From Azolla caroliniana (Eukaryota > Plantae > Polypodiophyta): a DNA stretch of 64,000 bases. The notes under the pieces are model-generated. The model was given only the letters and a program-made list of their open reading frames with translations. It was not told where the DNA came from and did no database searches. Below, piece after piece: positions 1-64,000 of the stretch. A program made the position numbers and the translations under genes. Numbering within the stretch: position 1 is the first letter of the stretch; each line of letters opens with the position of its first letter. The stretch spans positions 14,880,001 to 14,944,000 of the forward strand of contig JBHGNT010000015.1 in the NCBI GenBank assembly GCA_043228905.1. Direction: 5' to 3'.

Positions 1-2260
1 ACATCTATGTGGACCCTACGGCCGAAGACCGTCACCAACAAAGATCGATGCGATTCAAGCTATGAAGGAAGTATGTGAGTCAACATCGGAAGTCCGAAGG
101 TTTCTGGGTGCGTGTGCATTCTATCACATATGGATTCCGCACTATGCACATATAGCGGACCCGCCCTATCACTTGTTGCGGAAAGGTAAGAAATTCGAGT
201 GGAAACCGGAACACACTAAAGCCATGAGGAAGCTCAAGAAGACACTATGGAGGGCGGAATCACTTAGGAAGCCAAGCTACGAGCGGCCAATCATAGTAAC
301 GGTTGATACAAGTCCAACCGGTATCGGGTGGGTCATCAATCAAGCCGACTCGGATGGTTCGCGGTATCCGATCCGATTTGGAGCAAAGGTCCTCAACGAA
401 AGGCAACGCGGATATGCACAGGTCAAAAGAGAATTGTGGGGAGTCGTGTCGGCGATAAAATCGGATCGGGATTATTTGATCGGAGCTGAAGTGGTGATCG
501 AGACGGATTGTCTTCCGATACTCGGGATGATGCGGTGTTGTACGATACCGGATGTGGCTATGCTAAGGTGGATTGCATATGTCAAGTCACTTAATCCGGA
601 GGTTCGACACATCTCGGGGAAGGACAACGCGGTAGCGGACATGTTATCGAGGGCGCGGTTTGAAGACGACATAACCGAATCAGATAATGAAGAAGTTTCC
701 GAAGACTACTTCACGTCAGAACACATATGCCGAGTGAACGTGATCCGAGAATTCCGGGAAGAAGAATACGAGGGGGAAACCTTGATGATCGGGAAGATGC
801 TACAAGAGGTCGAGGATTCAACCAATGATAAAGAAAGGAGAGCCGAGATCCGAAGGAAGAAGAGGCAAGTCCAAAAGTTCTTCTTGGAAAACGGTTTAAT
901 ATGGAGGACGCCGAAAAGACCGGATGGGATACCACTTCGAGTAGTCGGGACGAAAGAGCAACGAAACCGGATAATGTCCGAGTTCCACGAATCCGATTGG
1001 GCTGGACATCGAGGAACATGGGCAACTTTTGTGAAAATCAAGCAAAGATATTGGTGGAAGAACATGTATAAAGATGTCGCGGAGTTCACAGAAAGCTGCG
1101 AGAAATGTCAAGTCTACTCCGGGGTCCGACACCGAGATGAGCTGCATCCGACATTCTCACCGACAATCAACTTCAAGTGGATGGTCGACATTGTAGCTAT
1201 GCCGACCGGGATTGGACAAAAGAAATACTTGGTGTTAGCTCGAGAAGATCTCACAAACCAAGTTGAAGGTCGAGCGCTTCGGAGGAAAACGTGTGCCGCG
1301 GTGTGCCAATTTCTTTTGGAAGAAGTGTTTTGTAGGTACGACTGCGTAGGACAAGTGATTGCGGACCGGGGAGAACTCGACTCGGACAAAGCTAGGGGAT
1401 TCTTCACCAAACATGGAGTTCGGTTAACGTTGACAACGGCCTACAATCCGGAGGCCAACGGGAAGATCGAACGAGGACATAGTTCGATCGTGAAAGCACT
1501 TGCGAAGGCATGCGACGGAAGGGTGAAGGATTGGCCACAAATGCTTCCGTATGCACTATGGGCGGATCGGACGACGCATAGCTCCGTGACCGGTTACATG
1601 CCGGCAGAACTCATGACCGGACAAGCACCGGTAATGCCAACGGAAACCGCAATCGCGACATGGACAATACTACCGTGGAAGGAAGAGATGAGCCGGGAAG
1701 AACTACTAGCGGTCCGGATACGACAACTGGAGGGAAGACCGAAAGATGTAGCGGAAGCGTCACGCCGACAACAAGAAGCACGGTTCCAGAACAAAAGCCG
1801 GTTCGACACAAAGCACCGACTACGACCGAGGAGGATTGAAGAAGGAGATTGGGTGATCGTCTATGATAGTAGCTTGGACCATCAACATACAACGATGCGG
1901 GAATTCGCGAAAAGGTGGTTCGGGCCGTACGAGGTTCGGAAGGTCTTCGACAACGGGACGTACCGACTGTCCGAGTTGGATGGAACAATACTACGAGTGC
2001 CTATAGCCGGGAAGCGGGTGAAGATTTTCAAGAAGCGGACCGACGACAAACCTTATGTGATCCAAGTCGAGGCCGACAACGAGGAGCAATCGGACGAAGA
2101 CCACAATGATGCGGGAAGCGAAGAAAGTGGATTACAACTCATAGTCGACATAAGGGGAGAATCGGAGGAAGCTTCGGATGAAGACAGATATGAAGAATCA
2201 AGAACTTCGGCACATACCGGAGGATGTGCGGGTTTGGAGGGGGCGAGTGTCGTAGTGTAG
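1..2260 (+). CDS. pol: Ty3/Gypsy pol, 3' part (end of RT, RNase H, integrase with HHCC, core and GPY/F motifs, acidic tail; no chromodomain)
   Basis: 732-aa ORF 62..2260 with VRRFLG, VDTSPTGIG..IETDC..NAVADMLSR (RNase H), H-x5-H..C-x2-C, AYNPEANGKIER and WFGPYEV. Integrase follows RNase H (Gypsy order). The ORF runs through the PPT and stops inside the LTR. Confidence 0.95.
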   Translation, partial: HLCGPYGRRPSPTKIDAIQAMKEVCESTSEVRRFLGACAFYHIWIPHYAHIADPPYHLLRKGKKFEWKPEHTKAMRKLKKTLWRAESLRKPSYERPIIVTVDTSPTGIGWVINQADSDGSRYPIRFGAKVLNERQRGYAQVKRELWGVVSAIKSDRDYLIGAEVVIETDCLPILGMMRCCTIPDVAMLRWIAYVKSLNPEVRHISGKDNAVADMLSRARFEDDITESDNEEVSEDYFTSEHICRVNVIREFREEEYEGETLMIGKMLQEVEDSTNDKERRAEIRRKKRQVQKFFLENGLIWRTPKRPDGIPLRVVGTKEQRNRIMSEFHESDWAGHRGTWATFVKIKQRYWWKNMYKDVAEFTESCEKCQVYSGVRHRDELHPTFSPTINFKWMVDIVAMPTGIGQKKYLVLAREDLTNQVEGRALRRKTCAAVCQFLLEEVFCRYDCVGQVIADRGELDSDKARGFFTKHGVRLTLTTAYNPEANGKIERGHSSIVKALAKACDGRVKDWPQMLPYALWADRTTHSSVTGYMPAELMTGQAPVMPTETAIATWTILPWKEEMSREELLAVRIRQLEGRPKDVAEASRRQQEARFQNKSRFDTKHRLRPRRIEEGDWVIVYDSSLDHQHTTMREFAKRWFGPYEVRKVFDNGTYRLSELDGTILRVPIAGKRVKIFKKRTDDKPYVIQVEADNEEQSDEDHNDAGSEESGLQLIVDIRGESEEASDEDRYEESRTSAHTGGCAGLEGASVVV

Positions 2261-3009
2261 GTTGCACACTATGTGGAAATTATATTTTTGTCCCTCCGGA
2301 TAGAGAATGGAGTGCTCGGTGAGAACCGGAAGAAAACGGCATACCGGCAAGGAAGAGCCGGATAAAGAGACATAAATGTTAAAAAAAGAAGAAGGAAATA
2401 CTCACTACTGCGCAGGGCGTGATTCAAACTCTACACCTCCACGTTGACAAACCCCAACCTTACCATTACATTAACTTATCTTAAGTGTTTTAAATATAGA
2501 TTTAATACGTATAAGACCTTTATTTATGCATACCTTTATTAAAAGGTAAATCGTGTATTTTTTTTTAATATATGAAAAAGACGAGACACTAAAAATAACT
2601 CATGCACATCTAGCGTGCATGAGCCCTATACTTAGGAAATAAAAAAGCATCACATGCACATTTAGTGGACATGAACACTTTTTGTAAAAAAAAAAGCATG
2701 AAGCCATGCTTAGCTCTTCCTTCCTTATATAAGGAGGAGGGAAATATATAAAGGGTTGTTGATTATTTGGATTAAGTATTAATCAATACAAAAATTATTC
2801 GTGGGATTCACGATTTATACATCTACTTCTCTCTTAACACCCTAAGTACCAATTAATATAGTATACTCGTGTGATTCACGAGTTTCTTATCTTTCTCTTT
2901 GCTATTTACTCATAATTAATCTCTATCTCACGAACTTCTTTCTCCTAGTCCAAGACCTCTGTGGTTCCCACCCGACTCACGCAACGATCCGGAGCCGAAA
3001 GGCACGACA
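2248..3009 (+). mobile_element. 3' LTR of Gypsy family A
   Basis: Preceded by PPT GGAGGGGGCGAG; termini TGTCGT...ACGACA; TATA-like TATATAAG near 2726; homologous to five other LTRs in the window. Confidence 0.9.
2414..2474 (-). ncRNA. tRNA-derived Pol III-type cassette inside LTR (degenerate)
   Basis: Minus strand reads TAATGTAATGGTAAG...TGTC...AGTTTGAATC; homologous to the better-preserved copy at 61318. Confidence 0.55.
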
Positions 3010-3827
3010 ACGTAAATAGTGTAGATGAACATACAAATTAAGGTTTAAAAAATAGTGAAATGTGGGTGGGTAGATGAAAATCATAAGAAACTTGTGTAAT
3101 TAAAAAATAGGTAGAATAATAATCAATTAGGTGTATCAACATTAAGCATGCCTTAAGGGATGACACCCTAAGGTAGTCAACATGCACCCCCTCAAGACCA
3201 CCACATCTCCCTAGAATCGGCCAATTGATGGCTCAATAAAGAGTAAAGTGGCATACTCAACATCATATGCAAAAGGGCCATGAGGTGAGCATGTGCAATT
3301 AGGGCAAACACGCTCGACCTGATGCACAAGAATAATTATTATTGTAAGAGATGGCTCAAGAGAGGGGAGAGTGGGGGATACATCGCAATATGCAAAAGGG
3401 CCATGAGTTGAACGTGTGCGATTAGTGGAAACATGCTCGACCCGATGCATAAGTAGATTAATATCGTATGATGGTAGAAAGAAGAAAGAAAAGAAAAGAA
3501 AACGTAATACCACTTCCATATGACCAAGAAGAAAGCATCATAGAAAAGAAAAGAGAGATCGAGAAAGAAGAATACCGGTTTAAGAATGTTATTTTGATCC
3601 TACGAAGAGCATGGCGAGCCTTGTTAGATCCCCATCGCTCACACACAAAAAACATCAAAATAAATAAATAAAATGTTAGTAAATGCTCTAATAAAACGGT
3701 TAAGAGTCTATTACTAATCAATAGACCAAACTAAAGTAAAAGAAGGAAAATAGAATGGATAGAAGAACCCGTTCCACCCGACCACCCCTGAGCTATGATG
3801 TAGACATAACCAACTTACCGCCGACGT
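3010..3827 (-). mobile_element. Old retrotransposon 3' remnant (PPT, LTR start and ~120-bp duplicated unit)
   Basis: Minus strand CTTGAGGGGGTGCA then TGTTGAC at ~3196-3176 resembles a PPT/LTR junction; units 3230-3330 and 3353-3453 are similar to each other. Confidence 0.4.
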
Positions 3828-4556
3828 TGTCGTGCCTTTCGGCTCTGGATTGTTGCGTGAATCGGGTGGGAACCACCGAGGTTTTGGACTAGGAGAAAAG
3901 AAAATTCTAAGATAATTAAGAATATGAAATATATGGTAAGAAAGAAAGATATGAAAAACTCGTGAATCCCACGAGTATAGTGTATTAATTGATACTTAGA
4001 ATGTAAGAGAGAAATAGATGGCAAAATCGTGAATCCCATGAATATTTTTTTATTAATCAATCCTTGTAAAATAATCAACAACCCCCCATACATCTTTCTC
4101 TCCTCATATAAGGATGGAAGAGGCTAAGCATAGCTTCATGCTTTTTCTAGAGTGTTCATGCACACTAAATGTGCATGAGTTGCCTTTTTACACTATGCTT
4201 TTATTTCCTAAATATAGTGCTCATGCTCGTTAGATGTGCACGAGTCAATTTTCATTGGTGTACATTTTTTTCTTATAAATAAAGTATTCACGCATTCTTA
4301 AAAAATGCATGACTTACCTTTTAATAAAGGTAGGCATAAATAAAGGTCTTATATGTATTAAATCTATGTTTAAATCATTTAGGATAAGTTAGTACAATGG
4401 TAAGGTTGGGCTTTGTCTACGTGGAGGTGCAGGGTTCAAATCTTGCCTTATGCATGTAATGAATATTTTTAATATTTTATTTTATTTATTATACGTACTT
4501 TAAATCGGATATAGTATTTTACATATTTCACGTAGTGTGTGATTCACACTATGACA
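3828..4556 (-). mobile_element. Solo LTR, Gypsy family A
   Basis: Reverse-complement homologue of 2248-3009; flanks ACGT (3824-3827) and ATGT (4557-4560) form a 4-bp TSD with one CpG transition. Confidence 0.88.
4390..4448 (+). ncRNA. tRNA-derived Pol III-type cassette inside LTR
   Basis: A box TAGTACAATGG at 4390, B box GGTTCAAATC at 4433, TTTTT at ~4466. Confidence 0.65.
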
Positions 4557-4921
4557 ATGTCCCATACCGCTAGATATTAGGATGACTAATACCTTGGAAG
4601 AGATAAACACGATCGTCGAGACGAAAGCCTAGCCCGCACCACCGGTGTCTAAGACAACAACCTTCCGACATAATGTCCTTATGAGGGTAGTTAAGCCTCA
4701 TATTTATACCTTTTCCTAGGCCCCTTGAATAGATGTGCCTTTCTAAAAGGCTCTCCATTCATTGGTTGTCCAAATCATAATAGTGCATGCACCTATCATT
4801 CCTTCTATCCAATCATTAGTCCCCTTTTTAACATTAGTGAACATACCCTTCACTAATGTAAATATTAGTGACCTACCCTCACCAACGTTATGTGTACATG
4901 ACATACACCTTTATTCATACA

Positions 4922-7900
4922 TGTTAATAATTAGGTAATTAACTAAGGGTTAATTAGTATCTAATTATGTGAGTAGTTAATCACGTATGTGAATAAGCCG
5001 TGGAAGATTATGTGATATGTGTGTGTGAGAGAGGAAGTTACACTAAAACACTAAGACAAGATGAGGAATGATTAACAATTGTAGCTCAAGGAGTTCTTAC
5101 TTATATTAAAAAGACATCAAGTTACAAAAATACCCACAATGAGGTATATATATACATCTCATGTGCAAAGGTGCACATGTGTGAGAAGAATATGGGTACA
5201 ACTACAAGGGTGTAAGTCCTATATTAAATGAACATGATAGTGGGGGATCTTGAGGTATCCCACTTAACTATAAGGAACAAAATGCTATTTAAGACTTTAT
5301 AGTCAACATTCTAACTAGATTCTATTTATGTAACTACGAAGTTACATGGTTGACTAAATGACTAAACTTAGTTGAGCTTGATATCTCAACACACCCCCTC
5401 AAGCTCAAGTGTGAGGGTTCAACTATAGACTTATGTCATGTTGGCAGTTTTCGGTTCCTCCTCCTCAAGCCTTCAACGAAGGCTTGGAGTGTTAATCGGC
5501 TGAAGACCGAGTGCCAACGAAAACTGGTGGAGCTTGTCTACTCCTAAGGCCTTGGTAAAGATATCGGTCGTCTATTGATCAGTGCTGACATGTTGAAGGT
5601 TGATGTCTCCCGTGACGATGCGCTCCTGAACGTAGTGATAATGCAACTCGATGTGTTTTGTTCGGGCATGGAAGACCGGGTTTCGGGCTAGTTGTATGCT
5701 ACTTTGATTGTCACAGTAGATACGTATCAGTTTATTGACCGATTCATTGAAGTCCTTTAGTAGTCACTTCAACCAAATTGCTTCGCAGGTGGCTATGGCT
5801 GCGCCCCTGTATTCCACTTCGGTGCTGGGCAATGCAATTGTTGTTTACTTCTTGCTACTCCAGGAAATCGCTCCGCTTTAGAGTGAGAAGATGAATCCAG
5901 ATGTTGAACGTCGATCGGATACGTTGCCGACCCAATTGACATCGGTGTATCCTTCTAACCGAATAGTCGCTCCTTCCTTGTAGAAGATTCCCCGATCCAT
6001 GGTTCCACTAACATATCGTAAGACTCGCTTAACATAATGCAAATGTGTGTCGCACGGTGTTTGCATTAACTAACTAAGGAGATCGAATGGATCACTCAGA
6101 TAGGGTCGAGTGATAGTTAGATAGATGAGGTTCTCGATGATTTGCTGATACTTAGTTGGCTCACATGGTGTTCTAGAGTCCGTATGCAACTTTAAGGTCG
6201 CGGTAAAGGGGAGTCGATATTGGCTTGTGTTCCATCATACCAAACTTGAACAAAAGGTTTAGGATGTAATGGCGTTGGGATATCATGATGCCGTCGCCGG
6301 TTCGGATGACCTCGATTCCCAAAAAGTAATGAAGTTCGTTCATGTCTTTCATCTCGAACTTCTCGGATAGGAGCATCTTTATTGATGTCGACTAGGTGCT
6401 CACCACCAATCACTAAGCCGTCGACATATATAATAATGAAGATCAGATCACTGGAGTTGCTTCGAATAAACAACAAATTGTCGGACTTAGACATTTGAAA
6501 GCCGATTCGGTGTATAGACTGCGTTATCTTTGAATGCCAAGCCTTTGGCGCTTGCTTGAGGCCGTAGAGGGGCTTCTTGAGTCGGCATACGACATTTGGA
6601 TGTGATTTCGACTTGTAGCCGGGTGGTTGTACCATGTACACCTCCTCCTCTAGCTTGCCTTGGAGGAACACATTTTTCACGTCCATTTGGTGGAGGTGCC
6701 ACCCTTTTGCCGCCGCGAGTGCTAGGACCGTCCGAAACATGGTCATCTTTATAGCCGGGGCAAAGGTTTCTTTGTAGTCAATGTTGTGGGTTTGAGCATA
6801 CCCCTTAGTGACAAGCCGAGCTTTGTATCGATTGATGTAGCTGAACGAAGGAGGGTTTTCCCTCGCCAATATTGCCGTCCTCAACGAGTCGAATTGTTAT
6901 ACAAGGCCGCCCAAGCATAGTTGAACCATCTCGTCTTCGTCAATGTTTATGTTGATGGGGCAAAGTGAGTCGCAAATGCTCTTGATCTTGGCAGTGTAGT
7001 CCGACACAAACATATCTTTTTGTCAAATGTTGTTCAACTCTTGTCGTAGTTGAAGCTTTTGGGCGGTCGTGTTGGCGGCGAACATCTTCTTTAAGTTCGC
7101 TCGTGCTTCTTTAGGTGTCTTGGCGTCTCGAATGTGGCTAAGCATGTGGTCGTGGACACATGTTGCTAAGAAATACATGACTCGACTCGCCGGTTGCTCC
7201 CATGTTGAGTAGTCGCCGTTCTTTGGGTGGAGTCGATTTTCTTATGCGCCGTTGATGTAGCTCCAATACCCTTGGCCGACGAGGTATTGGTTCATCTTGT
7301 ACTCCCAAGATGAATAATTGCTCCGGTTTAACTTTTCACTAGGGAGCGAGCTGCCCATTTATGTGTTCATGTTGATTGTAGTGTCTTCCATTTTTTGCTT
7401 TTCTTCCTTCTATCACGTACACGTGCTACGTAGCGACACTATGGTAGCCGATAGCTGGATTTTGTCGTCAGAGTCGGGTAGGCTTAGTGGATTTTCTAAA
7501 CCACACGCTCCGATACCATGTTAAGAATTAGGTAATTAACTATGGGTTAATTAATACCTAATTATGTGATTAAGCTAAGCGGAAGATTGAGTGATATGTG
7601 TGTGTATTTGTGTGAGAGGAAGAGAGAGAGGGAGTTACCACTATGAACAACGAGACAAGATGGGGGATGATTAACTATATATTAAATTAGCATCATCAAA
7701 TACAAAAATACCCACAATGAGGTATATATAAATCTCATGTGCAAGGGTGCACATGTGTGAGGAAAATATAGGTACAAGAGTGTAAGTCCTATATTAAATG
7801 TACTTGGTAGTGGAGGATCTAGAATATCCAACTTAAGTACAAGGTCCTATTTAAAAGAAATATCTAGATAACTAAGAAGTTACATTGTTGACTAACTAAC

Positions 7901-7929
7901 TAAACTAAGTTGAGCTTGATCTCTCAACA
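4922..7929 (-). mobile_element. Internally deleted Ty1/Copia element (gag fused to RT/RNase H; PR and INT missing)
   Basis: LTRs 4922-5391 and 7519-7929 (TGTT...AACA); PBS TGGTATCGGAGC (tRNA-iMet) at 7507-7518; PPT at 5392-5403; gag RENPPSF joined to RT RYKARLV..QMDVKN..YVDG at ~6843; many stops. Confidence 0.9.
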
Positions 7930-7973
7930 TGATACATTCAAGTAGATGGGCTTAATATCTAATCTTGACATGT

Positions 7974-8044
7974 CGCTAAGGAGGGCTTGAACCTCCAACC
8001 TTATGCTTAACAACCATACACTCTAGCCAACTGAGCTATTGAAC
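7974..8044 (-). pseudogene. tRNA-Asn(GTT) pseudogene
   Basis: Minus strand TAGCTCAGTTGGCTAGAG..GTT..GGAGGTTCAAGCCCTCC; acceptor and anticodon stems damaged. Confidence 0.8.
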
Positions 8045-8359
8045 TATGTAAATCTTGCACAAAATTAGGTTTCTCATTACCTTTTATGATACATGATAAT
8101 AAATAATTGTTGACGGTAAATGAAAGCCATCAATAATCCCATATTTAGCTCACTTATTTTTAGATGTCTTTTTTTTGCACTGTAATTATGTCTTGTTTGT
8201 GAATAAAGAAATAGCTCCCTAGTGCAAGGTTCCTTGTATTTTGAATTCATTAATACGAGTTGTCTATACCAAATCATTTGAACCTCAATTTGTTGGACTA
8301 TTTTTTGTATGTGGCAATATCGAAGACTTTTCTATGTGGTGTTTTTATGTTAAGAAGGT

Positions 8360-8429
8360 GCTTTCATAGCTCAATTGGTTAGAGCATTTGTTTAGTAAGC
8401 GGGAGGTCTTGAGTTCCTCAATGAAAGCA
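8360..8429 (+). pseudogene. tRNA-Thr(AGT) pseudogene
   Basis: GCTTTCATAGCTCAATTGGTTAGAGC..TTAGTAA..GAGGTCTTGAGTTC..CTCAATGAAAGCA; acceptor stem GCTTTCA/TGAAAGC intact, T-loop deletion, anticodon-stem C>T changes. Confidence 0.82.
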
Positions 8430-8712
8430 AGCCTAAGTCACGCTTTTCCCTCATTTAGTTTGACGTGTTTTTTTAGTGCATTATATATGCATCCTATTTC
8501 AATCTTAAAATAGACCTTGTTGTCCTTACAATTTTGCTAAACCATTCTGTCGTTACAATTTGACGAGCTGGAACACTTCTATAGATCGATCGATCGTCCT
8601 ACATTAGTAACATACATATATTATAAAAAAATCATCATATATTCATGTTGTTTTTATGTAGTTTGTATTTATAGGTTCAAGTAGATGGTTGAATATCTAA
8701 CCTTCACATCTT

Positions 8713-8769
8713 GCGCCAAAGAAGGCTTGACCCTGTGATCTTATGCTTAATAGCCATACGCTCTAGCCA
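8713..8769 (-). pseudogene. Truncated tRNA-Asn remnant
   Basis: Homologous to 8965-9038 with the same flank (ataggttcaagtagatgg..taatatctaa); 5' end lost. Confidence 0.6.
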
Positions 8770-8964
8770 TTGTGTCATTACAATTTATTTAGGTGGAACA
8801 CTTCTATACATCAATCAATTTTTAGTCCTCTTGAAGTTTTTGCTGAGGATTCAGAGCAGGGTATACCCGTTTTTCTTTTACGTAGATTATAAAACAATCA
8901 ACACTTCTTGTAGTTCATATTTATAGGTTCAAGTACATGGGGTTAATATCTAAACTTCACATGT

Positions 8965-9038
8965 CGCTCCAAGGAGGGCTTGAACCTTTGACCTTATGGT
9001 TAACAGCCATACGCTCTAACCAATTGAGCTATTGAAGC
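8965..9038 (-). tRNA. tRNA-Asn(GTT), full length but T-stem mutated (probably a pseudogene)
   Basis: 74 nt: GCTTCAATAGCTCAATTGGTTAGAGCGTATGGCTGTTAACCATAAGGTCAAAGGTTCAAGCCCTCCTTGGAGCG. Acceptor, D and anticodon stems pair; T stem GGAGG has become AAAGG. Confidence 0.8.
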
Positions 9039-9320
9039 ACATAGATTGTGCACAATATTAGGTATCACATTACCTTTTAGATCTCAATTGGTCGTCTCTT
9101 GCAATTAATATGCGGAAGATATGTAGTTTAGCTCGAAATGATCGGAACCTCCAACTCATGCAATTGTTATCATTGAAAAAATATAATTGCTTCCCTCAAT
9201 TGAATCTCTAATGTTTTTTAACAAAGATTTGTTGACTCTCAAGGAACACAATCAGTAATCTCACATTTATCTCACTTATTTTTGGATTTCTTTTTTCGCG
9301 CATAAATTATGTCTTATTTC

Positions 9321-9652
9321 TTACACCGGATAACAACAGAGAATAAACCCAGGTTTAATAGAAGCTTAGAATACATAGTTCATGGGAGAGAGTAGGATAA
9401 CATAAATTGAATTCAAAATAATAACGCTTTGTAAATATATAATGCGCTAATGAGCACTTTTATACAGGTCCTAAAAAAGGACTAACAGACATACTCACAA
9501 GTACTTCAATGCTCATACGAGCGATTGACACTAACTCTTGAAAATATGCCTACGTACTTGGCTAGATTCGTAGCACTCTAATGGCCTATCGGTTACAATC
9601 CGATCTGGCTCTCCGATCCGGGTCCTGGTTCCGGATGCGATCCGCACACCGA
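9321..9652 (-). mobile_element. Copia LTR fragment hosting a Gypsy insertion
   Basis: Shares tttatacaagtcct and tacttcaatgctca motifs with the Copia LTR at 28672-29057; duplicated at 55620-55982. Confidence 0.6.
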
Positions 9653-9746
9653 TGTCGTAGTGTATTTTGTTCACTATGTGAAAAACGTATAAAGTACCCG
9701 ATTTAATAAATATGAAGAAAATATGTGAATACATGTTACATGCATA

Positions 9747-9805
9747 GGGCACAATTCGAACCTTGTACCTCCATGTTAATGATTTGGAGCCTTACTATTA
9801 TACTA
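9747..9805 (-). ncRNA. tRNA-derived Pol III-type cassette inside LTR
   Basis: Minus strand TAGTATAATAGTAAG..GGAGGTACAAGGTTCGAATT followed by TTTT. Confidence 0.6.
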
Positions 9806-10390
9806 ATACATCATGAGTGTTAGAAAAGTAGATGTCCCACATACAAAGGGAATTTCATGCATATTTTTTAGGAAAAAGCTTTAGTTAGAAGAAAAACGCA
9901 TGATAAGAAGAAGAAGAAGAAGCTACATGTGCAAATCTAGGGTGCATGAAACCTATAGTAAAAAAAAAAACCAACATGAGGTTAGAAAAAGCATGTTAAA
10001 GAAAACATATAGATAGAAAAAACATGGATTGCTAAGACTCTCTCATCACTATATAAGGATGGGGAGAAAATTGTAATAGTGTTGTTGATTCTTGGGTTTT
10101 TTATTACAATCAAAATATTAATTAATATAATACTTGTGGGATTCACAAGTTTTGATCGCTTTTCTCAATCTACTCTAATCTATTCTAAACGATATTAATT
10201 TATTACTATGATTTTAATTATTACGTTAAACTAATTCACTATATTTGTGGGATTCACGAATTTCTATCCCTCTTTCTTACAATATACACATATTCTTATT
10301 AGCCTTAAAACTCTCTTCCTCCTAGTCCATAACCTTGGCAGTTTCCACCTCACTCACACAACGATCTGGTGTCGAAAGGCACGACACAAT

Positions 10391-10408
10391 TGGTGAACCC
10401 GACGTGAA
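10391..10408 (+). promoter_or_regulatory. Primer-binding site complementary to the tRNA-Trp 3' end
   Basis: Reverse complement TTCACGTCGGGTTCACCA matches the plant tRNA-Trp 3' end as recalled; lies 4 nt (CAAT) after the LTR. Confidence 0.8.
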
Positions 10409-10762
10409 AACGGGTGGCAAGGAGATGGAGAATCAACAAGAGGCTAGCAAGTTGATGACGATGTTCGAGCGGATGCTACAAGAACAACGCGCGATGTGAG
10501 AGATCGACGGTAGTGGAGTGGCTCGTGCAATGGAACGGGCAATTCAACGGGAAGGATGTGTCACATTATTTGTGGGACTACAAGGCGGAGATGCTATGGT
10601 GCGGAACATTGGAAGGATTGCAAGTGATATCCTTGAATCGAGTGGCTACTGATAGGCTTCAAGGGAGTATCCACAGGATATGACAACAAAATCCGACGTG
10701 GGCGGCGTTTGAAGAAGCGTTGAAGACCACGTTCGCTATCGAGGACTCCTCCAAGGCAACGT

Positions 10763-12127
10763 TGTTGGGAAAATACGACGAAGATACATGAACTTGAGGC
10801 AGGACCCTAGGGCCTCCGACTAGAGGATAACAAATTTGTGCGGTTGGATAAAAGAATTAACGGAAATGAGAAAGTTTGATAAATTTCATTGGCAAAGAAA
10901 AAGAAAATTTACAATATATCCCCAAGATTGGGAGTACAGAAGTTCAGGTTTAAAGAGATTAATAGATAGGAAAAATTAGGGTTTTTGAGAGATATGGCTT
11001 CCGTAAGTAAAATTAGGGTTTATACGAGATATGGTTTCTGTAAGGAAAATTCGGGTTTATGTGAGATATGGTTTCCGTAAGGAAAAATAGGGTTTATGTG
11101 AGATATGGCTTCCGTAAGGAAAAAATAGGGTTTATGCGAGATATGGCTTCTGTAAGGAAAAAAATTACCCCCCAATAATAATAATCCCCTATTACATTGT
11201 GCTTTCCACCCTTACTTATATAGTGATGGGAGATTTAGTACATAACAATCCATGCTTTTTCTTACTATAGACTTCATGCTTTTTCTTCTAATAATAGCGT
11301 TCATGCATGACCTTACTTTAGTTGCATGGCCTCTGTTTTTAGAGGCATGCGTTCACACAGGACCTTACTTAGTTGCATGGTCTCTATTTTTAGTTGCATG
11401 CATCCACACATGACCTTTGCTATTTCTAACTATAGACTTTATGCTTTTTCTTCTAATAATAACGTTCATGCATGACCTCTATTTTTAGAGGCATGCGTCC
11501 ACACATGACCTTACTTTAGTTGCATGGCCTCTATTTTTAGTTGCATGCGTCCACACATGACCTTACTTTAGTTGCATGGCCTCTATTTTTTGTTGCATGC
11601 ATCCACACATGACCTTACTTTAGTTGCATGGCCTCTATTTTTTGTTGCATGCGTCCACACATGACCTTACTTTAGTTGCATGGCCTCTATTTTTTGTTGC
11701 ATGTATTTGTACAATCATCCCGCCTGATCTGACCGACCCGCGTCCCAACCAATCCGACCATCCTATCCGACCCGACCAAAATCATTCCAAGCAGTTTATC
11801 CGCATCCATCCATCTAGACAATTTAGGCCAAATCACCCTCATCATTGTTTGCTCCAAACACACACATATGAAATAATAAGTCATGGGTCTACTTATATAC
11901 TGCTGGATCCAATGTTGTGCTATCTATGTGGGATATCTCACAGTTCTGTTTTCCACATCTTCTCAACTTCATACTCACATAACTTCATACATAGTTGTCC
12001 CTTTCATATGTAGTAAAATGCTTTCGGAAGCTCTTGACGATGTCTATCTTTTCATACCAAGCCATTAAGCGGATATAAAATAATTATTTCATTATATTTC
12101 ATATCGTGTGTGAAGAACCACACGACA
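10763..12127 (-). mobile_element. Solo LTR of a related Gypsy family with two internal tandem arrays
   Basis: Minus-strand termini TGTCGTG...CCCAACA. Removing it plus 4 bp restores the gag frame (EDSSKATRRGF). Arrays: ~42-bp tagggtttatgcgagatatggcttccgtaagg (10975-11165) and ~52-bp gcatgcgtccacacatgaccttactttagttgcatgg (11300-11705). Confidence 0.8.
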
Positions 12128-13561
12128 ACTCGGAGAGGATTCACAGATTGGGTGGAAACACCAGACAAAGGGCTGAAGGTCGTCGATGTGTTTTTAGCAT
12201 TCGAAAGTCGATTCAAGAGGTTGTCCGTGAGAGATCAACCTATCCTCGCACCAGACAAAGTGATCATGTTCTTATGAGCCGTGGACATCTGGGACCTGAA
12301 AGATCTCGGAGTACTTCTAGAGGATGCGACTATTGAGAGTGGCCTCAACACTACATGGGAAAACTTGTGAGACATCGTCGTGCGATACACAAAGAGGGGG
12401 AAATGGCTTGGTAATGAAGAAAAGAGAATTTCGGAACTAATCTTGAGACCAAGACCCGGATTGGAAGATCACCAACCACGACCTCGGGACACTACGACCG
12501 AAAAGGGAATTGATGCGATCACGGTGGAGCACTTGCTAAAAGAGATGGAAAATCTCAAGATTGCTATGGTGAAGAAATCGGAAGACCATCCCACGAGTTC
12601 AAAGTATATGGACCGTCGATGCATATGGTGTGATAGCACCGAACATGATCAGAAAGATTGCGATGAGCACAAGGAGGCTCTGCAATGGTATCTCATTTAC
12701 TACGAGGGAAATTGGATCCATTCGATGAACTCACAGAAGCCATTTCGACCGAACTTCCGAAAAGGCGGCATGAAGAAGGTCCTAGAGGAGGAGACTGTGG
12801 AAAAAATCAATTATGTAACAGGCGCGGGAATACGTGTGGGAGAAACATCTAGAGCGAAGTCGACTTTTTGTCCGGAAGTGCTAGAAATCTCCGAGAAAAT
12901 CGACACTAATGAGATCCGAAGCACCGGGGAAGGCATCTGAGAGGCTATAGGATGGGAGTGCCCCGTAGACAAGAATAACATTTACACCCTATGCCAATTA
13001 CATGAGGTGTATGTAGATGATAAACAATTGCGCACGGATGATGTGGCCGAACCATCGAAGACACTAGAGAACTGGAATTCCAAAGGAAAAGGAAAAGGGA
13101 AAACGATTCCGACATTCAAACTAGTGTAGGATATCGAACAACAGACGGATCTAAAGAAGGTGTTCGAAGAGAGAATCCTTGATAGTCGGGTGGAATTTTC
13201 TCTCCGGGAATTGCTCACAATAGCAAAGAAAGAGTTCCATGATCTCCTCGTGGACCTCGTGAAGAGAAAGAGGCAAGATATAGAACAATCGAATGCTCCA
13301 AGGTGAATGTGAAATATAGGATGAGATTCTAAACTCTCACTACACAAAGTCACAATGGGCATGAGCAACTACGGAGACTCCGGTCTGAATTGGAAACATC
13401 AAAGAGCCTGTAGTTGCATTGATTGATCATGGATCATACATCAATCTTATGTCCAAGGAGTTCTACCGGAAGGGGAAGTGGCCTATTAACGACAATCATG
13501 GATGGAAGATCCGGGCAACCACTAAAGCAACAGAAGACCTATTTGTGGCTTGTTTGGATGT

Positions 13562-15491
13562 AACACCGGGTCATTTGAAACAGGTAATATGTCACATTAT
13601 GAGAACACTACGTTAAAAAAGGGCACAAAAGCACGCAGTTTTCAAAAAGACACGACGCATGCGTAAAGCTTTTCAGAAAAGGTGGCAAAATATATTGAAT
13701 TTCAACATGACTACCACTTTGAGGCATAAGTAAAATGCCTCCAAAAATACATCACCAAAATTACAAAATAATGTACAACATGTCTACCAGTTACAATTAT
13801 ACATATTCGTGAGTTTACATCCAAAACAAATTTACAAAGTTTCCAATCATGTAGTAAAACAATCCCCAGCTTGAACCAAACCAATATGTTAAGACATGTC
13901 TGATGGACTAGAAGAGCATTCTGACGTCTCATCCTCATCATCAGTGGCAATCAAAGCATTATCCTCATCCAATTCCAACCCAACATCTTTGTGGTTATGA
14001 GAATTGCTTCTGGTTATTCTCTGTATTTCGTTTGACACCATGTTTGGGATTTTCTCCTTAAAGATTCCTTAAAGATTCCTTTCCTCAACACATAGAATTT
14101 TTTTTTTTTTTTGTACAACGAACTTGGAAAGCAATTCTGAAAGGCAGGACCTTCACCGAAAATCTGTTGCACTGCATTGGATTTTGGTTGAAGGTAGGAC
14201 CTTTCAACCAAAATCCGATGTAGTGCATCGGATTTTGGTTGAAAGTCATGCAAATCCGATGCAGTGCAGCGAATTTTGGTTGAAAGGCAGGACTTTCAAT
14301 GCAAATCCGATGCACTGCATCGGATTTTTGTTGAAAGGTAGGAGCTTCAACCAAAATCCGATGCAGTGCAACGGATTTTGGTTGAAAGGCATGACTTTCA
14401 ACGCAAATCTGATGCAGTGCAACGGATTTGCGTTGAAAAAAATGCTGTTTTTGCGATAAAAAACTATCGCATGGGACCATAAAATTGACGTAATTTAGAT
14501 GATAATTTGCGTGATTTAGATAAAATTGTACGTTGTTTCTATGTTTTCACCAACGTTTTTAATTTCAGTGAACCCAGACAACAAGTTCCTTCATTTAGAT
14601 TGAAGATTCGATCTCTGACAAAACGAGATTCTGGCTCCTTCATCAAGGACACGAGTAAAAAGATTTTATTTGACTGAACAGGGGAAGGAGGATCCAAGTC
14701 ATCTCCTATGTCGAGGAGGATGGGGTGCTATTATTGATAACAGCAAAATCGGACGGGGATTTTGAGGCATAATGTTCACCATCACTTCATATTATATTTG
14801 TATATGAGAACATCTGTAATTGTTTATCGTTTAATTAAATTCACCTGTTCATAATTTCCCTTTTTAATCATTATTGGAACCGTAGTTTGTATTTACATAT
14901 AATTGGTCACCATGCTCTTCTTCAGTTTGAAATATTAACATGATATTGTAATTTCTCATTTCCGTTAGCATGACTGTATATGAAAAGGCGAATGTTTTTG
15001 ATAATAAGAGGTTTTTAGTTACCTACGGTTCAAGTCTACTGGTTCCACATAGTATAAATGAATGTCGTACGTAGTTGTTACTCTTACCAATTGCATTGTC
15101 ATGAACTATATGACATTATACAATGAAACTATCAATATACCCGTCCAACAAGTGGGGTACTACTTTATTCCTAAACCCAAAACCACATATTTATAATTAC
15201 GGTTTATGTAGTTTTACTCTACAATTTGAATATGGATACCAATTTTAGAACTTTATATTGAACCAAGTCTTCAATTGTGCTCCATGATATGCAAATTGAC
15301 ACGAATGTGGACACATACAATTTAGTAATTGCTAGGTTTTTTTTGTTCTATATTTAACCATCAAGTCGCAAAAGGGGTACGCATGCATCGTATATTTTCG
15401 ATATCGGGCTAAAATAGGGTACTTTTCTACATCAGGCCAACTATGCCAAAAGAGAATACGACATATTACCTGTTTCAAATGACCCGGTGTT
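13562..15491. mobile_element. Non-autonomous TIR DNA transposon inserted in the Gypsy protease
   Basis: Perfect 32-bp TIR AACACCGGGTCATTTGAAACAGGTAATATGTC at both ends; ATGT on both flanks; removal restores the frame ACLDVMVKIRDVEIDQNF. Confidence 0.88.
14140..14440. repeat. Palindromic tandem array (~59-bp unit, ~5 copies)
   Basis: Alternating CAAAATCCGATGCA-G-TGCATCGGATTTTG and TTGAAAG-gcagga-CTTTCAA inverted repeats. Confidence 0.88.
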
Positions 15492-18002
15492 ATGTGATGG
15501 TGAAGATCAGAGATGTGGAGATTGACCAAAATTTCTTCGTGCAAGATGAGGTCTCACATTCCATGATCCTCGGGCAACCCTTTATCACGGCTTCACGGAT
15601 TGAAACAAAGGTGCTCGATAGCGGAGCGGCTTTTGCACAGATTCGGAGCCAAAGCTGAGGGAAAACTGTCCAATTCCTAACTGTGCCATCGAATCACGAA
15701 AGGAACAAGAGAGAGCTCATCCCAAAGAAAACTGGATTTTTAAAGCGGAGTGGGGAAGTGATAGTCCGAGAAGCCCTGATACCCCACACAGGAAGAAAAC
15801 TCTCGTAGCAAAACAAGTGCGAATCAACCTAGATGGGGCATCTACATACATGGCCGTTACCGGAGAAATGAAGAAAGAACTCCGGAAGATGAAAGATGAG
15901 CTACGGTCTGCATCAATTATAAAAGAGGATGAAGAAATCATGGGTGTAGTCGAAGAAGTGTTCTAAGGGAGCACACTACAACAACTTGAAGAGCTTGTGG
16001 AAGAGAATAGTCAAGAAGATCGGGTAGTTCCGGTGGAATCGATCGAGAAGTACGAGATCATTGCGAAAATGGGGCCGGATGTGCTCTGCAAAGAAGAAGC
16101 AATGGTATGTATGAAATACAAAACTGTGGAAAAGAAGGTGAAACCATCTACGGGACCATTACCCGCCAATAGTGAACAAAAGAGGAAAGAAGTCTTGGGA
16201 GATCCAACACTTCGAAAGTCCGTGGATATCGGACATACCTTCATGAATGAGACCTGAAAGAAACTCCGGATCGGTGGAGATGGGTTCCTCTTACCGAATG
16301 AAAAAGACCGATTCTGTGAGATGCTAGAGCCATTAGGAAAAGCATTTGCATTCACATCAAGAGAGATAGGGTACGTCAATCCGAAGAAATTGGAGCAGAT
16401 GGTGATCTTCACAATAGAACATGTGTCATGGAATTTGAAGCCAATTCCGGTGCCACAGGCCCATATTCCAAAATTATTGACTTGCTCAAGGAAAAGGTGG
16501 CGATGGGGATTCTAGCGCCATCAAATGCTCCGTACTGAAATCAATGGTTTATGGTTCTGAAGAAGAATGGGTCACTCCGGTTTATTCAAGATTTGCAACC
16601 GGTGAACAAGGTCACGAGATGGAACTCCGGAGTCGGTCCGATAGTGGATGAATTTGCAGAAGTGTTTGACGGACACGCGATATACTCCATCGGAGACCTA
16701 TACTCCGGTCCGGGTATGAAGAATTCTAGTTAGCTGTGGAGAGCCGAGATATCACTACAACGTGGACACCAATAGGATCAGTCCGGATGTCTACGCTACC
16801 ACAAGGAGCGATGAACTCGATCGCACATATGATGAATGCGATGAACAAGGTGCCTCGAGACTACATTCTGGAGATAACGATGCCATTCCTAGATGACATT
16901 CCAATGAAAGGATGTGCGGTAGAAGAAAAGGATGAGAATATGGGTGATCGGGGATGTCGTAAATTCGTAGGCGACCATATTTGCGACTGTGAGAAAGTGC
17001 TACAGAAGTTAGAAGATGTGCACTTAACACTCTCCGGAGAGAAATCGGCATTCAGACAGAAGCGATATTGATAGTCGGACATCTATGTGGGCCCTACGGG
17101 CGAAGACCGTCACTAGTCAAGATCGATGCGATTCAAGCCATGAAAGAAATATGCGAGTCACAATCCGAAGTCCGTAGATTTCTTGGTGCTTGTGCCTTTT
17201 ATCACATATGGATTCCACACTATGCCCACGTTGCAAACCCACTCTATTACTTGCTACGGAAGGGTAAGAAGTTCGAATGGAGACCGGAACATACCAAAGC
17301 CATGAAGAAGCTCAAGAAAACACTACGGAGGGCAAAAGCACTTAAGAAGCTGAATTATGACAGACCGATCATAGTGACGGTTGATACAAGTCCAACTGGG
17401 ATCGGATGGGTCATCAACCAAGTCGACTTGGATGGTTCCCGATACCCGATTCGATTCGGAGCAAAGGTTCTTAACGAAAGGCAATGCGGATATGCACAAC
17501 TTAAAAGAGAATTATGGGGAGTCGTGTCGCCAATAAAATCGGATCGAGATTATTTGATAGGAGCCGAAGTAGTGATCGAAACAGATTGTCTTCCGATACT
17601 CGGGATGATGCGATGTTGCACGATACCGGATGTGGCTATGCTAAGATGGATTGCATATGTAAAGTCACTTAATCTGGAGGTTCAACACATCTCGGGAAAA
17701 GAAAACCCGATAGCGGATATGTTATCAACTGCCCGGTTCGAAGATGACATAGTCGAATCGGATAATGAAGAAGTTTCCGAAAACTACTTTTCTTCGAAGC
17801 ACATATGCTGGGTGAACGTGATTCGGGAGTTCCGGAAAAGAAAAATATGAGGGAGAAAGCTTACTGATTTGGTAAGTGCTACAAGAAATTGAGGAATCAT
17901 CAGACAATAAAGAAAAGATAACTGAGATCCGAAGGAAAAAACGACAAGTCCGGAAGTTCTTCTTGAACAATGGATTAATTTGGAGAGAGCCAAAAATACC
18001 AG

Positions 18003-18634
18003 TGTCGTGAAAATTCGTCACTATGTGCAGATCTTGAGGCGGAACCGCCGGGGTTATCGACGGGAAGGAAATAGGGATCACACGCACAACACAAGGAATG
18101 CTTACACAAACAAGGCATGAGTATTCAAACGTGTTTGTGAAAAGGAGAGGTGCATGGGCAAGCCCGAATCAACCCCTAATCACAAGGCGAACGAATGCAC
18201 GTGAGGAAGGCTTACTCACGGACACACAAGGAAAAGGCTTACTTACACACACGAGAGACAGAGTTTTGAATGACTTTGTGAAAAGAAAGGTGCATGGGCA
18301 AGCCCGAATGCTCTCTTGTTACAAGACACGCGAACACACAAGCAAGGTTTACATACGGAAGACACAATTTCGAACGCCTTTGTGAAAGGAGAGGTGCATG
18401 GGCAAGCCCGAACGCTTCCTTGCCACAAGTCGCACAAACACACAAGGAAGATTTACACTAACACACAAGATATGATTTTGAACACCTTTGTGAAAGGAGA
18501 GGTGCAGGGGCAAGCCCGAACGCTCCCTTGCCCAAAGTTGCATGAACAGGTAAGCACAAATGAAAATAACATATAAGACACGTAACTTTGAATGCCTTTG
18601 TGAAAGGAGAGGTGCATGGGCAAGCCCGAAATGC
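18003..18634 (-). mobile_element. LTR fragment (probably Gypsy) with a 5-unit tandem array
   Basis: Starts TGTCGTG exactly where the host integrase region breaks; core CTTTGTGAAAGGAGAGGTGCATGGGCAAGCCCGAA repeated at ~18133, 18274, 18378, 18486 and 18596. Confidence 0.7.
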
Positions 18635-21600
18635 TGTCATGCCTTTTGGCTCCGGATCGTTGCGTGAGTCAGGTGGGAACCACTGAGGTTTTGGACTAGA
18701 AGAAAGAAGAATATGAGATAAGGCTAGTAATGAATAGGTAGAAAGAGAGGTAAGTTCTGAATCTCGTGAATCCCACGAGTTTAGTATCCTTAATCAATAT
18801 TTAGATAGTAAGAGAAAATTCAGATCACAAATTCATGAATCCCACGAATATATTATATTGGTCAATCCTTACAAAATAATCAACAACCAAATACATCTTT
18901 CTCTCTTCCTTATATAGTGATGGAAGAGGCTAAGCATAACATCATGCTTTCCCTAAACTGTTCATGCCCGCTAGGTGTGCATGAGTTGCCTCCTCTCAAC
19001 CATGCTTTCCACTTCCTAAATATAGTGTTCATGCACGCTAAGCATGCATGAGTAACTTTTCTTTTGTTTGCTTGTTTCTTCTAGATAAAGTTTTCACCAA
19101 CTCTAAAAGTGCATGATCTGCCTTCTTGTAAAAGTAGGTGTAAATATAAGTCATATATCACTTACGATAAGTTATTACAATAGTAAAGTTTGGGTTTATT
19201 TGCATGGAGGTACATGGTTCGAATCTTGCCCTATGCATGTAACAATCTTTTTTTCTATTTACAAATTTGTCTCTTCATCCGGTGAGAGACTCTCACCGAC
19301 CTTCTTTATCTGGCTCTTGTTGGTTTTGCTTGATCCGGTTCTCACCGGTTCTCCTCATCGGGTCCTCCTTGCCGGTTCCTCCTTCATCTGGTTCTCACCG
19401 GGTCCTCCTTACCGGGTCCTCCTTACCCCATCTAGAGGGACCAAAATGCAATTTTCACGTAGTGTGCGAATTACACTACGACACTCGCCCCCTCCAAACC
19501 TGCACATCCTCTGGTATGTGCCGAAGTTCCCGATGCCTGTTGTTCGTCTTCATCCGTAGCACTTTCCAATTCCTCCCTTATATCAACTATCAATTGTAGA
19601 ACGCTTTCTTCGCTTTCTGCATCACCACGACCTTTGTCCAATTGATCCTGGTTGTCGGTCTTGTCTAAGCTTACATAAGGTTCTTCGTCAAGCCGTTTCT
19701 TGAAATTCTTCCCCCGTTTCCCCGCTATAGGCACCCGTAGTACTGTTCCATCCAACTCGCATAGTCGGTAAGTTCCGTTGTCGAAAACTTTCCGAACTTC
19801 GTATGGCGCAAACCACCTTTTTGCGAACTTCCGTATCGTTGTATGTTGATGATCTAGACTACTGTCATAAACAATCACCCAATCACCTTCTTCAATCTTC
19901 CGCGGTCATAGTCGATGCTTTGTGTCGAATCAGCTTTTGTTCCGGAATCGCGCTTCTTGTTGTCGGCATGTTGCTTCCGCTATATCTTCTGGTCTTCCCT
20001 CCAACTGTTGTATCCGGACTGCTAGTAGTTCTTCCCGGCTCATCTCTTCCTTCCACGACAGCACTGTCCATGTCGTAATTGTAGTTTCCGTTGGCATTAC
20101 CAAGGCTTGTCTGGTCATGAGTTTGGCCAGCATAAAACCAGTCACGGAACTTTGCATCGTACGATCCGCCCATAGTGCATACGGGAGCATCTGCAACCAA
20201 TCCTTCACCCTTCCGTCGCATGCTTTTCCAAGTGCTTTGACGATTGGACTATATCCTAATTCGATCTTCCCGTTGGCTTCTTGATTGTATGCCGTTGTTA
20301 GTGTTAACCGAACTCCATGTTTGGTGAAGAATTCCCTAGCTTTATCAGAGTCAAGTTCTCCTCGATCCGCAATCACTTATCCTACGCACCCGTATTGGAA
20401 AAACACTTCTTCCAAAAGAAATTGGCATACTACAGAACATGTTTTCCTCCGTAGTGCTCGACCTTCTACTTGGTTTGTGAGATCTTCCCGAGCTAACACC
20501 AAGTACTTCTTTTGTCCGATCCTGGTTGGCATGGCTACAATGTTGACCATCCATTTGAAGTTGATTGTCGGTGAGAATGTCGGATGTAACTCATCTCGGT
20601 GTCAAACTCCGGAGTAGACTTGGCATTTCTCGCAACTTTCCGTGAACTCCGCAACATCTTTGTACATATTCTTCCACCAATATCTTTGCTTGATCTTCAC
20701 AAATGTTCCCCATGTTCCCCGATGTCTAGCCCAATCAGATTCATGAAATTCACACATTATCTGGTTTCGTTGCTCTTTTGTCCTGACTACTCGAAGTAGT
20801 ATGACATCCGGTCTTTCCGGTCTTTTCGGCTCCCTCCATATGAATCCATTTTTCAAGAAGAACTTTCGAACTTGCTGCTTCTTACTTCGGATCTCGGCTC
20901 TCTTCTCTTTATTGTCCGATGATTCCTTGATTTCTTGTAGCACTTTCCCGATGAACAAGCTTTCTCCCTCATATTCTTCTTCTTGGAATTCTTGGATTAC
21001 GTTCACTCGGCATATGTGCTCCGAAGCAAAGTAGTCTTCGAAAATTTCTTCATTATCAGATTCGGTTATGTCATCTCCAAACCACGCCCTTGATAGCATA
21101 TCCGCTACCGCGTTGTCTTTTCCGGAGATGTGTTGTAGCTCCGGATTAAGTGACTTAACATATACAATCCACCTTAGCATAGCCACATCCGGTATAGTAC
21201 AACACCGCATCATCCCGAGTATCGGAAGACAATCCGTTTCGATCACTACTTCGGCTCCGATCAAATAATCTTGATCTGATATGATTGCTCCGAATCAGAT
21301 AGGATATCACGAACCATCCTAGTCGGCTTGATTGATGACCCATCCGATTCCGGTTGGACTTGTGTCAACCGTTACCTGATCGGTCGGTCATAGCTCGACT
21401 TCTTAAGTGGTTCGGCCCTCCGTAGTGTTTTCTTAAGCTTCTTCATGGCTTTGGTATGTTCCGGTCTCCATTCGAACTTCTTACCCTTCCGCAACAACTG
21501 ATAGAGTGGGTCCGCAATATGCGCATAGTGCGGAATCCATATGTGATAGAATGCACATGCTCCAAGAAACCTTCGGACTTCGGATTATGACTCGCATACT

Positions 21601-21648
21601 TCTTTCATAGCTTGAATCGCATTGATCTTGGTTGGTGACGGTCTTCGG
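18635..21648 (-). mobile_element. Gypsy family A 3' half (3' LTR 18635-19483, INT, RNase H), degenerate
   Basis: LTR homology; PPT at 19484-19497; ORF fragments 19471-19878, 19930-20376 and 20602-21264 match 62..2260. Confidence 0.92.
19173..19231 (+). ncRNA. tRNA-derived Pol III-type cassette inside LTR (A box degenerate)
   Basis: TATTACAATAGTAAA..GGAGGTACATGGTTCGAATC followed by TTTTTT at ~19248. Confidence 0.55.
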
Positions 21649-22487
21649 CTGGACATCGGGGAACATGGGCAACATTTGCAAAGATCAAGCAAAAATATTG
21701 GTGGAAGAATATGTACAAGGATGTAGCGGAGTTCATAGAAAGTTGCGAGAAATATCAAATCTACTCCGGAGTTTGACATCGCGATGAATTACATCCGACA
21801 TTCTCACCGACAATCAACTTGAAATGGATGGTCGACATCGTGGCCATGCCAATCGGGATCGGGCAAAAGAAATACTTGGTGCTAGCTCGGGAGGATCTGA
21901 CGAACCAAGTAGAAGGTCGGGCACTACGGAGAAAAACATGTTCTACAGTATGCCAATTTCTTCTTGACAAGTGATTGCTGATCGGGGAGAACTCGACTTT
22001 GATAAAGCTATGGAATTCTTTGCTAAACATGGAGTACGACTGGCACTAAACACGACATACAACCCAGAAGCAAAAGAGAAGATTGAACGAGTTCATAGTC
22101 CAATCGTGATAGCACTTGCAAAAGCGTGCGACGGGAGGGTGAACAATTGGCCGTAGATGCTTCCGTATGCACTATGGGCAAATTGCACAACGCATAGTTC
22201 CGTGCTCGGATATATGCCAACGGGACTTATGACCGAACAAGCTCCGGTAATGCCTATGGAAACAACAATTGCAACATGGAAAATGCTACCATGGAAGGAA
22301 GAGATGAGTCGGGAAGAACTACTGGTGGTCCAGATACAACAGCTAGAAGGAAGACTGGAGGATGTAGCGGAAACGGTACACTAACAACAAAAAGCACAAT
22401 TTCGGAACAAACATCGATTCGATAAAAAGGACCGACTTCGACCGCGGAAGATCGAAGAAGGGGATTGGGTGATAGTCTATGATATTA
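21645..22487 (+). mobile_element. Gypsy family A integrase fragment, inverted relative to its neighbour
   Basis: GHRGTW..LAREDLTNQVEGRALR..MLPYALWA..EEGDWVIVYD with stops. Confidence 0.88.
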
Positions 22488-25400
22488 GTCTAGTGAAGGG
22501 TAAGGGAAATGCGTCCGTAATGGTTACGGTGTTTAATTTCCGGTAATCTACGCATACCGGTATTTTGCCGTTTTTCTTTGATATGAGCACTATCGGGCTT
22601 AGCCATGTCGCTTGTTTAACTGGTCGTATGAACCCCGCCTTCAGGAGCTTGTCAATTTCTTCTTTCACGCGGGTCGCGTAATTGGGGTTCATGCGGTAGC
22701 AGCGCTGCTGGACGGGTTTCGCATCAGTTGCTAAATTGATCTTATGCTGATAGAACTTGGGATCTAACCCCTTCATGTCCTCGTGAGCCCAAGCGAACAC
22801 ATCTATATATTCCGTGAGTAGTGCGACCATTGTGATTCTCTGGTCCGGCCTTAATTCCTTTGCGATGGAGAGGAACCGGGGCTCCGATTCCGTACCCACA
22901 TTTACTTCATCAAGAGCGGAAACGGTGACTCGTCGTGAAATCTCCATTTCCCTTTCGAATGCCGCCCGTGCTCTGCTGAGTTCCAATATGGACTCTAGTT
23001 TTGGTTCGTAAGGATCATCGTGGGGAACAATGGTCGTGGCATATTCTGTCGCGGTTGCTATGACATCTATTTCGAACAACAGAATAATCCAAGGGTGTTC
23101 GTCGAGGTACGCCTCCAATTCTGCATCCTCCACCCCAGCCAACATATTTATGTCCTCCGCGTATAACGGTGTTATACCCTTAGGTTGCGGCGTGTTGCCT
23201 TCCGTAGGTACGCGAACCTTGGTGCGTCCATGCCGGAAACTGATACACTCGTGTTGCCAGCTCTGCTTGATATTTGCTGTCTGAAGCCATGGTCTGCCCA
23301 GAAGCACTGGGTACGCTCCTGGGGCCTCCAAAGCGAGGACGACCGCTGAGATGTTGAAGCGGTGTCCGCCCACGATGATGCCTATTTTGCGAATTAACCC
23401 CAACGGTCGCACTGAGCGGTTATCTGCCATGCGGAGCTAGAATGGACACGCCTCCCACTCGGAAATGCCTAACTGCTCGCAAGTTTTCGTGCTAATTACA
23501 TTGACGCCTGAGCCGCCGTCGATTACGCATCCAAGAACTTCCTGTCTGTGCAATATTACTGTAATAGCCGGGTTGTGCTGATCCACCACCGGTGGCCCAT
23601 CGCTGACGTCATTTAGGTTTGTGGTGACGCTTGCCCCGGGTATGCCCGCCGCCTGTGCTTCCATGGTCTGGCGGAAACGTGGAACTAGCTGCAGTAGTTT
23701 TTCCATGGTTAACGTTATTTCACAGCCTGCTAACACCTGCCAAATGGGGTCCGGACCTGGTCTTTCGTTCTCTGTTCAATCCATTGTGTTCGCGGACTCC
23801 TGCCGCATACGTTCCGTATTGGTCACGTTTGCTTTTTCTACCCACGCTTGGTCTTGTCGGCGTACCTCGTTTTGCGCAACCCAATCCGCCGTTTTTGTTT
23901 GCTGGCGTGTCGTGACTTGTTGCACCTCCATCGTAATCGTATTGACAGCGGGCCCCTTTCCCTTGCGTGCTGGGCATTGCGTGGCATAATGTCTGGGTTG
24001 CTGACAAATAAAACAATGGATGCTTGATTCTCCCTTCTCGGCTCTAGGTGGTGTGTGCCACTCTTCGGGTGCTACTTGCTCTTCACAGTCCGGCCTTGTT
24101 TGTCGGAACATACGTGGTGGCTGCTGTTGGTCCCGTCGTTGTTCCTGGTACCGCTCATCCCCCGAGCTTTCGTCGTAACGCCGTTGATCCTTGTATTGCC
24201 GTGGCTTACCCCGATAGCCATTGAAGCCGCCCCGTTTGTTTGTTGGCCGTTGATTCTCGTAGTGCCGACCCCCTTTGGCGTAACTCAGATGTCCACGATA
24301 ATCCTCATCCTCTGGGTCGTCCTCCTCGGAATCGTTGTGATTCCGATGATTCCGGTTGTACCGGTCCTCCCGCGGGTTGTGATCCTTATACCAGGGTCGG
24401 TCTTCTTGCCTCCTTTGTTCAGCCCGGTGCGGTTGACACTGTGTGTCCATGCTGCAGACTGCGGGGGTGGCTCTGTTTAACATATTGTACTCGCATTGGT
24501 CGACTGTGTGAGCCTTCAAGTGGCAGATTGGGTAGTGGATTCGCATATTGCACTCCACTACAGAATGCCCAGAGTTCAAGAAAATCGTGCATTGGATTGC
24601 TTGACGAAATTGGCGTTCCTCATCCTGAGGTAACGCTTGTCGTAAGCAGGACACAGAAAACCGTTCCTCCTCGTCATCCAACTCGAGCTGTAACGCTCGT
24701 TCAATTACCATATCCGCCGTTTCCCCTTTCACGCTATTGTTGTTGAGCATTGCCCGGATGGGCCGGCGTAAGGCTGCCAGAAATGTTTCCCGAGCTTCTT
24801 CCTCCGCGGGGCTTCGTTCTAGTTTCCGTCGTAAATTTTGGAAACGTAAGCTGAAGTCTGCTATTGTCTCTGTCGGTAGTTGCTTAATTGTATAAAACTG
24901 CTCGAGAATCTCACGTTGTGGGACCCTCCGAAGGAAGAATCGCAAGAAAGCGGACTGCAGCTGATCGAAGGTTGTTATGGCTGGTAAATCCATCTGTGAA
25001 TGCCAAAACGCCGCACGCCCATCTAGTGTTAATCCGAACTCCGACATTTTTGACTGGTGTGCCACTGTGTCGGAGAGATTCTGCGCCATGTGGTTCGCAT
25101 TCTAGACATTTAGGAACATGCGAATATGCGTTGCGGCGTCGGTTTCGCCGTTAAATCGGGGGTAGGCAAAGGCCATAGTGGGAGCTACGGCGGATCGGGA
25201 AAGACCACTGGGTGGCTGTGGTGAGCGTGGTCCCCGTGTCTCATCGAGGTATTTGGGGAGCGAAGAATCCCCTTTGCACTCACGGCAGGTAGTACTGAGG
25301 TTGCTAAGGCGCGGCCTTTGCCGTGCGCGTTCTTCTGCCTGGCGTGTGACGGACTTTGTTATTGGCCGGTCTTGTCGTGTTGGTTCTCTGGGTCGTCTGC

Positions 25401-25807
25401 GGCTAAACATCCATTCGTTGTTGCTCGTCTGTGAGGAAACACAGATCACCAAGCGTGCCAAAAGTGTTGCCGTTTAGGAACACGATCCGCGGTCAGTCCT
25501 TCGACCTAGACCTCAAGTGGGTGTGGAACAACGAACAAGTGTATAAGCGTAATGTGTAAGGGTAGAACCCCTTTAACCTATCAGCATATAAGGGAAGACG
25601 GCTACAACCGAATCCCTATTCAGGGTTACACTTACATACTACAACGCTTAAGTAATCAAGACACCCACTCTGAACTAGCTGTAGCTATACACAGAAAAAT
25701 CAGAGAAGATAGTATTCTATTATAAGGCGTTTCTTTACATTCCCCAAAATTATACGCACCTCCATCAGGGTCTAATTAGCTGTTCACGCTTCGCGTGAAC
25801 TGTTACA
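22488..25807 (-). mobile_element. Gypsy family B 5' half (LTR ~25465-25807, PBS, gag, protease, start of RT)
   Basis: gag 23776-25461 with CFICQQPRHYATQC; protease VIDGGSG; RT start SPIVLI..CVDYRKLN..DAFPLP; PBS TGGCACGCTTGG at 25449-25460 after LTR end ..GCAACA. Confidence 0.88.
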
Positions 25808-25869
25808 TGCGTTATGCTCTTATATAATTTCTTACTCCTACACTTTTGTCTGTCGGTTACTATTCCAGC

Positions 25870-26440
25870 GGACAACATCTCTTCAAGATGCTCAAGCTCT
25901 CTTGGAACCTCTGCTCTGACTATCATCCCCAAACTAATGGGCAAGCGGAACAAACAAACCAAACACTAGAACAATATCTTCGGTGTTTTTTGAGTTATCA
26001 ACAGGACGATTAGGCTGATATTCTCCACTTTGCTGAGCTTGCTTATAATAACGCTATTTACTCCTCCACTTGGGTCTCCCCATTTTACACTTATACCAGT
26101 TCACACCCTCCTTGGTCTGTGATCGATACTCCGGAGCTACCTACCAATCCTCGTGCCGAGGATCATTTGGAGAGGTTATGCAAGATTCAGACGGATCTAT
26201 CTACTCATCTTCGTCATGCTCAACACACACAGAAGACTTATGTAGATCGTGATCGGCTTCCCTCCTCTTTTGCCATCGGAGATCGAGTATGGCTCCTACG
26301 TCATCACATCAAGATTACTCGACCATGCGAAAAATTGGATTATCAACGATTTGGTCCTTTTCGTATTACCGGCAAGATTAATGATGTCACGTTCCGCCTT
26401 GATCTTCCTTCGCACCTTCAGATACATCCGGTCTTCCCAT
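25870..26440 (+). mobile_element. Chromovirus-type Gypsy integrase fragment
   Basis: QTNGQAEQTNQTLEQYLRCF..AYNN..GDRVWL..KLDYQRFGPFRI..RLDLP..IHPVF. Confidence 0.8.
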
Positions 26441-26447
26441 GACCTTA

Positions 26448-27060
26448 TGTTATAAAGGTCGAGCTCTTGACCATTACACTATCTATTGTAATACGTAGGA
26501 TATTATTTTCATTTATATTTTACTATAGAAAATTAATGTATATTCCAGATTTCTCTAGAACATTCTAGAAGTTTTAGGACTACTCTTGAGAACACTATAA
26601 GAGGCACACGACATTATTTCGAACCAAATTTGTTCAACGCTAGTTTTATGCCTCATAGGTATTTTGTATTTACTCTTCACATAATATATCATCTATTATC
26701 ATCATCCTCTCACTCTCTCACGTTCTCCCTATCTCTCTCTCTCTCTCTCTCTCTCTCCTTTTCTCTCTTCCTCTCTTGTGAGTATTACGTAGTCAATCCT
26801 CTTAGTACTAATAGTACTTCCCTTCTCTAGTAATGATTCTCTCTCTATTTTAGTACTATTCCTAATAGTCGTTGCTATTTGTTCCAACTTTTTCGAATGT
26901 GCCAACTTCTTCAGTCGACACAACTTCCTTTTTTTTCTTGCCTCCTCCTGCATCTTTTGTTTCCGGCTTGGGCTCTTTGTTCCGGTGGGTCCCCCTGTGT
27001 CCCTCCCTTGCTTTAGAGAGCCTTAGTACGAAACTCACACACATCCGAAACCTGGCAAAC
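26448..27060. mobile_element. LTR-like/Copia 3'-extension remnant with a (CT)n tract
   Basis: TATA-like actataag near 26594; (TC)n at 26732-26757; 26880-26925 resembles the Copia 3' extension at 29520-29560. Confidence 0.35.
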
Positions 27061-27099
27061 ATATATACAGAGAGACTTTACCAAATCCCCAACCAACCA

Positions 27100-28671
27100 C
27101 CCATTGCAATGCCTTCTACACCACGACCTACCGTGGGGACACTTTCCACAACCTCTAGGGTCGCGAAGGTCATAAAGAAATTACAACATAGGAAGTCCAT
27201 GGACCACACAGGGTTTTCCACGCTAACTCTAATCTTCAATTGTGCCCTCGGGGAGGGTTTTCCACCACAATGGAGTATGAACACAATGGCCCCCATACAT
27301 AAAGGGGGCATCCTATCGACCCAAATACATATAGGACCATTATGATAGGTCATACCCTTGCTAAATTATATGGTACAGTAATGGAGGCAAAGCTTAGGGA
27401 TTATATGGGGACCCTAAATCTTCGCACACCTAAATAGGTTCGCTTTAGACGTTCATATCTTCACACGATGCTTAATTGACTAGACTAAGGCTCGCAAGAA
27501 GAAGTTATTGTTGGGAGACAGGTCCCTCCGGATGGGAAGGGAGAAGAACAGTGCCGTCGAACGATCTCGGCCGAGGCTGAAACCGGAAGAGGAGTACCCG
27601 GCTACGGAGAGCCGGATGGTGCAGACCCGGTATGAACCAGAAGAGGAGTACCCGGCTACGGAGAGCCGGATGGTGCAGACCCGGTATGAACCGGATGAAG
27701 AGACATATTCGTAAATATGTTTCTGAGAGTCCATCGAGGCTATATTTGTAAATAGCCGAAAAGTCATATTAGTATAAATATGACTTAGGGCAAACTTTTG
27801 TTGTTGATAGTTGTTGTCATTTTTCCTTGTTGGTGCAAGAAGAAGAGAGAGCACGTAATAGTGTACAGAGAGAGAGAGAGAGAGAAAGAGGTCGTTGCCT
27901 CTGTTGTAACCGCCGCCTGTGGCGAAGATCTGTGAGCACGAGGTCGTTGCCTCTGTGAACTCATTGTTGTACATTCTCACATAGTGACAGTTTGCAGCCT
28001 GTGGGCTGCCGTGGTTTTTCCCCTAGTTTGGGGTTTTTCCACGTAAACCTCCTGTGTATCTTCCTCCTCTTTGTGTCATGTTTTATTTCCCGTTTTTCTG
28101 TGTATGAAAAGAATCACGGTTGTGGCCGAGCGTTGGACATAAGGAGCCTTGAGTTCCCGTCAGTTATATTGTTGTTTTGTGGACTTCCACAGAGCCTTGG
28201 ACACGGTCCCTAAAGAGTGGTTGTTGGATAGGCTTAAAAGCTTGAGGATACCAGATGACATGGTTTGGGCCATCTACGCACTATATGAACAAGTGTCTAT
28301 GTGTGTTCGATGCCCAGGTGTCCTATCCAATTGTTTCACTAGCACTATTGGTGTAAAACAAGGTTGCCCCCTTTTTGGGATCTACATTGATGACATCACA
28401 TATTTTATTTCTTGTAAGGGAGGCAATGGAGTTGTCCTTGGGGATACGGAGGTTCATATCTTGCTCTATGTAGACGACATAGTTTTGCGCTCTGAATTCG
28501 AACACGACCTAGAAAGGCACCTTAATAGCTTAGATGACTTTTGGGCACAATGAGGATTGGTAGTGAATCTAGGGAAAGCTAAAGTCCTTATCTTCCACAC
28601 ATCAGCCCAAGTTAGAGCTAAGTGTCACCTAACTATCTACCATAGCCCAGTTGAGGTGGTTGGATCATATG
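27100..28671 (+). mobile_element. RTE-type LINE reverse transcriptase fragment
   Basis: PIHKGG..YRTIMIGHTLAKLY, LYCCFVDF..DTVP, GVKQGCPL, LLYVDDIVL; split by a solo LTR and cut by a Copia insertion. Confidence 0.8.
27509..28162 (+). mobile_element. Solo LTR (probably Copia) with 5-bp TSD
   Basis: TGTTGGGA...TCCCGTCA flanked by GTTAT/GTTAT; removal restores the LINE frame; 60-bp tandem duplication at ~27580-27700. Confidence 0.88.
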
Positions 28672-31600
28672 TGTAAAAGATTGCTTGCGGAAGCGTTAGA
28701 AAGAACAATTCACAGAGAGAGAGAGAGAGAGTACGCAGGAGAGACAGAGAGTGAGAGAGCAGAACACGCTATTTTTCAAGATTATATGAATACTCTGTGC
28801 TCTTTATCTACAACACGCTCATCAACGCTATTTATACAAGTCCTCACGGGACTGTTAGAAGTACGGTGTACTTCAATGCTCACACGAGCATCTAACACTA
28901 ACTACGAGACTATAACTGCCTAGTAGTCTAACCTATACTAGGCTTCCGGTTACGAATTGGATTCGGCATATCGGCTCCTCTTGCTTACTGGTCCTTATTG
29001 CTTACTAGCTCAGGCTTATTCAGCCGATCCGGCTCCGGTTGAGCTTGCCGCTCAACACTCCCCCTCAAGCTAAACCTGAGGTAGGGTCGTAGTGTCCACC
29101 TCTGTGGCAGCCGGTTCTTCCAACCGACTTCTCCTGGCGTCGCTTCGCCTTGCTCGCGCTCCTTGTCCGGTCCGGTTCCGTTTGCCGCGACCCCTTTGGT
29201 TCTGCGTGCCTCGACCTTTGCCATGTCTGCTCAATAGGCCCATCTCAGCTCCTTCACTGCTATGACTCCGGAGCTTGCCGATCCGTCGGTTCCACCGCGA
29301 TGGTATCGACTTCCGCTGCGTCCGTGTCTCCTTGGCCTTTCGTTGATCCGACTCATCCCGATCCATCTATTGATCCAAATTGGCTCTCTCCGACTCGTTC
29401 CAGCTCTTGTCCGAATCGGTATCCTCTGATTCGATTTTCGGCTTCAGGCCTCTCACCACATCGGACCACGTCCGGGTCTTGGCCTTCTCCGTGCTTCCCT
29501 TGGCTTCTTCAGCCGGTTCACCGACTTGTTCGGATGTGCCGACTTCCTTCGTCGACTCAGTTTCATTTTGGCCTCTATCTCCACCTCTACCGATTCTTCT
29601 CTTACCTACGGGTTCAATAGTTTTGCATTTGCCCGTTTCGGTAGTGTCTTTGCCCTTGTGTCTCCCCCTCAAGTGCGGCACGTCGAGATGTTGAACACCA
29701 AGTTTTTTGGTAAAGTGCTGCAACTTGTCCGACCCGAGCGGCTTGGTGAAGATGTCGGCAACTTGTCGATCCGTGTGAACATACCGTAGTTCAACTTCAC
29801 TGCTCAGGACCCGCTCACGCACGAAGTGATAATGCACTTCTATGTGCTTTGTGTGAGCATGGAACACAGGGTTCTTGGCCAGCTGCATGCTGCTGAGGTT
29901 ATCGCAGTAGATCAGGATCGGGGTCGGTACCTCGATCCACAGGTCTTGCAGTAGTCGCCGAAGCCAAATGGCTTCGCAGGTGGCAATGGGCGCGCCCCAA
30001 TATTCAGCCTCAGTGCTGGATAGAGCCACTGTTGGCTGCTTTTTGCTGCTCCACGCAACAGCTGCGCTCCCAAGAGAAAACATAAAGCCGGAGGTTGAGT
30101 GATGATCCGTTGCGTCGCCAGTCTAGTCGACATCCGTGTAGCCGACAAGCTCGTTGGTTATACCTTGCCGGTATAAGAGCCCCTGGTCCTTAGTGCCGCT
30201 TACATACCTCAATATTCGTTGCGCGCACTGAAGGTGCTCCACGGTTGGCTTATGCATGAATTGGCTTACCACTCCGACCGGATAGCTAATGCCTTCATAT
30301 CAAATGCGTCCGACAACTGGGACTTGACGCGGTTGATTTCCGGAAGACTTGTGCCGGTGATGACTAAATCATCAACATAGAGTAAGATACACACTGGACC
30401 GTTTGAGCCTTGATGGATGAATAGGGAAGAGTCTGACTTAGAGGCAACAAACCCCATCTTTCGCAACCGGTGCGTGATCTTAGCATTCCAAGCACAGGGG
30501 GCTTGCTTCAAGCCGTACAACGACTTCCTCAGCCGGCATACCACCGACTTGTTCATCTCCGACTGAAATCCGGGGGGCTCAGCCATAAAGACTTCTTCTT
30601 CAAGATCTCCTTGAAGGAAGGCATTCTTCACATCCATCTGATGAAGATGCCACCCCCTTGCTGCAGCAACCGCCAGTACCACACGAACCGTCGTCATCTT
30701 CGCTATAGGGGTGAAGGTCTCGTCGTAGTCGATTCCGTGGGTCTGCGCATATCCCTTCGCCACTAACCGGGCCTTGTACCGGTTAACTGTACCGTCAGCA
30801 TTGTACTTTACCTTGTACACCCACTTGCATCTGATCGGTTTACAGTGACGGGGAGGGTCAACCAGGTCCCAAGTTCCGTTGGCATCCAGTGCCCGCATTT
30901 CATCCTCCATAGCGGCACGCCAATTTGCGTCCTTTGCCGCTTCTGCGTAGCTCTCCCGCTCACACACTTCCGCGATCTTGGTCATGTACGCATAATGATG
31001 CGCCATGTACTCGTTATACTCGTACCGTTTAACGGGATCCTTCTGGCGGGTGGACCGGCGTAACTCACTGTTACCCGGTATGAGACCCTTCTTGGCTGTT
31101 TCGGTCTTCGTTTCCGAAGATCGGCCTTTGTCCTTGTCGAAGTCAGATACGCACCGATCCGACTCATCATTGCCGGTCTCGAATTCTGGCATCTTCTGCT
31201 TCCCTTTCTCTTTGCGTGTGAACCGTCTCCTCGGTTCCTTGCGCGGGGAGAGCACGACAGAGTCTCCACTACTCGCCGTCTCATCATCCGACTGGTTGGA
31301 CTGATCCAGTCTCTCATTTGGTCCGCTTAACTGGAACGATTCCGGACTCTCATCTTGAGTCCCAGCTTCATCTTTCTCTACCTGGGCCAGTTCGGGCTCA
31401 CTAGCCCGATCCTCCGACATCGGGTCGGGATCGGAAGTCGGAGTCGGTAAGGAATACCACGATGCCGATTCATCAAACTCGACATCTCGATTGACTCGGA
31501 CCTGCTTCGTCCGGGGGTTATAACACTTATACCCCTTTTGCTCTTGAGCATAGCCGACTAGGATGCATTTTTCTGATTTTGCATCCAGCTTTCTCCACTT

Positions 31601-33465
31601 CTCATCCGGCACATGTACATAGGCTATGTTGCCGAATATCCGGAGGTGTCTCAAATTCGGCTTGCGACCGAAATACAGCTCGTGAGCTGACACATTGTCC
31701 CCGATCCTGTTTTGGATGTAAACGACCGTTTGGACCGCCTCCGCCCAATAGAGCTTGGGCATGCTCTTTTCCTCCAGCATTGCCTTAGCCGCGTCAATCA
31801 GTGACTGATTCTTCCTTTCGGCCACACCGTTCTGTTGTGGTGTGTATCTGCAGCTGAATTCTCGCCAAATTCCTTTCTGTTGCAGATAGCTGTTGAATTG
31901 GCCGGAAAAGTACTCTTTTCAGCCATCCGACCGTAGGCATTTGATCTTCCTCTCCGATTCCCGTTCCACCATCTTCTGGAGGCTCTGGAAACACTTGAAG
32001 ACTTCGGTCTTCCGCTCAATGAGGTAGATCCACGTATGCCGCGTGTAGTCGTCGATGAAGGAGACGAAATATCGACTCCCGCCAATGCTAACATTTTGTG
32101 CCGGTCCCCACACATCCGAATGGATAAGATCGAGCTTGTTACGGCTTCGATTTCTTTCGGTGGGGAATGGAAGCCGATGTTGCTTCCTGAGTTGGCAGGC
32201 TTCACAAATCTGGGCTCTCCGGCCGCTAAACTTTGGCAAACCAAAAACGACTTGTTCCGTTTGCAGGTCTTGAAGCCTCCGGTAGTTGACGTGGCCGATG
32301 CGCTTGTGCCACAGGTCAATATCCGACTCGACCTTCTGTCCTTTGGCGAACAGTGCGGTGCCGACATCATTGGTGTCGAGCATAAACATCCTCCCATCTC
32401 TGCGCCCTTGCGCAATAACTTCGCCCTCATCCTCAATGAAGCACCCGAGGTGCGTAAACCGCACCTGCATCCCCTGGTCGACGATCTGTCCGACCAACAC
32501 CAGGTTCTTCGTGATCGTCGGAACATATAATACATTCATCAGCTTCCCCCTCTGTCTGACATGGCTCAAAGGGACTTCTCCGACGTGCACGATTGGGTGG
32601 GGAGTGTCGTCTCCAGTTTCGACAACTCCCGGTTGATCCGGCTTCTCCAAAAAGGAGAACCACTCCCCGTGGCTCGTCATGTGGTTCGATGCGCCGGAGT
32701 CAACGTACCACACTTCCTCCGATTTGGAAGTGTTCTTCTTCATTGAGTTTGCCTTGTGCTTCATCACCAAGGCTGGCCCCTTACCGTTCTTGGATCCTCC
32801 CAATCCGTTTGCGTAGTGCGAGCTTTGCCGGCCTTCCTTACCGGTCTTGCCGGATCCGGATTTGTCCGAATCGGCATGCTTTCTCCAGCACTCGCTTTCC
32901 CTGTGGCCCTTTTTGCCACAATACTAGCATTCCGTAGCGGGTTTGTCTTGCCGGCCTCCGGCACCACCTTGACTCCCCCTACTTGTGGAAGTCCCGGAGC
33001 TGCTGTCGGCACGCTCACTATGTCTTCGTTCCTGCTCTTGTCGGCCGCCTCCATTGCGTGCCGACCTGCCTTGTCCACCACGCCCGTGGGACCGATCTGC
33101 TCCCGTGTACAGCATCCGGCTGTCTGGGGATGCACTGGTAGATGCACCGGCGTGGTTCTCCTCTACAAGGAACATCGACTGTAAGTCGAAAAATGAGGGC
33201 GTATTCTCCCTTGTACAAACCGCAGTCCGGAAAGCTCCGAACTTGGACGCCAGGCCTCCAAGACAGACCTGCACCATCTCGTCTTCCTCTACGGTGACGT
33301 TAATAGAGGCAAGCGAGTCACAGATCCCTTTGATCCGGTCTGTGTAATCTGCCACCGACATGTTCTTCTGTCGAACATTGCTCAACTCCTGTCTGAGTTG
33401 CAGCTTCCGGGCAGTGGTGCTTGCGGCGAAGACCTTTTTCAAGTTTCCCCAAGCATCCTTTGGTG
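28672..33465 (-). mobile_element. Ty1/Copia element lacking its 5' end (gag-PR-INT-RT-RH, 3' extension, 3' LTR 28672-29057)
   Basis: WYVDSGASNHMT, GAG-pre LWHKRIGH, LIHSDVWGP, RT QMDVKNAF..YVDDL, RH KHIEVHYHFVRE; PPT at 29058-29069. Confidence 0.93.
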
Positions 33466-34245
33466 TCAGAAAGGGAAACTCATGAACGTCTTGCACATCC
33501 CAACAATAACCAAGAACCTGGTATCAGTTGAACAGATCGTCGACCAAGGGATGCAATATTCAATTCACGCACCTCGGGTGCTACATTGAAAAGGAGGGCC
33601 AAGTCATCGTGCAAGGGCGTCGCGAAGGGAGGATGTTCATCCTCGATACCAACCAAGCCGGAACCGCGTTGTTCGCGAAAGCCCAAACGAGTGTAATTGA
33701 AGTCAAAATCCGCTCAGCTTAATCCATTCGGATGTGTGCGGAACGGCACAGAACGTGAGTCTCGGTGGATGTCGTTACTTCGTAACATTCATCGATGACT
33801 TCACTCGACACACCTAGGCGTGCTTGATCGCGAAAAAGAGAAAAGTCTTTGCGTGGTTCCTGAAGGTGAAGAGCACTAGGCGAAAGATCAAGTGCCTACG
33901 GTCCGATGGCGAGAAGGAGCACTTCTCCAACCAGTTCACAAGTTATCTACAGAAGGAAGGGATTCGATGCAAATTCTCATGTAGATATATGCCGTAGCAG
34001 AACAACGTGGCCGAACGGAAGAATCGAATGATTGAAGAAGTTGCCAAGGCAATGCTTGAAGAGTAGCATATTCCGAAGTTTCACTGGGCTGAAGTCGTAA
34101 GGATGGTTCTTTACTTGCAGAATCGGACCTCTGTTAATGGAGGAGTGTCGCCACATGAGTTGTATTACGAGAAGAAGCCGAACCTGGCACACCTGAGGAT
34201 TTTCAACAACATTGCGTATGTGCATGTGCTGAAGGAGAAGAGGCT
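33463..34245 (+). mobile_element. Copia PR-INT fragment, inverted relative to its neighbour
   Basis: KNLVSVEQIVDQGMQ, FVTFIDDFTR, KCLRSDG and QQNNVAERKNR with stops and deletions. Confidence 0.85.
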
Positions 34246-34494
34246 TCACTGTCAAAATTTGTATGATAGCACGTGAGTTCATGAAAAGGGGTTTAAATTA
34301 ATGAGTGAGATACAATATATATATATATAAGGGTATTAATAAAGATTTGAAAATATATTTACATAAGGGTATTATCAATTATGCTGGAAAAAAAATTACA
34401 TAAGTCAATGAAATATTAGATATTTCAATGAGATAGTAAAGAATATATGATACAAACAATACTCAAATATTGAGTAGCATATATAGATAGATAG

Positions 34495-34525
<31 letters not shown>

Positions 34526-35502
34526 CATATACATGCATGCATGCATATATACCTACATTCAAACATGACATCCATGAATATGTATATACATACATTACAC
34601 CCACTTATACATGCATACTGACTAAACATAAATATATGTACAAATATATATTACCATATGTAAATATGTACATACACATCAAAAAATGAAGAAAAAAGAT
34701 GTACAAAGAGAGAGACAAACAGTTACGGCCCGCCATCACTATGCTTCCCATTCTTTGCTCGGCCCAATAGCCTTCATGTCAACACCTCACCCAGTTTCTC
34801 GCTCCCCATAGAGACTCCATTGAAGAAGCTTCAAATTCCAAGCATCTGTGAGAGAAACACAACTGCGAGGAGAGGAAAAACAAATAGCGAATGGTGAAGA
34901 GAAGGACAGCTCCTCCACGGTCAGCCTGCACTATTGTCTGCACATCGAAAGAGGAAGCGATGTTGAAAAGAGAGCTAAGTCGTCTACATTCCTACTCAAG
35001 GGTGTGTAGGGTTATAGGTTTAAGACCGAATAGAGGAGATTTGAGAGATCTCCTCTAAGCGGCTTTCCAACATAGGATAGGAAAAATCGTCGATGTTCAA
35101 TTTCTTGGACATGCATTCTATCACCTAGAATTGGATACAACCGAATCAGTTGTGGTCATGTTGAATGCAAATGTGATCAATATTTGAAATGCTATTGCTT
35201 GTTTTGTGTCATGGAAACCAAGCTTTGATCTCGTCGAAATGTTGAATTCGGGGCATCGTTTGACCCCGATTTCTGTGGTTTTCCTGAGAATCCCTAAGGT
35301 CTACATGGTTGTACTCCCATCAATCGCAACAAGAATTGGCATGGTTCTTGCTCCTCGTGAGGAGGCATTAGAAACGAAGCTAACAGGATATCTATCAATT
35401 CGAATATTAGCTCCCTCAATCGAAAATTTACCTACTCAGGTACTTCTACCATCATTCACCAGGAAGACGATATTCATGCAAAAATGGGCGTATGTAGGTA
35501 TG

Positions 35503-38500
35503 CCACTTAAGTACAAGGTCATATTTAAGGCGTTATAGTTCACACTTCTACCTAGATTCTATCTAGGTAACTACGAAGTTACATGGTTGACAAACTAACT
35601 AAATTAAGTTGAGCTTGATCTCTCAACATGCCCCCTCAAGCTCAAGTGTGAGGCGTCCGACATCCACTTTGGCTTTCGTCAACTTCGTGTGCTTCCGTCC
35701 GGCCTTCGGCTTTCTTTGCCGTGGTAATCTCGGTTCCTTATACTCGTTGTAATGATGGGCCATATACTCGTTGTAGCCAAGCTGAGTGACGGGATTCTTC
35801 TCTCTAGAAGAGCATCAAAGTTTTTCGCTCACAGATGTGAGCACCTTCTTTGCTCCGGGTGTCCGCATGATGGGTACACTGATCTCACTATCTAGTGAGG
35901 GAGCCAACACATCCGAATCACTGTTGTCGGGCTGATTGACTTCGTATTCGGGCATCTTAGCTTTGCCTTTGTCCAAGTTCGTACTTGGACGCGACGTTGT
36001 CACGTTATTTCGCGCGTGCATGAAAAAGGGCAGGACCACAGGGGTCTCGGACAAGGGAAGAAGGGAAGCCGTGATGACGATTCCGGACGCGTTCCGGAAG
36101 CAACCGAAGGAGAGATAGAAAGAGAGAGAAAGAGAGAGAAAGAGAGAGAAAGAGAGCGTGTGCTTGACACCGACTCACACACACCACGCCGACCCAACTC
36201 ACACCCTTATGTACAGAAACGGAGGTAAGAGGACGCCAAAACACCCACACAGACACCGATACGGAGAACCCTCCACACATATATTACAAGATTAAGATAC
36301 AATATTGGCATCGAGCCCGACCTAAGTAGCTCAGGTTGCAATAGTCGTCTACTGCCAAGCCGTCAGTCGGGGAGCTCTCGGGCTTGTCGCATCGAGTGGG
36401 GTCTTGCACAGGGGGGGACGGGGCAGCAAACAGAGACACTAGATGTCCCGGCTCGATACACAGAATGACAAAGAGGAAGAAGCAGAGGAAGGAAGAAGAA
36501 ACGAAACCCTAAACAAGAGGAAGAGAAAGAGATGATGTCTCTTAATCCAACGGTGTACCCTACCAATGCAAAAAGGGGCAACCCTTTCACAAAGGGCGCT
36601 CCCTTCCTTTTATAGAACAAGGAGAGGGATGCGTTACAATGTGGGACAAATCCCGACTGTCATGGGATTCTCTGTCCCGACTTGACTCCTACTATTCACA
36701 CGTTTCTAGAAAAGGGGGGGTGCACATGGTGCACACCGCCGATTCTCCTGAAATTCTCCGATTCTGCCTAAGGATGGTTTTCTCCACGACATCTGCCCCC
36801 ACCATACCACACATCCACCGGTATGCGCCAAAATGGACTCGTTGCCGGAGAAGACCGGCCCGTACTTACCCTTCATCCTCCGGATCGCCATTCGCTTCGG
36901 ACCGGTTCATCCTCGTGCCGCTTGCCTCTCCGTAGGCTCATTCGACCTGTCAATAGGTCGTTCGTCGTGGCCCCGTAGTACGTGTGTTTCGTCGTTGGCC
37001 CTTCGCTTGGTCGAATGCACGCTCCGCTATCCGCCGTAAGCCCGGGGTCCTCCGCTTGAGTAGCGTCCGTAACGGCCTGCTTGGCCTCAGTACCCTGCCG
37101 CCGTCTTTGCCGCCGCTACCGTCTGTCACTGTCTCGGTCTCATGTTGCCTCTTTGGCCGAACAGCCGGAGTCTCCAGAGTCGATGCGTGCAAAGTACCGG
37201 CACCATTGTGTCCCCTTTGCCTATAGGTGTCCTCTGTGTCCGAGGAATACCCGTAGTAGCCTGCTTGGCCCCCCTTTCGTCTTGTGTTGCTGCCGCCGGG
37301 TTGAAGCCTTTCGCTCGTCGTCGTCCCCTCGCCCCCACCAGCTTGTTGTCTCGAGCTTGGCTTGCCACGCCAGTCGTTGCCACTCTGACCGAGCCGCCAA
37401 GATCTCTGAAGCGGGTGTGCAGGATCCTTCTCCGGCCCGTGTATCATTTCCGGTCTCCGAGCCGTGCAGTTTGTCGCGTGCCCCTTTCCGCGTTCCCAAC
37501 ACCACCGTGTGCGTGCCGTCCTTTAGTCGTGCTCCGATTCGGCCCTCGATGGCCAGTTGCACTATTATTCTTCATCTTTGGGTGTGCCATTCCCGGCTTG
37601 GCACACTGCCCGTACTTGCCCTTGCCGGCTCTTGTCGATGTCGGGTCCCGTTCCTCACCACTACCATCCTTCTCTCTCGGTCTCATGTTGCCTCGTTGGC
37701 CGAACTGCCGGAATCTCTGGATCGGTGTGAAGATCCCATAGGACCGGTCTTCGTTTCGTTGCTTGCGGAAATTCGGGTGACCTTTGTTTGAATCCCTCCC
37801 GGACTCTCCTCGTGTCTTCCGCATAATCGGGTCCCGTTTCCCGCCGCCACCAGCCTTCTCTCGAGGTCTCACGTTGCCACGTTGGCCGAACTGCCGGAGT
37901 CTCCGGTTTGGTGTGGGGATCCCGTAGGACCGGACTTCCTTATGCTCGTGACCTTGCCGGTAGGTCCAATTTAGTTCGTAGCCGCTTCGCCGGTCTGATA
38001 CCTTCCTTCTCTGCTTTCCGTCGTCCGATCACATTCACTTGCCGCCACCGTCCTTTCCTATAGGACTCACGCCGGCTCTCGGGCCGACTACCGGATCGCT
38101 GTGAGGATCTTCGTGGGACCTCGGTTTGCCCGCCTTGCCGCCGCCACCGTTCTTCGCTCTAGGTCTCACGCCGGCTCTCGGGCCGACCACCGGAGTCTCT
38201 AGAACCGGTGAGTGTAAGGTCGCTGTAGCACAGCTCGCTGTCTTGTCACGTTCACCTACCACCACCGACCTCTCCTATAGGACTCACGCTGACACTCGGG
38301 CTGACAGCCGGATCGGTGTGAGGATCTCCGTAGACTGCCCGTCCATAGTTCTTCGCCTTCGTCCCCTCGCCGCCACCGATCGTCACTCTAGGTCTCACGC
38401 CGGCTCTCAGACCGACCACCGGAGTCTGTAGAACCGGTGTGAAGGATCCTCCTCGGGCTTGTCGTATCTCTGACCCTTATCCTAGGTCTTCCTTCTTTCG

Positions 38501-41500
38501 TGAGCCAAGAGGGTGGCTCGCTCCACGCCCTCTCCCATGGTACTGACGTACCATGTTCCCGGCCTCTCCGTAGGCCTACTCTCTTCCTCCCTCCCGAAAT
38601 GGTTATCCAGGAGTCCGCTTCGCCCGGTTCTCGTCCGGGTCTGTCTGTCATTCTCTGGATTGCCGGGTCCCGTTCTCCTATCGCCACTGATCTTTCCTAT
38701 AGGACTCACGCCGGCACTCGGGTCAACAACCAGATCGATGTGAGGATCTCCGTAGGACCGGTCTTCGTTCTCCTCTTCATCCCTCCCGTACTTCTCCCGA
38801 ACTCGTCGTCGCTCTCCTCGTTGTGCTCCCACCTCCATCTTCCATCTCTTTCGGTCTCACGTTGCCACGTCGGCCGAACTGCCGAAGTCTCCGGACAGGA
38901 TGTGGGGTAACCGATTTCGCAACATCTTTCGGCGACTCGTCCGGGGCGACCGACCCTTTTAGTGGTGTCAGTGGATAGCATCCGCTCTGTGATCAACCAA
39001 GCCCGCCTGGGCTTGGTTCTCCAATGTCCGGAGTTTCGGCTCTGAAGCTGACCTCTCCGGACTCGTTCCGAACCCTTTGATCACCTTCCTTCCAATTCCC
39101 GACCTTCGCCCGGTCGGTATTTCTCCTCATGTTAAAGAGGGCGGCTCGTCTTGCACCATCTCCCGTATCGGCACCTTCATGCCGAATCCGGCCCCGATCA
39201 AACAATCCACGACCGGATTACGCTCCACCCGTATCGGAGCATCTCACGGTTCGGTCCCCGGTCGGGTCATTTCTTGGTCTCTTCGTCGACCTTTTCGTGT
39301 GCCATCTCCCAACCATCTTCGTTGGCATCGTGCCAGGACTCCTTAATACCGTCATCCATCTCCTCGGTCTCACATGGGCATAAGGGCCCGAATGCCGAGT
39401 TCTCCGGAATCGGGTCCGAGGGCTTTCGTCCACTCCTTTCCCGTATCGTCTTGCCGGTGATTCTCGATCCCTCGCCGCCGCCTTCCTCCTCTTGGGACTC
39501 ACCTGGGCACTCGGGCCCGACTGCCATGGTCTCGGGAGCAAGTGTGGGAAGACACGAAGAATCGCCCGTCCGCTTTATGCCCTTGTCCGTAGCCACCGAC
39601 TCTTCGTGGTCAACGGTCATCTCCTTACTGATCGCGCAAGCCCCTGCTTGGGGTTTCTCCAATGTCTGGGGTTTCAGGCTACCACGCCCGAAACCGCTAG
39701 TTCCAACGTTCCGATTCCACGATCGGTATCTCAGCCTCGTCCTCGGCCGTTCTTTCTCCGCAAGTTGAGAGGGCATTTTGTTCCCCACCCTCTCCCGTGG
39801 CACCGTCGTACCGATCTCCTGCCATCGCGTGGGGCAAGTCCGTCTCCTCGGTCTTGGCTTGTGGCCTCGATCTTTCCTCTTCCTCGAGCATCGCCTGGAG
39901 AGCTGCGTATGCCTCCGCAATCCTGGGCCTGAAGTCGAGCTTGCCGATTCTCTTTGTCGTTTGGCCTCTTCCCGCTGTGATGGCACGCTGTCACGTGCCT
40001 TCCCCTTTGCCTTCTCGGCTCGCTCGTCATCCAGCCGTTGGCACACCCTTCCGACCTTCGACCAGTCCTCGGTGAGGCCATTCGCTCCGTCCTCATTTTC
40101 GAGGTCAATCCTGATGGCCTCCCATTCCGCTCGGTCTATCGACTTAACGAACAACAGGACTTTGTCCGCCCCCACCAAACCTTGTTCCCGCTCTGGGAGC
40201 CGAACAAGTCGTCGCTCGTACTCTCGGAATGCCTTTGTTGCTCCCCGGTGGGTCTTTGCCGATGCTACCCACTAGTCGAAGCCGCGTCGTCCCCGACTCT
40301 TCCGCTGTCCCCCATAAGCCTGCAGGAGAGCCTCTTCGAAGGCCTCCCACGAACTATGAGCTTCTCGGAGCTCCTTCACTTCCGCGTGCATACGGACGAC
40401 GATGATCCGACAGAAGAACTCCAGCCTCAACGCCTCAACTACATCTCGCTCCTCCATTTCCGCGTTGTACGCATCCAAGTAGAATGGGACTTTGTCCCTG
40501 TTGAACCGTCCGACTCTTTTGACCACGCATTCGACAGCTTGCTGCGCCGCCTCTCTTCTTGTTGTTGCTCGTCCAAACTCCCTCACCGCTTCGACAAAAA
40601 GTTGCGCGAAGTCGTCTTCTTCCGACTCCATCCTCCCTTTGCCGCCTTTCACGCCGGGTTCACCAGATATGTCGCGTTATTTCGCACGTGCGTGAAAAAG
40701 GGCGGGACCACGGGGGTCTCGGACAAGGGAAGAAGGGAAGCTGTGATGACGATTCCGGACGCGTTTCGGAAGCAACCGAATGAGAGAGACAAAGAGAGAG
40801 AAAGAGAGTGCGCGCTTGACACCGAGTCACATACACACACACACACACACCATGCCGACCCAACTCACACCCTTATGTACAGAAAGGGAGGTAAGAGGAC
40901 GCCAAAACACCCACACAAACACCGATACGCAGAACCCTCCACACATATATTACAAGATTAAGATACAATACTGGCATCGAGCCTGACCTAAGTAGCTCAG
41001 GTTGCAACAGTCGTCTACTGCCAAGCCGCCAATCGGGGAGCTCTCGAGCTTGTCGCGCCGAGCAGGGTCTTGCACAGGGGGTGGACGGGGCAGCAAACAG
41101 AGACACTAGAAGTCCCGGCTCGATACACAGAACGACGAAGAGGAAAAAGCAGAGGAAGGAAGAAGAACAAAACCCTAAACAAGGGGAAGAGAAAGAGATG
41201 ATGTCTCTTAATCCAACGGTATACCCTACGAATGCAAAAATGGGCAACCCTTTCACAAAGGGCGCCCCCTTCCTTTTATAGAACAAGGAGAGGGATGCGT
41301 TACAATGTGGCATAAATCCTGACTGTCATGGGATTCTCTGTCCCGACTTGACTCCTACTATTCACACGTTTCTACAAAAGGGGGGGTGCACATGGTGCAC
41401 ACCGCCGATTCTCCCGAAATTCTCTGATTCCGCCTAGGGATGGTTTTCTCCACGACAACGTGCTTGGGTCGCGTGGGGGCTCTTGTGGCCCACTAGGCTT

Positions 41501-44428
41501 TGCTGTAATCGGACTTTCTTCGAACATGTGTTCGAAGCAATCTCCATCTTCTACCTCTTGTTCGGCGGATTCTGGATCGACCGGAGTCGGAGTCGAAGTT
41601 ACCTCTGGTGCGTACCACAATGCGAACTCGTCGAAGACTACGTCTCGACTTACCTGAAACGCTCTGGTGAAGGGTTGTAACACTTGTAAGCCTTCTTCTC
41701 GGACGAGTTTCCTATGAGGATACATTCCTCTGACTTCGCGTCGGGCTTCTGTTGTTGTTCGTTCGGGATGTGTACATTCGCAATGCTTCCGAACACCTTG
41801 AGGTGCGATAGGATCGGCTTCCTTCCGACGAGGAGCTTGTATGGAGTTAGCTCATGGACTCCATTGGTGGTGCACCAGTTCATGAGATAGACGGCCGTGG
41901 ATGCCGCTTCGGCCCAATAGAAATTCGGCATGTGCTTCTCATGCATCCTGGCGAGTGCTACCTCAACTACTTGCCGATTCTTCCTGTCGGCTACTCCATT
42001 TTCTTGGGGTGTGTGTCGGCATGAGAATTCTCTCCGAATGCCTTCACTTTGGAGGTAGGGGGTTAATTCGTCGGAGAAGTACTCCTTCCCTCCATCCGAT
42101 CGTAGGCGTCGAATGAGCCGACCAGTTTCTTTTTCGACTTGCCCCTTGAGGTTTTGGAAGTGGGAGAACACTTCGCTTTTCTTCTTCATCGGGTAGATCC
42201 ATGCATAGCGCGAGTAGTCATTGATGAAGGTTATGTAGTATCGGCATCTGCCGATTGTCGGCGTTTGAGCCGGTCCCCACACATCCGAGTGTATGACGTC
42301 GAGGAGGCCTTTGCTTGTAGAGCTCTCCTTCGGGAATGGGAGTCGATGTTGTTTGCCGAGTTGACACGCTTTGTATACTCGGTCGACTCGTTTCAACTCG
42401 AATGTTGGAAGTCCGATGACAACTCACTTGGTTTGCATCGCTCGTAACCGTTGGAGGTTTATGTGGCCGATTCTCTTGTGCTACAACTCGATGCTTGTCT
42501 CGGTTTTGAGACCTTTGGCGTACATTGCTGATTTCACCTCGTTCGAATCAAGGATGAACATTTGGCCGTCTCTCCACCCCTTAGCTATGAGTCGGCCATC
42601 TTTCTCAATGAAACAACCTTCGTTGTTGAAGTGAACTTGCATGCCTTGCTCCACGATTTGGCCGACCGAGACCAAATTCTTCATTATTGTGGGCACATGC
42701 AAGACATTCTTGATGCAAGTTTGCTCGCCTTCTTTCCCGAATGGGACATTGTCGATGTGCCGAATGGGGTGCGTGGTGTCGTCTCCCGTCTCTATGAAGC
42801 CGGGTCAATCCGTCATTCGTAAATCACGAAACTGCTCTTCTTGAGATGTCATGTGATGTGAGGCGCCGGAGTCGACGAACCACACGTCTTTCGAGTTGGA
42901 GGTGCTTATGGAGTTGGAGGCCGACATAGAGTTCGCTCTATGCCGCATTCCGAATAGTCCACCATAATCATCGTATTCGGAGTTGACGGCTTAATTCGTG
43001 TGTTGTCGACTTGTGGAAATCGACTCGCTTCTTCTTTTTCGGCATTCCTCCTCGCGGTGGCTGATTTTGTTGCAATAGTTGCAAGTTGTGGGCCTCGTTT
43101 GCCGACCATGTTCGGCGTGGAAGCTCCCCCTTCTTCCGAAGGTTCCTTGATGGCTTCCGTGAAGGTTTGAGTTCCCTTCGTGTGATGGGTTGAATTGACC
43201 TCTTCTACACCGTGACCTCCTCCTCGGCCACCGTCCGAATTCGAGAAGAACATTTGTCCTTCCGACATCTTGCTTTTGGTTCGGACGTGGTTCTCTTCGA
43301 CCAATAGCATTGATTGGAGGTCGAAGAATGAGGGAGGGTTTTCTCTCGCCAAGATTGCTGTCCGTAATGGATCGAATCATTGTGTGAGGCCGCCCAAGCA
43401 TACTTGAACCATCTCGTCTTCGTCGACGTTTATTTTGATGGAGCCAAGAGAGTCGCAAATGCTCTTGATCTTGGCAGTGTAGTCCAACACAAACATGTCT
43501 TTTTGCCATTTGTTGTTCAACTCTTGTCGGAGTTGAAGCTTTCGGGCGGTCTTGTTGGCGGCGAACATTTTATTGAGATTCTCCCATGCGTCTTGGCATC
43601 TCGAATGTGGTTAAGCATGTGGTCGTGGACACATGTTGCCAAACAATACATGACTTGACTCTCCGCTTGCTCCCATGTTGCGTAGTCGGCATTCTTTGAG
43701 TCGGGTCGATTTTCTTGAGAGCCATTAATGTAGCTCCAATACCCTTGGCCGATGAGGTATTGGGTCATCTTGTACTCCCAAGATGAATAATTACTCTGAT
43801 CTAGCTTTTCAGTAGGGACCAAGCTACCCATTTGTGTGTTCATGTTGATTGTGTCTTCTCTTCTTTTGCTTTTCTTCCTTCGATCACGTACACGTGGTAC
43901 GTAGCGGCACTACGGTAGCCGATAGCCGTATTTTGTCGTCGGCGTCTCGAACACACAATCACGGAGTCGGGTGGGCTTAGTGGATTTTTTAAACCACACA
44001 CTCTGATACCATGTTAAGAATTAGGTAAGTAATTAAGCAAGGATTAATTGAGCAGAAGATTATGTGATATGTGTGTGTATGTGTGTGAGAGGAAGAGAGA
44101 AAGAGAGAGATACACTTATGAACAACACATGATGGGGGATGAGTAACTATATTATTAGCTTTATCATCATCAAATACAAAAATACCCACAATGAGGTATG
44201 TATACATCTCATGTGCAAAGGTGCACATGTGTGAGTGGAATATAGGTACTAAGGTGTAAGTCCTATATTAAATGTACTTAGGAGTGGAGGATGTAGAATA
44301 TCCCACTTAAGTACAAGGTCATATTTAAGGCGTTATAGTCAACACTTCTAAGTAGATTCTATCTAGGTAACTATGAAGTTACATGGTTGACTAACTAACT
44401 AAACTAAGTTTAGCTTGATCTCTCAACA
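35503..44428 (-). mobile_element. Ty1/Copia element lacking RT/RNase H (same family as 4922-7929), carrying a nested Gypsy
   Basis: 5' LTR 44012-44428, PBS TGGTATCAGAG, gag 43843-42900, PR WFVDSGASHHM, INT 42396-41650; after the INT linker the sequence runs straight to the PPT (35629-35640) and a partial 3' LTR 35503-35628. Confidence 0.9.
35998..41457 (-). mobile_element. Complete non-autonomous Gypsy (gag-only) element with 4-bp TSD
   Basis: LTRs 35998-36791 and 40670-41457, highly similar; TSD ACGT/ACGT; tRNA-Trp PBS at 40648-40665; PPT at 36792-36808; gag from 40652; no PR, RT, RH or INT motifs seen. Confidence 0.92.
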
Positions 44429-46117
44429 TCAATAAACATGAAAATGGCATCACAACAACCCAAGTTTCCTTAAATGCGAGTGATGTCATGGAATGTTTCA
44501 GGGGTTAGGGGGGGCCTTATATAGAGGATACAAACATCGTCTCCGTCAAGAGATTAATAAATGTGCAGTGGGTGGATCCTTAGATTTTCTTTTAATACAA
44601 GAACATCATTTAAATACTTTTAGAATTTCTCATTATGGTTCTATTCTATCTGGAAACTGGGACATGTTCTGGTCTCTCGCAGTGGGCAACACAGAAGTCC
44701 GTGGTAGAGTTTGTATGGCTATTTCTCATAGGTGGATTCCCTACATTATCCAAAAACAAGTGGTCATTCTTGGAAGGGCTCAATATGTTATTATACAGAA
44801 AGCACAGATTACATGGGGACTCTTGAATATATATGCTCCCAATACTGCCTCTGCACAGCAACAATTTTGGAAAGATTTATTAAATAATCTGCCTCCCCTT
44901 GATCATTGGTGTATCGCTGGTGATTTTAACATGCTTGAGGACCCCATTGATAGAATGGGAGGTAGCTCAACCATGATACATGGCCATGAATTAGCAATGT
45001 GGGAACAATTGGTGTTTTCCTTATAAATATTAGATGCTTGGCAAGCTCCTTTGATGGTTCATAGAAACACCTCACTTTTGTTTTCAAGATCATATAGGTG
45101 TGTAAATGGTACTAATTTAGCGCGATTGGATAGATTCTATGTATCTGGAAAATTTATTTCAGCAACTGGTATAGTACATATAATGTCGGGAACTACCTTC
45201 TCTGATCATGCTCCAGTTATCATGTCAATTTCGACCCAAAACCCTAAGGAATTCTCCAATCTGAAAATTCCTGAACATGTGTTGTTAGACAATAGCTTTT
45301 CCTTACAAATGGCTGAATTATGGTCTCAAAAAGATGTTGTACAGGAATCAATGGCTATGCGGGTAGCTAATGGCTTACGATGTATTTCAAAAAAATTCAG
45401 GGATAAATCCAAGCAGAGGTTTTCCATGCTACAAGAAAAGGAGAAACGGTCACGTACTTCTCTTGTTTCTCTACAACGATTACAAGAACGTTATCCACAT
45501 TGCACGTTGATTGTTGAGAAACTTGCGTCATCAAGACAAGAACTTGCTATACTATTAGTAAAACGTGCAGAATTTCAATATCATCATCGGGAAGCTAATT
45601 GGACCCAAATAGGTGATAAACGCACAACTAAATTTTTTCATGCCATGAGACCAAATCATAATGCGGTTTCAATCAAACAACTACAACATGAGAATGGAAC
45701 TATCTCATCTTACCCTCAAGTGATGAGAGAAATAGCCACACGATACTATACTAACCTATTATCAGTTGTTTCCTTCTCCGATGAGGATTTAATAAGTCGG
45801 TCTTGTGTATGGAATAAATTGAGTTCAAGAATAACACAAGATATGAATGTCATGCTCCAAAACATTCTTACTTATGAGGAATTGAGTGAAGCACTCCAAG
45901 CTTTGCCTAAAAATTGTTGTCCAGGTATTGACGGTTTAACCCCAACATTCTTCATTAGATATTGGGACTTGTTCAAAGCAGATTTATGTACAACATTCTT
46001 AACATCCAATTACGACACTCCTTATTGGCATTTTCAGCCACCGAAATGGTTGTTTCCCCCGCCAATCACATAGAGGTTTAAAATCTTGTAAATTGTTTAT
46101 ACTAATGACAGGATATC

Positions 46118-46122
<5 letters not shown>

Positions 46123-46159
<37 letters not shown>

Positions 46160-46862
46160 TACACATACATGCATGCATTACATACTTAGACATACATATT
46201 AAAATTGGCCATATATATTGACATACATATATACATAATACATACATAAAAATTACATATTACACACATGCTGTTATACACACAATTATATACAAATGCA
46301 AATATACAAACCAAACACGAAAAAATAAATTACATACATACACATACACACATTCCATACATACAATACAATACAATATGTACATACATACATACACACA
46401 TCACACATGCATACCACATACATGAATCTATACCTACATTCATATATCACGCATCACACATGCATATATACCTACATTCAAAGATTACATCCATGAATAT
46501 GTATATACATACATTACACCCATTTATACATGCTTTTTGACTAAACATAAATATATGTACAAATATATATTACCATATATAAATATGTACATACACATAC
46601 TGAATACATATTAGAATCAACCATATATATTGACATACATATATACATAATATATACAATAAAATTACATATTACATATATACATAGACAAATGCATACA
46701 TACATACAAAACACAAAAAAATAAATTACATATTATATATATACACATACACATACATATTAATACCTAAGATTACATATTATATGTATACAAATCTTCA
46801 TACTTACAATTTTAACAAACAAGTTACATATTTTACATATATATACACATGCACACACACAA
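46123..46862. repeat. (TA)n plus TACA/CA-rich degenerate satellite
   Basis: (TA)n at 46123-46154; 46205-46265 resembles 46620-46680; 46460-46598 nearly duplicates 34540-34679. Confidence 0.85.
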
Positions 46863-49800
46863 ATTTTTTTATTTTATTTTATTTCCTGAAAAATATCCTT
46901 TCATTAGTTATGAACAATTATTACAATAAAAACTGACCTACCATCAAGCTACCATTGATCTGGTGCATTCTTCCTTAGGTCCCATCCCTCAAGGATAAAT
47001 AGTATGAACACTCCACCACTCCTTAACTAAGTTATGTGATTGGTGGTGGGAACAACCATACTGGTGGTGCTAAGCACCATTTAGGTCTTGAATTTGGTAC
47101 TGTGAGGAAAGGGGCCTTCTTCCAATAGGCAATAAATTCGAGACGTTGCAACATTGCAGCATCTGTCTCACCTTTAATATCCTCATACCGCCCTTTCAAA
47201 GTATGTACCATCTCCATCCAGACATTCCGTACACTTTCCACTAGATGAACAATAGTATTACCAAACACCTTAGAACACCTAGCAGTCCAAATAAACCACA
47301 TTGTGGTGGTGCATAGTAGCTCCCATACTTCTTGCGTTGTCTTTAACATGTAAGGAGCCTCCATTTGACTTCGCTGCACCACCATTATCATTCCTCTTTG
47401 AATTCTAATAATCGTGTCATTTGGGCATGCCTCATATGGCCACGTCACGTGTGCCACTATAGCCCATACTACCATACCCCATGAAAAACTAGAATCCCTA
47501 AACATACAGGCAAGAACTCGGAACACTCGTCTCCAAACTTGTTGTGCAACATGACATTCCCACAAGCAATGTTTCAATGTCTCCATCTGACAACTACAAT
47601 AGATGCATGCGGCCGGTGCAGCTGATTGTTGCAACCATTGGCCAACTGTTCATATCTTGCTTCCTTTTCCATAATGTTCTCCAAAACTTTGTCAGGAATT
47701 CGGATGTGATCCCTTGGTGGGTCCAAAATTGACTCGCTCGTGGTGTAGTCCTACGTTGAGCTGCCAAAGTGTGTCGTCCAATCTTAACTGAGTACTGAAA
47801 AAAACCACACCAAACGGATCAAACGAATCATTCCACCAAAATTCTCCCGGATCCCATTGCAACCTTATCAAAGGTTTCTTTTCAAAAAATCTTAGTTTCC
47901 AATGCTCCTTGACTGCCTCAACTTGTGGGTCGATGATCCACTTAGATCCGTCATAAGCCAGGCCCCTTATTTTAGAAGATGTAGCATATTGCAAGATCTC
48001 TATTTGTATCGCTGCTCTACATATACTACCATCTTCCTCCACATGATAGACTTGATATCGTCCGCAAGAAAAATGTCCCCTTATCCCCACTAGCACTTGA
48101 AGCCTCGTAAATGCTCCTTCCCAGTTGGGAGGATTAAAGGACTATACCGTAGAGGCTGAGTGCCCCAAAACCAACTGCACCTGGTCCCAGATAATCAGCC
48201 CCCCTCTCAAGGAAGACAAGAATTCTGATATGTCATTTATATTCAGAGTATGAAATGATTTCTATGCATGAATGGACGCTCCTGGCCCTACATCGAGCTT
48301 GGCCCAATCCAATCGCATACGGGTCCCCAACATGTGCCCTGAGGGCAAACACATATTCGGATTCCACACTAAGTTTTGTCTCAAGTATTCCTCCTCACAT
48401 GTTGGTACACCATGTTCCAACCCTTTATGTACATGCTCCCATGCTCGTAGAAGACCATTAAAAAATTTGTCTTCCCAATTCCTAGTCATAACATGTTTCT
48501 TGTCTGGTATAAAGATCCACCTTATGCTATCAACCCATAATCCACCCATCGGCGGAGCACAACGATACAGTCTTTGCATAAGCAATTGCTTCCAACGAGC
48601 ATGTCCTGGTAAAAGGCCACGAACTATTAGCTTTGCTAACAAGACCATGCATTGGTCTAATGGATCTATAATCCCTAGACCACCATATTGCTTCAGGGTT
48701 ATTAGTGTACTCCAAGCCACCTTCGCTCTTACATGACTCTTATCCTCCCCAACCCATATAAAATTCCTAACCTGCACTCCAAGATATCAAACCGCAACTC
48801 CTCTTTGAGTCCATTGGAAAGTATGATGTGGTGCCCAACAAGGCTGTGGTTCCTTGCTCACCCAAAATGCTATAAAATTCCTAACCTGCACTCCAAGATA
48901 TCGAACCGCAACTCCTCTTTGAGTCCATTGGAAAGTATGATGTGGTGCCCAACAAGGCTGTGGTTCCTTGCTCACCCAAAATGCAACAGTTTTCTCCCAA
49001 TTTAACTTAGTTCCAGACACTATACAAAACTCTGACAAAGCCCCTTGTACTTGTTGCAAATTCATTAGAGTCCCATCCACATATAATGCAGTATCATCTG
49101 CAAATTTCGAGTCCAATATATCTTGTCCATGCATTGGCATTGCCAAACCACGCAAGCCTGTAGATTGTGATGATATAAATACATGCATTGCTTCCGCAAA
49201 CAAAAGGAACAAAAATGGTGCGAGTGGACATCCTTAGTGGATGGATCGAGTAATGTTAAACCGAGGTCCTAGTCCACCTGCCAACAACACCTGACTATGT
49301 GCATTTCTATAAAGAGAAGAAACACCCTTAATCCATGCTGTGTTGAAGCCCAAGTGATGCATAGTACCTTCCAAAAAATTCCAGTCAACCCTATCATATG
49401 CTTTCTCAAAATCTAAAAGCAACACGGCTAGGTTTTGTTTGTTTTTTACCGCTATTGCAGTAGCCTCCCAAAATGTTAAAACATTATCTATAATACTCCT
49501 TTCCCTCATAAAACCAATTTGCGATACATGAATTATCTTTGGTAATACCTCTTGTAACTGAGAACTAAGCAACTTAGCAAATAGTTTATAACTAGTATTC
49601 AAGAGGGTGATTTGTCTCCACTTACGAATATCTTCTGAAATCCCTTCTGTTTTAGGTATAAGATAAATAAGCTCCTCAGATAATGACATGGGCATCTCTC
49701 CACTTTCAAACATATGTTGGTAAGCATCTTTTAAATCTTTCTTTAGTATCCCCCAATATTTCTTGTAGAATTTAGGTGTAAGTCCATCCACTCCAGGACA

Positions 49801-52800
49801 ACTATTGTCCGATAAAGAGTGTAGCGCTTGTTCCAACTCCAATTCTGTAATAGGTGACATCAATGAATCTTCCATTGCTTGAGTAACCTTGGGTTGAATT
49901 TCTGCCCAGACCTTCATTCTATTTTGGCTGATATCCTCAAAGATAGGCTCTTTTGACAAAAGGGTAGCATAGAATTTCGTGGCAATTTCCCATACAACAT
50001 TTGGATCCATTTCAAGTTCGCCATTTTCATTCCGCAAACAACAGGTTACATATTAGAGACTCTCTTGGGGCCTTTAATATTAAAAAATTGTTTTGTACAT
50101 CTATCGCCAATTTGTGTCCATCTTGAAGCAGAATTGTGATATCGAAATTGACTACGACATTCTTCCATATGTTGAACTTGTTTTCGGGCTTCTTCAAGAT
50201 GTGAACTATCCATGCACACTCTGGCCGACCTTGTTGCAATCTTTGCAAAGATATCAATCTTGCCCTCATCCTTCTTTCCTTCTCTTGATATTCCATATAT
50301 TCAGATCTTGATTTTAACGCAAAATATTGTGATATCTCCGTCAAAGCACAAGTCACTTTGATTGTAATGGGAACATCCATATTATCTTTGTTCTGCCAAA
50401 TATTTGTTACTTGATTATACCATCTATCATGTAACATTACTTTTTCAGGTATCCTAAATCGTATGGACTCCCTTTTCGATTGCCCAAAGGTTCTGAATAT
50501 AACAGGAGCATGATCAGAGAAAGTTGTGCCTGGCATAATAGTGATATTTCCCCCATTTAAGACAAAGGCCTCCCCCACATAAAATATATCCAATCGTGAA
50601 AGATTGGTTCCAACAATTCTTCTATTAGAACGTGAGAAACTCAAGGAATCCTGAGATCTATAAACATTAGGCATATGTCATGCATCCAAAATACTCAATT
50701 TCAAGCACATCTGTTCCCAGACTACTAATTCCTCCCCATGAATTGTTGAAACACTCCCTCCTTTCCTATCCTCCGGGTCCTCAAGCATATTAAAATCCTT
50801 TGCAACACACCAATGAGACACATTCGGTAATGCATTTGTAATTTCACACCAAAAGTGTTTCCTAGCCGATACATGATTTGGCGCGTAGATATTCAAGTAA
50901 CCCCAAGTTGTATGCAAATCTTGTAATACAATATATTGTGCTCTTCCTGGCACAATGATCTCTTTGCATATAATACTTGCTTTCCAATGATGTGCTATTG
51001 CCATACACACCCCGCCTTGTGTACCACTAGTGCCAATAGTCGGGGACCAAAACATCTCCCAACTACCAGGTAATATAGTGCCATAGTTCCTTGTTCTTTG
51101 CTCATTCAAATGATGTTCTTGAAACATCATAATATCCAACGACCCATTTGTGAGACACTTTTGTAATGCTTGCCTTAACCTACCTCTATATCTTTGATAC
51201 AAGGGACCTCCCAAGCCCTGAACATTCCACGTGAGGAGCCTCATTAACAATTGTTAGAGGCCGAAGCAGACCCGATTCTACGAGTCTTAGAGGATGGTTC
51301 CACGGAGCTTACACCCCCCCCCCCCCCCCCCCCCCCCCGCCATCTCCCATAATCACCATTTGGCTTTTGAGTATGTCACAACCTTCTTTAATGAATCTCC
51401 AATGATGATGGGCCCGAGCCTTGGCTTGGCTTTCTGGCACATCATCTTCATGAATATAAACATATCCAAAATCAAACAATATATCTAAGGTACATCCAAT
51501 ACAACATGCTTGCGGTTCATTGCATCCAAATACGGAACCACTAAACAACTTGCATTCTCTAACCCCCTCAATATTGTTTCCCCCAATTGAGGATTTTGCA
51601 TGTATTTGGCAAAATACAAAACTTGTCCTCTCATGGCCAACATAACATTCGGTTGATTCCATATGTCACTTCTCTCATAAGCACATAATGGAAAGGAATA
51701 ACCAACAAATGGGCTTTCCACTTGTTTTTGTCTAAATAAAACATGGACCCTTATTGCATTGGGTTCATGAACATCTTTAACACCCAAATGCTTTGTGAAA
51801 TCATGCCCAAAGGGGGCTGCATAATCAAGTATTGAAAACCCACCATTTCCGGTATCCTCCTTCAACATTCCACATGTTCTTATTGTGATTGCATTATCAA
51901 ATTTTTGTGATCATAACATTCTTTTCGAACGAAATGTTTGGTTGGATGGTACTAACATTTCCCCCCCTTATCTCAATAGTGGATGTTGGTTGTTCTTGTG
52001 TATCAGTTTCTATGTCCATGCATTACACGCATTAGGGGTGAGGCATGTCTCTTGCATAGGCACCGTACGTGTCTTGCATCCATGCTTAGCCTTTACATTT
52101 ATCCATTGATTGTCTCTTGTTCCCCTTGTGCTCGTACACCCATACAATCTGAGGCTAGTTTCTCTTGACATTTATCTGCCGCACGCCCTTCTTGTTTACA
52201 ATATTCACAAAAACGTTTTTTTTCCCCCAATTTAACATTTCTCCTTGGGCAATTCTTGGCTAAATGTCCCATTTGTCGGCAATAGAAGCGTTGTCCAGGG
52301 AGTCCGGCAAACTCCACCTTTTGTTCTATAAAATCCCATTCTTCATTTGGTAGCTTTACCTTTGTAGGTAAGTTTTCGAGTGATCCTACCAAGATTCGGG
52401 CTGACGGAAATCCCGACATTTTAGTTAATCGCATAGCCATACTTTCTTGGACTCTCACTACTGTTCCGATCCTCGAAGCTATTGCTCCAAGCATCGGTAA
52501 ATACTCCTTGCGTAATCCCGGGAAGACAATCGTTAACGGAAATATCCGATTTGCTTTCTGTATTGCATCCATAGGATTAAAACCTTGTTTCCAAGGCATC
52601 ACAAATGCACGACCACCTCTTACATCAAGAGGACTATGTTCCAACATTATGCCCACTGATTCAATTGTATCCAATTCCACATGATAAAATCCTCGTCCCA
52701 TAAATTGGACATCTATTAATCCATGCATAGATGCTTGTAATAAATCTTTGCATTCACCTCTATTCGGCCGAGCTCCCACCACTCCGCAAATCACGGAGAG

Positions 52801-53010
52801 TTGAGTTAGACGTTGAATCTCTGATTTGAATTCAGCCTCTTCTTCTGTCGAGAATACGATCGGTAGAGGCCGCTCCTCAGATTTTGTTGGCGGGGATGCT
52901 TCTTTAGAGTTCCCCTGTTGTGTCGTTGAGGCAGCTCTCTGTTGCACTCTCTCTCTTCCGTGTTCCTCCATCTCGTTTTTCCTCTTCGCAATGCTTGATT
53001 ATGTTGCCAC
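46863..53010 (-). mobile_element. L1-clade LINE #2, near full length, frameshifted
   Basis: ORF1 52971-~51300 with zinc knuckle (YCRQMGHLAKNC); ORF2 51250-47032 with EN (TWNVQG, NIYAPN, SDHAPV), RT (LDFEKAYDRV, FADD) and C-terminal CxxC..HCLWEC; A-rich tail at 46863-46884. Confidence 0.93.
48757..48983. repeat. 114-bp tandem duplication in LINE ORF2
   Basis: tataaaattcctaacctgcac...cccaaaatgc occurs at 48757 and 48871. Confidence 0.9.
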
Positions 53011-53039
53011 CCACACACATAAATAAATTAGATATTAGA

Positions 53040-53201
53040 TAGCATATAATCCATACCTATTACACAATATACAAATTTATACATACATATATGGATACAT
53101 ACATAGATATATTACATATGTAAATACATATTCCACATATCACCATATATATAGACTATACTAAACCATACAAACCACAATACTTACATATATACATGTA
53201 T

Positions 53202-53239
<38 letters not shown>

Positions 53240-53993
53240 TAGGTATATGTATACTTACACATACATTGGATATACATATATATGCATATTACATACATAT
53301 TACAAACATACATCCATAAACGAGCCATATACATACTAAACATGAAAATACCCCAAAAATATACATACATAAATACCTTACATATATATGCATACATACA
53401 TTCATACATTTACATACATATGACCACACACACACACACACACATACATACATTGGATATATACATACATATTATGCACATATTACAAACATATTCATAC
53501 TCATTCAATCATGTATATCATATCACCATATATATACATACATATGCCTACAATGTTATAAGTTTTACAAACATACATCCATACACATATATACATACAT
53601 TACATACATGCATACACATAAATATATACATATACATTGATACATACATTACATATGTACATACATATATACATACACATACATGCATACACATAAATAG
53701 TTACATACACATAGATACATACATTACATATGTACATTCATATATACATAAATATTACGAACAAACATCCACACACTCATGTATACATATATGCATACAC
53801 TGTTACACATACAAACATACATACATTACATATATACACACATGTACATTCATGTACATTCATGCATGTACATACATACATTGCATATGCATATATTACA
53901 ACCGTATACATTCATACTAAACACATTCATATACATTGAATCATGTACATTGACATATGGATATATGCATACACATACATACATACACACATA

Positions 53994-54073
<80 letters not shown>

Positions 54074-54725
54074 TGCATGCATGTATATATACATACATAC
54101 ATTACATATGGATATAAGCATACACAACATATATTACATATGGATATATGCATACACATACATACACATATGTACATTTGTACATGAACATACCTATATT
54201 CATTTATACATTGCTACACATACATACATTAGATATATACATAAATATTATGCACATATTACAATCACACATCCATACACATTGAATCATTTACATTGTC
54301 ATATGGATATATGCATACACATACATACACACATACACAATACATTACATATGGATATATGCATACATATATGTACATTCTTACATGGACATACATATAT
54401 TCATTTATACATTCCTACATATACATACACATATATACATAGATATTATGCACATGTTATAATCAGAAATCCATATACATTGAATCATGTACATTTACAT
54501 ATGCATATATCCATACACATATGTACATTTGTACATGGACATACATACACACACATGACATATGCATATATGCATACACATATGTACATTCGTACATGGA
54601 CATACATACACATACACATACATGACATATGCATATATGCATACACATATGTACATTCCTACATGAATGTTTGAATGTTATGTTTAGTATGAATGTAGGT
54701 GCACACAATCTATGCATGTATGAAT
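53040..54725. repeat. TACA/CA/TA low-complexity region including a long (CA)n
   Basis: (CA)n at 53208-53238 and 53996-54069; degenerate acatatgcatacac units. Confidence 0.9.
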
Positions 54726-55034
54726 GAATTAATATAGCCATTGTGTCATTACAATTTGTTGAGCCAGAACACTTCTATATATCAATTGATTTTTACGTCC
54801 TCCTGAAGTTTTTGTTGAGGATTCAAAGCAAGTTATACCTGTATTTCTTTTTTAGTGTGTGTCTGTTGTTAGCTAACTTCTAATGAAATACATGAGATAA
54901 CATGGTTTGTGTTCTTATCTTGCTTTAATAACATATATAGATTATGAAACAATCATAATATAGTCATGTGGTTTTTTATATAGTTCATATTTATAGGTTC
55001 AAGTGCATGGGCTTAATATGTAAACTTGACATGT

Positions 55035-55108
55035 TGCTCCAAGGAGGGCTTGAACCTCCGACCTTATGGTTAACAGCCATATGGTCTAGCCAACTGAGTT
55101 ATTGAAGC
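55035..55108 (-). pseudogene. tRNA-Asn(GTT) pseudogene
   Basis: GCTTCAATAACTCAGTTGGCTAGACCATATGGCTGTTAACCATAAGGTCGGAGGTTCAAGCCCTCCTTGGAGCA; T arm intact, D stem broken. Confidence 0.82.
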
Positions 55109-55982
55109 ACGTAAATTTTATTGACTGTCAAGGAATACAATCACTAATCTCACATTTATTTCACTTATTTTTGGATTTCTTTTTTCACACATAAATTATG
55201 TCTTATTTCTGAATAAAGAAATAACTATTGAGTGCAAGGCCCCTTGTATTTGCAATTGATTAATCCAAAATATTTAGTTTGAGGTGTTTGTTTAGTATAT
55301 TATATATGCATCGTATTTCAATCTTCAAAGAGACCTTCTTTTCCTTATCCGTGAATTCAATTCTGCTTACCCATTGTGTTGTTACTATTTGGTGGGCCGG
55401 AACAGTTCTATAGATCGATTGAGTTTTAACTCCTGTCAAAGTTTTTGCTGAGGATTCAAAGCAGGGTATACACATCTTTCTTTTTTAATGCGTGTATCTT
55501 GTTAGCTAACCTCTAATTAAATACATGAGATAATGTGGTTTGTATTCTCATCTTTGCTTTAATAACATACATAGATTATAAAACAATCATAATTTATTCA
55601 TGTGGTTTTTTATGGAGGTTGTGAAAGTTAATATGTGGAAGCTTTGACAAAACTGGTTACACCAGATAACAACAAAGAATAAACATAGGTTTAATGGAAG
55701 CTTAGAATACAATGTTCATGGGAGAGACAGAGAGAGCAGGATAGCATAATTGCAATTCAAAATAATAGCGCTTAGTATATATAATGTGCTAAGTGAGCAC
55801 TTTTATACAAGTCCTGAAAAAGGATTAACAGAAGTACTGACAAGTACTTCAATGCTCATACTAGCGATTGACACTGACTCCTGAAAATATGCCTACGTAC
55901 TTGGCTAGATTTGTAGCACTCTAACGGCCTACCGGTTACAATCTGATTTGGCTCCTAGTTGCGGATGCCATCCGGACCCCAA

Positions 55983-56833
55983 TGTCATAGTGTATTTTGT
56001 ACACTACTTGAAAAACGTATAAAGCACCCGATTTAATAAATATGAAGAAAATATGGGAATACATTTTACATGCATAGGGCAAGATTCAAACCTTGTACCT
56101 CCATGTTAATGATTTGGAGCCTTACTATTATACTAACATATCATGAGTGTTAAAAAAGTAGATGTCCCACATGAAAAGGTAATTTCACGCATATCTTTTA
56201 GGAAAAAGCTTTAGCTAGAAGAAAAACGCATTAAAAAGAAAAGAGCTACATCTGCAAATCTAGGGTGCATGAACACTATAGTCGAAAAACAAAACCGCAT
56301 GACATTAGAAAAAGAATGTTAGAGAAAGCATATAGATAGAAAAAGCATAGATTGCTAAGACTCTCTCATCACTATATAAGGATGGGGAGCAAATTGTAAT
56401 AATGTTGTTGATGCTTGGGTTTTTTATTACAATCAAAATATTGATTAATATAATACTTGTGGGATTCACAAGTTTTGATCTCTTTTTTCTATCTACTCTA
56501 ATTTATTCTAAACTATATTAATTCGTGGGATTCACATTAAACTAATTCACTATATTTGTGGGATTCACAAGTTTTGATCGCTTTTCTCAAGCTACTCTGA
56601 TCTATTCTAAGCGATTACATTAATTTATTACTATGATTTTAATTATTACGTTAAACTAATTTAGTATATTCATGGGATTCACAAATATCTATCCCTCTTT
56701 CTTACAATAGACACATATTCTTATTAGCCTTAACACTCTCCTCCTCCTAGTCCATAACCTCGGTGGTTTCCACTTGACTCACACAACGATCCGACGTCGA
56801 AAGGCATGACACAATTGGTGAACCCGACATGAA
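55983..56833 (+). mobile_element. Gypsy family A 5' LTR (55983-56811) and tRNA-Trp PBS; internal region deleted
   Basis: Near-copy of 9653-10408 with an internal ~100-bp duplication; tRNA-like cassette at 56077-56135 on the minus strand. Confidence 0.88.
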
Positions 56834-56959
56834 AACGGGTGCGTATTCCGCATCGAATTCCGACTACGACAATCATTGTGGAATGGTCACGAATTCTGAC
56901 TACGACAATCGTAGCGGAATGTTCATGATGAGGCACAAAGCACACTCAATGACGACTTA

Positions 56960-59420
56960 AGGTGAAAAAAGCACCACACCCTTATAGAATGTATGGTTTG
57001 TTGACTCGGGAGCATCCAACCACATGACGTCTCATGAAGATTGGTTTCGGGAATTACGAAAACCCGAACGTCCCGGATATGTCGAGATAGGCGATGAAAC
57101 GACCCACCCAATACAGCATATCGGGAACGTTCCATTTGGAAACGACGACAAACAAACCTACCTCAAGAACATACTGCATGTTCCTACAATCACGAAAAAG
57201 TTGGTCTTGGTCGGCCGGATTGTCGAACAAGGAATGCAAGTACGATTCCACAATAATGGGTGCTTTATCAAAAGAGGCGATCGAGTCATAGCTCACAGAT
57301 GTCATGAAGGCCGTATGTTTGTCCTTGAATCGAAGGAGGTAAAATCAGCTATGTTTGCAAAGGGCCTCAAAGTTGAAACAGACTTAAATTTGTGGCACAA
57401 AAGAATTGGCCACATCAATCTCCATAAACTTCAGAACACTTTTACTCGGAAGGGTCGAGTAAGTCGAGATGTCGTTTTCGACGAGTCCGCATCTTGGTAT
57501 GCACTAGAGACAAGTTCGACTCCGATTCCGCTCGACCTGAAATCCGCTGAAATAGATATAAAAATCGAAGATTCGCTCACTTGCATGTAAGAAGAAAGCG
57601 TGATTACGACAAGGCTTAGTGGGCCACAAGCGCCCCCAAGCGATCAAAGCACATCTCGGCCGAGTCCGAAGCCGAACAAAGGGAAGGAGAAAATGCCGAA
57701 GTATGAAAACGATTAGTTCGACGGAAACAAATTGAGTCACTCCCTCGATAGTGAGTTTGAAGGCCTTCACATCCAGGAGCCGGAAACTTTTTCCGAAGCC
57801 GTGAAGGACTTGCTATGGGTCGAAAAAATGAACGAGGAGATGCAGGCACTTTGCAAGAACGAAACATGGGATCTCGTTCTCCACACCACACAAGAAGGTG
57901 ATCAGTTGCAGATGGATCTACAAGGTGAAGTACAACGTCGGCGTCTCCGTAAACCACTGCAAAGCTCGACTCGTAGTGAAAGGATACGCACAAACACATG
58001 TAGTCGACAACGAAGAGACATTTGCCCTAGTGCCAAAGATGACGACTGTGCGGACCGTAATTGCACTTGCAGCGGCGAAAGGGTTGCACCTCCATCAGAT
58101 GGATGTAAAGAACGCCTTTCTTCAAGGTGAATTAGAAGAGGAGGTATACCTGGTACAACCACCTGGCTTTGAATCGCGTACTCATCTGAAAGCCGTGTCC
58201 CGACCCAAGAATCCACTCGACGGCCTAAAGCAAACACCACATGCTTGGCATTCGAAGATTACGCAATATCTTTAACAAATCAACTTTCGAATGTTGAAAT
58301 CCGACAACTCCATCTATGTACGAAACGACTCTAGAAGATTGATTGTCATCATCCTATACGTGGATAATCTAGTTACTGGAGGTGAGCATTTAGTTGACAT
58401 CAAGAAGGTGACATCCCTCCTCTCCAACAAATTTGAGATGACGGACATGAAGGAACTTCATTACTTCCTTGGAATCGAAGTAATTCGGATTCCGACTGGC
58501 ATTATGATCTCTCTACGACACTACATCCTCAACTTGTTATACAAGTTCGGGATGGCTGTGTGCAAATTTGTGGCAACCCCTCTTGATCGAAACCTCAAAC
58601 TAGATGCAACCTCCGGCATAGACGAGTGCAAGCTGACTCAATATCGACAACTGATCCGGAGCCTCATCTATCTCACGATCACTCGACCCGACCTCAACTA
58701 TCCGGTGGGCCTCCTTAGCCAATTCATGCAAACTCCTCGAGGTATCCATTCGATTGTGCTATGCGAGTATTACGATACGTGAGTGGCATAATGGATTATG
58801 GAATCCTCTACACATCAGCCACACCAATTCGACTCGAACGGTACACGGATGCCGACTGGGCCAGCTATAGAGCTGATCGATGATCGACCTCTGGATTTGT
58901 CTTCTCGCTCGACAATTGAGCAATATCTTGGAGTAGTAAGAAGCAGCCTACTGTCGCACTTTCGAGTACGGAGGTCCAATACAGGGGCCCAACTGTAGAT
59001 GCATGTGAAGCCCTATGGCTCAAGAGGATTTTGAAGGATTTGGGCGTTCCCATCAAGGATCCGACTCCCATTTACTATGACAACATGAGCAGTATATATC
59101 GGGCTCAGAAGCCAATGTTCCATGCACGCACAAAGCATATCGAAGTGCACTATCACTCATTCGAGAGTGTGTTCAGGACGAAGATGTCGATCTTCTACAC
59201 ATCAACACGAATCTTCAGACAACCGACATCTTCACCAAGGCCCTAGGAGCTGACAAGCTTCGCCAATTCATGTCAGACCTTGGATTGACGATCCCTGACT
59301 TGCCAAACTTGAGGGGGAGTACAAGAGAGAAACAGATACCGTCCGAACCGGGTACCAACAGAAGCGGACATCAATCGAAAGGAACCGATCCGAGTTGAGC
59401 CTGAGATTCAACCTCAACAT
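56960..59420 (+). mobile_element. Degenerate Copia pol (PR, INT mostly deleted, RT, RNase H)
   Basis: WFVDSGASNHMT, LWHKRIGH, QMDVKNAF, YVDNL, KHIEVHYH; TTGAGGGGGAG at ~59309. Confidence 0.9.
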
Positions 59421-60079
59421 AGTGCAATGTGTGAACACACCTTTTGAGATTCTATGATTACTCAAAGATCAAGAGTCACACCACTATCTCTCTACACATT
59501 GGGTGGAAGCACGCTACGGTGTACCAGAAAAGTACTGTTTTTGGCCACAAAAATTGTCAATACTTTCGATACTATTGGTACTGAATAATTCAGAAAAAAA
59601 AAGTAGAGAAAAAAAAAATCGATTTTGGAGAGTGGGGTGACTGTAGTACAAGTGTCATTTACTACAAGGAATGGAGGGAACACGTGAGGAGATGTTCTTT
59701 CCATTTTGGGGGCTATTTTCCCCTCACGTCGATTTTGGCGCTTCCCCTCATGTCGTTTTTGGTGGTTCCCCTCATACTCCTCTTCCTCTATCCCTCTGAG
59801 CTCTTCATCTCAGACATCCATGTCACGTTTCTGCTTTTCCTCCAATCTAAGAGTTTTGTTAGGGTTTAGGGAGCAAATCGCAGACATCCATGTCAGGTTA
59901 GAGCTTTTGAGTTGAGGATTTCTGGTTTTTTTAGGGTTTCTATTGTTGTTAGGGTTTAGGTTGAGGAACAGAGATTGTTCTAAGGCCTCTTATAACAGCC
60001 AATAGTGACTTCTTCGACAACGACTTTCTTACTTCCACCAATTGCAATTTATGTCGTGGTAATTTGGGGCTTTTTCCAT

Positions 60080-60545
60080 CGAGGCGAGGATCCTTCCACC
60101 GAATCCAGGCGGCATATCACAAAGATTCAAGGCGTCCTCCACCATTGGAGGTTCCTTCCACTAAATCAAAGCGGCATATCACAAAGATTCAAGGCACCCT
60201 CCACCATTGGAGGTTCCATCTAGCAAATCGAGGTGGCATATCACACAGAATCAACGCTCCCGCCACCATTGGAGGTTCCTTCCATCCATTTTTTTATTTT
60301 CACGACTAAAATTTTTCATTTCTTCATTTTTCAGTACTAAATTTTTTGATTTTACAATTGTCAAATTTGTACATCATGCTTTCACCATCGGAGGTTCCTT
60401 CCAGCAAATTGAGGCGGCATATCACACAAAATCAACGCTCCCGCAACCATTGGAGGTTCCTTCCATCCATTTTTTTATTTTCAAGACTAAAATTTTCCAT
60501 CTCTTCATTTTTCAGTACTAAATTTTTAGATTTTACAATTGTCAT
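60080..60545. repeat. ~63-bp tandem units plus a ~180-bp duplication
   Basis: ggcggcatatcacaaagattcaaggc..cctccaccattggaggttcc repeated about 4-5 times. Confidence 0.8.
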
Positions 60546-60827
60546 ATTTGATCGGTAATTCTAATGTTTGAAACCAATTATTTCTCACTTTGCAGGCCAC
60601 ATTTCAAAACATTAACTACTATTTCCGGACACTTAAATTTTTTGGATAAATCTAGTGACCAAATGGGGGTCCCCAACGAGAGTGAGTTGTCAAGTAACTC
60701 ATGTATATCTAAAAGGACCAAGAGACGAGTGGTTCTTCACATAGTCCGTTATTTGGTAGAAATAACGAAGAGATTTCGTGAAGAGGATTGTAGGGATATT
60801 ATATGTAGAGTGTTACACCATCAACGT

Positions 60828-62652
60828 TGTCCTGCCGTTTGGCACTGGATCATCGCGTGAGTCGGGCGGGAACCACTAAGGTTTTGGACTAGGAGAAAAG
60901 AAAATTCTAAGGCAATGAAGAATATGAAATATGTTGTAAGAAAGAAAGATATGAAAAACTCGTGAATCCCACGAGTATAGTGTATTAGTGAGTACTCAGA
61001 TTAAGAGAGAAAATAGTTAGCAAATCCGTGAATCCCACGATTATATTATATTAATCCACCCTTGTAAAATAAGCAACAACCACTATACATCTTTCTCTCT
61101 CCCTTATATAGTGTTGGAAGAGTCTAAGTTTATCACATGCAAGCATCATGTTTTTCCTAACTTTAGTTTTCATGCACACTGCATTTGCAGGATTAACTTT
61201 CTATCCCATCTTTTCTTTTAACTCGAGTGTGTATGCATGAATAACTTTTTGTACCATGCATACCTAGAACATTTACATGGGATAACGTTTAGTATAACTT
61301 TAAAATTCATAATATGCTAGTATAGTGGTAAGGCTGGGGTTTGTCTACGTGGAGGTACAGGGTTCGAACCGTGCCCTATGCACGTAATAAATATTTTTAA
61401 TATTTTATTTTATTTATTATACGTACTTTAAATCAGATATAGTATTTTACATATTTCACGTAGTGTGTGATTCACACTACGACACTCGCCCCCTCCGAAC
61501 CCACAGATCCTCCGGTATGTGCCGAAGTCCCCGATGCTTGCTATTCACCTTCATCCGAAGCTTCCTCCGATTCTCCCCTTAAGTCGACTATGAGTTGTAA
61601 TCCACTTTCTTCGCTTTCCGCATCACCACGATCTTCGTCCGATTGCTCCTTCTTGTCAGTCTTGTTTAGGATCACATAGGGTTCTTCATCAATACGCTTC
61701 TTGAAAATCTTCACCCGTTTCCCGACTATAGGCTCTCGTAGCATCGTTCCATCCAACTCGCATAGTCGGTAAGTTTCGTTGTGGAAAACTTTCCGAACCT
61801 CGTATGGCCCGAACCACCTTTTCGCGAACTTCAACATCGTTGTATGTTGATGATCCAAACTACTATCGTAGACAATCACCCAATCTCCTTCTTCAATCTT
61901 CCGCGGTCGTAGTCGGTGCTTTGTGTCGAACCGGCTTTTATTCCGGAATCGCGCCTCTTTTTGTCAGCGTATTGCTTCCGCTACGTCTTCCGGTCTTCCC
62001 TCTAGTTGTAGTATCCGGACTGCTAGTAGTTCTTCCCGACTCATCTCTTCCTTCCACGGTAGGACTGTCCATGTCGCGATCGCGGTTTCCGTTGGCATTA
62101 CCGGTGCTTGTCTGATCATGAGTTCTGTCGGCATGTAACCGGTTATGGAGCTATGCGTTGTCCGATCCGCCCATAGTGCATACGGGAGCATGTACGGCCA
62201 ATCCTTCACCCTCCCGTCGCATGCTTTGGCAAGTGCTTTGACGATCGGACTATGTCCTCGTTCGATTTTCCCGTTGGCCTCCGGATTGTATGCCGTTGTT
62301 AGTGTTAATCGAACTCCATGTTTGGTGAAGAATTCCTTAGCTTTATCAAAGTCGAGTTCTCCCCGATCCGCAATCACTTTTCCTACGCACCCGTACCTGC
62401 AAAACACCTCCTCCAAAAGAAATTGGCATACCGAAGAACATGTTTTCCTTTGTAGCGCCCGACCTTCTACTTGGTTTGTGAGATCTTCCCGAGCTAACAC
62501 CAAGTACTTCTTTTGTCCGATCCCAGTTGGCATGGCTACAATATCGACCATCCATTTGAAGTTGATTGTCGGTGAGAATGTCAGATGTAACTCATCTCGG
62601 TGTCGAACTCCGGAGTAGATTTGACACTTCTCGCAGTTTCCCGTGAACTCCC
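60828..62652 (-). mobile_element. Gypsy family A 3' end (3' LTR 60828-61484 and integrase)
   Basis: LTR homology; PPT at 61485-61495; ORFs 61541-61879 and 61964-62551 match the integrase; left flank ACGT. Confidence 0.92.
61318..61376 (+). ncRNA. Best-preserved tRNA(Asp)-like Pol III cassette inside LTR
   Basis: TAGTATAGTGGTAAG-N28 (containing TGTC)-GGTTCGAACC, then TTTTT at ~61394. Confidence 0.72.
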
Positions 62653-62656
62653 CTAT

Positions 62657-64000
62657 TGTAAGGAATAGGCCCTTCTATCCACCTTCTTCTCTCGGCCACA
62701 ACCGATTAATCGCGGATCAATGGAGCAGAAAATAGGAAACACACGTAGAAACAAAACGAAGAAACGCGAGTACACAAGGATTAACGTGGAAAACCCTAAA
62801 CGGGGAAAAAACCACGGGAGTACAAGACTCCAAACAACACTATACAGAGAAGTATACAATGACGAGCTCCAAGGCGACGACCTTGAGCTCGCTGTCCTCG
62901 CCACAGGCGGCGGAAATACACAGAGGCGTCTACCTCTTTCTCTTCGCGCTCTCTCTCTTTCTCTCTCACACGGCTGCTCTCTCTTCACTCCTCTAAAGTG
63001 GAAAAACAGAAAAATGAGAAGCAACAGAAAAACAGTTTGCCCTAAGTCATATTTATACTTATATGACTTTGGGCTATTTACAACTATAGCCTCAGGGGGC
63101 TCGTAGCGAACATATTCACGGATATGTCCCTGCATCCGGATTGCTCTCCGGGTACATTCGTCATCCGGCACCGAAGCCGAAACCGGGCTTGTCGGCATTC
63201 ATCTCCGATATCCGACCATCCCATCCGAAAGGGACCGAAATCCCAACAAACTCCCCCTTCACTTCGGCATGGGATGTCTTTCCAAACCGATCCTCTTCCG
63301 GCATGCTTCCAGCTTGTCGGGTGTGAGCACCTTGGTCAGCATATCCGACCCGTTCTCGTCGGTGTGGATCTTCGTCAGCACGAACTCCTTGTCTTCTATC
63401 CTTTCCCGGATCCAGTGATATCTTCGCTGGATGTGCTTCGTCCGGGAGTGATAGGCTGCGTTCTTCGCAAGGTGGATGGCACTCTGACTGTCGCAGTAGA
63501 GTCGGTACTCCTCTTGCCGGATACCGAGCTCTCTAATGAAGTCCTTCATCCATATTATTTCCTTGCCGGCTTCAACAGCCGCCATGTACTCCGCCTCCGT
63601 GGTTGACAACGCAACCGTCTTCTGCAGCCTCGACTGCCACGAAACAGCTCCCCCTGCATACGTCATCACATACCCTGATGTGGACCGGCTGGTATCTGCA
63701 TCAGCCGACATATCAGAATCAGTAAAGCCTTCGAGTTCGGGCTTACCGGAGCCGAATCGGAGGCACACGTTTGCCGTGCCCTTCAGGTATCGGAGTATCC
63801 ACTTGACCGCGTTCCAGTGCTCTTTGCCGGGATTGCTCATGTACCGGCTCACCACTCCGACTGCATATCCTATGTCCGGTCTCGTACACACCATGGCGTA
63901 CATCAAGCTCCCGACGGCTGAGGCATACGGCACTTCCATCATATCCTCCTTTTCAGCCTTTGTCTTGGGACTTTGCTTGCTGGTCAGCTTGCAGTTTGCC
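62657..64000 (-). mobile_element. Young Tnt1/Tork-like Copia 3' end (3' LTR 62657-63248, RT end and RNase H)
   Basis: Uninterrupted ORF VPYASAVGSLMYAMVCTRPDI..LSTTEAEY..CDSQSAI..TKHI..DMLTK; PPT AGGGGGAGTT; LTR TGT..ACA; interrupts the Gypsy integrase. Confidence 0.93.

What the first reader, a model, noticed from the sequence alone, without database searches (positions are those of the whole stretch)
3824..60827. Gypsy lineage with 4-bp TSDs that inserts into CpG-centred sites (mostly ACGT)
Seen: the 4-mers abutting TGTCG-type LTRs are ACGT (3010-3013); ACGT/ATGT (3824/4557); CCGA (9649); ACGT/ACTC (10759/12128, where the 4-bp size is fixed by gag frame restoration); CCAG (17999, whose homologous uninterrupted site 920-923 is CCGG); ATGC (18631, where sibling repeat units read ACGC); ACGT/ACGT (35994/41458, perfect); and ACGT (60824). 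All eight independent sites have a central CG or its deamination product. By contrast, the Copia-like solo LTR at 27509 has an ordinary 5-bp TSD. Established: most plant LTR elements make 5-bp TSDs with weak sequence preference. Inference: this chromodomain-less integrase targets CpG (possibly methyl-CpG), which would steer it into other TEs and explain the nesting.
Basis: partly seen in the sequence, partly recalled or inferred. Interest (0 to 1): 0.72.

Follow-up and report, generated by a model that had tools for sequence, protein, structure and literature searches.

The report
Phygy-type retrotransposons inserting at CpG sites
These jumping genes really do land almost only on four-base sites with CG in the middle, but this matches a habit already published for the Phygy group of moss retrotransposons, to which they likely belong, and nothing here shows that the CG must be methylated.

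Summary
In 47 paired elements found by their primer site or LTRs, not by their flanks, 34 have a perfect 4-bp target duplication, none a 5-bp one, and 33 of the 34 have a central CG (background 3.8%). Genome-wide, 1,464 of about 1,710-1,750 host-facing ends of one family abut NCG, against 2 NTA. Nineteen tRNA-Met-primed control elements show no 4-bp duplication and no CG bias. It is not new: Neumann et al. 2019 list Phygy (non-chromovirus Ty3/gypsy of a moss) with a 4-bp NCGN duplication and tRNA-Trp priming, and these elements share those traits and lack a chromodomain and archaeal RNase H. A tree against Phygy references could not be built. The motif refines to VCGB (ACGT commonest), a strict form of the retroviral VYRB. 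The methyl-CpG idea is unsupported but not excluded: flanks resemble random VCGB sites in CpG decay, and nesting (42 of 47) exceeds random VCGB sites (314 of 400) only weakly (p=0.09). The deaminated duplications are best read as methylation after insertion.

The parts
2..2260 (+). RNase H and integrase part of pol of element 1 (gag-protease, RT and 5' LTR lie upstream of the window, L091); no chromodomain, no archaeal RNase H, acidic tail, stop inside the 3' LTR
2248..3009 (+). 3' LTR of element 1 (family A), preceded by polypurine tract
3010..3013 (+). Right target duplication ACGT (left copy ACGT upstream of window)
3824..4560 (-). Solo LTR 3828-4556 (family A) with ACGT/ATGT duplication
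9649..10408 (+). CCGA flank, 5' LTR 9653-10386 and tRNA-Trp primer-binding site at 10391; one-sided site
10759..12131 (-). Solo LTR 10763-12127 (family C) inside gag; ACGT/ACTC, homologous empty site mostly ACGC
17999..18634 (-). CCAG flank and LTR fragment from 18003 inserted in pol; homologous empty site CCGG; one-sided
18631..21649 (-). ATGC flank, 3' LTR 18635-19483, polypurine tract and decayed RNase H-integrase of a truncated copy; one-sided
27504..28167 (.). Control: solo LTR 27509-28162 with 5-bp GTTAT/GTTAT duplication; 75% alike in part to the LTR at 62657-63248 of a tRNA-Met-primed element
35994..41461 (-). Non-autonomous element 35998-41457 (family B; gag remnant, no pol; LTRs 35998-36791 and 40670-41457), Trp-type primer site, ACGT/ACGT
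55979..56833 (+). Second copy of the 9649 insertion with shared flank (CCAA, LTR 55983-56811, primer site); not an independent site
60824..62655 (-). ACGT flank, 3' LTR 60828-61484 and integrase of a 12-kb nested element whose other flank reads ACAT downstream of the window

Best explanation
These are tRNA-Trp-primed, chromodomain-less Ty3/gypsy retrotransposons, likely of the known Phygy clade, that duplicate 4 bp at sites reading V-C-G-B, and their integrase likely selects that sequence directly, whether or not it is methylated. Shown: primer site, 4-bp duplication, near-absolute central CG, avoidance of T at the first and A at the last position, several families and pol-less derivatives with the same target. 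Inferred from retroviral intasomes: two cuts 4 bp apart need a sharp kink at the central pyrimidine-purine step; because TA is used 2 times against 1,464 for CG, flexibility alone cannot do it and base-specific contacts are inferred. Inferred: methylation of the new copy and its flanks then erodes the duplications by C-to-T change at CG and at the CHG sites that the junctions create. Nesting follows mostly from a repeat-rich genome whose repeats hold more CG.
For: 34 of 47 perfect 4-bp, 0 of 47 5-bp, 33 of 34 CG. Genome-wide ends of family A: 2,742 in all, 1,030 followed by NNNN-TGG, 1,464 NCG, 1,621 NYR, 2 NTA; expected from background about 65 CG and 106 TA. Folded edge base A40 C16 G9 T1 of 66 against 33% T expected. 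Primer site complementary over 18 bases to host tRNA-Trp(CCA), 3 of 3 loci checked. Phygy: n=186, 4 bp (100%) NCGN, tRNA-Trp 81%, no extra domain. PFV consensus VYRB with a central bend (PMC4422553). CGCG targeting occurs in one Drosophila errantivirus subgroup (PMC5408687), a host with little CpG methylation (recalled). Flank CpG o/e 0.87 versus 0.90 for random VCGB, p=0.37. 11 of 13 imperfect pairs differ only by C/T or G/A.
Against: No Phygy reference sequence could be obtained, so clade membership is untested. Pol-bearing copies are 6.9-7.8 kb (only 2 of 23 within the Phygy range 7.66-9.97 kb), though stretches of 9.5 kb could not hold much longer ones. Nesting is somewhat above random VCGB (89% versus 79%, p=0.09), a trend that methyl-CpG or chromatin targeting would also give. 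No methylome and no integrase assay were available; the protein contact that reads CG is unidentified.
Confidence: 0.78

Rival explanations
1. The integrase reads 5-methyl-CpG, or methylation strongly enhances use of CG sites, steering copies into silenced repeats without a chromodomain.
For: 42 of 47 sites have repeats on both flanks; homologues of target sites often show deaminated CG, so such sites are commonly methylated; a 1992 paper on CpG methylation affecting retroviral integration in vitro exists (title seen in a reference list; text not held).
Against: Flank GC, CpG o/e and TpG/CpA excess do not differ from random VCGB sites at 490 bp; 5-bp controls are nested in 15 of 19 (p=0.27); no methyl-binding or chromo domain found; deamination in duplications is one-sided, so later than insertion (33 of 34 perfect pairs keep CG).
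Confidence: 0.14
2. Same sequence-reading mechanism, but the elements form a sister clade of Phygy rather than Phygy itself, so the NCGN habit would have a wider spread.
For: Shorter size than published Phygy; named relatives come from liverworts and ferns, none from Physcomitrium.
Against: All other tabulated traits match Phygy and no other of the 15 gypsy rows in the table combines them; Phygy has been reported from a liverwort.
Confidence: 0.06
3. Artefact: the 4-mer belongs to the element ends, or the CG excess comes from generic bendability or base composition.
For: LTR ends are themselves CG-rich (TGTCG...CGACA); three of the eight window sites are one-sided.
Against: Flanks vary among at least 9 CG-centred 4-mers and match left to right; empty sites hold one copy; internal junctions lack the 4-mer; TA 2 versus CG 1,464; controls unbiased.
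Confidence: 0.02

Closest known systems
Phygy clade, non-chromovirus Ty3/gypsy (Neumann et al. 2019, PMC6317226)
   Same: 4-bp duplication, NCGN target, tRNA-Trp primer, no chromodomain, no archaeal RNase H, no extra ORF, short elements filled by the polyprotein; nesting in other elements was reported for Phygy (PMC6911290).
   Different: Pol-bearing copies here are mostly 6.9-7.4 kb against 7.66-9.97 kb; motif resolved here to VCGB; about half of paired copies lack pol; tree placement untested.
TatI and Selgy clades (same paper)
   Same: 4-bp duplication; TatI uses tRNA-Trp; Selgy lacks extra domains.
   Different: TatI always has an archaeal RNase H (absent here); Selgy uses tRNA-Ala and averages 5 kb; neither is listed with NCGN.
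Prototype foamy virus and other 4-bp retroviral intasomes (PMC4422553)
   Same: 4-bp stagger, V..B edges, central pyrimidine-purine step; best solved-structure match of this integrase (E 1e-19).
   Different: Their preference is weak and allows any YR; here it is about 85% CG before allowing for decay, and TA is excluded.
Drosophila errantiviruses with CGCG targets (PMC5408687)
   Same: Ty3/gypsy-group elements with a palindromic 4-base CG-containing target.
   Different: Animal lineage with other LTR ends; the centre of CGCG is GC, not CG, so the likeness is loose.

Membership tests
Phygy | Placement in the Phygy clade on RT/RH/INT trees | not testable with these tools
   REXdb sequence file too large to read; no labelled Physcomitrium relative among hits
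Phygy | Ty3/gypsy order GAG-PROT-RT-RH-INT | tested here: met
Phygy | 4-bp target duplication | tested here: met
   34 of 47 perfect 4-bp, 0 of 47 5-bp
Phygy | NCGN target | tested here: met
   33 of 34 perfect pairs; 1,464 genome-wide ends
Phygy | tRNA-Trp primer-binding site | tested here: met
Phygy | No chromodomain, archaeal RNase H or extra ORF | tested here: met
   Pfam scan of element 1 to E=1; pol stop lies in the 3' LTR; tested on one element
Phygy | Size 7.66-9.97 kb (descriptive; the authors call size of little value for classification) | tested here: inconclusive
   23 un-nested pol-bearing copies 6,906-7,771 bp, 2 within range; sampling capped near 8-9 kb
TatI | Archaeal RNase H domain | tested here: not met
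Selgy | tRNA-Ala primer | tested here: not met
Chromovirus (Tcn1, Galadriel) | Chromodomain at integrase C-terminus | tested here: not met

The most novel reading that the evidence does not exclude
The Phygy-type integrase is itself a methyl-CpG reader: a retrotransposon that finds silenced chromatin through DNA methylation instead of a chromodomain, possibly through its unusual acidic, shortened target-contact helix (DRGEL).
Probability: 0.12. Interest if true: 0.65.

Novelty: new member of a known kind. Interest (0 to 1): 0.17.

Why it matters
As found, it confirms a published clade trait in this genome and sharpens it (VCGB, TA excluded, thousands of sites). It offers a practical marker for annotating these elements and a large natural data set for asking how an integrase reads CG. 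It would matter much more if methylation were required, which remains untested.

Tried and rejected
Five-base or terminal origin of the 4-mer: rejected. Generic YR bendability: rejected. Longer palindromic target: not found; of 12 folded flank positions only -1 (C 26 of 68, p=0.0015 uncorrected) and -7 (p=0.013) deviate. Methylation footprint in flanks: none beyond random VCGB, apart from slightly lower GC at 200 bp (p=0.03). Obtaining Phygy references: failed. Metagenome relatives: 39 loci, 21 with a primer site or polypurine tract; short contigs, not analysed for paired duplications. ESM Atlas gave only generic gypsy integrases. tRNA scan of ten 10-kb stretches found none before the pattern search succeeded. 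Earlier scan notes: none. A Cryptococcus paper checked as precedent was irrelevant. In one search, 51 of 98 primer-site motifs were dropped (45 without a partner LTR in range, 6 without a clear LTR end). The family with a 3-base spacer (567 junctions) is represented by one paired element only.

Full report
Setting. The window is a gene-poor nest of LTR retrotransposons and LINE fragments at G000:C15:14880001-14944000 of a 523-Mb plant genome. Named relatives of the pol protein come from liverworts and ferns (Riccia, Calypogeia, Adiantum, Ceratopteris), so the host is likely a non-seed plant (inference).

Observation. Four sites are two-sided and CG-centred (3010, 3824, 35994, 60824), one is two-sided but decayed (10759; homologous empty sites mostly ACGC), and three are one-sided (9649, 17999, 18631), the last being weak. 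Empty homologues carry the 4-mer once, which fixes the duplication at 4 bp. Internal junctions show polypurine tract before TGTCG and a short spacer plus primer site after CGACA, so the 4-mer is host DNA.

Anatomy. Element 1 runs from upstream of the window to 3009 (7,192 bp; LTRs 99.6% alike; ACGT/ACGT). It has a gag-protease frame overlapping a pol frame with RT, RNase H and integrase, then an acidic tail; Pfam finds no chromodomain or archaeal RNase H. The primer site is the complement of the 3' end of host tRNA-Trp(CCA). Exact LTR-end-plus-primer junctions number 3,106 with a 4-base spacer and 567 with a 3-base spacer. At least two pol-bearing families (integrases about 65% identical) and many pol-less derivatives share ends, primer and target: 24 of 47 paired elements have RT, RH and INT, 23 do not.

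Test of the target rule. I took 60 stretches chosen from the first 100 listed primer-site matches (all on contig C1, blind to flanks), eight content-blind 100-kb blocks, nine loci chosen by LTR similarity and the extended window. Of 98 primer motifs, 47 gave LTR pairs; three of these are the window's own. Thirty-four have a perfect 4-bp duplication, none a 5-bp one; 33 of 34 have central CG against a 3.8% background; 46 of 47 have CG on at least one side. Counts: ACGT 14, ACGG 4, CCGT 4, CCGG 3, ACGC 2, GCGC 2, GCGT 2, CCGC 1, TCGG 1, none ending in A. Genome-wide, a 16-base LTR end of family A occurs 2,742 times; 1,030 are followed by NNNN-TGG (mostly primer sites; about 4 in 100 listed are host flanks), leaving about 1,710-1,750 host-facing ends, of which 1,464 abut NCG, 155 NTG or NCA, and 2 NTA; background predicts about 65 CG and 106 TA. 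The pattern holds CpGs and so favours young copies. Among the first 100 NCG ends listed, the first base is A 61, C 19, G 18, T 2 (my count). Controls: 19 tRNA-Met-primed LTR pairs gave 12 perfect 5-bp duplications automatically, 6 more after correcting a 3-base boundary slip by eye, one decayed, none of 4 bp; 3 of 19 contain CG, about as expected.

Mechanism. For retroviruses that duplicate 4 bp the target is sharply bent at a central pyrimidine-purine step, T and A are disfavoured at the edges, and the PFV consensus is VYRB (PMC4422553, abstract and passages). VCGB is the strict form of this. Since TA is excluded, base-specific reading must be added to flexibility (inference). The integrase motif after the second catalytic aspartate is DRGEL; the position aligned with PFV Ala188 is Glu in 110, Asp in 9 and Asn in 1 of 120 relatives, whereas retroviruses keep a compact residue there (PMC4005685, passages). 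This is only a lead: the alignment has a one-residue gap close by, and Ala188 touches bases three positions outside the cut, not the centre.

Methylation. Eleven of 13 imperfect pairs differ only by C/T or G/A: six at the central CG, five at CAG or CTG sites created by the junction (one pair has both), one in CCG. This fits CG and CHG methylation after insertion and would inflate ACGT in old copies (inference). It says nothing on the state at insertion. Flanks of the 47 sites match random VCGB sites in CpG o/e (0.87 versus 0.90) and TpG/CpA excess. Both flanks are repetitive in 42 of 47 sites, 314 of 400 random VCGB sites (p=0.09), 264 of 399 random positions (p=0.0008) and 15 of 19 controls (p=0.27). 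These comparisons are weak: repeats were scored against 1.45 Mb only, element sites come mostly from C1 while the background comes from eight blocks, and selection removes insertions in genes. Methyl-CpG reading is therefore neither supported nor excluded.

What is known. Neumann et al. 2019 (PMC6317226; passages and Additional file 5 read) state that Phygy elements prefer NCGN, the one exception they note among plant lineages: 186 elements, 4 bp in 100%, tRNA-Trp in 81%, no extra domain. Jedlicka et al. 2019 (PMC6911290; passages) report 4-bp duplications for Phygy and Phygy nested in Tcn1. A liverwort genome paper lists Phygy (PMC12885004; passages). A search for 'NCGN' with 'retrotransposon' gave three papers, only Neumann on topic by its listing; searches listed no test of methylation dependence for Phygy, judged from titles and abstract openings. 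The elements work like Phygy in every tabulated trait except a somewhat smaller size; formal membership needs a tree that I could not build because the reference file was unreadable.

Verdict. Real, strong and already described for the clade it most likely belongs to. New member of a known kind; interest 0.17. The open, testable remainder is whether methylation of the CG matters.

Noticed in passing
L091:8535-8655 (upstream of window): Gag-protease frame and pol frame overlap in the -1 sense across a T/A-rich run, suggesting a ribosomal frameshift after the protease; Neumann lists polyprotein organisation for Phygy as not determined.
   Followed up: partly
window 902-2260: Integrase motif DRGEL: acidic residue or one-residue shortening at the target-contact helix, conserved in 119 of 120 relatives.
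   Followed up: partly
window 9321-10416 and 55657-56841: The same LTR insertion with the same upstream flank occurs twice (86-91% alike), a duplicated or co-mobilised nested structure.
   Followed up: partly
window 21644-25300: An inverted piece of Phygy-type pol is fused to a decayed gag-RT of a different gypsy lineage on the minus strand.
   Followed up: no
G000:C8:17.80-17.82 Mb, C16:4.99-5.11 Mb, C5:10.11 Mb: Tandem or clustered tRNA-Trp-like 3' ends (63 matches genome-wide, many spaced about 0.9-1.2 kb); only three dispersed copies on C1 were confirmed as tRNA-Trp genes.
   Followed up: no
blocks from C4 (10.04-10.07 Mb), L222, L227, L238: Young pol-less derivatives of 3.2-3.7 kb with LTRs 99-100% alike and perfect CG duplications, pointing to recent mobilisation in trans.
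   Followed up: partly
window 46100-46800 and 53050-54700: Long ATAC/AC-rich low-complexity tracts beside LINE fragments.
   Followed up: no
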